A DNA stretch of 64,000 bases from Mizuhopecten yessoensis (Eukaryota): assembly GCF_002113885.1 (NCBI RefSeq), contig NW_018407085.1, forward strand, positions 58,766 to 122,765, in the 5' to 3' direction. The notes beneath the pieces are model-generated. The model was not told where the DNA came from, ran no database searches, and saw only the letters and a list, made by a program, of their open reading frames with translations. Positions 1 to 64,000 of this stretch are shown here, in pieces. A program made the translations under genes and the position numbers. How positions within the stretch are numbered: the first letter of the stretch is position 1; each line of letters begins with the position of its first letter.

Positions 1-550
1 TGTCTAGGATGGTAGGATGGGTGTATGACTAGGATGGGTGTATGTCTAGGATGATAGGATGGGTGTATGTCTAGGATGGGTGTATGTCTAGGATGGTAGG
101 ATGGGTGTATGTCTAGGATGGTAGGATTGGTGTATGTGCAGGAAAGGTGTAAGTCTAGGATGAGTGTATGTCTAGGATGGGTGTATGTCTAGGATGTTTG
201 TATGTCTAGGATGTGTTTATGTCTAGGATGGTAGGATGGGTGTATGACTAGGATTGGTGTATGTCTAGGATGGTTGCATGTCTAGGATGGGTGTATGTCT
301 AGGATGGTAGGATGTCTAGGATGGGTGTATGTCTAGGATGGGTGTATATCTAGGATGGTTGTATGTCTAAGATGGTAGGATGGGTGTACGTCTAGAATGG
401 GTGTATGTCTAGGATGGGTGTATGTCTAAAATGGGTGTATGTCTAGGATGGTAGGATGTGTTTATGTCTAGGATGGGTGTATGTCAAGGATGGGTGTATG
501 TTTAGGATGGGTGTATGTCTAGGATGGGTGTTTGTCTAGGATGGGTGTTT
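1..550. repeat. Minisatellite, ~17-bp unit GTATGTCTAGGATGGGT with frequent 8-bp GGTAGGAT insertions (array 1)
   Basis: Directly visible tandem repeat running off the window start. Confidence 0.95.
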
Positions 551-1220
551 GACGATATATAGGGACACAACCGCTTTGTGTATTTTAAATTAATTATCTA
601 GGAACAGTGGATGTATTCAATGTCATTTTGGTTCCGTATCGCTATCATAACTAATCAAACGTTATGTATTCTAACATGTCATCAATTTTACGACATCTTT
701 TATTTCTGATAACCATGTTTTATTGCCACATAAACCATGAACAATGCCATTTTAAAAGCCTCCTACCTATTGCTATCAAGTGTTTACTGTTGAGACATGT
801 GGGGCTTGCACAGGGAAAATATGCATTCGTAAACATTCCCTTTCTTTTAACCAACATTCCCGTTTCCCCTACCTACGATATTTACATGCCGCAGATAAAT
901 TGGTACTCAAAAGCTTGCTCCAAATATCATTAATTCCGTGTCAGATTTCCTCGGCTGGCAGACAAGCTTATACACAGGATTTCCAAACATGCAGGTCTAT
1001 AAAGATTATGGAAAAGTAATGTTCGCCACAAAATCTCGTAGCGAAAAATGCTATTTCTTTGTTTGGTATGAAGGTCGAAACTTTATAAAGAGTGTTATGG
1101 TTTTGCTGTCATTATCCGAGTTCTTCATGTGAACACGTGACATAACCTGGATTTGACTTAGATTTACATAGTTGGTGTCATCGATGTAGAAGGCGCTTAC
1201 CATTCCGGAACGCCTGGTCT
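551..1220. repeat. Duplicated block A, copy 1 (other copies ~2442-2916 partial and ~3303-3970)
   Basis: gacgatatatagggacacaaccgctttgtg... recurs near-identically three times; this explains the repeated MFTVETC/MSDFLGW ORFs. Confidence 0.95.
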
Positions 1221-1843
1221 TATTTTCTTACGTTGCTTAGCGTTTCGAATTTTGATCGTTCCAGGTCTTTATATGTCGTGCTGTTGTTTGTTAACACAAA
1301 TATATATTTGCAATAAGTGATGACAACAGTTAGTATACAGCATTTATATACAAGTGTTTATATAATTTTCAATTTTTTTCCTAAGACGCTTTGAAGTATA
1401 TATATATAATAACCCTTCTACAGTAACACAGTGTCTATGCATTATACATTGATTACCTTTTGAAAGAGACGGTTTTAGTTTGACCTTTATGTAGTAAGCT
1501 TTCGAGGTGACAAGTCCAATTATCTTTTCTTCAGTCCCATAACATATTGTTATCTCGATCCCTAAAAATAAATATTTGCTTTATTTGAAAAAGAAGCCAA
1601 GACAATCATTTAAAAAAATTGCTTTGCATAAGAATCGTTGCCTTTTTAAAGGGGAAAGTGGCTTACATTATATTTGTAACTCCCCTTGCAACTACCAGTA
1701 AAGATTAACACTAGATTTTTTGTCCCGTTTCGAATGTGTACGTTACGTAAAGCCTACCGTTTTTTTATATTTATTTATTTTTACCTTTTTACAGGCAGAT
1801 GCAATGATAAATCATAGCGCTTAGTGAAAAACTACGTGTTCGT
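1221..1843. repeat. Duplicated block B, copy 1 (copy 2 at ~5508-6124)
   Basis: gttgcttagcgtttcg...ctacgtgttcgt is present twice with scattered substitutions. Confidence 0.9.
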
Positions 1844-2441
1844 GTATGTCTAGGATGGGTGTATGTCTAGGATGGGTGTATGTCTAGGATGGTAGGATGG
1901 GTGTATGTCTAGGATGGGTGTATGTCTAGGATGGTAGGATGGGTGTATGTCTAGGATGGTATGATGGGTGTTTGTCTAGGATGGTAGGATGTGGGTATGT
2001 CTATGATGATAGGATGGGTGTATGTCTAGGATGGTAGGATGGGTGTTTGTCTAGGATGGAAGGATGTGGGTATGTCTAGGAGTGGTGTATGTCTAGGATG
2101 GTAGGATGGGTGTATGTCTAGGATGGAAGGATGTGGGTATGTATAGGATGGGTGTATGTCTAGGATGGTAGGATGGGTGGATGTCTAGGATGATAAGATA
2201 GGTGTATGTCTAGGATGGGTTTATGTCTAGGATGGTAGGATGGGTGGTTGTATAGGATGGGAGGATGTGGGGATGTCTATGATGGGAGGATGGGTGTATG
2301 TCTCGGATGGTAGGATGGGTGTAGGTCTAGGATGGTAGGATGGTGTACGTCTAGGATGGGTGTATTTCTAGGATGGTAGGATGAATGTATGTCTAGGATG
2401 GGTGCATGTCTAGGATGGGTGTATTTCTAGGATGGGTGTAT
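1844..2441. repeat. 17-bp GTATGTCTAGGATGGGT minisatellite, array 2
   Basis: Same unit as array 1. Confidence 0.95.
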
Positions 2442-2916
2442 GACGATATATAGGGACACAACCGCTTTGTGTATTCTAAATTATTTAGCTAGGAACAGTG
2501 GATGTTTTCAATGTCATTTTGGTTCCGTATCGCTATCATAACTAATCAAACGTTATGTATTCTAACATGTCATCAATTTTACGACATCTTTTATTTCTGA
2601 TAACCATGTTTTATTGCCACATAAACCATGGCCAATGCCATTTTAAAAGCCTCCCACGAATTGATATCAAGTGTTTACTGTTGAGACATGTAGGGCTTGC
2701 ATAGGGAAAATATGCATTCGTAAACATTCCCTTTCTTTAAAACAACATTCCCGTTTCCCCTACCTACAGTATTTACATGCCACAGATAAATCGGTACTCA
2801 AGAGCTTGCTCCGAATACCATTAATTCCGTGTCAGATTTCCTCGGCTGGCAGACAAGCTTATACACAGGGGTTCCAAACATGCAGGTCTATAACGATTAT
2901 GGAAAAGTTATGTTCG

Positions 2917-3302
2917 ATGGGTGTATGTCTAGAATAGGTGTATGGCTAGGATGGTAGGATTGGTGTATGTCTAGGATTGGTGTATGTCTAGGGTGTATGT
3001 CTAGGGTGTATGTCTAGGGTTGGTGTATGTCTAGGATGATAAGATAGGGGTATATCTAGGATGGGTGTATGGCTAGGATGGTAGGATTGGTGTATGTCTA
3101 GGGTGTATGTCTAGGATGATAAGATAGGTGTATAATGGGTGTTGGTCTAGGATGGTTGTATGGGTGTATTTGTAGGATGGGTGTATGGCTAGGATGGTAG
3201 GATGGTGTACGTCTAGGATGGGTGTATCTCTAGGATGGGTGTATGGCTAGGATGGTAGGATGGTGTACGTCTAGGATGGGTGTATCTCTAGGATGGGTGT
3301 AT
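2917..3302. repeat. 17-bp GTATGTCTAGGATGGGT minisatellite, array 3
   Basis: Same unit as array 1. Confidence 0.95.
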
Positions 3303-6300
3303 GACGATATATAGGGACACAACCGCTTTGTGTATTCTAAATTATTTAGCTAGGAACAGTGGATGTTTTCAATGTCATTTTGGTTCCGTATCGCTATCAT
3401 AACTAATCAAACGTTATGTATTCTAACATGTCATCAATTTTACGACATCTTTTATTTCTGATAACCATGTTTTATTGCCACATAAACCATGGCCAATGCC
3501 ATTTTAAAAGCCTCCCACGAATTGCTATCAAGTGTTTACTGTTGAGACATGTAGGGCTTGCATAGGGAAAATATGCATTCGTAAACATTCCCTTTCTTTA
3601 AAACAACATTCCCGTTTCCCCTACCTACGATATTTACATGCCGCAGATAAATCGGTACTCAAGAGCTTGCTCCGAATACCATTAATTCCGTGTCAGATTT
3701 CCTCGGCTGGCAGGCAAGCTTATACACAGGGTTTCCAAACATGCAGGTCTATAACGATTATGGAAAAGTTATGTTCGCCACAAAATCTCGTAGCGAAAAA
3801 TGCTATTTCTTTGCTTGGTATGAAGGTCGAAACTTTATAAAGAGTGTTATGGTTTTGCTGTCATTATCCGAGGTCTTCATGTGAACACGTGACATAACCT
3901 GGGTTTGACTTAGATTTACATTGTTGGTGTCATCGATGTAGAAGGCGCTTACCATTCCGGAACGCCTGGTCTTTTTTTCCTTGTTCTTTTGCAAGGTTCT
4001 AAATGATAATCTTACCTATGTTAATATTTTGCCCTAGTTTTATCCATTCTATTTTGAATTATGGTTTTGTCGACACTTGTGTATTTCTTGTTGTTGTTGT
4101 TCGAGTGAAGATACACATAAAACCACGTTACTGGCACACCATGACCACTCCTCTCACCATCAAACAAGTATGACAGCAGATTGGTAGGTAATAAAAACGG
4201 AGTACAGTAGTTAGTAACAAAATGTTTGCGCCAAACATAAGAGCATAATTTGATATTATCTACATCAAGTTGACCTACAGGTGCCTACTTACAAGTAGAC
4301 ACGAAAACGCATAAATTGCCATTGGCTGTGTTAGAATAGATTCAATCACCATTTGGACGAGATGTCAAATATTTCTATGATAACGTTAACGAAAATTCCT
4401 TATTTGATATTCTTGTGCTTGGTTCGTAGTTTTAGCCACAGCACGGAACAATTGTCCCTTGGAAATGAAACAAGCGAGCTTCGAGGGAGCGTACCTTCTA
4501 TCCTAACTAGATTGGAAAGGAAAGAGATTAAATGAAATTACAGACCTGAAGTGTCTGTGTTGGAACATACTAAGCCTACATTTATCTTTTTTTCACCATT
4601 TTTATATATTACACCAAGATGCATACACATATGTTGAACATATAATTGAATAAGTCATATCTAAGCAAAGATTAACAGACCTCATTTTAAGCTCCAATAC
4701 AGGCACAATCCGATGCATCAAAGAAAATTGAAGGTAAACCTGAACTATATTTTTCTTATTATTTAGGAAAATGTCTTATTATAACGAATGATGTTGAATA
4801 TTTTTTATTTGTTTTTCTACTGATGACGTTTTAGTAGCTGACATTTTATGATTCATTTTTTTTATATATATAAATTCTCAATATTTTAGTGTTTGTTAGA
4901 GAGAAAAAAAGGCAAAACTTTAGAATGCAACACAAATAGATTAGTGAAATAAGAACTGAGGATTGAAACTACTTTAACTTATAGATCCCTTTATGTCACA
5001 AAACAATTTTGTATCTCGGAGGTATATAGGTCAAACACAATCCATGCAGTCGTAACATTAATCTTGGCCTGATTTCTAAGTGTGGAATTCAATTAACGAC
5101 ATCGCGTTTTAGACTGTGAATGACCAGCATGTGTCCCTAGATTTGTGAGGGTAAATGATGTAAGCCTGTGGTACGAACAAAGTTTGTTCCTCCAGGCTGT
5201 TTGATTTCGTTTCTGGATTTTCCATTTGTTCTGGTGTCCCCACGAGCTCTGTGTTGTTTTTGAGTTTACGATTTTTCCCCTCCTGGTGTTCCCATGATTT
5301 CTGTTGATTGTTGTTGCTGAGTTTAAAGATGTGTATTTCCTTTATTTCTGGTGATGCTTCCGTTTCATTGTTGTTTTTTTAGTTTTGGGGGATGTTTGTT
5401 TTCTTTTGTTCTGTTTCATCTCAGTTTCTGGGGGGTTTCAAATGTATGGGTGTAAACTTCTTGTTCTGAATGCCGTTGGTTCTTTTTCATCGACATTGAA
5501 TTCCGAATTATTCCTATGTTGCTTAGCGTTTCGGATTTTGATCGTTTCATGTCTTTATATGTCGTGTTGTAGTTTGTTAACACAAATATATGTTTGCAAT
5601 AAGTGATGACAACAGTCAGTATTCAGCATTTATATACAAGTGTTTATATAATTTTCATTTTTTTTCCTAAGACACTTTGAAGTTTATATATATAATAACC
5701 CTTATACAGTAACACAGTGTCTATGCATCATACATTGATTACCTTTTGAAAGAGACTGTTTTAGTTTGACCTTTACGTAGTAAGCTTTCGAGGTGAAAAT
5801 TCCAATTATCTTTTCCTCAGTCCCGTAACATATTGTTATATCGATCCCTAAAAATAAATATTTGCTTTATTTGAATAAGAAGCCATAACAATTATTTGAA
5901 ATAATTGCTTTGCATAAGAATCGTTGCCTTTTTAAAGGGTAAAGTGTCTTACATTATATTTGTAACTCCCCTTGCAACTACCAGTAAAGATTAACACTAG
6001 ATTTTTTGTCTCCTTTCGAATGTGTACGTTACGTAAAGCATACCGTTTTCTATTTTTATTTTTATTTTTTACAAGCAGATGCAATGATAAATCATAGCGC
6101 TCGGTGAAAAATCTACGTGTTCGTTCAATTTACACCAAACAAATAGTTTTTATGTAGCAAGATAATAATCATCGACCAAGCTTGGTCCCGCGAACTAAGA
6201 TTAGGCGAAAACGTCGGTGAACTGGATCCGAACTGTGGCAAATATTTAGAGTTAAATCATCAGGGATTTGCATGTCATTTTCTTTTTTTATTTGAATAAC

Positions 6301-7662
6301 TTTTTTATACTGAAATAAATGCGTAAATCAAGATTGTTACCATGTCACGAGGCGACGTTAACCCTGAACAGGAAGTTCGTGCAATGCAGCAGTTTATCGA
6401 ACATTAGGCTCTGCATTTGAAAACTACCCACCGCGATACGGATACGTTGATGAATTAACATCCCCGCTGCACTTCTTTTAAGTAAAGCTACCTAAGCATT
6501 GTAGTGTTGTTCATAGCTCTATAAATGTCATTGGATATCAATCAAAGGTTGTAATGTTATTGAATTGGCATGATTGATACGATGTTTCTATACAAAGGCA
6601 TTGTTTTATGAGTATATATATATATATATATATATCGGAATAATCTTTGATAATCTCATACCATCATGCAGCGGACTACAACAGGCCAATTCTTACCATG
6701 ACTATAGCCGGAATCAGGTTCTACGTATACTGAGCTTCTATTAGGTATGGGTATGTTAACCGCATACTGTTACTCAATAATAATAATTACTCAACTTTCT
6801 ATGGTTCTACTGACAGTCTGAAACTAACTTGTTAATGAATTGATTGCATATAAGATCATTTTTGACACAAATACGAACTAGTTCAGAGTTGGCATGGCAC
6901 TCTACTTTACTAGGTTAGTCTTTAAATATAGCGTTTTGTATTTAATCTTTACAGACTTACTAATTAGTCTTCTTGTATTAATTTCCGCTACTGTCGTCTG
7001 CTCAAACATCTCCATACTTGTTGACAGTTACAGTCGTTGAAGGCGGCTTGAATATTCCCTATATTTTTTTTTCAACTGGCAACGGGAAGCCAGCTATCCT
7101 CACCTTACGAAACTGTAACGTTTGAATTACAATTAATAATGATGTAGAAATTCGCCTATTTCGAAATTTCAATTATAGTACATTTTTGAAACGGTGACAG
7201 TGGGAGCCGACACGTTTACCTCTAATGCAATACTAACCTTCTGTAGGAAATAGGAGGACCAAAATATCACGTCTAAAAGCCAAAGACTGCTGCAAGTTCT
7301 CGGTAAAGTATATATGTCTCTTTAAGAGCGATTGAGTATATTTGCTGTAGCACACGGCTACCTCAGACCGTAGGTATAAACTGTATGTTGTATACGTGTA
7401 CCTCAGACAGTATGAATGTGTTGTTTGCATACATATTTTTTCCGTGTTTTCGTATGTCTACCTCGGAAATATATATATATGCATTCAATGAGATATTTTA
7501 GGGGTGGGGGGGGGGGGGGATTGTGATTGTCGGTGTCAGTACTTCAACAAATATGCATTCGCGCGTTGAGGAGGCAAGTTGAGTTTCCATATTCCAGTTT
7601 GATAACCCACTAGGGGCTTTCATCATTAAAGAAACCACATTTCACCAATTACGTTGCATCTT

Positions 7663-7697
<35 letters not shown>

Positions 7698-8379
7698 ATA
7701 AGTATTACACAATAAGTGGCAGACCATATCGCGCTTGCAACACGGACATCGATGTTGAATTCCGATAACAATGCATGTTATCTGGGCTTGTATGAGCTCT
7801 CGTTTGTAGAATACTCTTTCACTTAAGATGACCCCATGGATCTTTCGACATAAAAGTACAGAGCTAACGAGGAATTTCCCCGGAGACCAAAATAACGGTT
7901 TTCCTAACATAGAGATACCATCTTCGTCGTCTGTAGGCTGGTCGAATGTCTAATTGCTCACGTTCTTCCGATGAATATTTTAGCCGTCAAAGGAAGGATC
8001 ACATGCATTCTGCATAAATTAACTAAGTGGAACGTTTAACTATTATTTGTCTATAGAATCACGCGTACAGATCAGCCTGGAGATATTTCCAACGTACGAG
8101 TGTAATTTGTATAACCTCTACTTTACCACCCCTGGTACAGCAATTATTTATAACAGACCTGATGATCGTGACATGTACCCTATCTGTATTTTTTCTGTCC
8201 AAATGACAGCCCCAACGTTAATCAGTAGCTGCTTTCACTATACGGCCTTTATATTTTGTCAGTAGATTTACCCACAGGGAGCTAAAGAACGTGATAATGA
8301 TTGTTTAGCCATGAAGAAGTTGTGTATGTTATTCCGCGGAGAAGTTATATAAAATAACATATGCCGTATGATACATTAA

Positions 8380-11300
8380 ATGACGATACCAGGACATTGA
8401 TACCAGACGATGACATGAGGACGATGACACCAAACGATGACATGAGGACTATAACACCAGACGATGACATGAGAACACTGATACCAGACGATAATATTGG
8501 GACAAATATTCCAGTTCAATCACATGTGGACAGTGCCACGAGAATAATGACATAAAATAAAAACACAAGATATATGACATCATGACAATGACACCAGAAA
8601 AATGACATGAGAACAGACACAAGAATAATTATATGATGAAAGTGACACTAGGAAAATGACTTGAGGACGGTGACACCAGAATAATGACACAGGACGGTGA
8701 CAAAAGATTATAGATATGATGACAGTGAAACCAGAACAACGGCATGATTACAGTGACACCAGGTCAATGTCATAGGGACATTGACACCAGTTCAATGACA
8801 TGAGGACAGTGATGTCAGAACAACGGTATGCTTACAGTGACACCAGGTCAATGACATGAGGACAATGACACCTGGTCAATGACATGATGACAGTGACACC
8901 AAACCAATGGCATTATTACAGTGACACCAGGTCATTTACATGAGGACAATGATGTCAGAACAACGGCATGCTTACAGTGACACCAGGTCAAGGACATGAG
9001 GACAGTGACACCTGGTCAATGACATGAGGACAGTGACACCAAACCAATGGCATTATTACAGTGACACCAGGTCAATTACATAAGGACAGTGATGTCAGAA
9101 CAACGGCATGCTTACAGTGACACCAGGTCAATGACATGAGGACAGTGATACATTCAATAGCATCAGGACAGTGCCACCAGGTCAATGTCATCAAGACAGT
9201 TCCACCAGGACAATGACATGAGGACAGTGACACCAGAACAACCACATGAGGACAGTGACACCTGGTCAATGACATGAGAAGAGTGACACCAAACCAATGG
9301 CATTATTACAGTGACACCAGGTCAATTACATAAGGACAGTGATGTCAGAACAACACCATGCTTACAGTGACACCAGGTCAATGACATGAGGACAGTGACA
9401 CCTGGTCAACGACATGAGGACAGTGACACCAAACCAATGGCATTATTACAGTGACACCAAGTCATTTACATGAGGACAGTGATGTCAGAACAACGGCAGG
9501 CTTACAGTGACACCAGGTCAATGGCATGAGGACAGTGACCTTAGAACAACGGCATACGTAGAGTGACATCAGGCCAATGACATGAGGACAGTTACACCAG
9601 GTCAATGACATGAGAAGAGTGACACCAAACCAATTTCATTATTACAGTGACCCCATGTCAATCACATGAGGACAGTGACGTCAGAACAAAGGCTTGCTTA
9701 CAATGACAATAGGTCATTGACATGAGGACAGTGACCTCAGAACAACGGCATACGTAGAGTGACATCAGGCCAATGACATGAGGACAGTGACACCAGACCA
9801 ACGGTTTGCTTTCATTGACACCAGGTCAATGGCATGAGGACAGTGATACAAGGTCAATAACATGATGACGACAGTGAAATCAGGTCAATAACAGGATGAC
9901 AGTGACATCAGAACAACGGTATGCTTACAGTGACACCAGGTCGATGACACGAGGACAGTGACACCAGGTCAATGACATGCTTACAGTGACACCAGGTCAA
10001 CAACATGAGGACAGTGACACCAGAACAACGGTATGCTGAAAGTGCCACCAGGTCAATGACAAGAGGACAGTGACACCAGGTCAATGACTTGAGGAGAGTG
10101 ACACCAGGTCAATGAAATGAGGACAGTGATACAAGGTCAATAACATGGGGACAGTGACACAAGGTCATTGACATGAGGACAATAACACTAGGTCAATGAC
10201 ATGAGGACAGTGACACCAGGTCAATGACATGAGGATAGTGACACAAGAACAACGGTATGCTTACAGTGACACCAGGTCAACGACATGAGGACAGTGACAC
10301 AAGAACAACGGTATGCTTACAGTGACACCAGGTCGATGGCATGAGGACGGTGACACCAGAACAACGGTATGCTTACAGTGACACCAGGTCAACGACATGA
10401 GGACAGTGACACCAGAACAACGGTATGCTGAAAGTGCCACCAGGTCAATGACAAGAGGACAGTGACACCAGGTCAATGACTTGAGGAGAGTGACACCAGG
10501 TCAATGACATGAGGACAGTGACACAAGGTCAATGACATGAGGACAGTGGCACAAGGTCAATGACATGAGGACAATAACACTAGGTCAATGACATGAGGAA
10601 AGTTACATTAGGTCGATGACATGAGGAAAGTGTCACCAGAACAATGACATGAGGACAGTGACACCCGGTCAATGACATGAGGACAGTGACACTAAACCAA
10701 TGGCATTATTACAGTGACACCATGTCATTTACATGAGGACAGTGACCTCAGAACAACGGCATGCTTACAGTGACATCAGGCTAATGACATGAGGACAGTG
10801 ACACCCGGTCAATGACATGAGGACAGTGGCACAAGGTCAATGACATGAGGACAATAACACTAGGTCAATGACATGAGGAAAGTTACATTAGGTCGATGAC
10901 ATGAGTAAAGTGTCACCAGAACAATGACATGAGGACAGTGACGTCAGAACAAAGGCTTGCTTACAATGACAATATGTCATTGACATGAGGACAGTGACCT
11001 CAGAACAACGGCATGCTTACAGTGACATCAGGCCAATGACATGAGGACAGTGACACCAGACCAACGGTTTGCTTTCATTGACACCAGGTCAATGGCATGA
11101 GGACAGTGACACCAGACCAACGGTTTGCTTTCATTGACACCAGGTCAATGGCATGAGGACAGTGACACCAGACCAACGGTTTGCTTTCATTGACACCAGG
11201 TCAATGGCATGAGGACAGTGATACAAGGTCAATAACATGATGACGACAGTGAAATCAGGTCAATAACAGGATAACAGTGACATCAGAACAACGGTATGCT

Positions 11301-12372
11301 TACAGTGACACCAGGTCGATGACATGACGACAGTGACAACAGAACAACGGCATGCTTACAGTGACACCAGGTCAACGACAATAGGCGGTGACACCAGAAC
11401 AACGGTATGCTGAAAGTGCCACCAGGTCAATGACATGAGGACAGTGACACCAGGTCAATGACTTGAGGAGAGTGACACCAGGTCAATGACATGATGACAG
11501 TGACATCAGGTCAATAACATGATGACAGTGACATCAGAACAACGGTATGCTAACAGTGACATCAGGTCAATGACACGAGGACAGTGACACCAGGTCAACG
11601 ACATGAGGACAGTGACACCAGAACAACGGTATGCTGAAAGTGCCACCAGGTCAATGACATGAGGACAGTGACACCAGGTTAATGACTTGAGGAGAGTGAC
11701 ACCAGGTCAATGACATGAGGACAGTGACACAAGGTCAATGACATGGGGACAGTGACACAAGGTCACTGACATGAGGACAAAAACACTAGGTCACTGACAT
11801 GAGGACAGATACACCAGGTTGATGACATGAGGAAAGTGACACCAGAACAACGGCTTGCTTACGTGACACCAAATCAATGACATGAGGCAGTGACACCAGA
11901 ACAACGGCATGCTTACAGTGACACCAGAGCAACGGCATGCTTATACTGACACCAGCTCAATAACATGATGACAGTGACACCAGGTCAATGACATGAGGAC
12001 AGAGACACCAGGTCAATGACATAAGGACCGTGACACCAGGTCAATGACATGAGGACAGTGACACCAGGTCAATGACATAAGGACCGTGACACCAGGTTAA
12101 TGACATGAGGACAGTGACACCAGGTCAATGACACAAGGACCGTGACACCAGGTCAATGACATGAGGACAGTGACACCAAGTCAATGACATAAGGACCGTG
12201 ACACCAGGTCAATGGCATGAGGACAGTGACACCAGGTCAATGACATAAGGACCGTGACACCAGGTTAATGACATGAGGACAGTGACACCAGGTCAATGAC
12301 ACAAGGACCGTGACACCAGGTCAATGACATGAGGACAGTGACACCAGGTCAATGACATAAGGACCGTGACAC
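8380..12372. repeat. ~4-kb satellite, 28-bp unit with variants ACAGTGACACCAGGTCAATGACATGAGG / ACAGTGACACCAGAACAACGGCATGCTT; 27-bp degenerate units at the 5' edge
   Basis: Visible tandem periodicity; the ORFs here are repeat translations. Confidence 0.95.
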
Positions 12373-13054
12373 TACATTAAGTACATACGGTGACATCATA
12401 TAATGTCATCTGATAATGCTGTGAGATAATTCATCACGGACAATTACTTCAGCAAACGCTACGAAAGTACCTTTTTGTACGTGTATATGCTTTTTTGTGC
12501 TGTAATTCCATTACCGTTAAGTATTTGTTTTATAAAGTCTATTCAGACTATCAATGACACATACTCATACTCCACACAAGCGCTTGATATCGAAGGTGTT
12601 CGAGCTAAACATCGAAGTTGTATTTCTAAATAAACGCTTTGTATTTGGATACAAATAACGTTCTTGCATCTGCATGTATTGTTCAAAGTCATAATGACAG
12701 TCCACTTTTCTTACGTACACTTGGTCAGCGAGCACGTACGTTGTATATCACTATGCAGATAAAACGGTAAAACAAATTACATTTTCTTTCATCACAGATT
12801 AGCCGAATGAGCCTTTGGAACGTTTTAGTTGCCTGTATATAGCACGTATTGATACGTATCTGGCCATATAACCATGGATTATACTTAAAATATTCGTAAT
12901 CTTATATGAACTGCCGTGTATGAAATAAAAGACCAGTTACATGTCATTTACTTGTAAATGATAGCATTCGTAATTTCTCTTTCGGTTCACAGTGATTATA
13001 TATGAATGTTGTAGAGACTGGATGTATTAATTTTCAACTCATTAACTCACTTTT

Positions 13055-14595
13055 TCAGATCTTACAGCGTAAAACATTGGTTAGAAAACCCTCACATCAC
13101 CAGATCTAATACAACGTAAAGCATTGGTTAGAAAAACCCTCACATCACCAGTTCTAATACAGCGTAAAACATTAGTCAGAACACCCTTACATCACCAGAT
13201 CTAATACAGCGTGAAACATTGGCTAGAAAACCCTCACATCACCAAATCTAATACAGCGTAAAACACTGGTTAGAAAACCCTGACATCAACAGATCTTATA
13301 CAGCGTAAAACATTGGTCTGAAAACCCTCTCATCACCAGATCTAATACAACATAAAACATTGGTTGGAAAACTCTCACATCAGATGTATTAATTTTCAAC
13401 TCATTAACTCACTTTTTCAGATCTTACAGCATAAAACATTGGTAAGAAAACCCTCACATCACCAGATCTAATACAGCGTAAAACACTGGTCAGAAAACCC
13501 TCACATCACCAGTTCTAATACAGCGTGAAACATTGGTTAGAAAACCCTCACATCACCAGATCTAATACAGCGTAAAACATTGGTCAGAAAACCCTCACAG
13601 CACCGTTTCCAATGCAGCGTGAAACATTGGTTAGAAAATCCTCACATCACCAGATCTAATACAACGTAAAACATTGGTAAGAACAACCCTCACATCACTA
13701 GATCTAATACAGCGTAAATAATTGGTTAGAAAACCCTCAAATCACCAGATCTAATACAGCGTAAATAATTGGTTAGAAAACCCTCAAATCACCAGATCTA
13801 ATACAGCATAAAACATTGGTCAGAAAGCCCTCACATCACCAGATCTAATACAACGTAAAACATTGGTAAGAACAACCCTCACATCACTAGATCTAATACA
13901 GCGTAAATAATTGGTTAGAAAACCCTCACCCCACCAGATCTAATACAACGTAAATCATTTTTTAGAAAACCCTCACACCACCAGATCTAATACAACGTAA
14001 AACATTGGTAAGAACAACCCTCACATCACTAGATCTAATACAGCGTAAAAGACTGGTTAGAAAACCCTGACATCAACAGATCTTATACAGAGTAAAATAT
14101 TGGTTAGAAAACCCTCAAATCACCAGATCTAATACAGCGCAAACATTGGTTAGAAAAACCCTCACATCACCAGATCTAATACAACGTAAAACATTGGTTG
14201 GAAAACTCTCACATCACCAGATCTAATACAACGTAAAACATTGGTAAGAACAACCCTCACATCACTAGATCTAATACAGCGTAAAACACTGGTCAGAAAC
14301 CCCTCACATCACCAGTTCTAATACAGCGTAAAACACTGGTCAGAAAACCCTTACATCACCAGTTCTAATACAGCGTTAAACATTGGTTAGAAAACCCTCA
14401 CCCCACCAGATCTAATACAACATAAAACATTGGTTGGAAAACTCTCACATCACCAGATCTAATACAACGTAAATCATTGTTTAGAAAACCCTCACACCAC
14501 CAGATCTAATACAACGTAAATCATTTTTTAGAAAACCCTCACACCACCAGATCTAATACAACGTAAATCATTGTTTAGAAAACCCTCACATCAGC
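13055..14595. repeat. 47-bp minisatellite AAAACATTGGTTAGAAAACCCTCACATCACCAGATCTAATACAGCGT
   Basis: ccctcacatc recurs at 47-bp spacing (e.g. 13451, 13498). Confidence 0.95.
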
Positions 14596-15103
14596 ACTTG
14601 AAGAAAGTACGCAGAATACTGCTAAGAACCCCCACCCCCCCACCCCACCACCCACATTAGACACTCCCTCAAAACATTGTTCGGAAATTCATCAGCTCAA
14701 AGGATCTACCACAGCGAAACAAATTGCTTTAGAAACAAGTTACAAAGTCAGATCAAATATAGCAGAATATATACTAAATTGAAAAATGCATAATCAATGA
14801 TTTGCTATTCTCACTGTTAAGAAACCATTTGTATTTCATACCATTTATATTTCCAGATCTAGCGGCGTTTAACACTAATTAGAAAAGTATTTATACCTTT
14901 TTGATTAGATACAGCACAGAATATGTAGTTAAAAAAAAAAACACATTAAAACATATGGTCCTGAAATGTGCTTTAATAATGAAAAACTATTCTCTGTGGT
15001 TACTTTTACCTCACAGAAAGGAACTTTTGTTGCTCTCTCAGTTGCAGATTTTATATCAGTATTTCGAAAAAATGAAAACTAATATGATTTATTTGCATTT
15101 CAG

Positions 15104-15508
15104 GTTATTAAAATGCTGGTTGCTATCATCATCATATTCATCGTTTGCTGGGCCCCTCTACTCATCAACAACGTCCTGGTGGGATTCAAACTGTTGCCTG
15201 ACCTTAATATCAACCACCACAAACATATTCGTGAGGCCCTCCACATCATGGCGTACTCAAATAGTTGTGTCAATCCAGTGGTCTATACGTTCATGTCCCG
15301 TAACTTCAAGGAAACGTTCAAACAAACCCTGTGTGGCTGTCTGCGCAAGCCCAGACGTTACAGGAAGAACACTTTGGAAGCGGGAACTTCACTCCAAAAT
15401 GGTAAAACATACAATACTTGTATTAACGGAGAGACCAGCGTGATTGTCAATAGAAACGCAGTCGAGTTGTCTAATTGTCGATACGGAACCAACGCCGAAT
15501 CCGTGTAA
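15104..15508 (+). CDS. Terminal coding exon (TM6-TM7 and C-tail) of a rhodopsin-family (class A) peptide GPCR
   Basis: Acceptor ttgcatttcag| at 15103; VIKMLVAIIIIFIVCWAP (CWxP), NSCVNPVVY (NPxxY), helix-8 MSRNFKETF and CGC; stop TAA; AATAAA at 15573. Upstream exons not identified. Confidence 0.93.
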   Translation, partial: VIKMLVAIIIIFIVCWAPLLINNVLVGFKLLPDLNINHHKHIREALHIMAYSNSCVNPVVYTFMSRNFKETFKQTLCGCLRKPRRYRKNTLEAGTSLQNGKTYNTCINGETSVIVNRNAVELSNCRYGTNAESV

Positions 15509-15600
15509 CACAACAGTACATGTTACGCTATACTACAACATAGTGAACTCGTACGAAACTGTAGTAAATGAGAATAAACTCGTGTTTTTAAATTGCAACA

Positions 15601-15792
15601 TACTGTGAAATTAGATATTTTCGTGGGGCCCACATTTCGCGGTTTCCCGAAAAAAAAAAATCGTGGGTACATGTATTCGTGTATTACGAATACCCACTCA
15701 TACGGAGAAAGTATTTATGTCAAACTTTTAATTACTGCGTGGGCCTATGCATTTTGGGGGATTACCCCACGAAAATGAGTGAGTTCACGGTA
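15601..15792. mobile_element. MITE-like element with imperfect ~28-bp TIRs and TA ends, just downstream of the GPCR stop
   Basis: TActgtgaaattagatattttcgtgggg versus reverse complement of ccccacgaaaatgagtgagttcacggTA. Confidence 0.6.
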
Positions 15793-16305
15793 GTGTGAAC
15801 TTATGCTGTACTTTGGTACATGACATCATGGTGAACTCGTGTGGTACTGACTGTACAAAAGAACGGCAAAATGAAAGTTTGAGTAAACTATAAGGTACGC
15901 GATGAGGAACAACAATTTCTATTAGCTACCATGTATATGTTAGATATATCGGAGCAATGTCAAAACTACGATAGCGTGTGAACGAGACTACACTTACACG
16001 AAAGCTACATGTAGCATGGAATTCAAAAGAACACAACAGTTTATTTAAAAAAACATGATGAAATAAATAGTCATTGTTTCAGAGGAATGCGATGTTATTT
16101 GTTTTCTCATGTGATGTCCAGTAATTACATTATTAAAAATAATATTGTAGTAATGAAGAAGTTCTTACAAAAAAAAAGTATTGAATGGCGATGTGCCTTT
16201 TTTCTTTATTTCATGATCAGCGAGAAAATAAAGGGATTACTATACTTTATTTGATCTGTGAAAGGACATCAACATTAACATCCTCGACTGGTATTTTGCG
16301 AATGA

Positions 16306-16496
16306 AGTAGTGGTGTTTTACCGGTGCCTCCTCCACACATTTTGTGGAGGGTGTGGAGGGTGACCTTTTGACCTAGATATGCATGTATGACGCAATAGGG
16401 GAGGGAAAAACCCGTGGAATGTGTGGAGGTGATACCGGTTAAACAGACCTTAGACCTATATATGCATGTATGACGCAATAGGGGACGGGAACCCAT
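16306..16496 (+). repeat. Left TIR of the Polinton (ends beside an N at 16498); contains two internal direct repeats
   Basis: Reverse complement of 32174-32365 with few mismatches; gacctagatatgcatgtatgacgcaatagggga-like motif occurs twice. Confidence 0.95.
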
Positions 16497-18739
16497 ANGG
16501 TTGTATTTAAAAAACAAGTATTTTCAAAAATGTAATAAAAAAAAATGTGGAGTGATTGAATGTTTTTTTCGTCAATACCTTAGTACATAGGACAGGCTAA
16601 GCTTTAAATACATGTGATTCAAACTCTGTAATCATATTGGTGTAAGGAATGAAATTAAGTTTGTCAAAGTATACAACCTTCCAACCTATACTGTTAAAGG
16701 CATAACGATGTTTAACAAAAGTAAAACTTTAAAACCAAGAAATATACACACAACATTTAGCATTCATAGACAAGATATGCATAGTAAGAGGTAGTTTTTG
16801 AGTATTTAAAAAACAAGTATTGTCAAAAAACTAAAAACCAAGATTTGGAACGGTTAAACTTTTTTCATAAATTTGCATAAAATGTTTTAAAATAAAACTT
16901 TACAAACTTTTTTTTCATCAATTTGCATAAAATGTTTTAAAATAAAACTTTACAAACTTTTTGATGATTCGACTAGAAATTTACATAAAAGCAATAAATG
17001 GTTTAAGGAATAAAGATAGACCAACCAAATTAAATAAATTCCAAATATAAATCTTTCTCAAGTTATGTTTGTAAAAACTTAACAATGTTAGATAAAAACA
17101 ATTACAAGACTTTTATAATCAAGAAATATGTACACAACATTTTGTAGCATAAACAGACTTACACAGTGTGAGGTAGATTATGGGAATGAGTTCTAAAAAG
17201 TGTTTTATCATTTAGTTATCATAAAATGTTTCAAAATTTAACTTTAAACACAAGTATAGTGGATTAAGTACATGGGATGCATTATACAATGATTTGAAAT
17301 AAAACTTTTGATAAATAGATAGTTGATTCAAGTACATAGTGTTCACTCAGCTTTTACTACAAATAAACAACATCTGTTATACCTCACTGAAACATCAATA
17401 GATCCAGTCTACTGAATGTAACCTTTGTCAAACAAAAATTCTAAAGATGTCTAAACTCCTAGATTTCAATATAGCCTAAGACTAAGTCTAGTACAATGTC
17501 TATTCATACCATAGTCAGAACATTTTAACGACATGGGAGTAGGCCTTCCGCGATTTTTAAGGTAATCATTGTGGTTGTTTGCTGTGTAGATATTACAAGG
17601 TACACCATTGCGATAATGAGAAGCTGATCAAGGAGGTTGGTCGTACGACTGGCATGAAATAAAAACACGAACACATAAGCGAATTAGTGAGGATATTAAA
17701 AGATCTTTGGAATGAAAAACAATTCCCCTATGACGATTCAAGGTACACCATTGCGATAATGAGAAGCTGATCAAGGGGCGTTGATATTTCTTGATAATTC
17801 AGGATGAAAAATCATATCGAGGAGAAAGCCTATGTTTTGTTATGTTATGTTATGTAACGTTGAGGGATAACACCAGATTGGAAGGAAATGTCTTTATTTA
17901 ACAATATGTGGACTTTCATACTAACAGTAGGTGATGTAAAGATGGCGATGAGTTAAAATGAACTCGTAAGGTCTCATAGGTATCTAAACACCCTAACAAA
18001 GAGTCGACATTTGGTGTATATATATGGAGACTACACAAATGGCTCAAGGGACTATTAATCGCATAGTCAACGACAAAATCCTTCTGACAAACATACCACA
18101 CAGTAAATTGTTGTCTAGGTACTAAGCAACTCTTCCCTTCAAGAAGATAGGCATGATATGTAAGAATGGGAGGAGGGATAAAACGAAATTAGAGGGAATA
18201 GTTTTACTTAGAAATGTGTTTCCTTCTTTGGTATATATAGTCATTTAACTACGTCAGGTAATTAAGTTACCTGATCTTATACACAACAGCCACCATACAC
18301 CCACAGGTCACTACACAAGTCAATCCCCCACCAATCCAAACAACAAGATAAGTACATTCTATATACATCAAAGCTAGGATTTCCATCTCTACCTACAGTA
18401 CTGATAAATTATTAGTTCTCTGGAAGAGTCAACACTTAAACCGTCTCAGCCTGTCTGAGACAATTTCTCATTTTCGTCGTACAAGTCCAATCAAATGATT
18501 GGAACAATTTCTTTTTTGATTTCAAATAATATAAAAACTTCAAGAGACCCAGTTCAGTTGACTTTTTTATACAAAGTAACCTACAACATTTGTCTGATTT
18601 CAAGATGCCTTAAATGATCTAACTGAAATAATAGCTTTGCATAAGTCAAGTGGAATAGTTGCCAGTCTTGTACTGTCTATATTGCAAGTAAAAAGGTCAA
18701 CACAATTTTTGTAAACGTGTATGGAACTTTATAATAATA

Positions 18740-19720
18740 AAAAAAACACAGTATTTGTAAAACAATTTCAATCAATAAACGATATGGAAAAAGGTTTTTA
18801 CAGTGTGTGACAAGTTTGTTTTAGTATTCATGAAGATTTACAACAACGAAAGTCTTTTCGAGCTAACCCTAACCCTAACCCTAACAGGTATGAGTTAAAT
18901 TAAAGTATTTTGTTAAAGAAATTGACACAAAAGTACCTTGACAAACAACTTTTCATTAGAGATGTTATTCAAAAGTATACTTATTTTTAAATTAAACCTC
19001 TGACAGATGTAAAATAGTTTTAAATGCACAACATTTATAAAACAATTTAAATTAGGAAACGTTATGTAAACAGGTTTTTGCATAGTATGTGACAGGCTGT
19101 TTTAGTATTTATGAAGATTTACAACAACGGAAGTCTTTTCAAGTTAAAATTTTAGCAGGAACGAGTTAAATTAAAGTGTTTTGTTAAAGTAATTGACACA
19201 AAAGTATGATGACGGACATTTTATAACATATTTTTATTCAAAAGTATACCTGCTTTCAAATAAAACCTCTGACAGATGTGAGCTAGTTAAAAATTCACAG
19301 CATTTGTAAAAACCATTTTAATCAGAAAACTTAACGAAAATTGATTTTTACATAGTATGTGACAGTTTGTATTAGTTTTTATGAAAATTTACAACAACGA
19401 AAGTCTTTTCAAGTTAAATTATTCACAGGTATGAATTAAATTAAAGTATTTTGTTAACGAAATTGACGCAAAATTATTTTGACACACTTTTCATATCATA
19501 TTTTATGCAAAAATGTACCTATTTTTAAATAAAATCTCTAACAGATGTGAAAAAGTTTAAAATTCTCAGCATTTGTAAAACCATTTTAATCAACGTCGAG
19601 GATTTACAAAATTTTCAAGTTACCCTTTCAACAGGTATGAGTTAAATTAAAGTATTTGGTTAAAGAAATTGACACAAAATTATCTTGACAAACAACTTTT
19701 CATAAGATATGTGAAAACAG
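18740..19720. repeat. ~270-280-bp degenerate tandem repeat (about 3.5 copies) in the Polinton non-coding arm
   Basis: gaagatttacaacaacgaaagtcttttc...ttaaattaaagtattttgttaaagaaattgacac recurs at ~18832, ~19113, ~19383 and partly at ~19600. Confidence 0.85.
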
Positions 19721-20632
19721 TGAACACCAACAACAAATATAAGATACAAGATACATCAAAATCGATTTGACTTTTGTCATATTCCCATCTCTAACCAGAA
19801 CACTGATAACTTCTAAGTTTACAAACAAAATCTGTCAACATGTTAGGTGTTAGCATAAAAATGGAAACAACATATACCATTTATTTAACGATTGTTAGAA
19901 TCCAACAATTGAAAAAGAGTTTCAAAAGAAAATAATGCTTTGTTCTTACACTTTTTCTCGGAGTAGTACAGATACAACAGTAAAGTAAGTAAATTTGGTT
20001 ACTAAACGAATGTGATAAAGTCTCCGTTAGAATACATATGTAAATAGATGTATACACTTCTCTGTATTGAGATATCTATAGAAACAAACAAAAGTTTCCT
20101 ATTTGAATCAATATGTGTTAATAAAATAAAATAATCTTTAAAAAGGGGAAAAATAAAAAATTAGCATTTGACAAAGTGTATGACAAAGAAAAGTTCTAAA
20201 TACGCTGTGATCGAAATTTACGCTACAATTTAGCTAATTGATATTTAACTACTTTAACAAATGGATGTTTTTGTTGATACCTTTCAAAAGTATAATTGCT
20301 TTCGGCTCATTTTATTTGTTTACCTGATATGGCTACTTTTATGACGTTAGTACTGAACATGTATATTAGTATAAAATGCAAATAATTGTCGGTTGCAGAT
20401 CTTATGGGGTTGGGTTTTTTTTAATCGTAAAATATTCTTAAGTGTTCGATGCTGGTGATAAAATACCTAATGAGACAAAAAAGAATCCTATGCCGTAGAG
20501 ATGGTTAACCATTAAAACCGAGAACAAGTTACTTACTCATCCATTGCATTTGAGTTGACAGAATGGAATACTCACTAGTCTACAGGCGGATACCAGAGTA
20601 CTATATAGAAAACTCAAGGTACGAAGTATCAA

Positions 20633-20872
20633 ATGGAAGCTCTCGAGAAAATTGCAAAATTCATGCTGAATGGCTTGCTCAACATCTTGCAACATGATTT
20701 TGAGACATTTAGAAGACATCTGACTATGCTAAGACAAGTCATTTCTCCGGCTATATCTTTAACAAGAAAACGAAATTGTCTTTTGAGGCATCATAGTTTA
20801 CTGCCTAGATTATTAAGGGAGTATTATCTCAATCAAACGACCATTCTTGAAATTCGAAACGCAGACGAATAG
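20633..20872 (+). CDS. Small Polinton ORF resembling the conserved basic family ALxEIAxNxLxG...RHxxxLR...SLxRKR
   Basis: EALEKIAKFMLNGLLNIL...RRHLTMLRQVISPAISLTRKRNCL; family recalled from group-1 Polintons; convergent with PolB. Confidence 0.45.
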   Translation: MEALEKIAKFMLNGLLNILQHDFETFRRHLTMLRQVISPAISLTRKRNCLLRHHSLLPRLLREYYLNQTTILEIRNADE

Positions 20873-21335
20873 ATTCGTGTATAACATTTACATTCTATCT
20901 TCGAGTCAATACCACACCGAAAGATTGTACGGACCCATCTTTGGGAGGATGCGATGCGTGGTTGCCAATGATCTTTTTGAGGATTAAGAATAATCAGAAA
21001 TTGTTCCTGAAGTTGAACTAACAGAATATTGTTTGGAAAACGAGGAGAACAGGGTGCCATCCTCTGGCATACCGTAAAATGTTGTAAGAGCGTAAGTCAC
21101 TGGTGCAGACTTGAAAATCTCGTAAACTTGACCTGCTACACATCAGATAGTATCCCTTCATACAACTATATATTTACAAGAAAAAAAAAGAAAAAAAAGA
21201 AAAAAGTTACAAACTAAATTTTATTTTGCAACCATACAATAAAGTATACTTCTCTAAAAATGTACAATAAATAAGTAAAATGCTTGTATTTTCGACTTTT
21301 CGACAAGTATGACTTTGTAATCATTAAAATTGTAT

Positions 21336-24321
21336 TCAATGTATATCGTTTTTTATTTTATAATGACCATGTGCCCACGTTTCACCATTTGGTGTTACGT
21401 GGCGTTTGTCGTCAAAACTACAGAGGCCGGCTTTTTTCTGATGGTGTATACGTGCAAGTCATGTCTGTCACTTCTGATGGAATTCATATCACACATTATC
21501 GTTTTAGATTTAAACAGACATTCTAGATACATGTCGTGACGTAAATCATGCACGATGGTACATTTATTGATACCCTTAGCTATCTGTTTTGACTTAAGGT
21601 CAGAGCTGTTATCGTAAGCATAGGAATACATTTTAGGTCTCAATCCGAGAAACTCTTGTAAAATCTTCCCACCTAATTCGTCTTTAAACTTTCCCGGTAT
21701 TTTTTTGTTTGTGACGTCATAGATTGGATGATTGGTAGGATAATTGGATAGATCGAACAGATGTTAGTCTTCATGTAGTGTTTCGTACAGGTCTGAAACA
21801 TCCGATATTTCATACATCAAACTGTCAGTGTCAGTCAATAACAGACGTATGTTCTGGTATTTAGATAGCACGTGGTTGTAGTGGAAATCGTACATGATAC
21901 ATTTAGAGAGATCCAAAATACACTGACCGACATATACAGGTTTGTCGAGTATCAGTACGTTCTCCATGGTTTTACCAAAGACAGAGTTATTCATTTAATT
22001 TAAAGAAATCTTTTTCGAATTCGGAAGATGTTTCCCTTCTATTTTGACTGTTAAAATCAATGTAAGACTTCAACCACGTATACTGTCTAAACTGTTAAAC
22101 TCGGTGAATTTTTGTCAGTTTTATTCCTAACTCTAAGTACAGTTGTAAGTTTCTGTAATGACATATATATTTCGTCTTGTTTTCGAGCGAGGGTACGAGT
22201 TTAGGGGTGGCAACGCGTCCCCACAGTTTGCTGTCGGTATGTTTGGGACTGGGGTGTAATTCTTTCCATAATTCTTTGCTATGAGGGGATAACATTGCAT
22301 CGGGAATGACTTTAGTTTCCGGAGCGAGCGGATAGTCCGAATGGAGATTGTGTAGTTTTGACGGGTATTCTAGATCTACTTCTAAGACGTAACCCGTATC
22401 ACTATCTATAGGTATGTTTTGAACATCAAAATGTTCCACATTGTCAACCCACTGGACACGCCACCCCGTACCCCGCTCTCAAAAAACAGATAGATATATG
22501 AATCAGTTAGTAATTCTAAACTAACCCCGGTCATTTTGAGTGCAGCACTTCATGCAAGTCCATGACTCGTATAAAAATGAGCCGGATCTAACTCGTAATA
22601 GTTCATGCACATGGTTCTAAAATTTTCAAACACATCTGCTAGGAGAAGAACGTCGGTCTTCAAATAGAGATCATGATATTCTCCTAAATTCCTAATGTTT
22701 AGTGTATTCCAAACACTCTGCGCATGCTCATAATCTGTTTTGCTAATGTTTGATTTGCTCAGTTGACTGGTACAGGCTGACTTTGATGGTAAAGATGTTT
22801 CGTCAAATCTGTCTACACTGTCTACATACTCGTATGGGTAAACACATAAAGACTACACATGTGACATTTTTTGCTAGTTTGAAACTTCCACTCATTTTCT
22901 GGAGACATGACTTAAGGTTCTACATGTTTTAAAATGTCTTTGATTTCTTTTTCTTCTTCCAATATGTGTTCCAAAAAAGTTTTACTCACGTTTGGTCCGC
23001 GATAAATGTCGGGGGGTTTTGTATACTTTTCGTCTACGCTAACGACCTGATAACCAAACCCACAAGGTTCGAATTTTGTACTTCGAGTCGTACTCGATTG
23101 TTTTGGATTGGGTAGACATGTATCCATTCTCTGAGCGAACGTTTCAAAATCAGCATAGATGACAAATGGTACTTTTAACTGTTTAGCAAAACTGACAAAT
23201 TCTAATATGTCTTCACCTTCATCTGGAAGTTCCACATGTTTAGGATCGTGTTTGGAACAGTATTGAATGCGATTGTCTTATAAGTCATTTCTAGTAAACC
23301 CCTGAAGACAATAATGACAAAAATAAGTCTTATGTTGTGTTGTTTTAGTTCAAGATAAAAACTTATCAAGGTTCCTAATGAGACAACAATGACTCTTCCC
23401 ACCTTCTTTTAAATACAATAAATTGACATGATGACGCACTTGCCGTATTTTTGTGACATACATGGGAAATATTTCCTTATCCTCGTATCCAAACACATTT
23501 ACAGAAATGTCATTTTGTTTTTCAAACTTTTCTAATTGCAACATTGTTACGGTATAAACATTCCCAGTCATATCCAGTTCCTGTTCATAAGACATGAAGT
23601 TTGTCACTCGTTCTTGAACCTGATGATTGGGATGGAGAGACGCCAGGACAGACCCTAAGAACACTTTTCGTCTTTGTTGATAACGTTGATGAGATGAGAA
23701 AATTGAAACGTAGCCGGTGTTGGTAAGTAGGACGAACCACTTAAAGGTGAGTAGTTGGTAAAAATATATAGCTTTTGCTTCGAAAATGTGGATAGGATTG
23801 TTGTTTGTTTCCTTCTTTATCCTCCTTCTCCAGTTCTACTTGAATGCAGATGCACCACTTAATGCCGTGTAAAGAATGACACTGCTCTGTAATATGTTTC
23901 ACTACCTCCTCCCGCGTACTGCTAAAGAAAGTTAGTAAATCAGCATTGTCACCATCATCAGGGGAAACAGATCTCACATTGGCCGAGCCATTCAAGCTGC
24001 TTTCATCAGAAAACTGATGCATAGACCCTGGTGACTGTACGGGAGACAGTACATGAGAAGGTCCAGATATGGGAGGCAATGTGGACATGGGAATGGTTTC
24101 TCGTGAGCTGCCAAATGTCTCTTGAAATTGTCTAATCTTCTAATACGTTTATTACAAACGTAGAATTGGTAGTCCTCAGAGTCGGCCAATCGTACCTTTT
24201 TAGGAGGTGGTTGGTTTTCTTTGTTCTCTCCGAGTGCCTTTTTTAGCTTTCGTAATCATTCCGCTACAACATCGTCGGGGAAGTCTCGACATAGCTGCTC
24301 TATAGATGGTAGTTCGGCCAT
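21336..24321 (-). pseudogene. Protein-primed family B DNA polymerase (pPolB), fragmented
   Basis: Across frames: N-terminal C2H2-like finger (VCNK...FKRHLAAHEKPFPCPHC), FEKQNDISVNVFG, ExoI YADFE, VYPYEY, YLKTDVLLLADVFENFR, GVRGG, GYVLEVDLEYP, NNSVFGKTMENV, TDTDS, GKFKDE, LRPKMYS, KGI and terminal DDKR...GHY, stop at 21336; many stops, frameshifts and deletions. Confidence 0.95.
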
Positions 24322-24533
24322 GGCAGCCGATTACACTATGAGCTGATGTTATCGAAAGCTGTAGTTATATACACCGTAGAGGGAATGGTGTAATGTTTGA
24401 AGAGGTTATATATAGGCATGCTGCAATTGTGTGGACAGCTCTTATATCCACATAGCATGATGGGCATCTATACATTGTGTCTATTTATAGATGTGATGTA
24501 AAGTTGAAGGAAAATTTAGATCTTAAATGATAA

Positions 24534-24815
24534 TCATTTACGCTTGACGGATTTGTGTAAATTCTTCAGAAAACATTCCGGTGTATCTTCTACTGCTAAC
24601 TTCCCTCCCTTCTGTTGCTTATCCGGTCTGATTTCTCCATCCTCATCAGTTTTTTGTTGGTCTGTTTGATTTATTTCTTTAGTGTCGGTAGATTTTAGAT
24701 TGTGATTTGTATGTTCTTCGTTTTGTGTCTGTTTTTCGTTTTCATCAGAGGTGTTATCATCTTCGATTAATCTGCCATATCTAGTCTTTGTTATCAAGAC
24801 GAGTTATCTTGCCAT
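24534..24815 (-). pseudogene. Polinton small ORF (MAR*LVLITKTRYGRL..., charged low-complexity middle) with a premature stop at codon 4
   Basis: ATG at 24815 is in frame with ORF 24534-24797; N-terminus resembles recalled MAxKxVLV...YxxL Polinton ORFs. Confidence 0.45.
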
Positions 24816-24823
24816 TGTTGATA

Positions 24824-25071
24824 GGTGTTGATAAATATTGGTAAAACTCAAAGTAAAGCTGGGAATCTCTTTGGTGTTATATTTTCAGCTAACACTTTTC
24901 TGTTTAGATACAGTCTTTTTATCCGCATCAATCAGACATCGGTATGTTATCCATGACTGTATTTTATATGATTTCTGTTAATAATTGTAATTGTTCTCTA
25001 GTAAGCGTGTTTATGATGAGCGTCTGCTGATGTCGAGGTGCAGAAAGCATAAAGTCGAGAAAATATTTCAT
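24824..25071 (-). pseudogene. Degraded Polinton small basic protein (MKYFLDFMLSAPRHQQTLIINTLTREQLQLLTEII*NTVMDNIPMS)
   Basis: ATG overlaps the ATPase stop (ATGA); pattern QLxxLxEIxxNxxxxNIP; internal stops; absent from the ORF track; 3' end approximate. Confidence 0.5.
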
Positions 25072-25751
25072 TTTTTTGGTTCATAGACGATTGGATCCTC
25101 TCCGGGCAATATCCTGGTGCGAAGTGGGTGAAGTTCTGTCGGACCATCCACAATATTCAACGATGGGCCGTGTGGACTGACGTCGACAAAAAGATATCCA
25201 TATCTTTTAGAAACGGCAGAAAGGTAACTCTGTCTAAAATATTCTAGCCGTTTGGGAAACATTTGTCTTCCCAATGTCTCGATTTGTGCCTGATCTCTAT
25301 AATTTCTAAACAGGATAAAGTAATGAGCGTTTAAACTTAAAGTGCGCATGACCTGCCCCTTCTGAAATACGTTCTGTACTAAAAATATGACCGTCACATT
25401 TTGTGACCCTATGCAAAACATTTTCATGAGGTGTACGGAATTAGATCCTTCTATCAAACAGTCGTCTAGTACGATTATCTTGTGTTTATCTGTAACAGAA
25501 GTCCATTCTTCAAACTGTGTTTCGTCTAAGATCCCTTTAACGAAGGTAATTTCTTTGATATTACTTTTAAGTTCATCAAACATAGGTTGCCAAGTATCGT
25601 AACAGATCATAATCTTAGCCGTAGGCTGACTAAACAAACCATCGGCATGCTCTAATATTTGTTTCATCAGAAATGTTTTACCACTTCCAGAGCTACCTGC
25701 TAACTGTATCGTGGCAGGGCAGACAATGGGAACCAGACTTGTCTGTGACAT
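25068..25751 (-). CDS. FtsK/A32-like genome-packaging ATPase
   Basis: Walker A GSSGSGKT, Walker B IIVLDD, VQNVF, RTLSLNAHYFILFRNYRD, YGYLFVD; open 227 aa. Confidence 0.93.
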   Translation of the reverse strand: MSQTSLVPIVCPATIQLAGSSGSGKTFLMKQILEHADGLFSQPTAKIMICYDTWQPMFDELKSNIKEITFVKGILDETQFEEWTSVTDKHKIIVLDDCLIEGSNSVHLMKMFCIGSQNVTVIFLVQNVFQKGQVMRTLSLNAHYFILFRNYRDQAQIETLGRQMFPKRLEYFRQSYLSAVSKRYGYLFVDVSPHGPSLNIVDGPTELHPLRTRILPGEDPIVYEPKK

Positions 25752-25789
25752 GATTCAAAATGAAAACAGGTAAGTGAAAGTTCGATGTT

Positions 25790-26203
25790 TTATTGGTATT
25801 CTTGACAACATGATTGGTACCCATCACCAGTTTGAAAACAAAACGGAAAGGACTTATAGATATAATCATATACAAATTCATCGTTATGCGTATAATCATC
25901 ACTAATTACATTAACTATAGACTTGAGAGATACATTTCTACATCTATTAAGCAAATAAAATAAACAACATTGACCACACACGTTAGATCTAACACTCTGT
26001 AATCGTGTTACATTAAACGCTGTACATTTTGAAAGTGAAAAGTATTTTGGTGGATGGCAATAACTGTCAAAAAAATCCTTTTTTGTTGATGATTCCATAA
26101 AATAGGCCACCCAATGTCGTCCCGGTTGATGGCTTTCGTCGGTATTGACAATAAATCCGGCGGGAAATTGTTCTATATGTATTTCGATCATGTGCATATA
26201 CAC
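25790..26203 (-). CDS. Adenain-like cysteine (maturation) protease; N-terminus probably frameshifted
   Basis: IVNTDESHQPGRHWVA (His), FFDSY (Asp), RLQS (Gln), VCGQ (Cys). Confidence 0.92.
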   Translation of the reverse strand: MYMHMIEIHIEQFPAGFIVNTDESHQPGRHWVAYFMESSTKKDFFDSYCHPPKYFSLSKCTAFNVTRLQSVRSNVCGQCCLFYLLNRCRNVSLKSIVNVISDDYTHNDEFVYDYIYKSFPFCFQTGDGYQSCCQEYQ

Positions 26204-27752
26204 CTATGTTAAAGGGACATCACGGTGAAGTAACTTTATTTTTTGTCTTTTTTTCAAATACTACATAAACATATCAAGTGAGACTCCTTATGGAAAATAC
26301 CGTTCGGATTTGGCTGAAATAGATTCATAAAAATGATTAAATCTAAGAAAATCATCGGTATTTCTACCTGTCTGACCAACGGATTTCCCTCTACTAGCGC
26401 ATGCGCATAGCACACCATTTCTTTGTAAACAAAATGACTGACCATGTGAAGTAAGCGAAAGAAAAGTGTTGTACCATGTCAGCTACGAAACGAAAAGTTG
26501 GCAAATGGTCAAAGATAGCGCAAGGAGTACGGAATCATTATTGCAGGTGGGCAGTATTCAAAGGAGAAAATAACTGCCGTAGCAGTTAGTACGGTGCATG
26601 TATTCTTTCGGATAGCCGGTTAAGCTGAAATGGAATCGACAGAAATGCTAGCGCTGTTTATGTTATGAATAAATATCTAAAACTATTAAGCTCGCTAGTA
26701 TCTTTGTCTGAGTTTGAACACAGATGAACTTAGTTTAATATGTTAATGGGCATGTATTGGAGAGAGTTTACTTTGTGTTTCTATAATTATACAGCGGTTT
26801 ATGCGAGAGGAAGGGATAAGTGACTGGTTAGTTTGATTTTTCCATGAGGCCCTCCAAGGGATAACTGTTGTGATGGCCCTCGGCGTATTTTCTGGGTCAC
26901 CGAGATACGTGTTATCGAAGTCCGTGGATTTACATAATTTATAATATTACCGGGTTCAATAAAATGGTATGATTTAATTATATTGCTGAATTAAACGATT
27001 ATTTTTGTTTTTACATGCAAGATTTAAATTAGTACTAATATGAATACCCGGCCTCCTCTGCCCCGGCAATATATAAAAAAAAATCAGAAAGGTTTGTCCC
27101 TTGGTGTAGGGAAGGTGTTTAGCCCCGTACCATCTGTACCGGCCACATTCCGGTACTAAATTCAATATATATTTAAATATATCTACTTTATGTTTATGCC
27201 TATTATCATTGTTGACATTTAATTGTAAATGTATGACGGGAGAAGGCTGTGATAAATTGTAAAAACTTGTGCCCCATCCCTTGTTTAATTTTATTGGCAA
27301 CAAATTTATGTTTAAAGCTAAATAAATTTAAATTCTGAACATTGGCAAGTGTGCAATTAACTTCTAATGATGAATAATTACTGTTCAATAAGTTTGAATA
27401 CGGACTTAGAAATCATATAACTTGGTTTCATAGTGCGGTAAGAAGTTGCAGTTGCCTGACGGCCCCTCTCTGGGGGCCCCTTTGGAAACCGTTTCATCTC
27501 GCTCGCACCACTTGTGTTTACTGCCTAGTCAGGTGACGTTATCGGCGCTATTCTTAGCAGGGCTTTCCCGAACAATTCAAGTGGTCAAACTGGACATTTT
27601 GAACGGACTATGAATATGGGGATAGCGTGGTAACATAGGTGGAAGTGCATACAATACATACATTCATTAAAAAAACGCCTTTTCACGTTATGTCCCTTTA
27701 AGCTCTTTCATGATAAAATCACAATTAATAACGCAACGAAGTTGATTGGTAT

Positions 27753-29031
27753 TCATGGCTTTAAAATGTCTCTTGCAGCGTTGATTTCAAAATAGCCAGG
27801 GTACTCAGCATAAACGATGCAGCTGATGGTTTTAGACAGTGTACTTCCAAATGTGACTTCCAGTCTGACGTTTCCTTGTTTTAATAAGGTAAGATATTGA
27901 TTTCCTTCAAAAATAGGCTCCAAATTAAATGTGTATAACGAATAACCATTTGAAATGTTCTGCCTATGAATATCTAATCCACAATCGTATAACCATCTTC
28001 CTGTTGTTTTAAACATGTTCCTTAGGACTGGAATGGTGGTCTGACTGGTGGTGGCTTCGTAATCTGTTTTTATGATATTACCTCCTACGGGTATTCCGTC
28101 CACATAGAGACCAATGGATGTTACATTAAATAGTTTGAAGAACCATGGGTTTTGATTGTATGCTCCCGTGATGGCGGTTGCATCGACAAACCCAATGGTT
28201 ACAAAATTTGGTCTCATTCCTTGAAATATGTTATCATATGTAAAACTGGTTCCTCCGGCGGCACACTTTCTGTAAATGGATATTTTGCAGTAGTTGTATG
28301 ACGGCAGGGTTCACTTTGGCTTTAGCGATGCGTAGTCTAATATCTTCAAACTCGATCTTGTAGTTGGGGGTTTGTTCGCCGGAAAGTAAGCAAAACTCTG
28401 GCTTTGATCTGTACATCTTTACATTTACGTTTACTTGATTGAGTAAATATCTATCCATTCTAAATAGATCGTGAAATATGGGGCCTTCCAAATCGACAAC
28501 TTTGCAACCTTCGAATAATTCGGCCCTTTCTAGTAAAGCTAGATTGTTACCCGTTCTCACATCTGTATCATTCATCTCTCCATCATTATTTTCATGCCAT
28601 AACTGTGTTGTTAACTGTGATGTTTTAGCATCATTTCCATATTTCAATAATGTTTGAATGTATGCCTTGCATGCATAGTTAGCAGTTGTAGATATCACGG
28701 TTCTTCCTTGAAGTGTGGCATCCACTTGTGAAAACAGAGCAGGTAACAAAAATTGGACATGTCCAACGTCTTCAGTAGAGCTTATGGCAGCTCCATCCGC
28801 CCTTGTTATCTTTATTTTAGCGTAAACTAGCGAATTTTTCATGTCGATGTATTCCATATTATTTTGACAGGAAACGACGAATTTTATGGGCGAATCTCCA
28901 GCCATTTGTGATATCGGTAGTACGTCTTGATAGTATATGTTTTCAACGGCTGTCTGTGTGGGTGGTAATTCAAAAAGCTCCAGTTGTGAAGGTTGAGCTT
29001 CTCTGAAAAAGACTTTGTTTATTGTAGCCAT
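27753..29031 (-). pseudogene. Major capsid protein (hexon-like double jelly roll), split by frameshifts near 28230-28290
   Basis: SQLELFELPPTQTAVE, LFSQVD, DLFRMDRYLLNQV; shifted-frame AKYPF and DNIFQGMRP lead into ORF 27753-28217 (NPWFFK, GYSLYTFNL, GNVRLEVTF, CIVYAEY). Confidence 0.9.
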
Positions 29032-29477
29032 GATGATAGTAAGTGATTCTTAGTAGATTTCTTACGTTTCTGTGTAGACTTCCGCTTTTGTGTAGGCTTA
29101 CGTTTCTGTGTGAGCTTCCGCTTTTGTATAGGTGTACGTCTCTTAATCTGTTTTCTTGTCTTAGATCTGACTTTTCTTGATGGTTTTCTCTGAGAGGTCT
29201 GTACTCTTTGACGTTTCCTGCTAGAATGTGACGGTGTCAATTTTCTCTTCCTTTTTAATTCTGACTTGACTTGGTTTCGTATCGGTAAGGCTTTCTCTCC
29301 GTCACTGCTATACTTGTCGATGGGAATGATGAATTCAGCCGTGTTGCCTGATATTGCCCCTCCCCTTTGTTTTACATCTTGCATATCTGTATAAGGATTG
29401 ATCTTACCATCCGTAACCTTTCGATAATATTGTAACCACTTACCCACAATGGGCACGTATAAGTTAGAAACATTCAT
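29019..29477 (-). CDS. Basic Lys/Arg-rich putative virion core (DNA-condensing) protein
   Basis: Lies between penton and hexon; LYVP...KWLQYY N-terminus; QRGG; C-terminal half very K/R-rich with TQKRK repeats. Confidence 0.65.
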   Translation of the reverse strand: MNVSNLYVPIVGKWLQYYRKVTDGKINPYTDMQDVKQRGGAISGNTAEFIIPIDKYSSDGEKALPIRNQVKSELKRKRKLTPSHSSRKRQRVQTSQRKPSRKVRSKTRKQIKRRTPIQKRKLTQKRKPTQKRKSTQKRKKSTKNHLLSSWLQ

Positions 29478-29899
29478 CTGTAAAATGGGTAGGCTTTAAA
29501 CTGAAGTGTAATCGTTGATGGTTTCTTCAAGAATGAAGCAACGTTACCGTCACTGTCTTTTATAGATATTTCTATATCTCTGATTTCTGACTTCGCTACA
29601 GGAACGTACTGAGGAGTGTCAAGTGTTTGTCTCCAGCTTGCAACTTTCTGAGCTTTCACCATTCGAAGTAGATTCTGCTTCTCACCGTCGATTATGGATT
29701 CTCCAACAGTATCGCAATGTATGTATAAATTTTCTCTCGACTTTGTATTACTTGTCGTTACACATATGTCAACGAGTGCTACATTCCATGTACCATTCAG
29801 AGTAATGGGTGATTTTAGTTGACAGCGAAAATGGTATGGTTTGTTGTCGGGGAAGTAGTCGAGATTCTTAATACTGTTAATGATCACGTAGTGTGCCAT
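29474..29899 (-). CDS. Minor capsid protein (penton-like single jelly roll)
   Basis: YVIINS...YFPDNKPYHFRCQL...LNGTWNVALVDI, LYIHCD, LLRMV, YVPV...IEISIKD, ITLQFK; intact 141 aa. Confidence 0.85.
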   Translation of the reverse strand: MAHYVIINSIKNLDYFPDNKPYHFRCQLKSPITLNGTWNVALVDICVTTSNTKSRENLYIHCDTVGESIIDGEKQNLLRMVKAQKVASWRQTLDTPQYVPVAKSEIRDIEISIKDSDGNVASFLKKPSTITLQFKAYPFYR

Positions 29900-30717
29900 G
29901 CTAGCTTTCTGTCAATGTCTTCGAATTGGACAAACCACTCGATCTGACCTCCTCTCCTACGTTTGCGTATTTTTTTCTCTATAAACCTTAATGTTTTTTC
30001 ATCTTTTTCAACTCGTTGTAATTCTGACTGATACAAATTTCCTTTGATGGTATCATCTAAAAAGTCTATCAATTGATATAGTGGTATTCCCTGCATTAGA
30101 ACTCTTTTGTGTATCTTGAATATCTCTGAAGACCATTGTTGTTGATAGGCTCGCTTAAACAGCTGTTTCGTGTGTGAAATACGAACTAAATTCCTATCTT
30201 GAATTTTGTTTTGTGTAGTAAAATAATGAATGTCTTTATCAAGACACCAGCGTTTGAACCAGCGGTTATTATATTCTTTGCCTAAGTCTGAATGAATTTT
30301 CTTTGGGATTCTACCTCTCTCGACTACTTTCTTTAAGGCTTCTAATACCTCTTTTGCTGTTTTTGTCATAATAGGTTCGACCCAGAGAAAGCGGCTGAAC
30401 ACATCGATGACCATCAACAAATATCTCACACCTGGGTTATGTTTGGCAAATGACGTCATGTCCAATAAATCGGTGTCATATTGCTCGAACGGTTCTCAAA
30501 CTTCTACACGTGCACGCTTGAATGAACGTTTTACAGGTTTTCGCAGACTGTAGTCGTCAAGACTTTGAATGTATCGTCTGATCTTATATAAACCCGGAGA
30601 GTTAAATCCATGTGATTTCAGTATTTGATGTACTTTTGTTGGACTTAAAAATGTTCCACCGTTATTAAAATTATAATAAATGTCATCCACTCTCTGTTTT
30701 TCTTGCTGCGTCAACAT
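29884..30717 (-). pseudogene. Retroviral-type (rve) integrase with truncated chromodomain-like end
   Basis: Two in-frame ORFs separated by TGA at 30496-30498; YDTDLLDM, YLLMVIDVFSRF, IHSDLGKEY; segment bearing the catalytic Glu missing after FTTQN; WSSEIFKI, GNLYQSELQ, IEKKIRKR...FVQF. Confidence 0.93.
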
Positions 30718-31113
30718 TTTCTGTAAAGAAATATAAATGTGACGTTCAGAAAATGTTAAAATTTAAAAGTATCAATAGAAGCATGCTCGTTTACACACAA
30801 TTTAATTATTTAAATATACATACTGATAAAATGTTATTAAAATTATAATAAATAAGACAAGTTGTACAATCAGTTAACATTTACAATACATTGGTTAACG
30901 AATACATACTTAAGCTGTTGTCTTAAAAGTCTCCACATAAGTGAACAAAAAAGATAAAGGTTACGGTTTTATAAAGCGACTCTCTACACGAGACATAGAT
31001 TGAATCATTTCGTCAATCTTTTTTCTTCTCCATAGTTTTTTCAGTTCAGTATTTCTCCATTCTAAGCTAGACACATTTGTAACATATTTGTTGACAGGGC
31101 TTCTTCAAAATAT

Positions 31114-31332
31114 CTATTCTATTCTGTCTTCACTATCAAGCATGACACAGTCATGTCCTTGCTGGTTAGCTTGACCCTCCACACATCCTGCACATACAAA
31201 CAATTTCGATATGACGTCTTTCACGCTTGATGCATAAGCTAGACATAGTAAGTTTTTCACAATCTTCTTATAATCTTTTTCTTCAATGTGGTTTCTCATA
31301 TATGAATGAAGTCTCTCCTCAAATATATCCAT
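31114..31332 (-). CDS. Small Cys/His protein with CxGCxxxxxNQxxHxC motif; probably continues past the stop through frameshifts
   Basis: CAGCVEGQANQQGHDC; similar motifs recalled from Polinton accessory ORFs. Confidence 0.5.
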   Translation of the reverse strand: MDIFEERLHSYMRNHIEEKDYKKIVKNLLCLAYASSVKDVISKLFVCAGCVEGQANQQGHDCVMLDSEDRIE

Positions 31333-31359
31333 TATAAATTAGCACTATACTGTGTAACC

Positions 31360-31655
31360 TTAGACGTGTAGGGGTATAACCATTTGTAAATACACACAAT
31401 CTGTCGACCACTTTTCAAGTTCGATTTCGACGGAATCGTAGGCTATCCAGGACCTTAACTGTACTCCACACATGAAACAGGTGACTTTATCGCTATGTCT
31501 TGAATAAAAAAAATCCGTTCGTTTGGAGTCTGTCGTATTTGTTGGGGCCAGTCCTTAAACGTTTGTAATCGATCCTCACATTGAATCATGGACTGGTATG
31601 CTGGTCGAATGTGATATGAAGTATGACGGATACAATCTGTTGTAATATCTGACAT
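31360..31655 (-). pseudogene. Single BIR-domain (IAP-like) protein, frameshifted
   Basis: First frame EDRLQTFKDWP; after a shift near 31510, FFYSRHSDKVTCFMCGVQLRSWIAYDSVEIELEKWSTDCVYL, matching BIR consensus with the Zn-ligand His replaced by Leu; stop at 31360-31362. Confidence 0.85.
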
Positions 31656-32173
31656 GTTAATGTATCAAATCACAAACACCTTGTAAACTTTCCGATAGAA
31701 ACGGTATCTTTTAAAATAGTCTCCTGCTATTTGTATACTCTTCCCGTCTTCTTTTTTCACGATGATTTCTTGTGTAATTCCAAGACGACAGTCTTCCTTA
31801 CTCTGTGATATGCTTGTCAGCGTAATATCTTCCTTGATTATATGGTTGATAATCTATTGTGCCATTTGTGGAGACTCTAAATGTTTACCGTATATACACA
31901 TAAGGTTGCATCACTGCTATTTCAACTCACTGTGTATAGAAGTGTGACATAATCCCTCCACACATCTTTTTTTTCCTGGACTGTGTATAGAAGCCTCTTC
32001 ATATGTATAAGGTTATTTTTAAATCTATGTCGCTCTCGCCGTGGACATGTTCGGTCTTGCATGATCCCCTCCACAATTACGGTAAAAACATTTAACCTCC
32101 ACATATATTATGTGATATAATCCTTCACACATTCTTTCCTATTGTGTTGCACATTAATCCCTCCACACATTCC

Positions 32174-32365
32174 ATGGGTTCCCGTCCCCTATTGCGTCAT
32201 ACATGCATATCTAGGTCAAAGGTCTGTTTTACCGGTATCACCTCCACACATTCCACGGGATTTTCCCTCCCCTATTGTGTCATACATGCATACCTAGGTC
32301 AAAAGGTCACCCTCCACACCCCTCCACAAAATGTGTGGAGGAGGCACCGGTAAAACACCACTACT
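32174..32365 (-). repeat. Right TIR of the Polinton
   Basis: Reverse complement of 16306-16496; ends ...cactact then the TSD gaatga. Confidence 0.95.
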
Positions 32366-35300
32366 GAATGACATTATGATATGCAAACCCCCATGGATCT
32401 GTCAGAAGCAGACTATAATGTTTAAAGAGTGTAGGTATAGGTCAGACTTGACCTTGACATACATATATGTAGCAGCTATATTTAAAATTACATTTTATTG
32501 AATTTAAGTGAATAAAACTGGATGAGGGCTTAAAGTCTCTCTATAGGTCCATATGAACAAATGATTAAAAAATAGTTTATAGGAGTGTCAATAACAGCAT
32601 TATTAAACAGTCTTATTGTGTTTTTCACGTATCATAGATTGTTTCTTTAAAATATTCATCAATTAATATTTCACAACGCCCATAATTGTTTGAACAATAA
32701 ACACACGTACAGGTAGATTGTTCAACACATCTACTACCTTAAATGCGTTTCTCCTTAACTGCGTGTTACATCGGTGTTTTTAAACATTTTGTGGGTGTGA
32801 CCTTGATTGAGTTCCTTCATTTATATTAAACGTTAATAGATTGGAAGTGCCTCTGTCATCAAATAATTTGTTAATTATTTCAAAAACGGTTATCCCTTTC
32901 ATCCTGCGGTGCTTCAATATTGGATTTGTAGTACTTTCAGACGCTCTCCGTAGGAAAGTTCGTTCCCTCTTTGAATCATCAAACGATGGTACGACAATAG
33001 CATGTCCTTTATGGCATTCTGTCTTTGTTTATACTCATATTGACACACGAAACTATTTAAAAGAATCAGTACACGTGCCTGATTCCCAAGGCTCTTGGGT
33101 TTGTTCTCGGTGAGTTGGTTCCGTCGGTTTCTCCCTGTTTCTGTTGATAGAACTTCGTCATGCTTTATCATTTGCTGTACGCCGGGGTTCACGCCTCAGA
33201 AATCGTGATCATTTTCAGAACACGACATGCGTGTTGTTTCGCTATCATGTCTGAGTTTCCCTTTGTCGGTGTGTTACGACCATTTGTTACAGTTGTGCCT
33301 GTGGTTCTAATGGACTATTCGTACTAAAAACCTTTTACGTTTTAACCACTTTAACGGTGCTGTGAACAAATGACATGTGTGACAAAATGGCATTTTTAGA
33401 AAACGCATTCTTCTCCGGATCACGTGATTGCACTTTGTTTTATTCGGATTGGATTGTGTTAATGATGTTTTCCGTTTTGTTTCATTCTCCTTAGTTTCCG
33501 CTTTTGCTTCGAACGTTACATGTTACTTTGTCCTTCCTGTTGTGTCGACAGTAGTGATGATTTTCATTATTATTCATCATATTTCACTAAATAAAACGTA
33601 GATCTATAAACTCTAGACACGCATGAATGAAAATTTCAAAGGAATGTCGATGATGAAATACCAAACCAAGGTAACACTAAAACAAGAGTGAAAGTATTAC
33701 TGACGAACCAAGTCCACAATATAACGACGCTCCGTAACGGCACCGTTTCTTATACCGCACGTGGCACCCGTCAGGACGTCTCTGGTCAAATCCGGAATTT
33801 AGATCAGCAGTGATGCTGGACACAGATAGAGTGCATATATGTTATAATGATATATCCTATACAAATCAGGGCATGATGATAAATGTATACACACTATAGC
33901 GTAGAGTAAAGCTTCACTTTAGAAGAGAGCAACGCTTGTTTCTTTAACACCGTATTCACTTATTGAACTTACTCAGTCAATAGGGCATAGACTGGCCCCA
34001 GTTTTACGAGCACGCCTTAATAGAACGAAACCCTACATTTCAAGCTTATCGATAGGAGAGCCTTGCTGAAGGAAAACGAAAATTAAAACCGTACAGAAAT
34101 CCTTTAAGTTGATGAACGCTCCTTAATCTAGGACATTAAATGATACTACGAAGGGAAGGAAAAGGTGATGATCGTTACATTTAAGTCGTAACGTTTGTCA
34201 GTCAGAGACTTTTGTAGTGAGTTTACATTTATCGTAAAACCGTAAGAAAATGCCATTGATTTTTGTCGTGGGGTTACACATATTGTAGACATATTGTAGC
34301 ATAAAGATCCTTAGCGAAGTGACCATTATTGTCAAACTAAGGTAAATATCAGGATAGCAAATAGCTAAGTTTGTTATATCTTTCAACTTCTCGAGGATAA
34401 TTCAGATGCGGGTAACACTCGAAATGTCTGTTAAAGACAAACCATCATCAGACTCGGTATACCTGAAGTGGAATCAAATGTTACAACCTTATACCACAAA
34501 GCTCCCTTTTGGCAGAGAAAAACGAATAACTTCTTAAACTATTGCGTAATTAAGGAAAAACCATGTTTATTTCAGGGCTTATACCGTTAATACGAAACTA
34601 AAACAAAAACGTGCACTTTGCATATTTCGCGAAACCGATTTATGCACTAAAGTGCACACTGTTTTCCTTCCTTTGGTATATACCAAATGACTTCAAAACA
34701 TTATTTATGTTTATTTTTTATGATTTTAGTTTGAAGATACAGACAAAATTTTATAGTTCATAGTTGATGATGAATATTTATTCATTTTCAATAAAAATAA
34801 AAATAAAAAAAGGTATGCACAAAACACAACATTACGGTTCAACTTTATCACTGAGTAACTTCAACCAATCAGAAATTAGAATTACAATCGTATAAATACT
34901 GCGCCAAACGATGCCTTATACAACGTCACTACTTTTTGTATTGTCTTTGTTTTCTAAGCTTTACAATATAACCTGAAAAAGTCCATCAATGGGCAAATAG
35001 CTAAAATGAAACTGTTATGCGATGACTTTAGGGTAATGGTGCAGTGTGCTTGTACAATCGACATGTCAGCAATATGGCTGATCAGTATGACGTCATGAAA
35101 CTCGAATATAGCAACTTCCAAGTACACTGGTCTGAGCTGCATATTAACTTTATATTTTTTCCTATATTAGCAATAAATGTGACCAAAAATAATAAAAGTC
35201 CTTTGCCGGTTTTTTTTTGAGATTCATGAAACCTAGCCTGTAGGATTCATTTTACCCCGACGTAGCCGATACCGAATCCAATAAACACTGACTTATCTCC

Positions 35301-38300
35301 AAGATGTTGATACCAGGGCCTGATCGAAAAGTATTAATTACAATCGCCCACTATAGAACCTGACGCCCATATTCTGGTCAGTCGGAGCTGCTGCTCTATT
35401 CAAAATGAGCAACAGTATCCGTTGATTCTGTTCCCGAGCTTCAATTTGCCTGACAAATCCCTATGCGTGTTGAATGGTCGTGCAGTCTACAATCGCGCGC
35501 CCTCCTTATAAGGTGAGGGGCGTATTCCTGCGATATCTCGTCAGGATCCTCATCAAAATGAGATGACATGTACATTCGGAACTCGGCGAAATCAATTTAC
35601 CAAGTAAATCTTGTTATTACTGCATTTATTCCAATATACGGTGCGATTAATTCGAAACAGAACAGTTCATTCTAAAACTTATCCTCGGCTTACACAGGCA
35701 AACTTGGTCAGACATTGTAGAGAAGGGGAATGTTCGGCATGATAGGAATGTCATCAGATAATGACAAGAGAAAACTCGTTTATTTACAAAGCAACAGACA
35801 CGCTGGAAAACTCTTACCGGTTAATGCAAATTGTCCCTTCTATATTATATCACTTCCTGCATACACGCTGGGAATATGATAGTGACAGTACAAAATCGCG
35901 TGATTACATTCCTGTTACATTTATGATGCTTCAGAAATCTGTAGACATATTTGAATCTATATACAAATGCCAACGGCTTCCGTCCAAAGCGCCAATGGAA
36001 GAAAATTTAAAGCCATGTCGTCAGCAATATGAACCAAAAATCGTCGCTGATATCAAGGTTTGTAAATGACCAGAACTTCATTCTATGCCATAAATGTCAC
36101 TCGTCATAAAGACATTATGATAAATCGTCAGCGCAAAAAATAACCATAAACTCTGCGAATGGCGTACTGTCTAAGTCAAATAGCCTCTAAATACACACCG
36201 ACAGACAAGTATACGTCGAGTTCATATCTAGCTAAAGTTAACTCAGCAATGAAATGACGTCATTTTGCACTACTCTGTCACATAACAATTCTACGAAGTA
36301 TAGGATATCGTTCAGAATATTTCAGTGGAAGTTGGACCGGACACATTCCTTACGCTCGCTAGTATTTTTCTGATGACGACTCTGTCGGTGCCCTCTCGGG
36401 TAATACTAGAAATATAAGCTTAGGTGCGTTCAATGCAAGAACTAAAATGGAACAGTTCCGTGTAGAAACAGCAATGATTGTGTGCGCCAGCTGTGCAAGA
36501 TGCAACTGTACGCCACGCACGTTTGTATTTTCGCTGCAACATTATCCTTTATTTGTACATATCATGGCTTGTTGTACATATTATTAATGATATGTCATTG
36601 AAGGAAATGAAGTTCAGTGGTGATGATATTGTCATGAAAAGTCATGTGATATGCTCTTTTATCACGATACTAACAGCAATAAAAATCGAATTTCAAATAA
36701 CCATGTTATCATCTATGTAATACTTTATAACACCTGCCAGAATCATGATAAATCCATGAATTATCATGGATTAACAGTATAAGGAAATACTTAAGTTAAG
36801 TTTGAAAAAACTACTTGAGAATGGATTTCCACATTTTGGATTCTGCTTTTCACAAAAGAAAATGTCGGCTCTCGTCAGTAGACGACATTAACCGGACCTA
36901 CTATCCTTTTTAAGCTACTCTGTGTAAAACATAGTTCTTGATGAACGAATTATCATAAAATCACATATAGTTTTTTTTATCGTAACCAAATCAAAAACAA
37001 TTTGCAAATGGGGCATCTAATGACGAGCACGTTTCCTTTCTTGATATTTTCCTACGTATGTGTTAACAATTGATGGTATTCCTCCGCGGTATACTTGTAC
37101 TTATATATATTTGTCGGTGTCCGAGGATCTCGAAGATCACTAGAAGCCGATGGGAATATAAGGTATTTAGTCCACTCCTTTAATTATGATCGGTAATAGT
37201 ATTCCAATGATAAACAGTTTAGCATCGCCCGCACGTGGATAAAATCTCGAGTCAACATGGAATGACGGTTCGATTTTATCCGAATGCCCACGATGAGAAA
37301 ATTGTTCTCACGATAAACTCTGTAAATACCATATGATAATCTATAAACACCAAAATATAACGAGATCCGTGTCAACAGGATGTTGTTCAAGCTGACAAAT
37401 CTTTCAGTATTTGGTTTTCTGGTGACATTATGAATTATAATACCGCACATAAAAATGTGCCTAAAATATACTGCATTTTTCCAACTTCATTACGGGGAAT
37501 TCGGTATTGCGGTAACGACTTTTCTCAGTGGCGCGCCTTATGTTAGAGGTTCCTTTATTCCCCGATCATCTGGACACAACAAACAGAGGAGCGTGTAGCA
37601 CGAACGGCAGGCTTTATTGAGATAGTCTGGGACCGTAGGACAGAATTTAAAACTGACTGCATCTAACTCAACAAATAAGCCGACAGGAGCTATCATGGCA
37701 TATCAGTAAACTGTTGACATGTAAGTGTTGACAAACATCTTGCAGACCTTGATCTCAAAATAGATATTAGCACCGAGTCTAGATCTGCCAGCGATGTGGG
37801 CGAACTAAGATACTGTACAGAGCGAACCAATCATTTTACAATGGTTAACGTAACTGGATAGGACCTGACGGACGATTTATAAAGCTGTGTTTGTTGCTTA
37901 TTAGCTACAATATGGAAAAGCTTTTGAAACTATCTAATAAAATAAATAAAAAGAAAACAAAAAAAGAAACAAATCCTAAGAAACAACATTAATTTAAATA
38001 TGAATTAAGATTGTGTAATAATTGATCATTGTTGCTTAGTCCATTTTTTAATGAGGCTGAAAATGTTGATGTGAACATACGTCATTTAAAACATCGTGTT
38101 CTCCTCACGCGCTCCAGTTTTCCGATCATATTTCCTCGTTCGGTACCTCTCTAGCAAAGACAATGAGACAGAGATATATATCAAGTTCCGAATTGACTGA
38201 AGCAGACGACCACAATGGCACGTAAGCCTGATACTTTATTGGTGTGCTTCTGTTATTTCGGTGTAATACGATATTCATTGTCCATGTGGTACGTAGAGAA

Positions 38301-41300
38301 ACAAACACGATATTTTGTGTTCTCTCGATTAATGATGTTTCACTCGGGGTTCGTGGATATGGATATCTCGACAACTGTACTGTAAGAGGGACAGATGAAT
38401 AAATGCTGACGCGACACGTGTTGGACATCATTAATCACCAACACGTACAAGCGGGAAAAATATCCTGTATTGATTATTCTGTGATATCCGTTGATGAATT
38501 CGTGACCAACGTATTTGTACTGATTATATATATCTTCAGTGTGCTTTTAAACCTGTTGAGACGCGAAAATATGTACAAGAGGGACATATATTGAAGTGTT
38601 TAATCATTCTATGCTGGGTCATAGCTGTTCAAGACATGATATTACAGAATTATATAGGAATTTAATCAGGATTTTTGTCGAGTGTTTATGCAAGTATGAA
38701 CGGGGAAAAATTATCTTACTCACCACATGAGCGGCCATAGCGAAGCGCAAAATCAAATTTGGAATTATATAAATATGTATCCAGGTTTCACTCGCTTTTG
38801 CGCACTCGTTAAAACATCTGAAATTTGTCACACTCGTGAAATATTGCTGATATTTAAAGGAAGCCATCTAATATCGACTTTCAAAACTTGAATTATTAAA
38901 AAAAAAGAGTAAATCTATGTATTTCAACTGTTTGAAATTAACCAACAACTTGCATTTCATATAAATTCTTCAGCACATTTTTGAGGAAATTTGAAAATCT
39001 GTCATAGAAAACAGGGTTTAGAACTTGAGTTAAAACTTGATCTCAAAGAGCAAATCAAGATCACGATTCATTTTACAAATGCTTCTGTGTTACGCCGAGT
39101 TTCATCAACACATAAACCTCAAAATGTTAATTTTACCTAATCAAGAACAACTTCCAAAAAGAAAATTACAAATATTCAACAAAGAATGTTGTGCATTTTT
39201 CTGGCAATAATCCTACTCTTGAAACCTTTTTCGAAATATATACATCCGGGCAAGAGGTCAAGGTCGAGTGACGATCGCCACACGCATTTGTCGTTCCATA
39301 ATCTCACATTCTCTTTAATTTCTATCAACAGCTGAATACGAAAATCTTGGATAAACTTAAATATAATTTGTATGGTAATTTTTATTTTTCACAATAAAGA
39401 GTGTTTTTTCCGTACTTCCAAAAAAATCAAAGAAATTATAATTCAATATGTAAATCTTATTTCTGCGGTGAGTGTACCTAATGACAATTATATTAAAGAG
39501 CGGATCAAACGAACTATTTCAGACAGTACCCTAAAGTTGATGCATACCTTGCCTTAACGTGAAGTCTCTCCGCGCCAGTAGGAGCATAAGGAAGGCATAA
39601 ACAAGAAAAAGAAAGAAAAGAGTTGATGCTTATGAAAACAATAAACAAATGGCATGAAAATATTCAGTTTGTTAACTCTTTATGAAAATATCTAATTCCA
39701 ACATACCCCCTTAGCATATAACTGGACTGCATTATTGTGATCTTTGTCCTAAATATCAAAGGTATTTCAAGCCTTTAGGATACCTAGGATTATTATACCT
39801 CTACTTATTTTACACTATACAAAAGTAACCACATTAACAAGCTATTTCCCCTCTAACTGCATGCCAGGGAAATAGTTCGTCTGAAGGGGTGCGATAGTTT
39901 TGAAACTATTTCCGTCGGAAAATGCGGGAAATTGAGTGACGTCGTGGGTGGGGCCTGACCGAATATTGACCAATCAGCGCAATCGAATTACGTCGGCAAA
40001 TTCCGGCAATTTCCGGCCAGCGCGCCGGTACTTCCTGTTGACATTGAAAATTTGTTGTCTACTAATATTTAGAATAGTGTAAGGGAGTGTTTGTATCGGT
40101 ATAATAAAACAGTTGAAGTATGGGTATTTCGGGATTCGCCTCGGGAAATAGTCCTGGCCTCGGGGGATCATAAACTTGCTATATCCCTCATACCCATACT
40201 TTAACTGTTAACAAACTAACTAACACCCGTGACTGGCATGATATTATGCCATCAACGTGTAAAAGCCAAAAGTGTGACAGGGGAAGCAACTCCCACCACA
40301 CATTTTACAGCTGCAACGTACCTTGATACACGTAATATGTTTAAAATATATTTCAATTGCTTCAAAGTGATTACATGAATTTATAATAGGTCGCAAATTA
40401 GAGTAATTATGTTACCTGAAAATCTTGCAGAGCAATTTTCAAATTAACAACAGTTAGTTTGTATATATTATTCTGTCCATTCTATTATCCAAAGAACTGT
40501 TTCTTCGATAAACTCGGTTCCGTCCAATATTTTAAAGCGCACGAACTGAGGCACGGATATATAGCTAACTAACCTGGCTGAATACTACTGTAGCAGCGAC
40601 GTACACGCACACTGACAGTTTATGTAATATAGATCAAATTTAAATGATACATGCAAAATCTATAACATATTTTCAAATATCACACATCAAGCACATTCTA
40701 TTAACTCTTTGACCTATTTTTACAACATGGACGTCTCAGCTGATACGAAATATGGAACATTATTTGTTTATATTCAAACGGAACTAATCTGCATTTTACT
40801 TGCAAGCAGCAACTGGGAAAATAACTTGAAACTTGAATGAAGTATTCACCAATTTTCCATGGTCTTCATTCTGGAGACATTTCGAATAATTTTGTATGCA
40901 AAGTGGAAAAAAAACAACCGCAATTGTTGCAGCATGTCTTCCAGTTTTTCATGGAAACGATAGGTCGGCCAAGTTTTAGTATCATGTTAAAAGAGGAAAA
41001 AGTTCAAAGGTTTATTATTTAATGTTTTTGACGTTTGCCACGAAATGCTATTGTTTAAACATAGCCTTGTTGAAAGGGAAACGTACATGATCCTTTTGAA
41101 CATTGAATGTAATAAATTGAATCGAAAACGGCACATTTTCCCAAAAACCCAACCCAAAAAAGCATCTTATAAATATAATTTAGAAAGTAAATATACATAA
41201 TGAATGGAATTTTTAAACCATTCAATCTGGTGTTTATGCAAATGTGCTATAATCCAGATTTCTCATAAAGCCAAACGGGCTTCGTGCAATATGGATGTTA

Positions 41301-43849
41301 CCTATTTGCATTCAACCAGAGACCTATTGAGATGCATAGCCGATGTACAATGACCATAGATCACTGAGTTCTTGGCAGCAGGTAAGATAAAAGCTTGGGA
41401 AAGGCAGCACTTGGTTACTTTCATTTTGTGCTGAAAATTGTAATATTCTTTCCTCTCCTTTTTTTCTCGTTTTTTTAATATGTTACGCTTTGTCCTCGTT
41501 GTGTTGCTTTTCTGTAAAATCTTAAATTCAGTCTAATTAAATATTCATTCTAGTTTTGAGAACTCTCTATGGGAACTTACCATGTTGTTAATTGGTCCTT
41601 CTTCGATTTACATTTGTATACTCTTGTATGAAATCCATAATAATATATAGATCAAAAATCACTGCTGCATCAACACAATGACATTGGTGTGTAAAATACA
41701 CTATAAAGACCAGCAGATCTACACACAAATAGTTAAGATTCCAGTCGCTCGTGGGTTACACCACTGCAAAAATTATCAGCTTGAGCCATAACGTTCTGAT
41801 AAACAATGGTATCGTTTTCATCCACAGTGTTTCAATAGCTTTTAAGTACGATGCATTTATCATTCTACGCTCGCCAAATATATAATGTGAAGAACAACGG
41901 CACTGTCAGCTTTTTGTTTTTCATGTATTTCACCATATCTAAGTCACGTGATTTCCGTCTATTATTCTCGATTTCGAATGTTTGGCTAAGGACAGCAAAG
42001 TTATGAATGGTCACTTCCGGAGATACTTACGCAATAAGCTCATATACATTGTGAAGTTCCAACTCCCGAAATGATTGCCGCAACATGTCATATCACTTTT
42101 GGCAACCTTCCATGGATACTCGTTTTTGAAAGACGGCGTCTGATCGGTCCCTTATTTTCACAACATTTTTTTAGATGTTTTTCGGGTCAGTTAGACGCGA
42201 TCTTTCAACATTGATATGGCATGACGTAGAAGATCCAAACGTATCAATATGTGGCGTTATCGATGTTTACAACCATTGAAAGGCTAACATTGTTATATGT
42301 TAATAGTTGGTTTTATTTCGAAAATACATGGACAAGTTATTGAAATAAAGCGAATTTGTGTGCATTTTCCTAGCAACGTTTCTTCCCTTGTTCACATATG
42401 ATATTCCCACTATTAATATGTGTGCTAGGTTAGGATTTTTGGTACAAGGTAAGACTTTAAAAGCAAAACTCTTTGTAAAAATAAAATAACTAAATAAACA
42501 TACACTTTAGCATAACCTTCGTCCAATGAATTTGACGGTTGAATAGTGCTAGCCGGTGTATTACCTCCATGTATAGCTACGCGGCTCCCACACTGAATCT
42601 AATCATAGACATGTTTGTATTGTTACAGGCAAACAGACATCCCCTGAAAGTTAACACGTGATTAGTTTTCTCTCCGCTATATTTGGTGGAATTTCGTCTT
42701 GAACGATACACTGCATAAAATGGCCCGGAGTCGTTGACATAGCAACAAAAATCGATAAGTATGCTTCCCGAAATCGTTCACGGCGATAGATTGTACGTGC
42801 GACGTAACCCTGCCAGGGATTGAGTCTGGTGAATGGTGAAGGAGTGGGATGGAAGTCACCCGACCCCTGTTGTGGTGACACCGGAAGTACACACAGTGCC
42901 TTCGCCGGGGTAAGTAAGGGAGCAATGGTTGCAGTCGCCATATTGCGTGTTGTTTTTGCCACCATCCATTCACTCTTGCAATGCAATACGCACTTGAAAC
43001 ATACAGTCAATCTGTAGGATTAGTAGGCCTTTATTACTGTACTTGTACATCAGTTCTGGCGAGTCCAGTATAACCAGAGTCAGTAATGTGTGGGTTCCGT
43101 GTCCATTTTGTGATCACACGTGTCCGTAGCCATATTATTTACGTCTAACAAATAATCAATATGGCAGTCGGCATCACTACCGTCCTTCGAGCCGGGTTCA
43201 TCAGACCAGCCAGCGACGAATGCTGACAAGCCAACAGTGTATATGGTTAAACTGCTAAAGGAGCAATAGGTTTCAGAAATTAGCAGCAGTTATTTTTTAC
43301 CAAAATATCTTAATTGAGCTAGCATTCTTTGACTGTATGTTTATGCTTGTCTTAAAATACGTTGATATTATATTGAAATCTTAGCTAACAACAACTGTGT
43401 CATTGACTTGCAGGGGCACGATTATCAGCAAACGTACGCCATTGTTTACTATCAGTGTTGCAATCTGTTTATTTATAGCGTTATAATCCACAAAGTATAG
43501 ACATATTGTATGTTATAATCTATACAATATTTAGGTGTTATAATGCACGCAGCATTTCTAACTGTTAAAAGCTACAATGTACGTTTGTTGTAATCAATGT
43601 GTTTTATACATGTAGGCGATACCACCCATGTATTGTATTAATGTGTTATAACATACATTTATCACGATTGGATCTTATTATTATCACATTTCTATAGATG
43701 TTACATTTCACTTGGTAAGTACCATTTGATATAATCAGACGGGAAGGGGCNGGGGGGGGGGGGGGGGGGTGGGTATTTATATTTGATATATTATAATTCA
43801 CACATCTTATCGAGAAAAGAATACACCTGCTATTACCCAATGCATGTAT

Positions 43850-44412
43850 CATAAGAGGCGACTAATGTTTAACCCCCTGCAGAATAGGGATTTGCTTTTG
43901 TGCCCTTTACTTGGAGACACAAAAGCGACCAAAATAAATCTGCTGCACCAATTACCATAGTTCGGATCATTATATTTCTTTAAGCTTTTTCCTTCCTTTT
44001 ATTTCCTAACGCCTTGCTTGGCAATACCTCACTTTTGGCTTTAATGTTGAACTTTCGCCCAGGTGAGGAAGGCAATGGGTTCTGTCCCCAGGCCGGGTCA
44101 TACCAAAGTCCTTTAAAATGGTAGTTGTTATTCCTTGCTTAACGTTCAGCATTAAGGGTAATGGAAACAACTGGTTCACCCATTGTCAGTATAATGTGAC
44201 CGGTGGAATGCTGTGCTAGGATTTAGGCATGGCATTTCAGTGAGATAGCACTATAAAGTCGGCATCAGATCCAGGCTATCACAAGGAGGCAAGTATACCA
44301 ACATATCCTGTCTCCAGTACACATACATGCATGCATGCTTACACAACACACATGGAGGCACGTCCTGAAATGACCTTAGCTGTTAAAAGGGCGTTAAACA
44401 AAATTAAACTAA
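43850..44412 (+). mobile_element. SINE, probably of the molluscan Meta/RUDI type
   Basis: gggtcataccaaag...aaaatggtag...tcagcattaaggg...gtcagtataatgtgac...cagtgagatagcactataaag core and gcgttaaac plus A-rich tail; family recalled, boundaries approximate. Confidence 0.55.
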
Positions 44413-45496
44413 AATCATTGTACACGTAGTTAGGATTATCTACATATGCGTAAGTGCATATATTTTATAATGAAGGCAATGTGATGTTATGATTCACAAA
44501 TCTAATTCATTTGAGATATAACACGGCAACGATATACAATGTTTTTCTCATTTGCATATGAAGCCCGGATAACGATTGTTAATGACGTTAATGACCCCGA
44601 TTGACCCTGGCATGTTGAAATTGACTATCGATGAAGTCACGAACAACAGCACGACCCCGAAAGGTTAATGTCATTCCGCCTCACTTTGAATATTTCTGAC
44701 GTGACCAATCCACGGCAGAGTGACCTAGAGTTTGAAGAAAACACTCAAAAATATATTTAAGTCGTCGTTTCTTTTTGTGGTTTTGGCTTATATGAATTAG
44801 AATGGGGATAACCTTACTGTATTTTGACATGTGCGGCAGTATATCGTGATTATACTGTCGCAATTATCCGTTGTAATGGCTCCGCTCCGCGTCACCATTA
44901 AACTCAATTTGCGACAGTATAACTAAATTCACAATACACCGCCGCAAATTTCAAAATACGGTAGGGTTACCCCTTAATTGCTTCATGCATGATGATCCAT
45001 ACATTGCGTTTGGTTTTATAATCATACCAGTGTGTATTGTAAAACAAGCATTGTGTTTGAGTTAGTCCACATGTAGGTGTATAATCAACCCATCGTGTTT
45101 AGGTGGTAAAAGCCATATTTTGTATAGGGACTATGTAATCTTCACATTGTGTTCAGGTGTTAATTCCAAATATTGTAAGCAGGTGTTATAATATACACTT
45201 TGTGTTTAGGTGTTATATTGCACATTTTGTGTTTATTATGTTGAGAGGTTCATGGAGATGCATTTATATAAGTTGTAAAACTTGTTTCCAAATCAAACTT
45301 CAGAAAGTATGTATCACTTATATTATTTTATAAACGCAAAAAGAAATTGAATGAAATATATTTCATTTAGATAGGTTTCACGGAGTACGCAGTAAGGTCA
45401 CAGCTATCATTACCACTGTACACTACCTCACGATTTATGTTATTCATTTTCAGAATTTGATGATGACAACAACATCCTTTAACCAAAGCCTCGATA

Positions 45497-45698
45497 ATGG
45501 ATACGACATTCTTCACCCGGAAACTAGTCACTGCGGCTGCGCTGTTTCTGTGCGGTTTCCTGTGTTTCGTGATAGCGTTTGCCACCCCAACCTGGTTACA
45601 TGTTCGTGAGGGTATCCATGGTGGTCTGTGGTCCAGATGTCTCATGGTAAAGGAGCCTGCCTACTGGACGTGTGACGCTTGGGAACAGCCGACAAATG
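45497..45698 (+). CDS. Claudin/PMP22/EMP-family tetraspan protein, coding exon 1
   Basis: TM1 then ATPTW...GLWSRC...WTC (W-GLW-C-C signature); donor G|gtaggg, phase 1. Confidence 0.88.
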
Positions 45699-46417
45699 GT
45701 AGGGTTATAGGATCTAGTCATACGAAAACCTTAATACATGTATCGATGAAAAGTTACAGCAAATCAGCATTTGGTTTATATTTTCGTAACATTCCTATGA
45801 TGCAAATCCAATAAAACCAACCAGAGTTATAAAACCGCATGTGTAATGATAATGACATCATTTCAAGTGTAACGTCCAAAATATAACGTAAAATATTTAG
45901 GTCGTATTGAAATGCATTAATCGATCCGAATTATAGGTATAAATTCTTTCCCAAAAATAAACTATATTCTGTAAACAACCACTGTATCGTTTTATATTTT
46001 TAAATTATTTACTTCTGGTGGTTAGGACACCATTTTCATTTCAACTTCGGCGATTAGGTCTACCGGACAGTTCCAGTCTAGTACATTCCTCATAAAGGAC
46101 AATTCCAAAGCGTTGCGTTTGCGTTTCGCTTTCGTCGCGTTTGCATTGTATTTGCGTTACATTTGCGTTTAAATTGACGAAAGAAAGTCTCCGACAAAAT
46201 TGTGACGTCATCTTGTAACGCCTCAAGCAAAGCCGTGTTAACTCATGTAAAGATTTACCATCGCCATTCTGATTCCATACTTATGATACGTCCAACAAAT
46301 GCACTCTTGTGGTTAGGGTTAACATGACAGTCATTTGTATTCTTTCTGAAGGCAAAATTTTGATTTAGAGTTTTCAAAATCATCCATCGACCTAGTTAAT
46401 ATGTAGCATCGAGTTAT

Positions 46418-46745
46418 TAATAATAATTATAATAATAATTCGAAGTTCTTATATACCGCTTTATCACAACCTCGCAGGTCGTCTAAAAGCGGTTCACAAA
46501 TTATTATCTGTGGTTATCCCTTTGCAACAAGCCAATAATTTTCTCAACTCCCCGGGGAGCTGATACAGCCGGCGCTCACAGCTATAGCGTTCTACAATTA
46601 AATCAATTTCCAACCACGTGCTCATTTACAACTGACTAGACTGGAAAATGCAGAGTAAAGTATCAGGCTTAAAGATACAACACAGTGCCGTGCCGTGACT
46701 CGAACCCGCAACCCTTCGGTCACCAGCCAAACGTTTCCATATAGC
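46418..46745 (-). mobile_element. tRNA-derived CORE-type SINE
   Basis: B-box GGTTCGAGTC (reverse complement of 46698-46707), CORE-like gtaaagtatc...aagatacaacac segment, AAT-rich tail. Confidence 0.6.
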
Positions 46746-47929
46746 CTTCAATTTATTTATATTCCAATATTAGCCAGCTATCCAGTACTGTAGAGTGGTA
46801 GTCTATGATGATCTTGTCCGCGCTCAACTTGAGTTCTCGCCTAATAGACTGACCAAAGTGGAATATCGTATACATAGACATTACAACTGTAAGGTGACCC
46901 AAACGTGTTTCACCAATATATTGATAATAAGTATACGTTCCCTGCTGAGTGAAATACCAGTGCGTGTTTCATCAATATAGGTAGTATGTCGATATCTAGT
47001 GTGTGAGGGCAAAGTGCGAGTCCACAACAACCAAAAATATGGTAATTAACTACAAACCGTTCTTTCTATTAACTACATTTGACATGTTCACGTACATGTA
47101 CGAAAAGTAACATTTTCCAAAAACTACCATTTTACAAATTACCAGACTTTATAGGAGTACTCAAATTTGTACATTTACATGTCAAAATCAGAGTATCATG
47201 TTAGACTTGGTCATGCACGCTGTGAATATTTCATGATATCATGTTGTCACTGCGTGTCTGTACGGTATGTTATAGTATCGATTTCAGACTCGTGAAGGTG
47301 TTTGTATTATTGATGTTTGGTGTCACGCAGGACTTTACAGAACTACAGCTGGCAATTCAAGTTAGAAATAATTTCAAGAACACTAACAACATGGTCCGTA
47401 TATCTTCTATGACCAACCAACACTGATGTCAGTCCGTCGACAGATATATCTCAATCGGTAACTGTCTTCTCGGTAATGTTTACAACAGGTAACAGGAGTT
47501 TTCATCTCATCATCCATAATACTGGTATCATACATTTATAAATAAAGACAAGATTTCGAGTCATTTTCCGAAATCTGACTCTTTTTTTTATCCCTTACTC
47601 TCTTTCCTTCTTGTCATTTTTATGACAACATTCCTCAAACCCACATACTTATTGAGGACTAATGGGAAAGGGGTAAGTTGGGGCGGCAGCAAGGGGGAGG
47701 GGTTGAACTACACTGTATCTAGAATATGCCAACGATAAAAAAAGTATGGGCATTGATACAATCTTATTAATGAATGGCAACTACAATCTATCTATAAATA
47801 ATTTTGGAAGTTGATCTACAAAAAAATGTATACGTAGTTATCCTGTCCACACAACTCAAAAACAACAAAAAAACATGAAGTATTAATAACAAAATAGTCT
47901 TCGGTGGGTGCTACGGTGACTGTGCTTGT

Positions 47930-50900
47930 GGTGTAGATGTTATAACGGCGTCATATCCTCACTATAAATGTATATGTTGCAGGTCAAGGCGTCACGTCCT
48001 CACTATAAATGTATGGTTTGCAGGTCACGGCGTCACGTCCTCACTATAAATGTATATGTTGCAGGGTTTATAATGGCGTCACGTCCTCACTATAAATGTA
48101 TGTGTTGCAGGTTTATAATGGTGTCACATCCTCACTATAAATGTATGTGTTGTAGGTCACGGCGTCACGTCCTCGCTATAAACGTCCTCTCTATAAATGT
48201 ATATGTTGCAGGTCACGGCGTCACGTTCTCACTATGAATGTATGTGTTGCAGGTTTATAATGGTGTCACATCCTCACTATAAATGTATGTGTTGTAGGTC
48301 ACGGCGTCACGTCCTCGCTATAAACGTCCTCACTATAAATGTATATGTTGCAGGTCACGGCGTCACGTTCTCACTATGAATGTATGTGTTGCAGGTTTAT
48401 AATGGTGTCACATCCTCACTATAAATGTATGTGTTGCAGGTCAAGACGTCACGTCCTCACTATAAATGTATGTGTTGCAGGTTTATAATGGTGTCACATC
48501 CTCACTATAAATGTATGTGTTGCAGGTCACGGCGTAACGTCATCAATATAAATGTATGTGTTGCAGGTTTTATAATGGCGTCACGCCCTCACTATAAATG
48601 TATGTGTTGCAGGTCACGGCCTCACGTCCTCACTATAAACGTCCTCACTATAAATGTATGTGTTGCAGGTCACGGCCTCACGTCCTCACTATAAATGTAT
48701 GTATTGCAGGCGTTATAACGGCGTTACGTCCTCACTATCAATGTATATGTTGCAGGTTTTATAATGGCGTCACGTCCTCACTATAAATGCATATGTTGCA
48801 GGTTTTATAACGGTGTCACGTCCTCATTTAAATGTATATGTTGCAGGTCACGGCGTCACGTCCTCACTGTAAATGTATGTGTTGCAGGTCACGGCGTCCC
48901 GATCTCACTATAAATGTGTGTGTTGCAGGTTTTATAATGGCGTCACGCCCTCACTATAAATGTATGTGTTGCAGGTCACGGCCTCACGTCCTCACTATAA
49001 ACGTCATCACTATAAATGTATGTGTTGCAGGTCACGGTGCCACGTCCTCACTATAAATGTATGTGTTGCGGGTCACGGCCACACGTCCTCACTATAAATG
49101 TATGTATTGCAGGTCACGGCGTCACGTCGTCACTATAAATGTATGTGTTGCAGGTCACGGCCTCACGTCCTCACTTTAAATGTATATGTTGCAGGTCACT
49201 GCGTCACGTCCTCACTATAAGTGTATATGTTGCAGGTCACGGCGTCACGTTCTCACTATAAATGTATGTGTTGCAGGTTTATAATGGTGTCACATCCTCA
49301 CTATAAATGTATGTGTTGCAGGTCACGGCGTAACGTCATCAATATAAATGTATGTGTTGCAGGTTTTATAACGGTGTCACATCCTCACTATAAATGTATG
49401 TGTTGCAGGTTTTATAACGATGTCACGTCCTCACTATAAATGTATGTGTTGCAGGCGTTATAACGGCGTTACGTCCTCACTTTAAATGTATATGTTGCAG
49501 GTCATGGCGTCACGTCCTCACTATAAATGTATGTGTTGCAGGTCACGGCCACACGTCCTCACTATAAATGTATGTATTGCAGGTCACGGCGTCACGTCCT
49601 CATTATAAATGTATGTGTTGCATGTCACGGAGTCACGTCCTCACTTTAAATGTATGTGTTGCAGGTCACTGCGTCACGTCCTCACTATCAATGTATATGT
49701 TGCAGGTTTTATAACGGTGTCACGTCCTCACTATAAATGTATGTGTTGCAGGCGTTATAACGGCGTTACGTCCTCACTTTAAATGGATATCTTTCAGGTC
49801 AAGGCGTCACGGCCTCACTATAAATGTATGTGTTGTAGGTCACGGCGTCACGTCCTCATTATAAATGTATGTGTTGCATGTCACGGAGATAAATGTATGT
49901 GTTGCAGGTCAAGGCGTCACGTCCTCACTATAAATATATGTGTGTTGCAGGTTTTATAACGATGTCACGTCCTCACTATAAATGCATGTGTTGCAGGTGT
50001 TATAACGGCGTTACGTCCTCACTTTAAATGTATATGTTGCAGGTCACGGCGTCACGTCCTCACTATAAGTGTATATGTTGCAGGTCACGGCGTCACGTCC
50101 TCACTATAAATGTATGTGTTGCAGGTCACAGTGTCACGTCCTTACTATAAATGTATGTGTTGCAGGTGTTATAACGGCGTCACGTCCTCACTTTAAATGT
50201 ATATGTTGCAGGTCACGGCGTCACGTCATCACTATAAATGTATGTGTTGCAGGTCACGGCGTCACGTCCTCACTATAAATGTATGTGTTGCATGTCACGG
50301 AGTCACGTCCTCACTTTAAATGTATATGTTGCAGGTCATGGCGTCATGTCCTCACTATAAATGTATGTGTTGCAGGTTTAATAACGGTGTCACATCCTCA
50401 CTATAAATGTATGTGTTGCAGGTCAAGGCGTCACGTCCTCACTATAAATGTATGTGTTGCAGGTCAAGGCGTCACGTCCTCACTATAAATGTATGTGTTG
50501 CAGGTCAAGGCGTCACGTCCTCACTATAAATGTATGTGTTGCAGGTCAAGGCGTCACGTCCTCACTATAAATGTATGTGTTGCAGGTCAAGGCGTCACGT
50601 CCTCACTATAAATGTATGTGTTGCAGGTCAAGGCGTCACGTCCTCACTATAAATGTATGTGTTGCAGGTCAAGGCGTCACGTCCTCACTATAAATGTATG
50701 TGTTGCAGGTCAAGGCGTCACGTCCTCACTATAAATGTATGTGTTGCAGGTCAAGGCGTCACGTCCTCACTATAAATGTATGTGTTGCAGGTCAAGGCGT
50801 CACGTCCTCACTATAAATGTATGTGTTGCAGGTCAAGGCGTCACGTCCTCACTATAAATGTATGTGTTGCAGGTCAAGGCGTCACGTCCTCACTATAAAT

Positions 50901-52722
50901 GTATGTGTTGCAGGTCAAGGCGTCACGTCCTCACTATAAATGTATGTGTTGCAGGTCAAGGCGTCACGTCCTCACTATAAATGTATGTGTTGCAGGTCAA
51001 GGCGTCACGTCCTCACTATAAATGTATGTGTTGCAGGTCAAGGCGTCACGTCCTCACTATAAATGTATGTGTTGCAGGTCAAGGCGTCACGTCCTCACTA
51101 TAAATGTATGTGTTGCAGGTCAAGGCGTCACGTCCTCACTATAAATGTATGTGTTGCAGGTCAAGGCGTCACGTCCTCACTATAAATGTATGTGTTGCAG
51201 GTCAAGGCGTCACGTCCTCACTATAAATGTATGTGTTGCAGGTCAAGGCGTCACGTCCTCACTATAAATGTATGTGTTGCAGGTCAAGGCGTCACGTCCT
51301 CACTATAAATGTATGTGTTGCAGGTCAAGGCGTCACGTCCTCACTATAAATGTATGTGTTGCAGGTCAAGGCGTCACGTCCTCACTATAAATGTATGTGT
51401 TGCAGGTCAAGGCGTCACGTCCTCACTATAAATGTATGTGTTGCAGGTCAAGGCGTCACGTCCTCACTATAAATGTATGTGTTGCAGGTCAAGGCGTCAC
51501 GTCCTCACTATAAATGTATGTGTTGCAGGTCAAGGCGTCACGTCCTCACTATAAATGTATGTGTTGCAGGTCAAGGCGTCACGTCCTCACTATAAATGTA
51601 TGTGTTGCAGGTCAAGGCGTCACGTCCTCACTATAAATGTATGTGTTGCAGGTCAAGGCGTCACGTCCTCACTATAAATGTATGTGTTGCAGGTCAAGGC
51701 GTCACGTCCTCACTATAAATGTATGTGTTGCAGGTCAAGGCGTCACGTCCTCACTATAAATGTATGTGTTGCAGGTCAAGGCGTCACGTCCTCACTATAA
51801 ATGTATGTGTTGCAGGTCAAGGCGTCACGTCCTCACTATAAATGTATGTGTTGCAGGTCAAGGCGTCACGTCCTCACTATAAATGTATGTGTTGCAGGTC
51901 AAGGCGTCACGTCCTCACTATAAATGTATGTGTTGCAGGTCAAGGCGTCACGTCCTCACTATAAATGTATGTGTTGCAGGTCAAGGCGTCACGTCCTCAC
52001 TATAAATGTATGTGTTGCAGGTCAAGGCGTCACGTCCTCACTATAAATGTATGTGTTGCAGGTCAAGGCGTCACGTCCTCACTATAAATGTATGTGTTGC
52101 AGGTCACGGCGTCACGTCCTCACTATAAATGTATGTGTTGCAGGTCACTGCGTCACGTCCTCACTATAAATGTATGTATTGCAGGTCACGGCGTCACGTC
52201 ATCACTATAAATGTATGTGTTGCAGGTCACTGCGTCACGTCCTCACTATAAATGTATGTGTTGCAGGTTTTATAATGGCGTCACGTCCTCACTATAAATG
52301 TATGTGTTGCAGGTCACGGCGTCACCTCCTCACTATAAATGTATATGTTGCATGTCACGGCGTCACGTTCTCACTATGAATGTATGTGTTGCAGGTTTTA
52401 TAATGGCGTCACGTCCTCACTATAAATGTATGTGTTGCATGTCACGGAGTCACGTCCTCACTAAAGTGTATATGTGGCAGGTTTTATAACGGTGTCACTT
52501 CCTTACTATAAATGTATGTGTTGCAGGTTTTCATAACGGCGTCACGATCTCACTATAAATGTATGTGTTGCAGGTTTTATAATGGCGTCACGCCCTCACT
52601 ATAAATGTATGTGTTGCAGGTCACGGCGTCACGTCCTCACTATAAATGTATATGTTGTAGGTTCTATAACGGCGTCACGCCCTTACTATAAATGTATATG
52701 TTGTAGGTTTTATAACGGCGTC
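47930..52722. repeat. ~4.8-kb intronic minisatellite, 41-bp unit ATAAATGTATGTGTTGCAGGTCAAGGCGTCACGTCCTCACT with 44-45-bp variants; homogeneous core ~50400-52105
   Basis: 41-bp periodicity (50421, 50462...); the last unit is the real acceptor of exon 2. Confidence 0.97.
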
Positions 52723-52877
52723 CCAGGCGTTCGCTGTCATGTCACTACTGCTGTATGTATTACTCTTCGTCGCTATGATTGTCACTATTGTGTCCATGGT
52801 ACAAGACATCCCCTACCGGAAGTATATCGACCGGAAGTGCGTGCTCATGTTATTGGCTGTCAGTACCTTCTCAGCAG
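52707..52877 (+). CDS. Claudin/PMP22-family gene, coding exon 2 (TM2 and start of TM3)
   Basis: ttgtag|GT TTT ATA ACG GCG TCC CAG gives (G)FITASQAFAVMSLLLYVLLF...STFSA; donor G|gtaaga; phases match exons 1 and 3. Confidence 0.88.
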
Positions 52878-53704
52878 GTAAGATTTTACTCTTTAAACGA
52901 AAAGACTTGCATTGTCTATATAGTTTGGTAAACTCTCCTAATTGTTACTAGCGTGGCCTTTCCTGTCAAATCTAACTAATGTGACCTTGACCCGCTGCCA
53001 ACTTTAACATATGTGACCTGCCTTATTAATTCCTAAACTGATCTAGCTAGTTCAGCCCTCTTTATCTCGGTAAACTAGAATGACTTTGCCTATTCAATAA
53101 GCTGACCATTTGTTAAGGGAATGTGATGGTTTGTCGTAGAGACTAATAGTGTTTTTTTCTATGTTACAATAAGCTTTGTCATTATTTCGGGGAATTTGAT
53201 GGTTTGTTTCTATTACGTCAGGGGTCTGATTTCTCTGTTTCTGTTTCTCTGTAACAACATGCTGTGTCAGTGTGTCCGGAGTTTGATGTGTTTTTCCTGT
53301 TTCAGCAAGTCTTTCCATTATTAGGGGGAGTGTGATGTCATGTTTTTTAAGCTTGACTTTGCCCTAAAAGCAATCTCCCGTGTTCTGGGAACACCCTTTA
53401 GTCTGATTAATAACAAGTAAAAGTTTAACTTGCTTAGTATAAGACTAAAAGGCCCTTAAACGAGTATCTGAGATTAACCCGCTATAATGTTCCGTCGGAC
53501 TAAATTGTTTAAGAAGATGTATTTCTCTGTTACAGCTAGCTTTGGTATTTTGTCGAGGAGTTTGTTAACATGTTTCTCTGTTTTAGCAAGTCTTATCTTT
53601 ATCAACGGGAGTGTGAGGTCATGCTTCTTTGCTACTATTTCTCAGTTGCAGCAAACCTAGCTCGGTATTTCATACTATATTTATGACATGTTCCTCTTTT
53701 GCAG

Positions 53705-53961
53705 CTAGCCTTGCCATTATGTCTGGGACGGTGATGGGGATTAAGGGGAAGGACTACGTGTACGATCTACAGCGGAACGAGTATGTTGTCTTCTCCTATA
53801 ATCAAAAGAAGATAGATATCACGGGGCCACTCAACCTCGGCTGGTCCTTTGTCGTCAACGTCTTTGCCGCCATCTTTACGTACGCTTCGTTCGCCTTTCT
53901 TGCTGTCGAATACAAACTGCTACCGGAAGACGACGGTCATGAATGCCAGGAAAATGTCTGA
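53705..53961 (+). CDS. Claudin/PMP22-family gene, coding exon 3 (rest of TM3, TM4, stop)
   Basis: ctcttttgcag|CT AGC; (A)SLAIMSGTVMG...LGWSFVVNVFAAIF...ENV*; GWSF precedes TM4. Confidence 0.88.
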
Positions 53962-55831
53962 AGCTTTCACAAACGACACATCATGTGGTGACAGATGTAG
54001 GAGAGTATGTCTATCTTAAATGAACAGGATAACACAAGGTGTCGGACGCATTGTACGGATATCACATTGTACCTCAGGTTGTCATGCTATATTTTGTGTA
54101 GTGTTTCATAAAATGAAAATGTGCCATAATATCGTTACATGTCATAATGTTTGGGACGTTGGAGAGGCACCTGGTGTTATGAGACTTGAATGCTAATTTT
54201 AGGATTGCAATTACGTTCCGGCGACATTTGTTGTTGGGAAATTATTACATTGCACAATTTAGATTTATGTATGATGTCTCAGCGTCCGTTGCTTGTGAAA
54301 TTACGTGCTGCTTTATGTTAATACTGCTCAGTACAGACTCCCAAAAGTAAACCTATTCCGGTACTTTATAGGGCATATACTTCCGGAACTAAGGTCATAT
54401 CAGGAGGCTGTGTCTCATTTTGTTTTCATGACAGGAGAGGACGTCCGGTGGAGTGAAATAAGGGGCCGTATACTGCCAATAGTTTATAATATCGCATGGT
54501 GTCAAAATCATATATAAATTTCAAAAAAGCATGGATGAGTAAGATAAGGTCCAATAGCCAGCAAGCAGAGCACTTTTGCCTGTTCCATTAATGGGGGAAT
54601 TGCGAAAATGCTATGAATTGGTAGAAAGTCTGAAAGAGCTCGTTACGAGAGCGGAGGTGAAATTGTGCGTGGTGATGAAACAGTGTCAGAATGGTATGTG
54701 TTGTGTGTAGTAGTAATACGTCATAACTCTAGATTATCACACTGTGTGTTGAGGGTTTCTCATCGCGAGCACGTGGATTAAATCGAGAGGCCATCGCAGG
54801 TGGAGTCTATGTACTTACCATATACATTTCTCCATTCATAAAAAATGTCAACTAAACAACGTAAATTTTCCAAATGTCTTTTAGCTATAGGCTGCAATGA
54901 CCGATCCTCGATCTGGAACAAACGTAAACAAATAGGTTTGCGCGGAAGAATACCATGAACCTTAAAACTATGTAGAAAAATATTTTTCCAAACAATTTTA
55001 TCGTCATTGGCTTCTACATATATTATATAAGCTTATAAAGTGTTGTTGTCCTCACAATATTTTTTCGTAATTTTATATTGATATGTTTATGATGGAATAT
55101 TTTCTTACACGGATCCATTTTGTGTGGACATTATTTCCGGCTCAGGCCGTAGCCTGGCGCGACCAGACGTCAACGTTCCTTTTTGGGCAAATGTGTTTCA
55201 GAATGGGAAAATCCTTTCTCAAGTCGATCTCATTTTCTTCTTAAGTATTCCGCACTGACAACACATGATAATGAATCTATAGATGAAGATTATGTAAAGT
55301 AATACTACATTGACATAATGGTGTGTAGTAATACATAGTGAGGATGTAATGTGTGGTGGTATGGTTTGGGAATGGTGTGTGATGGTAGATCTGGACTGTG
55401 CTAAAGTTTTTATGGCGATACAGTGTGACGATGGTGTGTGCGGTGGTAGAAGTGTTTCAGGAGAAACATTGTGACGATGGTGTATGTGGTGGTGCGATTT
55501 GAAAATTGTATGAACAACTTTATGGTAATTGTATGTTTTGCATGGTAAACTATATATACAAATGGTTTCTTGCTTGTATATTGTATTGAAAATAACCAAG
55601 GGAGATGTAATTTTGGAAGGCATCTTATCGGCATAATGATTTTTTCTATCTGATGCAACGAAGAAAATGGTTCCTTCAATTTTACATATGTGTCTTGCTT
55701 ACAATTGTGTACCCATTTTGCAAATGTCGTCAATAAAATCAATTTCTAAAAGTATACAGATCAGAGTGTTTGTATTAATCAACAACAGATATGTATCTGA
55801 GCTGAGTTGCATGTGGGTCTGGTAAACTTAT

Positions 55832-56009
55832 GTCACAAGAGAGGAAAAATACACGGCCAGAATGGGACCTACCGAACTCTAGACGGACGCTCTAAAATTG
55901 CGACAGGAGAGAGGAAAAATGCACGGCCGGACAGGGGTTTGAACCCGGGACCCTCCCAACTCTAGGTGGACGCTCTAACCGATTGAGCCGTATATACCTG
56001 GTCGCCGGC
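55832..56009 (-). mobile_element. tRNA-derived SINE head or tRNA pseudogene with an adjacent partial copy
   Basis: Reverse complement reads GGCTCAATCGGTTAGAGCG (A box) ... GGGTTCAAACCCC (B box); anticodon stem pairs poorly; partial duplicate at 55832-55896. Confidence 0.6.
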
Positions 56010-56816
56010 GAAAGATGTAGTAAATTAGATTTTCCTGATTTAATTATTTATCAAAGGAAAACTGCCATCTGTATCTCTGACTATGAAACGAGCAAGTATA
56101 AATTAAATATAATATTATTATATATTATAATTATTCATAAAAATAAACAATGCGCATGTACATACATTATAAAATTAAGATTAAATTGTAAACCCAGACC
56201 CAATTTTAATTATCACCTAAAGATCACGTATTCATTATAATTAAGTGAAGGAAAGCATATATATTTTCGTGTACAAATGTATAACAAGAGGAGTAAACAT
56301 ATACATGTAAGAGGCATGTAGCCCGGAGCGTATTTGATATTTAGGTACCAAATTACACGATCGCAGTAAGGTTCGTATCTACAACCCAAGCATTCATTTT
56401 GTAGAAACTGTATTGTTAACCAATCATGTAGGAGACAATTGGTTAAAGAAACGATTTTGAGCAAGGCATCGATAAGTGCAGGACTCCCAATTGTATATGA
56501 TTTACCTTGAAATGATGAGCTTAAACCTCGTATTGGCCCGATTGAAATAAATAATAAAAGTATTCCCAGCAAATCTCAATTTGGTCTTAAACGGCTTCGC
56601 GAAAAATTAAGACTGCATGTATATGTTGGCTAAAACGTGTAAAATTACTCTGAACACCTTAGTTTAGGTACAAAAATATAGCTGTAACAAATTCTCAGAT
56701 CCCTGTGGTTGTCTCCATTTACCTTTTCCGCACTCTGAAACGAACGCACCCTGATCATTTCCGGCACGAGGTGGCGTTCATTACAAACTTCCGGAATAAA
56801 CAAACCGAATAGAAAG

Positions 56817-56915
56817 ATGGATAAGTTTGTAACAAAAAAACCTAGAGAAGCCCAAGGAATAGTGAAGAAAGCGCCGAAAACGTACTACAAACAGAGTACG
56901 ATCGAATCTCTGAAG
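56817..56915 (+). CDS. TCEANC2: TCEANC2 (TFIIS N-terminal and central domain protein 2), coding exon 1
   Basis: MDKFVTKKPREAQGIVKKAPKTYYKQSTIESLK|gtaaaa matches recalled vertebrate TCEANC2 N-terminus MDKFV...YKQATIESLK. Confidence 0.88.
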
Positions 56916-57006
56916 GTAAAATACCACTTCGAAAGGATCATTCATTGAGATGTGTACGAATACATCGTTGCACCACAATGTCACTGTGTAAAATGGTAAA
57001 TGACTC

Positions 57007-58735
57007 GGTAACGGGTTGTTTCGCCCCAAATCCCGTTCGCCCTAAGGGTTGTTTCGCCCCAAATCCCGTTCGCCCAAGGTTGTTTCGCCCTAAAAAAATT
57101 TTTTTTTCTTTAAGTCATAAATATCATGTTAAAAGTTAAAAAAAATATCTTTCTCTTGAATCAAGATATAATTACGTGCCGGAAGGTGAAGAATGAACCT
57201 GTATATTCATCACCGAATCCAACAACGGACATACTAATATTCGGAATAAACTGTATATTATCGTTTTCATTTCTTTACCTTAATTAAGTAATGTTGTTCT
57301 TTATAAAATGCACCTGTATATATTTTAACGTTAAAAATATTTAAAACATGATATAAACAATTAAAAAGCACCCTGTCACGTCAGCCATTTTATATAAAAC
57401 AAATTTCTCTTAGTACATAGATACGTATACGAAATCGACATAGATTAGGTACAAATTGCGTATAAGAATGAAAAGAAATTAATACTTTAATCATATATAT
57501 CTATAATATACAGATAAGATATGGATATTATGATATAATGAAACTAAATTAATTTCTCTATGGACAATACTTATAATATATAGATAAGATATGGACATAT
57601 AATGAAACTAAATTAATTTCTCTAAGTACATAGATACGTTTACGAAATGGACATAGATTAGTTACAAATTGCGCATATAGACTGAAACTACATACGTATA
57701 TTAATTGCGTATAAGGATGAAATACTTTCTCTAGAGACGTATACGAAATGTAAATAATTCCCCAAGTACATAGATACGTATTTTAATTGTTAAGCAGATG
57801 TGTACATTTGAATTATGAAATAAACGTTGGCAATTTACTTAGGGAATTGTCAAAATACATTAAATATACTTATATAATAATGTACTTGCCAGTCTGGCAG
57901 GTTCTACGCTGCCAACAGTCACACACATCACTTCAGATACCATGCTGTCTGCGTCTAACCACGGAGTCACACAAAATGCACAAATCATCCATAACGTAAA
58001 TTACGTTATGGATGATTTGTGCATTTTGTAACTTGTCATAAATAGAGCATTTCTCAGTACTGTGCTATAACTCAACATTACCAATGTTGAATTATAACAC
58101 AGTATTGAGAAATGCTCTATTTATGACAAGTTACCTACTCAAAATTATCTCACTACTCAAATATGCATATTGATTTTTATTGGTCGGTACTATCACGGAC
58201 TTCAATCTAATTCCATGGTACTATCAAAACTTCTCAAAATGGACATAATCTCCAATTAGCAAAAAACAACACGGACGTGTGCAGAAATCAAGTAAAGAAA
58301 ACATCGTCACACGGCGACGAGTATGCGTACAGCCGTACACTAAACTAATTTAAATGTGTTAACATGGAAAATAATATTGTTGTATACCCCGCAATTTTTA
58401 AAATTACACCATTTTTGTTTCATTTCACTATTCTTACTTATTTCTAAAATTAAATTCAATATATGTTATAATGTGTGTCGGCGTTAAGAAAATAACGTAA
58501 TCCGTTTTTTGCTTTACAATGTACTTAAAACAACACAAACACATTTTTTTTTTTAAATAAAACTAATTTTAATGATATGAAAGACTAAGAAGACTTAATT
58601 TGTGACTTAAAACAAATAAAAATGAAAAGAAAATACCAAGCAATGTTTCGCCCTAAAAAAAATGTTTTAGGGCGAAACAACCTGGCGCGAAACAACCTAG
58701 GGCGAACGGGATTTGGGGTGAAACAACCCGGAACC
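57007..58735. mobile_element. Non-autonomous Mutator/MULE-like DNA transposon in TCEANC2 intron 1
   Basis: 9-bp TSD AAATGACTC (56998-57006 and 58736-58744); TIRs GGTAACGGGTTGTTTCGCCCCAAATCCCGTTCGCCC with repeated GGTTGTTTCGCCC subterminal units; no transposase ORF. Confidence 0.88.
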
Positions 58736-60815
58736 AAATGACTCGATGAGACCATTGAGGGTGATCGGATAATATACTATGTATTTGAAAAATAATCCCT
58801 CCACCCCGGCCCGACCTCCCTCAATCCAGCACTGACCAGGTTAGGCACCGCATATGGGTAAAAATCCAGCATTTGGGTAACAGTTACTGTACCCATTTTA
58901 GTATAACATCTTTATTACTGAAATGGGGAAGAAAATGAAATAAAAACATGCAAAGTTCTTTTAAACGCTTCGAGCAAAAAAAGGTCGTTATTCGTTAAAC
59001 TTACTGCTAAACACAATTTATAACACTATGAAGTACACTAGTACAAGTTATCAATTCTGATGTTTAACTTTTTGTGAAAATGACTAATTAAGCATATCAC
59101 TGACTTTGTTCTCTCCATGACTTCAGTGTGTAGTCAATGGGATCATCCATTGCAAATGTGACTACAGTAGGTGAGCATGATTTGTTTCTGTGTTCTATAG
59201 CTTCTCTAAAACACAAGTTATAAGCAATATTAATGGAGGTGATGAAGTTTGTCATTTTTACAAAGATTAAGACATCTGATCATGAATAAACATATGTTTG
59301 TGCACAATTGTATCTTATTGTATATATATGTTTGATTGGGTTATGTTGAAAGAATAAGGCCTTTTTTGTTCATATTGTTTAAAAGAACTTTATATTTTTT
59401 TTCAAATTGTTACTGAAATGGGTAACAATATTACCCAAATGCAGGATTATTACCCATGTGTACCTTTGTGCCCAACCTGCTGAATACCTGTGATAAAAGC
59501 TACCAGATACTTTTTTGTTTGTTTGTGTGAGTGTTTGTATGTCCGCTTCACTACCGAGTAGTTCGATTATCGAGAAGACGAAGAAAACATATGAAAATGA
59601 GTAGAAGGGATAAAGTATGTTGTGAAGGGAAAGAAAAGTATGAAAGACATACCAGGTACATGTGCATTGTCAGCAAAAATGCATACTGGTTTGGTTCATT
59701 TGTTTAGCACTCACAGTGAAGTTTGAAATTCAGGTAATCATATATAATTAAGTCCTGGACTCATGCTTTTCCAGTGGGACTCGCCAACTTCGTGAGGACC
59801 CACTAGATCTAGATATCGTACTTACATGTTTCATACTCAACAGAATTTTGAAAAAGATGTTTTAGTCTGAAAAAAATCTACAAAAGTCACTGTATAAGCA
59901 AACAGCACCTTGCACTTTATAATAAATTTATTGATCTGTGTTTTTAACCCCTGCAGTGATTTTTTTTTTTAAGTGTTTTCTTAACATTTATATAAAAAAA
60001 AGATGAGTCCTCATGCAGTGTTACTAAGAAAGGAAGAATAATAATTATAAGAGACATAATGGGTTTCTCTTCCAGTTTGTGAGTCCCACAGGGAATGTAT
60101 GAGTTTTAATTAGCACTCATTTATCCGATTCCTTTCCCTTCTCCAACATGGCTTTGGATCCAAGCATACATTCAATGTAACCTCTGTTAATCAAAACTAG
60201 TGACCTTCACTACAGAGACAATATATATACAATGACCTTTCCGAGGGATTTGTGAGTTTTCCTCTTTTGATATTGGGAGGGAAATGTCTAAATTTCATTT
60301 TGAATAGATATATTTTTTTCGGTTCCAAATACATAGACATGAAAACCCCCATTAAAATCAGCTGGTGATATCCAGCTACCTCCCTTCGCTTGTTGTGCAC
60401 AGCTAATTTTTACTCATATAAAAATGTGAATAATTATATTGCGTCAAATATTAATTGAGGCCTGTTGAAAATGGATCAAATTATTGCTGACATTTTCTAC
60501 CAACATATGGTGTAAACCAGTTCTCTAAAAATCCTGCTTCTAATTATAACATGCCATATTCATGAAATTATGGTTGTTAAGGGTTTACCGTTTAATGACA
60601 TGTAATTTATTGAAGTAGTCTATATAGTTATTCTATGTGTATTATATATGTACATTTGTATGTATGTATGCTGTCTAATGACTTAATCTTCAATAATTAT
60701 GCTAAAATGGTAAAAAAGGAATTAATAGATGCAAAATCCCTATATATACCGGTAGTTGTACATGGTTTAAGAATTGAAGCAGAGACATAGTGATTTTAAA
60801 ACACTTCGTTTGCAG

Positions 60816-60957
60816 GGTGTTGTGGTGATTGAAGATATTCATCGAATCCAAGCCAAACTACGCCTAAACAGCACAACACAGGAGGAAATGGTGGAATGCT
60901 TAAGGGAACTTGGCAAGAAAATACCACCCCGCAATGTGATGAAGGACACCAAAATAG
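60816..60957 (+). CDS. TCEANC2: TCEANC2 coding exon 2
   Basis: tttgcag|GVVVIEDIHRIQAKLRL...LRELGKKIPPRNVMKDTKI(G)|gtgatt. Confidence 0.9.
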
Positions 60958-61901
60958 GTGATTTTAAATTTACTGTATATAACTAACATTGATTATGTAT
61001 ACAAATTTTGTTTAACAATCCATGGGATACAACTTACAAGGATAATAGTTACTATTTTGATTCATTGCCTTAAGATTTTCAATTAGATTTGTTTAAATGG
61101 TAATAAATTAAAGCAGTTTTCAAGTTGCAAGAATTTAAATATTGCATGTATATTTTAGACCTTTTATTTGTTTCATAATCCATTTATAACATAAGCAATT
61201 CATTTGAAATGAAGGAATGCATCTAGTTTAATTTAATTATGACTGGTTTTGTTGGTTAAAATTTTGTGAGGGTCATAATTTAAACTGTTAAAGATACATT
61301 ATATCTTAATTATGACATTTTATGTTACCTACATTTACAATGTACATCACTCACAAATAGTGTGCAATGCACCAGATTTTGGTGTCTGTGACCTTCAACT
61401 CAAGGTCAGAAGTCAAATACGTGCTAGATTTTCATAAAATATTTTTCTTTATCATGACATTTCAATGGTCAAGACATATCTTACATAAATTGGAGTGTAC
61501 GTGGGATGGCATCAACCTCAGAAGATGTAAAAAAATACTTTATTTAAAACACTGTGATCTTAATCTAAGGCAAAAAGGTCAAATAAGTACCTACAGTATA
61601 AAACAAATTAAGTCACGATTGAAGAATATACCTACATTACTCACAGAAAGTGTTAGTCACTGGTAAAGAGTATTGTANTTCACTACCGGTTTTAAGGGTT
61701 GAAAAACATCAGAAAATATGTATTCTGTTTATGTCATGTTTCGGTTAATATCATGTTTTTCTCTGACAAATGGGAAGTGATATTAAGAGGAATCTACTGT
61801 AACATGTTTTTCTTCAAAAAAAAGTCTTTAGTTACATTTAATCTCCCTATTTTTGGTAGACTGTTGACCAAAACATATTTCTATGTATGCAATACCTTCA
61901 G

Positions 61902-61993
61902 GTAAAGTTGTGAACAAGCTGAGGCAGCATGAAGACAGCGTAATCAGGAAAGAAGCCAAGAAGGTTTATATCAAATGGAAAAGTCATTTTGAG
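61902..61993 (+). CDS. TCEANC2: TCEANC2 coding exon 3
   Basis: ccttcag|(G)KVVNKLRQHEDSVIRKEAKKVYIKWKSHFE|gtaagc; TFIIS-N motif IGxxVNxLR...W. Confidence 0.9.
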
Positions 61994-63054
61994 GTAAGCT
62001 TTTCTTCGAGAAAAAAGCTACGTGTACTTCTTTTGCATCTATTTTTGAGTTCTCAAATTTATTTTGAATCTATATGAACTCACAAAGCACAGAAAGTGAA
62101 GCCAGAAGAATAAAACCACAGTATTTGTTTAATATTAAGTTTTCACACTCTGAAGCATTATGTAACAAATTATTGCATTTTTAAACAGAATTGAACAAAA
62201 GTGTATTCAGTTACTCTTGACCTATACAGGAGGTTACACATAGGTCTGAAAGTGTATTACAATATAAACAGCTATGGATATTGTTTGCTAGGGGTGTCAG
62301 GGTACGTAAATATCTGTGTTGTGTGTTATACTTTTTATATATGTATTATATTGTGATTGCTCTTTTCTAAGCTTTGGAAATCATATTTCAGATGATATTC
62401 ACAGGCAAAACACACCATAAACTTCCAATCAACATTAGCAGCAATGTTTTGACCTGATTGTTTGTTGGTTTTTTTCTTCTGAATTGTAATGCATGGTCAA
62501 CTTTATGTGTATTGAAAATTTCTCCAGTACTGGGCAGTAGTAAATTTGATTTTAAAGTGTAACACTCGTGTATATGTTGATCCAATCACTTACAAACCTG
62601 GGATATGATACTTTCTATTTCTGTGATAACTGTTACTGCTTTTTATTTATATATGTGATTATCTCCCTTTACTTGTAATATAATGTGTTATTGTTATTTT
62701 ACATATGTTTATCGCAATAATAGCTCTCAAGAGCTTATGTTCCTTGTTAACCTGTATGCGACGTTAAATAAAGTTTCTCGTATCTTGTATCCAAAGTTTT
62801 GGAATACAGACTTGGACTACCTGTTGTGATTGTTCTCTGCTTAAAAATATATTTGTGTTAATAGTATCTGTGTATGTATCTACATTGTGTATATTACTAG
62901 CTATATATATATAGTGACATCATGGATTGATGCATATTTGTCTATCTCACTCTTCTTTGAAGAACTGTTTACTGAAGAGGTGAATGGCATAGGGAAATAT
63001 GTTTTGTTTGATTTTTTTAATCATCTGTATGTATATGTATTAATCCTGTTATAG

Positions 63055-63156
63055 AATTTACAAGACCGACAACAGATAGAGGTAAAATGTGATGCTAGAA
63101 CAGAAAGACTGAGGTCATCAGGACAAAGACTGTTGTCCGAGTCCCTGGGAGTAAAG
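63055..63156 (+). CDS. TCEANC2: TCEANC2 coding exon 4 (3' boundary uncertain: 63150 or 63156)
   Basis: gttatag|NLQDRQQIEVKCDARTERLRSSGQRLLSESLGVK, similar to recalled RPSIEVRSDPKTESLRKNAQKLLSEALELK. Confidence 0.8.
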
Positions 63157-64000
63157 GAAAACACACAATTACATACTGATACAGTTAAATACATTAGTCA
63201 TACTTGGTATTACTGACTGTTATTGGTGAGTCACTTGAAGTAAAGGTAAACACACAATAACATACTGATACAGATAAATACAATAGTCAAACTTGGTATT
63301 ACTGACTGTTATTGGTGAGTCACTGGGAGTAAAGGTAAACACACAATTACTTACTGATACAGATAAATACAATAGTCAAACTTGGTATTACTGACTGTTA
63401 TTTGTGAGTCACTGGGAGTAAAAGTAAACACACAATTACTTACTGATACAGATAAATACAATAGTCAAACTTGGTATTACTGACTAGTATTGGTGAGTCA
63501 CTGGGAGTAAAGGTAAACACACAAATACAGTTAAATACAATAGTCATGCTTGGTATTACTGACTGTTATTGGTGAGTCACTGGAAGTAAAGGTAAACACA
63601 CAATTACTTACTGATACAGTTAAATACAATAGTCATACTTGGTATTACTGACTGTTATTGGTGAGTCACTGGGGGTAAAGGTAAACACACAATTACATAC
63701 TGATACAGTTAAATACAATTGTCATACTTGGTATTACTGACTGTCATTGGTGAGTCACTGGGAGTAAAGGTAAACACACAATTACTTACTGATACAGGTA
63801 AATACAATTGTCATACTTGGTATTACTGACTGTTATTGGTGAGTCACTGGGAGTAAAGGTAAACACACAATTACATACTGATACAGATAAATACATTAGT
63901 CATACTTGGTATTACTGCGTGTATTTGGTGAGTCACTGGGAGTAAAGGTAAACACACAATTACATACCGATACAGATAAATACATCAGTCATACTTGGTA
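63128..64000. repeat. 89-bp minisatellite starting inside TCEANC2 exon 4 and running off the window
   Basis: gtaaagg recurs at 63151, 63240, 63329... Confidence 0.95.

What the first reader, a model, noticed from the sequence alone, without database searches (positions are those of the whole stretch)
16300..32371. Fully bounded endogenous Polinton/adintovirus with TIRs, 6-bp TSD and a complete virion gene set
Seen: AGTAGT/ACTACT ends, ~190-bp TIRs, exact GAATGA duplication, and co-oriented genes for integrase, penton, core protein, hexon, protease, ATPase and pPolB. Known: these are Polinton/Maverick hallmarks. Inference: a single integration about 800 bp downstream of a GPCR stop, from an ancestor able to form virions; this may be an undescribed family in this host.
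Basis: partly seen in the sequence, partly recalled or inferred. Interest (0 to 1): 0.8.

Follow-up and report, generated by a model that had tools for sequence, protein, structure and literature searches.

The report
Dead Maverick/Polinton provirus in a scallop
This is an ordinary, mutationally dead copy of a Maverick/Polinton virus-like transposon, complete at both ends and integrated just downstream of a receptor gene in what looks like a scallop genome; such elements are already known to be very abundant in bivalves.

Summary
A 16,060-bp element (16306-32365) has 191/192-nt terminal inverted repeats (about 96% identical), AGTAGT/ACTACT ends and an exact GAATGA duplication. It lies 791 nt past the stop of a class-A GPCR's last exon.

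All recognisable genes are on the minus strand, in the canonical Maverick order.
- Shown by tools: rve integrase (Pfam), a single-jelly-roll penton (pLDDT 94.5; best folds a PBCV-1 capsid chain and the mavirus penton), a double-jelly-roll major capsid protein (Foldseek E about 1e-15) and pPolB (relatives carry PF03175).
- Weaker: the clan-CE protease (sub-threshold hits plus His/Cys motifs), the ATPase (generic P-loop only) and the "core" protein (a very basic ORF in the PW position).

The copy is dead. pPolB needs at least 20 stops or frame changes. The capsid gene has two frameshifts, the integrase one stop, and the protease one nested insertion. The penton, basic-protein and ATPase ORFs are open.

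Nearest relatives are scallop proteins. The kind is well known, so interest is low to moderate.

The parts
15113..15508 (+). Neighbour: last exon of a class-A (rhodopsin-type) GPCR, covering TM6-TM7 and the tail, including the stop codon
   Evidence: Pfam 7tm_1 at 35.6 bits against a cutoff of 30.5, matching profile positions 204-260 of 260. CWAP and NPVVY motifs are present and an AG acceptor context lies just upstream.
16300..16305 (.). Left copy of the 6-bp target-site duplication, GAATGA
16306..16496 (.). Left terminal inverted repeat. It starts AGTAGT and contains two tandem subrepeats of about 84 bp.
16497..20539 (.). Left arm with no detectable coding signal. It is AT-rich (27-33% GC) and includes a 270-bp tandem repeat (18733-19592, with traces to 19712) and a 50-bp duplication (16860-16962). 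The single N at 16498 lies at its outer edge.
   Evidence: The lower bound is 52 breaks against 52.9 +/- 4.2 in shuffles on the minus strand, and 57 on the plus strand. Other evidence: TRF, composition, and no Pfam hit for its longest open piece.
20540..24255 (-). [quoted passage not shown] The outer bounds are approximate.
   Evidence: A 127-aa piece has 158 relatives with E down to 1e-30. Of 50 aligned relatives, 16 hit Pfam PF03175, best E 1.3e-11. TDTDS and YADFET motifs can be read in other pieces. At least 20 breaks are needed to traverse the span, against 44.0 +/- 4.1 for shuffles.
24256..25067 (-). Spacer between the ATPase and pPolB with only a faint coding signal. It may hold the start of pPolB or a decayed small gene in the position of PZ in vertebrate Mavericks.
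   Evidence: The lower bound is 6 breaks against 9.4 +/- 1.8. There are no family hits.
25068..25751 (-). P-loop NTPase ORF of 227 codons, open, with Walker A (GSSGSGKT) and Walker B (VLDD). It occupies the position of the Maverick packaging ATPase.
   Evidence: The ORF is. Only generic P-loop hits were found: Pfam nSTAND3 E 0.004 and Pox_A32 E 0.059 restricted to the P-loop; PDB; PHROGs.
25790..27756 (-). Adenain-like (clan CE) cysteine protease gene, interrupted once by a nested insertion of about 1.5 kb. The 5' bound is inferred.
   Evidence: Pfam Peptidase_C5 E 0.014, below its cutoff. PDB phmmer gives the ASFV S273R cysteine protease at E 0.0016. GRHW and CGQ motifs are visible. For the insertion: no coding signal; a short inverted pair with TTAA/TA flanks; chance gives such a pair in 5/300 shuffles and a TTAA-ended one in 0/300; direct reading.
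27753..29031 (-). Major capsid protein gene (double jelly roll; 'F54H12.2-like' in genome annotations). It has two frameshifts and no in-frame stop.
   Evidence: It covers residues 1-440 of the natural scallop protein P0001 at 88% identity, spread over three frames. The AF2 model of P0001 with 90 relatives has pLDDT 84.3. Foldseek matches PBCV-1 Vp54, SGIV MCP, Sputnik and mavirus MCPs at E 1e-15 to 1e-12. BFVD gives adintovirus, MELD-virus and virophage capsids.
29019..29477 (-). Open ORF of 152 codons for a very basic protein (pI 11.6; 42% K+R in the C-terminal half; 18/36-bp coding repeats). It is the positional equivalent of PW and a candidate DNA-condensing core protein.
   Evidence: no Pfam family
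29474..29899 (-). Penton (minor capsid, single jelly roll) ORF of 141 codons, open and full length
   Evidence: Relatives are 140-141 aa. A profile search finds 3,764 representative clusters. AF2 of the window's own ORF gives pLDDT 94.5, all-beta. The only folds with TM about 0.65 are PBCV-1 capsid chain 6ncl_a6 (E 2e-5) and the mavirus penton 6g41. The gene lies one gene upstream of the MCP, as described for PX (PMC4028283).
29884..30762 (-). Retrovirus-type (rve, DDE) integrase gene with one in-frame stop. The rve core domain lies at about 30217-30462.
   Evidence: Pfam rve 51.5 bits against a cutoff of 32.6. PHROGs transposase families at E 3e-8. Break count.
30763..32173 (-). Right-end accessory region with a weak coding signal. 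It contains a broken BIR (IAP-type) domain at about 31387-31619, split by one frameshift.
   Evidence: Pfam BIR 38 bits against a cutoff of 22.9. PDB phmmer gives NAIP, DIAP1 and cIAP BIR domains at E 4e-9. The N-terminal half of the domain lies in another frame, and all nine weak hits to it are IAP BIRs. The lower bound is 12 breaks against 18.1 +/- 2.4.
32174..32365 (.). Right terminal inverted repeat, ending ACTACT
32366..32371 (.). Right copy of the 6-bp target-site duplication, GAATGA

Best explanation
This is a single, fully bounded, mutationally dead integration of a Maverick/Polinton (polintovirus, order Orthopolintovirales in current usage) in the genome of a pectinid-like bivalve.

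Shown: an rve-type integrase gene is present, and the element has the integration footprint of that enzyme class (inverted termini plus a 6-bp duplication of GAATGA), 791 nt downstream of a GPCR gene. It carries a replication gene (pPolB) and a morphogenesis set (double-jelly-roll capsid, single-jelly-roll penton, a basic protein, a cysteine protease, a P-loop ATPase), packed with overlapping junctions on one strand.

Inferred: the ancestor replicated by protein priming at its inverted termini and could build an icosahedral particle, packaging the DNA with the ATPase and maturing it with the protease. It entered the germ line and was inserted by its integrase.

Since then, or in part before, the copy has decayed.
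- pPolB needs at least 20 stops or frame changes.
- The capsid gene has 2 frameshifts.
- The integrase has 1 stop.
- The protease carries 1 nested insertion.
- The BIR accessory gene has at least 1 frameshift.
- The three small ORFs (penton, basic protein, ATPase) remain open, which is what chance allows at this level of decay.

The element now does nothing of its own; it is a genomic fossil.
For: Termini, TIRs and TSD.

The published Maverick signature matches point by point (PMC8097293): the (AGT)2//(ACT)2 end motif, perfect 6-bp TSDs, mean size 16.9 +/- 1.7 kb (here 16,060 bp), TIRs of 46-1,447 bp, module order integrase, minor capsid, PW, major capsid, protease, and 96% of copies degraded.

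Gene by gene:
- Integrase: Pfam rve 51.5 bits.
- MCP: 88% identity over all 440 residues of a natural scallop protein, whose model is a double jelly roll.
- Penton: and its position as in PMC4028283.
- pPolB: and motifs.
- Protease and ATPase.

Junction overlaps are 16, 4 and 13 nt. The coding signal is calibrated against shuffles, and break counts come.

Host context: the GPCR exon and minisatellites on both sides. The nearest relatives are from Mizuhopecten, Pecten and Argopecten, then other bivalves.
Against: - The ATPase is not assigned beyond P-loop NTPase.
- The protease hits are below curated cutoffs.
- pPolB is identified through relatives and motifs, not by a direct family hit of any window piece.
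- About a third of the element (the left 4 kb and the nested insert) has no recognisable content.
- Continuity across the N at 16498 cannot be checked from the window.
- The host species is inferred only from the nearest protein hits.
Confidence: 0.9

Rival explanations
1. Defective at entry. The copy that integrated here already had a ruined pPolB, and perhaps the non-coding left arm. It was propagated in trans by integrase and replication functions of intact relatives, as a non-autonomous or defective-interfering-like derivative. Only part of the damage arose in place.
For: Decay is uneven. pPolB has 5.4 breaks per kb (a lower bound), against 0.96 per kb over the 4,161 nt of integrase plus morphogenesis genes; one-sided binomial p = 3e-4 for the wide span and 2e-3 for the core. 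The TIRs differ by only 3.1%, which predicts roughly ten breaks in pPolB if decay were uniform. The left 4 kb has lost all coding signal. Hosts in which every copy has a fragmented pPolB are reported for vertebrates (PMC8097293).
Against: The TIR-based expectation rests on 7 events and has a wide error. The pPolB bounds are approximate, and unrecognised inserts would inflate the count, although no further inverted-pair signature was found. Gene conversion between the two TIRs or between copies could equally produce the unevenness. No sister copy was examined.
Confidence: 0.35
2. Assembly chimera. The left TIR with its flank and the rest of the element come from different loci or copies, joined at the N at 16498.
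For: The N lies two bases from the inner edge of the left TIR, and the 4 kb that follow have no coding signal.
Against: The two outer junctions carry the same 6-bp duplication, as expected of one insertion event. It is a single N, like two others elsewhere in the window, not a gap run. The right TIR ends at the matching position with unique sequence inside. The element's length is typical (PMC8097293).
Confidence: 0.05
3. Nearly intact, recently active element whose apparent frameshifts are indel errors of the assembly.
For: Most inferred breaks in pPolB can be modelled as frame changes (9-16 of at least 20), and the two breaks in the capsid gene are frameshifts.
Against: At least 4 in-frame stops in pPolB and one in the integrase cannot be indel errors. 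There is also a 1.5-kb nested insertion, 3% divergence between the TIRs and complete loss of coding signal over 4 kb. Neighbouring small ORFs in the same assembly are clean.
Confidence: 0.04
4. Host-domesticated remnant. The open penton, basic-protein and ATPase ORFs are kept by selection for a host function.
For: Three adjacent or nearby ORFs are uninterrupted although the element is otherwise dead.
Against: At 0.96 breaks per kb, ORFs of 423-681 nt stay open by chance about half to two-thirds of the time each. The capsid gene between them is frameshifted. None of these exact ORFs is a called protein in the 15-billion-protein collection.
Confidence: 0.05

Closest known systems
Mavericks of vertebrates (Barreat & Katzourakis 2021, PMC8097293)
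   Same: The 5'-(AGT)2//(ACT)2-3' end motif, perfect 6-bp TSD, size of about 16-17 kb, TIRs within the 46-1,447 bp range, the module integrase, minor capsid, PW-position gene, major capsid, protease, plus ATPase and pPolB. Most copies are degraded, with pPolB fragmented.
   Different: The host is a bivalve mollusc. All genes lie on one strand, which in that study is reported for Xenopus tropicalis only. A BIR-domain accessory gene sits at the integrase end. There is a 4-kb non-coding arm beyond pPolB. The capsid protein is only about 440 aa.
Polintons / 'polintoviruses' as defined by Kapitonov & Jurka and Krupovic, Bamford & Koonin 2014 (PMC4028283)
   Same: [quoted passage not shown]
   Different: Nothing of kind. 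The sequence family is distinct: no Pfam model recognises the MCP or penton, and the nearest named relatives are 'uncharacterized protein F54H12.2-like'.
Adintoviruses (Starrett et al. 2021, PMC8502044)
   Same: Animal-associated, with the same hallmark gene set (PolB, integrase, hexon, penton, adenain, ATPase). BFVD structural neighbours include 'Adintovirus sp.' and 'MELD virus sp.' capsid proteins.
   Different: Adintoviruses were defined from apparently free-ended, intact contigs and by Alpha/Beta PolB clades. This copy is integrated and dead, and its PolB clade was not tested because reference genomes of animal viruses were not to be fetched.
Endogenous Orthopolintovirales/PLV regions of bivalves (bioRxiv 10.1101/2025.04.19.649669)
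   Same: Same host class and same kind of element. That survey counts 107,631 viral regions in bivalve genomes, 58.5% assigned to Orthopolintovirales, and notes that their ORFs are often annotated as eukaryotic proteins, as here.
   Different: That work is a catalogue. It does not, as far as I read, describe this locus, its exact boundaries or the BIR cargo.
Mavirus and other virophages
   Same: The MCP and penton folds are close (6g44, 6g41, 3j26), with an rve integrase, a cysteine protease and an ATPase.
   Different: Virophages depend on giant viruses of protists. There is no sign of that here, and the host is an animal.

Membership tests
Maverick/Polinton (Orthopolintovirales-type element) | [quoted passage not shown] | tested here: met
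   A window piece has 158 relatives, and 16 of 50 aligned relatives hit PF03175, best E 1.3e-11. TDTDS and YADFET motifs appear in other pieces. No window piece hits PF03175 directly. The gene is broken at least 20 times.
Maverick/Polinton (Orthopolintovirales-type element) | Retrovirus-like (rve, DDE) integrase gene | tested here: met
   Pfam rve 51.5 bits against a cutoff of 32.6. The gene has one in-frame stop.
Maverick/Polinton (Orthopolintovirales-type element) | Terminal inverted repeats with (AGT)2//(ACT)2 or (AG)3//(CT)3 ends | tested here: met
   TIRs of 191/192 nt at about 96% identity, with AGTAGT and ACTACT ends. The motif is as given in PMC8097293.
Maverick/Polinton (Orthopolintovirales-type element) | 6-bp target-site duplication | tested here: met
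   GAATGA on both sides.
Maverick/Polinton (Orthopolintovirales-type element) | Double-jelly-roll major capsid protein | tested here: met
   The gene is 88% identical to natural protein P0001 over its full length. The P0001 model has pLDDT 84.3. Foldseek matches Vp54, SGIV, Sputnik and mavirus MCPs at E 1e-15 to 1e-12, probability 1.0. The fold was shown on the natural relative, not on the window's frameshifted copy.
Maverick/Polinton (Orthopolintovirales-type element) | Single-jelly-roll penton encoded next to, or one gene from, the MCP | tested here: met
   The window's own 141-aa ORF gives pLDDT 94.5. The best folds are PBCV-1 capsid chain 6ncl_a6 (E 2e-5, TMq 0.65) and the mavirus penton 6g41 (TMq 0.66, probability 1.0). 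It lies one gene upstream of the MCP.
Maverick/Polinton (Orthopolintovirales-type element) | Adenain-like (clan CE) cysteine protease | tested here: inconclusive
   Peptidase_C5 E 0.014 at 15.5 bits, below the cutoff of 21.3. ASFV S273R protease E 0.0016. His (GRHW) and Cys (CGQ) motifs occur in the right order.
Maverick/Polinton (Orthopolintovirales-type element) | FtsK/HerA- or A32-type genome-packaging ATPase | tested here: inconclusive
   Walker A and B motifs are present and the position is right, but all hits are generic P-loop; Pox_A32 at E 0.059 covers the P-loop only.
Adintoviridae (proposed) | PolB falls in the Alpha or Beta adintovirus clade | not tested
   This needs reference sequences of animal viruses, which I was not to fetch, and the window's PolB exists only in pieces.
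Adintoviridae (proposed) | Evidence of a free, intact viral genome | tested here: not met
   The copy is integrated (TSD, host flanks) and its genes are broken.
Polinton-like viruses (PLVs) | MCP, penton and ATPase without the pPolB plus rve pair | tested here: not met
   Both pPolB and rve are present.
IAP/BIR proteins (for the accessory gene) | BIR zinc-binding domain | tested here: met
   Pfam BIR 38 bits against a cutoff of 22.9. PDB BIR domains at E 4e-9. The domain is split between two frames. No RING or second BIR was found.
Non-autonomous cut-and-paste DNA transposon (for the nested insert) | Terminal inverted repeats flanked by a TTAA (piggyBac-type) or TA (Tc1/mariner-type) duplication | tested here: inconclusive
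   The inverted termini match at 11/12 nt with TTAA on both outer sides. Locally, chance gives such a pair in 5/300 shuffles and a TTAA-ended one in 0/300. However, about two such pairs are expected by chance over the whole element. There are no other copies in the window.

The most novel reading that the evidence does not exclude
The BIR (IAP-type) gene is genuine cargo of this Maverick lineage, not a one-off capture. It would be an anti-apoptotic accessory gene like those of baculoviruses and other large DNA viruses. Mavericks would then be one of the vehicles that scattered BIR-domain genes through bivalve genomes, where IAP families are hugely expanded and mostly as dispersed duplicates of unexplained origin (PMC13159474). 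A second, weaker novelty is that this lineage may have spread as a pPolB-dead dependent of intact relatives.
Probability: 0.2. Interest if true: 0.55.

Novelty: new member of a known kind. Interest (0 to 1): 0.25.

Why it matters
As a Maverick it adds little. The kind, its termini, its gene order and its abundance in bivalves are all published.

Its use is as a cleanly bounded reference example for a mollusc:
- It has exact ends and a TSD.
- It has a confidently folded 141-aa penton that belongs to a very large, unannotated protein family.
- It gives a structural identification of the 'F54H12.2-like' proteins of bivalve annotations as double-jelly-roll capsid proteins.

Two points could matter more if sister copies bear them out. 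One is a BIR/IAP gene carried inside the element, which bears on how IAP genes dispersed in bivalves. The other is decay concentrated in the polymerase, which bears on whether such elements spread as dependents of intact ones.

Tried and rejected
- Pfam and PHROGs on 30 open pieces gave no direct family hit for any pPolB, MCP or penton piece.
- PDB sequence searches with the ATPase, two pPolB pieces and a 50-sequence pPolB profile gave nothing specific.
- An exact look-up of four window ORFs in the protein collection found none of them.
- tRNA and Rfam scans of the whole window found nothing, so there is no SINE-like or RNA feature in the silent stretches.
- A search for a second copy or fragments of the element elsewhere in the window found none.
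- A search for further nested-insertion signatures in pPolB or the left arm found none above chance.
- I considered and rejected a free viral contig (host flanks and a TSD are present), a PLV or virophage (pPolB and rve are present), and selection on the open small ORFs (chance suffices).
- I gave up on an absolute age, because I have no calibrated neutral rate for this host.

Full report
**1. The observation**

- The left arm (16306-16496) and the reverse complement of the right arm (32174-32365) align over about 191 nt with 6 substitutions and one single-base indel. A 46-nt block is perfect and a 148-nt block is 96% identical (blastn E 1.8e-85).
- The termini read AGTAGT and ACTACT, and GAATGA flanks both.
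- Each TIR contains two tandem subrepeats of about 84 bp.
- The element is 16,060 bp long at 35.6% GC.
- The N at 16498 sits two bases inside the inner edge of the left TIR. It is a single N, like two others in the window. I left it as it is.
- Upstream, the last exon of a rhodopsin-type GPCR ends with its stop at 15508, leaving 791 nt to the TSD. Support is 7tm_1 at 35.6 bits and the CWAP and NPVVY motifs.

**2. What the genes are**

All recognisable coding sequence is on the minus strand. Read from the right end, the order is as follows.

- **Accessory region with a BIR domain.** Pfam gives 38 bits against a cutoff of 22.9. PDB BIR domains of NAIP, DIAP1 and cIAP match at E 4e-9. The first half of the domain lies in another frame.
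- **Integrase.** Pfam rve gives 51.5 bits against a cutoff of 32.6.
- **Penton, a 141-codon open ORF.**
  - The word search found only two unnamed relatives of the same length, so the exhaustive profile search was justified. It found 3,764 representative clusters.
  - With 82 of them as alignment, the window's own ORF folds at pLDDT 94.5 into an all-beta domain.
  - The only structural neighbours with TM about 0.65 are a 167-residue chain of the PBCV-1 capsid (E 2e-5) and the mavirus penton protein. All other matches (TM about 0.3) are generic beta sandwiches. I take this as a single-jelly-roll penton.
- **Basic protein, a 152-codon open ORF.** It has pI 11.6 and 42% K+R in its C-terminal half, with 18/36-bp coding repeats. 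It occupies the PW position of vertebrate Mavericks (PMC8097293). The 'core protein' label is an inference from composition and position only.
- **Capsid gene.**
  - It matches all 440 residues of a natural Mizuhopecten yessoensis protein ('uncharacterized protein F54H12.2-like') at 88% identity.
  - That natural protein, modelled with 90 natural relatives, gives pLDDT 84.3 and pTM 0.85.
  - It matches PBCV-1 Vp54, SGIV MCP, Sputnik and mavirus capsid proteins at E 1e-15 to 1e-12.
  - In BFVD its best match is a bracovirus-borne protein at 30% identity, followed by MELD-virus, adintovirus, adomavirus and virophage capsids. It is a double-jelly-roll MCP.
- **Protease.** It shows GRHW and CGQ motifs, Peptidase_C5 at E 0.014 and the ASFV S273R protease at E 0.0016. 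Both hits are clan CE and both are below curated thresholds.
- **ATPase, a 227-codon open ORF.** It has Walker A and B motifs but only generic P-loop hits.
- **pPolB.** One 127-aa piece has 158 relatives, all fragments because of the tool's length window. Of 50 aligned relatives, 16 hit PF03175, best E 1.3e-11. TDTDS and YADFET motifs are readable in other pieces.

Junctions between integrase, penton, basic protein and MCP overlap by 16, 4 and 13 nt.

**3. State of the copy (counts only)**

I computed a reference-free lower bound: the fewest in-frame stops plus frame changes needed to traverse a span. I calibrated it against shuffles of the same span.

| Span | Breaks needed | Shuffled expectation |
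|---|---|---|
| Integrase | 1 (a stop) | 11.5 |
| Penton | 0 | 4.3 |
| Basic protein | 0 | 4.9 |
| MCP | 1 (2 frame changes and no stop when guided by its nearest natural relative) | 14.8 |
| ATPase | 0 | 7.7 |
| pPolB | at least 20 (4-11 stops and 9-16 frame changes) | 44.0 +/- 4.1 |
| Left arm | 52 | 52.9 |
| Right-end accessory region | 12 | 18.1 +/- 2.4 |

- The protease core is open, but the gene's span holds about 1.5 kb with no coding signal.
  - That stretch is bracketed by an 11/12-nt inverted pair with TTAA/TA flanks.
  - Chance gives such a pair in 5/300 local shuffles, and one with TTAA ends in 0/300.
  - About two such pairs are expected by chance over the whole element, so the support rests mainly on position.
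  - I read it as one nested insertion of a non-autonomous cut-and-paste element, at moderate confidence. I did not excise it or join its sides.
- The left arm has no coding signal on either strand.
- The right-end accessory region has only a weak coding signal.

**4. Uneven decay**

pPolB carries at least 5.4 breaks per kb. The 4,161 nt of integrase plus morphogenesis genes carry 0.96 per kb. The binomial p is 3e-4, or 2e-3 for the pPolB core alone. The TIRs differ by 3.1%.

Either the copy was already polymerase-dead when it integrated and was propagated in trans, or decay and conversion have been uneven in place. The window alone cannot decide; sister copies would.

**5. Comparison with what is known**

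- Barreat & Katzourakis (PMC8097293) report the following for vertebrate Mavericks, and this element matches each:
  - the (AGT)2//(ACT)2 end motif;
  - perfect 6-bp TSDs;
  - a size of 16.9 +/- 1.7 kb;
  - TIRs of 46-1,447 bp;
  - the module integrase, minor capsid, PW, major capsid, protease;
  - 96% of copies degraded, with pPolB fragmented.
- Krupovic et al. (PMC4028283) place the penton gene upstream of, or one gene from, the MCP, as here.
- A recent survey counts 107,631 dsDNA-virus-derived regions in bivalve genomes, 58.5% of them Orthopolintovirales, and notes that their ORFs are often annotated as host proteins (bioRxiv 10.1101/2025.04.19.649669).
- The element is therefore a new member of a well-known kind.
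- The adintovirus label (PMC8502044) is compatible but untested.
- I found no paper linking Polintons or adintoviruses with BIR/IAP genes. A 2026 study of metazoan IAPs attributes many dispersed mollusc duplicates to transposition without naming Mavericks (PMC13159474).

**6. Host**

The host is inferred only from the nearest relatives of the capsid gene: Mizuhopecten at 89%, Pecten maximus at 67-88%, Argopecten at 62%, then ark shells, pearl oysters and mussels. It is probably a pectinid scallop. The species was not determined.

Noticed in passing
window 31387-31619 (-), inside the element between the integrase and the right TIR: A BIR (inhibitor-of-apoptosis type) domain, split by one frameshift, co-oriented with the viral genes. 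No RING or second BIR was seen. I found no paper reporting BIR genes in Polintons or adintoviruses. Bivalve IAP families are greatly expanded, mostly as dispersed duplicates.
   Followed up: partly
within the protease gene's span (see parts; place not given): About 1.5 kb with no coding signal, bracketed by an 11/12-nt inverted pair with TTAA/TA flanks. This is probably a nested non-autonomous piggyBac- or Tc1/mariner-type insertion. There are no other copies in the window.
   Followed up: partly
window 16497-20539: The element's left 4 kb is AT-rich (27-33% GC) and statistically indistinguishable from non-coding DNA on both strands. It has a 270-bp tandem repeat (18733-19592, traces to 19712) and a 50-bp duplication (16860-16962). 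Its origin is unknown; it could be decayed accessory genes, satellite growth or foreign DNA.
   Followed up: partly
window 16362-16491 and 32179-32308: Each TIR contains two tandem copies of a subrepeat of about 84 bp, which may be repeated binding sites. The function was not tested.
   Followed up: no
window 13-548, 1851-2435, 2916-3303; 8563-12372; 13056-14593; 47947-52708; 63139-64000: The host DNA around the element is unusually rich in minisatellites. There is a 17-bp G-rich family, a 28-bp unit repeated 136 times (3.8 kb), a 47-bp unit repeated about 32 times just upstream of the GPCR's last exon, a 41-bp unit repeated 112 times (4.8 kb), and an 89-bp unit that runs off the window end.
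   Followed up: no
window 16498, 43751, 61678: There are three isolated single Ns. One falls two bases inside the inner edge of the left TIR. I left all of them untouched.
   Followed up: partly
proteins P0019, P0033, P0093, P0105, P0110, P0116, P0118: Capsid-protein relatives are deposited as proteins of Sedimenticola or Candidatus Thiodiazotropha MAGs, which are bivalve gill symbionts. Some sit on contigs of about 22.5 kb. These are probably host- or virus-derived contigs mis-binned into bacterial genomes.
   Followed up: no
proteins P0273, P0278, P0284, P0285, P0296, P0304, P0311, P0349: Some members of the penton family carry two to four tandem copies of the 140-aa domain in one protein of 390-660 aa. 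These could be concatenated jelly rolls or gene-model fusions.
   Followed up: no
BFVD hit R9XLG5: The closest viral-library match of the capsid model, and the only one with clear sequence identity (30%), is an uncharacterised protein of Cotesia sesamiae Mombasa bracovirus. This is consistent with a Maverick capsid gene sitting in a bracovirus proviral region.
   Followed up: no
window about 23995-24255 (-): An open piece upstream of the pPolB core has a faint C2H2 zinc-finger-like pattern (Pfam zf-C2H2_4 E 0.067, far below its cutoff). This may be chance.
   Followed up: no

Follow-up and report, generated by a model that had tools for sequence, protein, structure and literature searches.

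A broken single-BIR gene in a decayed Polinton is one copy of an accessory gene carried by two related Polinton families

The stretch of Mizuhopecten yessoensis DNA analyzed here (64,000 nucleotides, hereafter the window) contains, near the right end of a Polinton, a short broken gene for a protein with one BIR domain. A single broken BIR gene is by itself ordinary. The question raised by this locus is whether the gene is a regular cargo of the element or a stray piece of host DNA and, if a cargo, what it might do. A preliminary description had read it as a captured anti-apoptosis gene, split by a frameshift and decayed after insertion, and as a possible vehicle for spreading BIR genes in the host genome.

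On the minus strand, the first frame runs from an ATG at 31655 through RLQTFKDWP, and the second contains FFYS...VTCFMCGVQLRSW...ELEKWSTDCVYL and ends with a stop at 31360-31362. Two naturally open sister proteins aligned across both frames by tblastn (one frame at 31655-31518, another at about 31521-31363; E 1e-43 and 2e-35), confirming the two-frame split. The 3′ piece alone matched PF00653 (E 2.4e-9, 38 bits versus a cut-off of 22.9), which establishes a single BIR gene; the Pfam scan of the 5′ piece alone gave no match, and an open sister scored 80 bits. No RING was present downstream of the window BIR, as had been stated. About ten bases are missing from the window copy near 31505-31520 relative to 25 of the 29 sister loci found. 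Its third zinc-ligand position holds Leu, which leaves the C-x2-C-x16-H-x6-C zinc set incomplete; Leu occurred there in none of the 29 sisters, of which 19 had His, three had another residue or none, and seven had no frame matching the motif. The missing bases and the loss of the His ligand bear out the proposed decay after insertion, and the window copy is a pseudogene. The preliminary description had asked for intact sister versions. A single open start-to-stop frame was present in only 3 of the 29 loci, and decay is therefore the rule among the sisters.

The gene starts about 520 bases inward of the right terminal inverted repeat of a decayed Polinton copy of 16,060 bases (about 16 kb, 16306-32365; Table 1). 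A 6-bp target-site duplication is a mark of Polintons, also called Mavericks, and one flanks this element. The two inverted repeats are identical at 185 of 191 aligned bases, and the left repeat may be longer than the interval given. The AGTAGT-type terminal motif is the commonest Polinton end according to the available part of PMC8097293. From the right end inward, the gene order is terminal repeat, 80-aa gene, BIR gene, 145-aa Cys/His gene and integrase. About 800 bases to the left of the insertion, the window contains a rhodopsin-type GPCR exon (15083-15508; 7tm_1, E 2.9e-10), and the left part of the element contains a tandem repeat of 270 bases in 3.2 copies (18733-19592) that is common to the sisters.

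Table 1. Positions in the window of the Polinton, its flanks and its genes
Feature	Position	Strand	Remarks
Left 6-bp target-site duplication copy	16300..16305	.	Hexamer GAATGA, identical at 32366-32371
Left terminal inverted repeat	16306..16496	+	Starts AGTAGT; N at 16498 adjoins; true length may be greater
Likely protein-primed DNA polymerase B gene	21395..24255	-	Broken, many pieces; from homology and motifs
Packaging-type ATPase	25068..25754	-	Itself weak P-loop matches only
Adenain-type cysteine protease	25790..26203	-	Peptidase_C5 E 0.014, short of cut-off
Likely major capsid protein gene	27753..29049	-	Two frames; named tentatively by its size and position
Likely minor capsid protein gene	29474..29911	-	Homologues in distant Polintons; name tentative
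Retroviral-type integrase	29884..30762	-	Two pieces; Pfam rve E 1.3e-13
Partner gene, 5′ piece	31114..31338	-	Directly downstream of BIR; about 145 aa in sisters; CxGC...QxxHxC motif
Broken single-BIR gene	31360..31655	-	About 100 aa in open sisters; split across two frames near 31505-31520; Leu at third zinc-ligand position
Upstream gene remnant	31665..31853	-	Conserved gene of about 80 aa; equal place in sisters; possibly PC4-like
Right terminal inverted repeat	32174..32365	-	Ends ACTACT
Right 6-bp target-site duplication copy	32366..32371	.	GAATGA

The pieces of the likely polymerase gene are homologous, at up to 59% identity, to a single long open frame in distant Polintons, and the frames in other copies measure 849-1410 aa. 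Comparison of this region with Pfam and PDB gave no polymerase match; it contains NSVFGKT and DTDS stretches, which we take to be polymerase motifs. The window ATPase matches an ORF of metagenome locus L161 (tblastn, 2e-24) that itself matches Pox_A32 (E 7e-7), and the window protease matches an ORF of metagenome contig L155 (9e-16) that matches Peptidase_C5 (E 6e-5). Through these homologues, which pass the respective cut-offs, the two window genes can be identified as the packaging ATPase and the adenain protease of the Polinton. The likely major capsid gene is 33-36% identical to an open frame of 434 aa in distant Polintons and had no match in Pfam or PDB; the library comparisons gave no match for the likely minor capsid gene either. 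Short Polinton-type units were also observed (L162-L165, contigs C3761 and C4717), which measure about 9.5-10 kb between inverted repeats of 1.1-1.4 kb and have open integrase, ATPase, capsid and protease frames; they showed no polymerase match, and six copies had an identical ATPase score.

The partner gene lies at an equal place in both of the BIR-carrying Polinton families defined below, and homologues are located 3′ of BIR genes in metagenome loci L156 (E 2e-10) and L157 (7e-8). It had no protein-family match. Atlas matches of 0.91-0.93 led to unnamed clusters with sub-threshold recognition and were set aside. For the upstream gene, resemblance to the PC4 ORF of L155 reached E values of 0.02-0.1 only, with no Pfam or Atlas match, and a PC4 identity is not claimed.

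Because the query that found the 29 sisters contained the BIR gene, this collection cannot test BIR absence, and the presence test was begun from the ATPase instead; 150 of 273 ATPase candidates were scored. Loci were divided by ATPase identity into family 1 (at least 75%), family 2 (about 50-70%) and distant Polintons (31-38%). Among the BIR matches listed, one was located within 12.5 kb of the ATPase at 18 of 22 family-1 loci and 34 of 49 family-2 loci. Of the four family-1 misses, two are truncated ahead of the BIR and two lie in the first 700 bases of contigs; the other 15 family-2 ATPase loci had no listed BIR. The ATPases of the two families are about 60% identical, and the BIR occupies an equal place in both. 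None of ten distant Polintons carried a BIR in the 20 kb examined, so that the gene is dispensable for life as a Polinton. These results answer the first part of our question and uphold the earlier reading of the gene as cargo: among the Polintons sampled, the BIR gene is a fixed accessory gene of two related families, located between the terminal repeat and the integrase.

The position of the gene is not constant in every copy. At 11 of 58 family-1 BIR matches the gene was at the left end of the element, joined to sequence matching the window from 17504 onward (L104, L106, L114, L125, L130, L138, L144, L147, L154, L030). A search of the window Polinton found no such left-end BIR copy. One internal stop is common to 10 of the 11 left-end copies, and therefore some lineages have spread with a dead BIR. 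Two loci (L144 and L070) are palindromic derivatives with one BIR per arm, with inverted arms that are 99% identical over 1.6 kb in one and 99.8% identical over at least 3.9 kb in the other.

To what extent does this lineage account for BIR sequence in the genome? From a PF00653 search, 150 of 392 BIR candidates were scored, with 1.5-2.5 kb examined per side and less at contig ends. A Polinton core gene was found within 2.6 kb of 55 matches, only the two accessory genes that flank the BIR beside 12, and neither beside 83. In a tree of the 119 full-length matches, 74 formed one clade (98/92), which included every full-length match with a Polinton neighbor. The 31 matches outside this tree (30 shorter than 54 aa and one spanning an intron) were assigned later by best match, and three short ones joined the Polinton clade. 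The Polinton lineage thus comprises 77 of 150 matches on 68 contigs, which is a share of scored matches and not of genes. Host BIRs divided by introns obtain lower scores and may be too few among the 150, and the second paralogue described below is outside the count.

Internal stops were present in 30 of the 77 Polinton-lineage matches versus 7 of the 73 others. RNA reads were mapped from about a fifth of each of four runs, at a likeness of at least 85%, so that reads of any family member could map, unstranded; sequencing-run shares below 0.25 were excluded as evidence. Depth over the window BIR was about 1-10 in all four runs and that over the capsid and integrase genes 0-2, and no expressing element was seen in the reads of the four runs. 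Given the frequent stops and low RNA coverage, most BIRs of the lineage are therefore dead copies and not new host genes. The proposed vehicle role thus holds in that the elements spread BIR sequence, and fails in that most of what they spread is dead. Positions 26400-27900 of the window had an RNA depth of about 10-130 in all four runs; many read ends there were loose, and most reads were less than 99% alike. This interval is likely a nested repeat inside the element.

We analyzed selection in 17 open BIR copies (136 pairs, of which 67 were saturated at synonymous sites). In bins of rising dS, dN/dS was 0.51, 0.25, 0.28, 0.14 and 0.12 (4, 13, 10, 15 and 27 pairs), declining from 0.51 at dS <0.15 to 0.12 at dS >1.5; the pairs are non-independent, the method was a simple count and the copies were open ones only. 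This trend is as expected if the lineages are selected while active and individual copies drift after insertion.

Residue positions in the groove of the Polinton BIR are given in what we take to be XIAP numbering. Among the 74 full-length BIRs of the Polinton clade, E/Q precedes the His ligand in 67, Trp follows three places past the His in 66, and the upstream Asp is present in 72. The zinc ligands were present in 67 (Cys), 71 (Cys), 71 (His) and 67 (Cys), so the family as a whole retains the four-ligand set that the window copy has lost. The accessible text of PMC8917759 gives E/Q76, H77, W/H80 and C84 as the marks of type II BIRs, and by these residues the Polinton family is of type II. When an open sister was compared with PDB, the BIRs of NAIP, XIAP (BIR2), cIAP and DIAP1 were matched (E 1e-30 to 1e-11), as was that of livin, and survivin was absent among the best 60 of 82 matches. 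The structure model of an open sister had a pLDDT of 66 and matched 32 viral IAPs in BFVD at E of 0.001 or less, some of them 87-101 aa in length. Open copies end a few residues past the BIR and have no RING.

In a wider tree, which included the 45 most Polinton-like of 514 multi-BIR domains and had 72 columns and many open forks, the Polinton BIRs formed a group (95/91) together with short proteins of other data sets that have a single BIR. This group includes annotated hypothetical proteins of the blood clam Tegillarca granosa (five near-identical sequences under seven accessions) and metagenome locus L156; none of the multi-BIR IAP domains of this genome in the tree joined it. The best host multi-BIR IAP domain is 40% identical to the Polinton BIR, versus 48-55% for the outside proteins. 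Since the nearest relatives are short BIRs elsewhere and not host multi-BIR IAPs, the capture is old; the captured-gene claim stands as to cargo status and is corrected as to age. A search of representative proteins returned mostly multi-BIR proteins, with one close single-BIR match among the 150 listed. IMG/VR viral contigs gave no match with one protein; with an alignment, 64 pattern matches were obtained, none of which was confirmed.

Of seven metagenome loci, L158 and L159 had no Polinton gene. L156 and L157 contain a BIR and the partner gene, and L160 and L161 contain a BIR with an ATPase and a polymerase-like or integrase-like piece. In L155 (166-1872), PC4, BIR and adenain protease genes adjoin. 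The L160 BIR does not belong to the Polinton clade, its branch lying where the tree is poorly resolved, and capture may therefore have occurred more than once. In L161 (3396-4172), a Polinton-like locus of another animal, a RING gene (Pfam E 2e-9) comes after the BIR gene as a unit of its own, so that an IAP is laid out in two genes. In the genome studied here, a cluster of seven single-exon BIR matches (six on contig C107 and one on C74535; L064-L068 and L135) is sister to the Polinton clade (94/94 in the first tree and 90/86 in the wider tree). These genes are in tandem, encode 89-93 aa, are without Polinton neighbors and have dN/dS of 0.19-0.44, and His and Arg replace their acidic groove residues. 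The cluster is possibly a host take-over, or the donor, of the Polinton BIR.

Family 2 carries another BIR-like gene two places downstream of the first (L060:2297-2587, L039:407-685, L095:1597-1884 and ten more loci). This second paralogue scores above the Pfam BIR cut-off over the initial 55 positions and is missing eight residues around the usual His ligand. All 13 aligned copies have an invariant C-x2-C-x15-C-x3-H, and dN/dS was 0.15-0.38. The structure model (pLDDT 51, with the C-terminal third below 50) is too poor to judge the zinc site.

What would the first BIR gene do for a Polinton? We consider it probable, at roughly 0.65, that the protein works as a decoy without a RING, which would occupy caspases or IAP antagonists and so delay the death of a cell hosting a replicating element. 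The presence and location of the gene, the selection on it and its residues come from the data, and binding and anti-apoptotic effect are inferred from what is known of the BIR family. The protein of about 100 aa would fold as one zinc-bound BIR, whose type II groove could hold the N-terminal IAP-binding motifs of processed caspases or IAP antagonists. With no RING or UBA it would not ubiquitylate its partners and would act by sequestering them, so that host-cell death would be delayed during replication of the element. Copies left behind by insertion would decay neutrally and give rise to many intronless, scattered and nearly silent BIR frames. The preliminary description also found the gene consistent with a true viral lifestyle; a BIR gene alone does not prove a viral, particle-forming life cycle.

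Other roles for a selected BIR gene have to be weighed against the decoy. Survivin binds histone H3 tails on mitotic chromatin and has a long C-terminal helix. The Polinton groove might likewise bind a ligand unrelated to death, such as histone H3 tails on mitotic chromatin, and aid replication or integration. A single BIR, the absence of a RING and an acidic groove fit such a role, as does the selection on the reordered-ligand paralogue, from which it appears that BIRs here can take other roles; in addition, intronless single-BIR oyster genes are filed as BIRC5-like in the part of PMC8917759 available. However, the PDB matches were to XIAP, cIAP, NAIP, livin and DIAP1 rather than survivin, again among the best 60 of 82, and the protein ends too soon after the BIR for the survivin helix. 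By its sequence the gene would not be assigned to survivin/BIRC5, and we regard a survivin-like role as unlikely. Rather less credible still is a dominant-negative or signaling decoy, acting on host IAP partners in innate immune signaling of the TRAF, TAB1 or RIPK type instead of blocking caspases directly: the best single-domain PDB matches do include XIAP BIR2 and cIAP BIR1 (best 60 of 82), and BIRs also serve NF-kB signaling, as noted in the text seen of PMC8917759, but the residue pattern is of type II and not type I.

Two further explanations would deny the element a functional gene of its own or the window copy its damage. A host IAP retrocopy that landed by chance and hitchhiked without function would be intronless, as the gene is, and the sister group of the lineage in this genome is the single-exon cluster on C107 and C74535, which has no Polinton neighbors. 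Against this, dN/dS is well below 1 up to saturation, the gene holds its place in two families whose ATPases have diverged to about 60% identity, conservation of the partner gene extends to other data sets, and the nearest relatives are outside this genome. With 150 of 392 BIR candidates scored, the nearest relative is not an intron-bearing host IAP, and evolution is not neutral. The dN/dS values and the conservation of the partner gene largely refute the retrocopy, which we consider very improbable. It is harder still to believe that the break in the window gene is an assembly error in a whole gene. The break coincides with an 8-base homopolymer, and the sisters differ in length at this point, but the window copy differs by about ten bases, a zinc ligand is changed as well, and the polymerase, capsid and integrase genes are broken too. 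The caspase or IAP-antagonist decoy remains our preferred reading.

A RING-less, intronless gene of this kind resembles genes that have been described in bivalves in other terms. The available text of Song et al. 2021 (PMC7831173) ascribes 42 intronless single-BIR IAPs of hard clam clade 1 to retroposition. According to the same text, IAP genes have an excess of DNA transposons in their surroundings, most retro-type copies are not transcribed, and the BIR+PC4 type is an innovation of clams and mussels; its main text does not contain the word Maverick. Like the Polinton BIRs, these clade 1 genes, as the accessible text presents them, have one exon and one BIR, are scattered and are mostly untranscribed, a likeness of gene organization. 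In 28 of 49 table rows of that article, they are mostly 348-456 bp, with the same 408-bp single exon in at least 11 genes, versus about 300 bp for Polinton BIR genes. As far as their available texts go, Song 2021 and Witkop 2022 both invoke retroposition for intronless bivalve IAP genes, an explanation given also in the portions consulted of PMC8917759 and PMC13159474; in the latter, a 2026 survey, dispersed duplication is often the largest class and, in the same portion, no vehicle is named. In the part seen of PMC8905726, two columns of a repeat table give Mavericks as 1.69% and 1.93%. Terms for apoptosis or BIR are absent from PMC11161782, and a preprint (10.1101/2024.03.25.586562) has one sentence on anti-apoptotic homologues. 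In the literature searched, mostly outside subscription journals, we found no paper tying Polintons to bivalve IAP counts.

We therefore put forward, at what we judge to be even odds, that a large part of the 'retroposed' intronless single-BIR bivalve IAPs (the 42 hard clam clade 1 genes) and the 'BIR plus PC4' type are Polinton accessory genes annotated as host genes, that a few (for example the C107 cluster) have perhaps been adopted by the host, and that a second BIR has been reordered to the ligand set of the family-2 paralogue. A gene predictor could fuse PC4 and BIR genes arranged as in L155 into the 'BIR + PC4' type of clams and mussels. Polintons may thus inflate published counts of apoptosis-inhibitor genes in shellfish. 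IAP expansion is a much-cited explanation of bivalve stress tolerance. With about half of the scored BIR matches in the Polinton lineage, a simple test is available for any genome: to look for integrase, ATPase, protease and terminal repeats beside intronless BIRs. A host-manipulation gene under purifying selection also suggests that active Polintons meet a cell-death response.

Among known systems, the closest are the adintoviruses, in which IAP and Bcl2 homologues were observed (Starrett et al. 2021, PMC8502044, section 3.2) and which, so far as that section describes them, share with the window Polinton an IAP-type accessory gene in an animal Polinton. In the text of Supplementary Fig. S2, two IAP labels directly precede the names 'Mytilus mussel' and 'Bivalve / Pinctada oyster', the link of label to map being inferred from the order of the text. 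In the parts of that article available to us, IAPs occupy one sentence and the map labels, and these parts do not count copies, test for selection, assign BIR types or draw a connection to host IAP counts. IAP-carrying Polintons are thus a kind already known, of which the window gene is a further case; what is new here is the genome-wide BIR count, the selection signal, the reordered-ligand paralogue and the lead on 'retroposed' bivalve IAPs. The BIR fold is also common to the viral IAPs of baculoviruses, entomopoxviruses, nudiviruses and Ostreid herpesvirus 1. A baculovirus IAP of the classic kind combines two BIRs with a RING, whereas the Polinton protein has one BIR and no RING and hence is not a RING-bearing IAP. 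ORF87 of OsHV-1 was found by profile, and both of its BIRs fall outside the Polinton clade. With the type II BIRs of cellular IAPs (XIAP BIR2/BIR3, cIAP BIR3 and DIAP1 BIR2) the Polinton family shares the E/Q-H-x-x-W-x-x-x-C pattern; unlike those of XIAP, cIAP and DIAP1, the Polinton BIR is stand-alone, intronless and mobile, and the copy in the window is without its His ligand.
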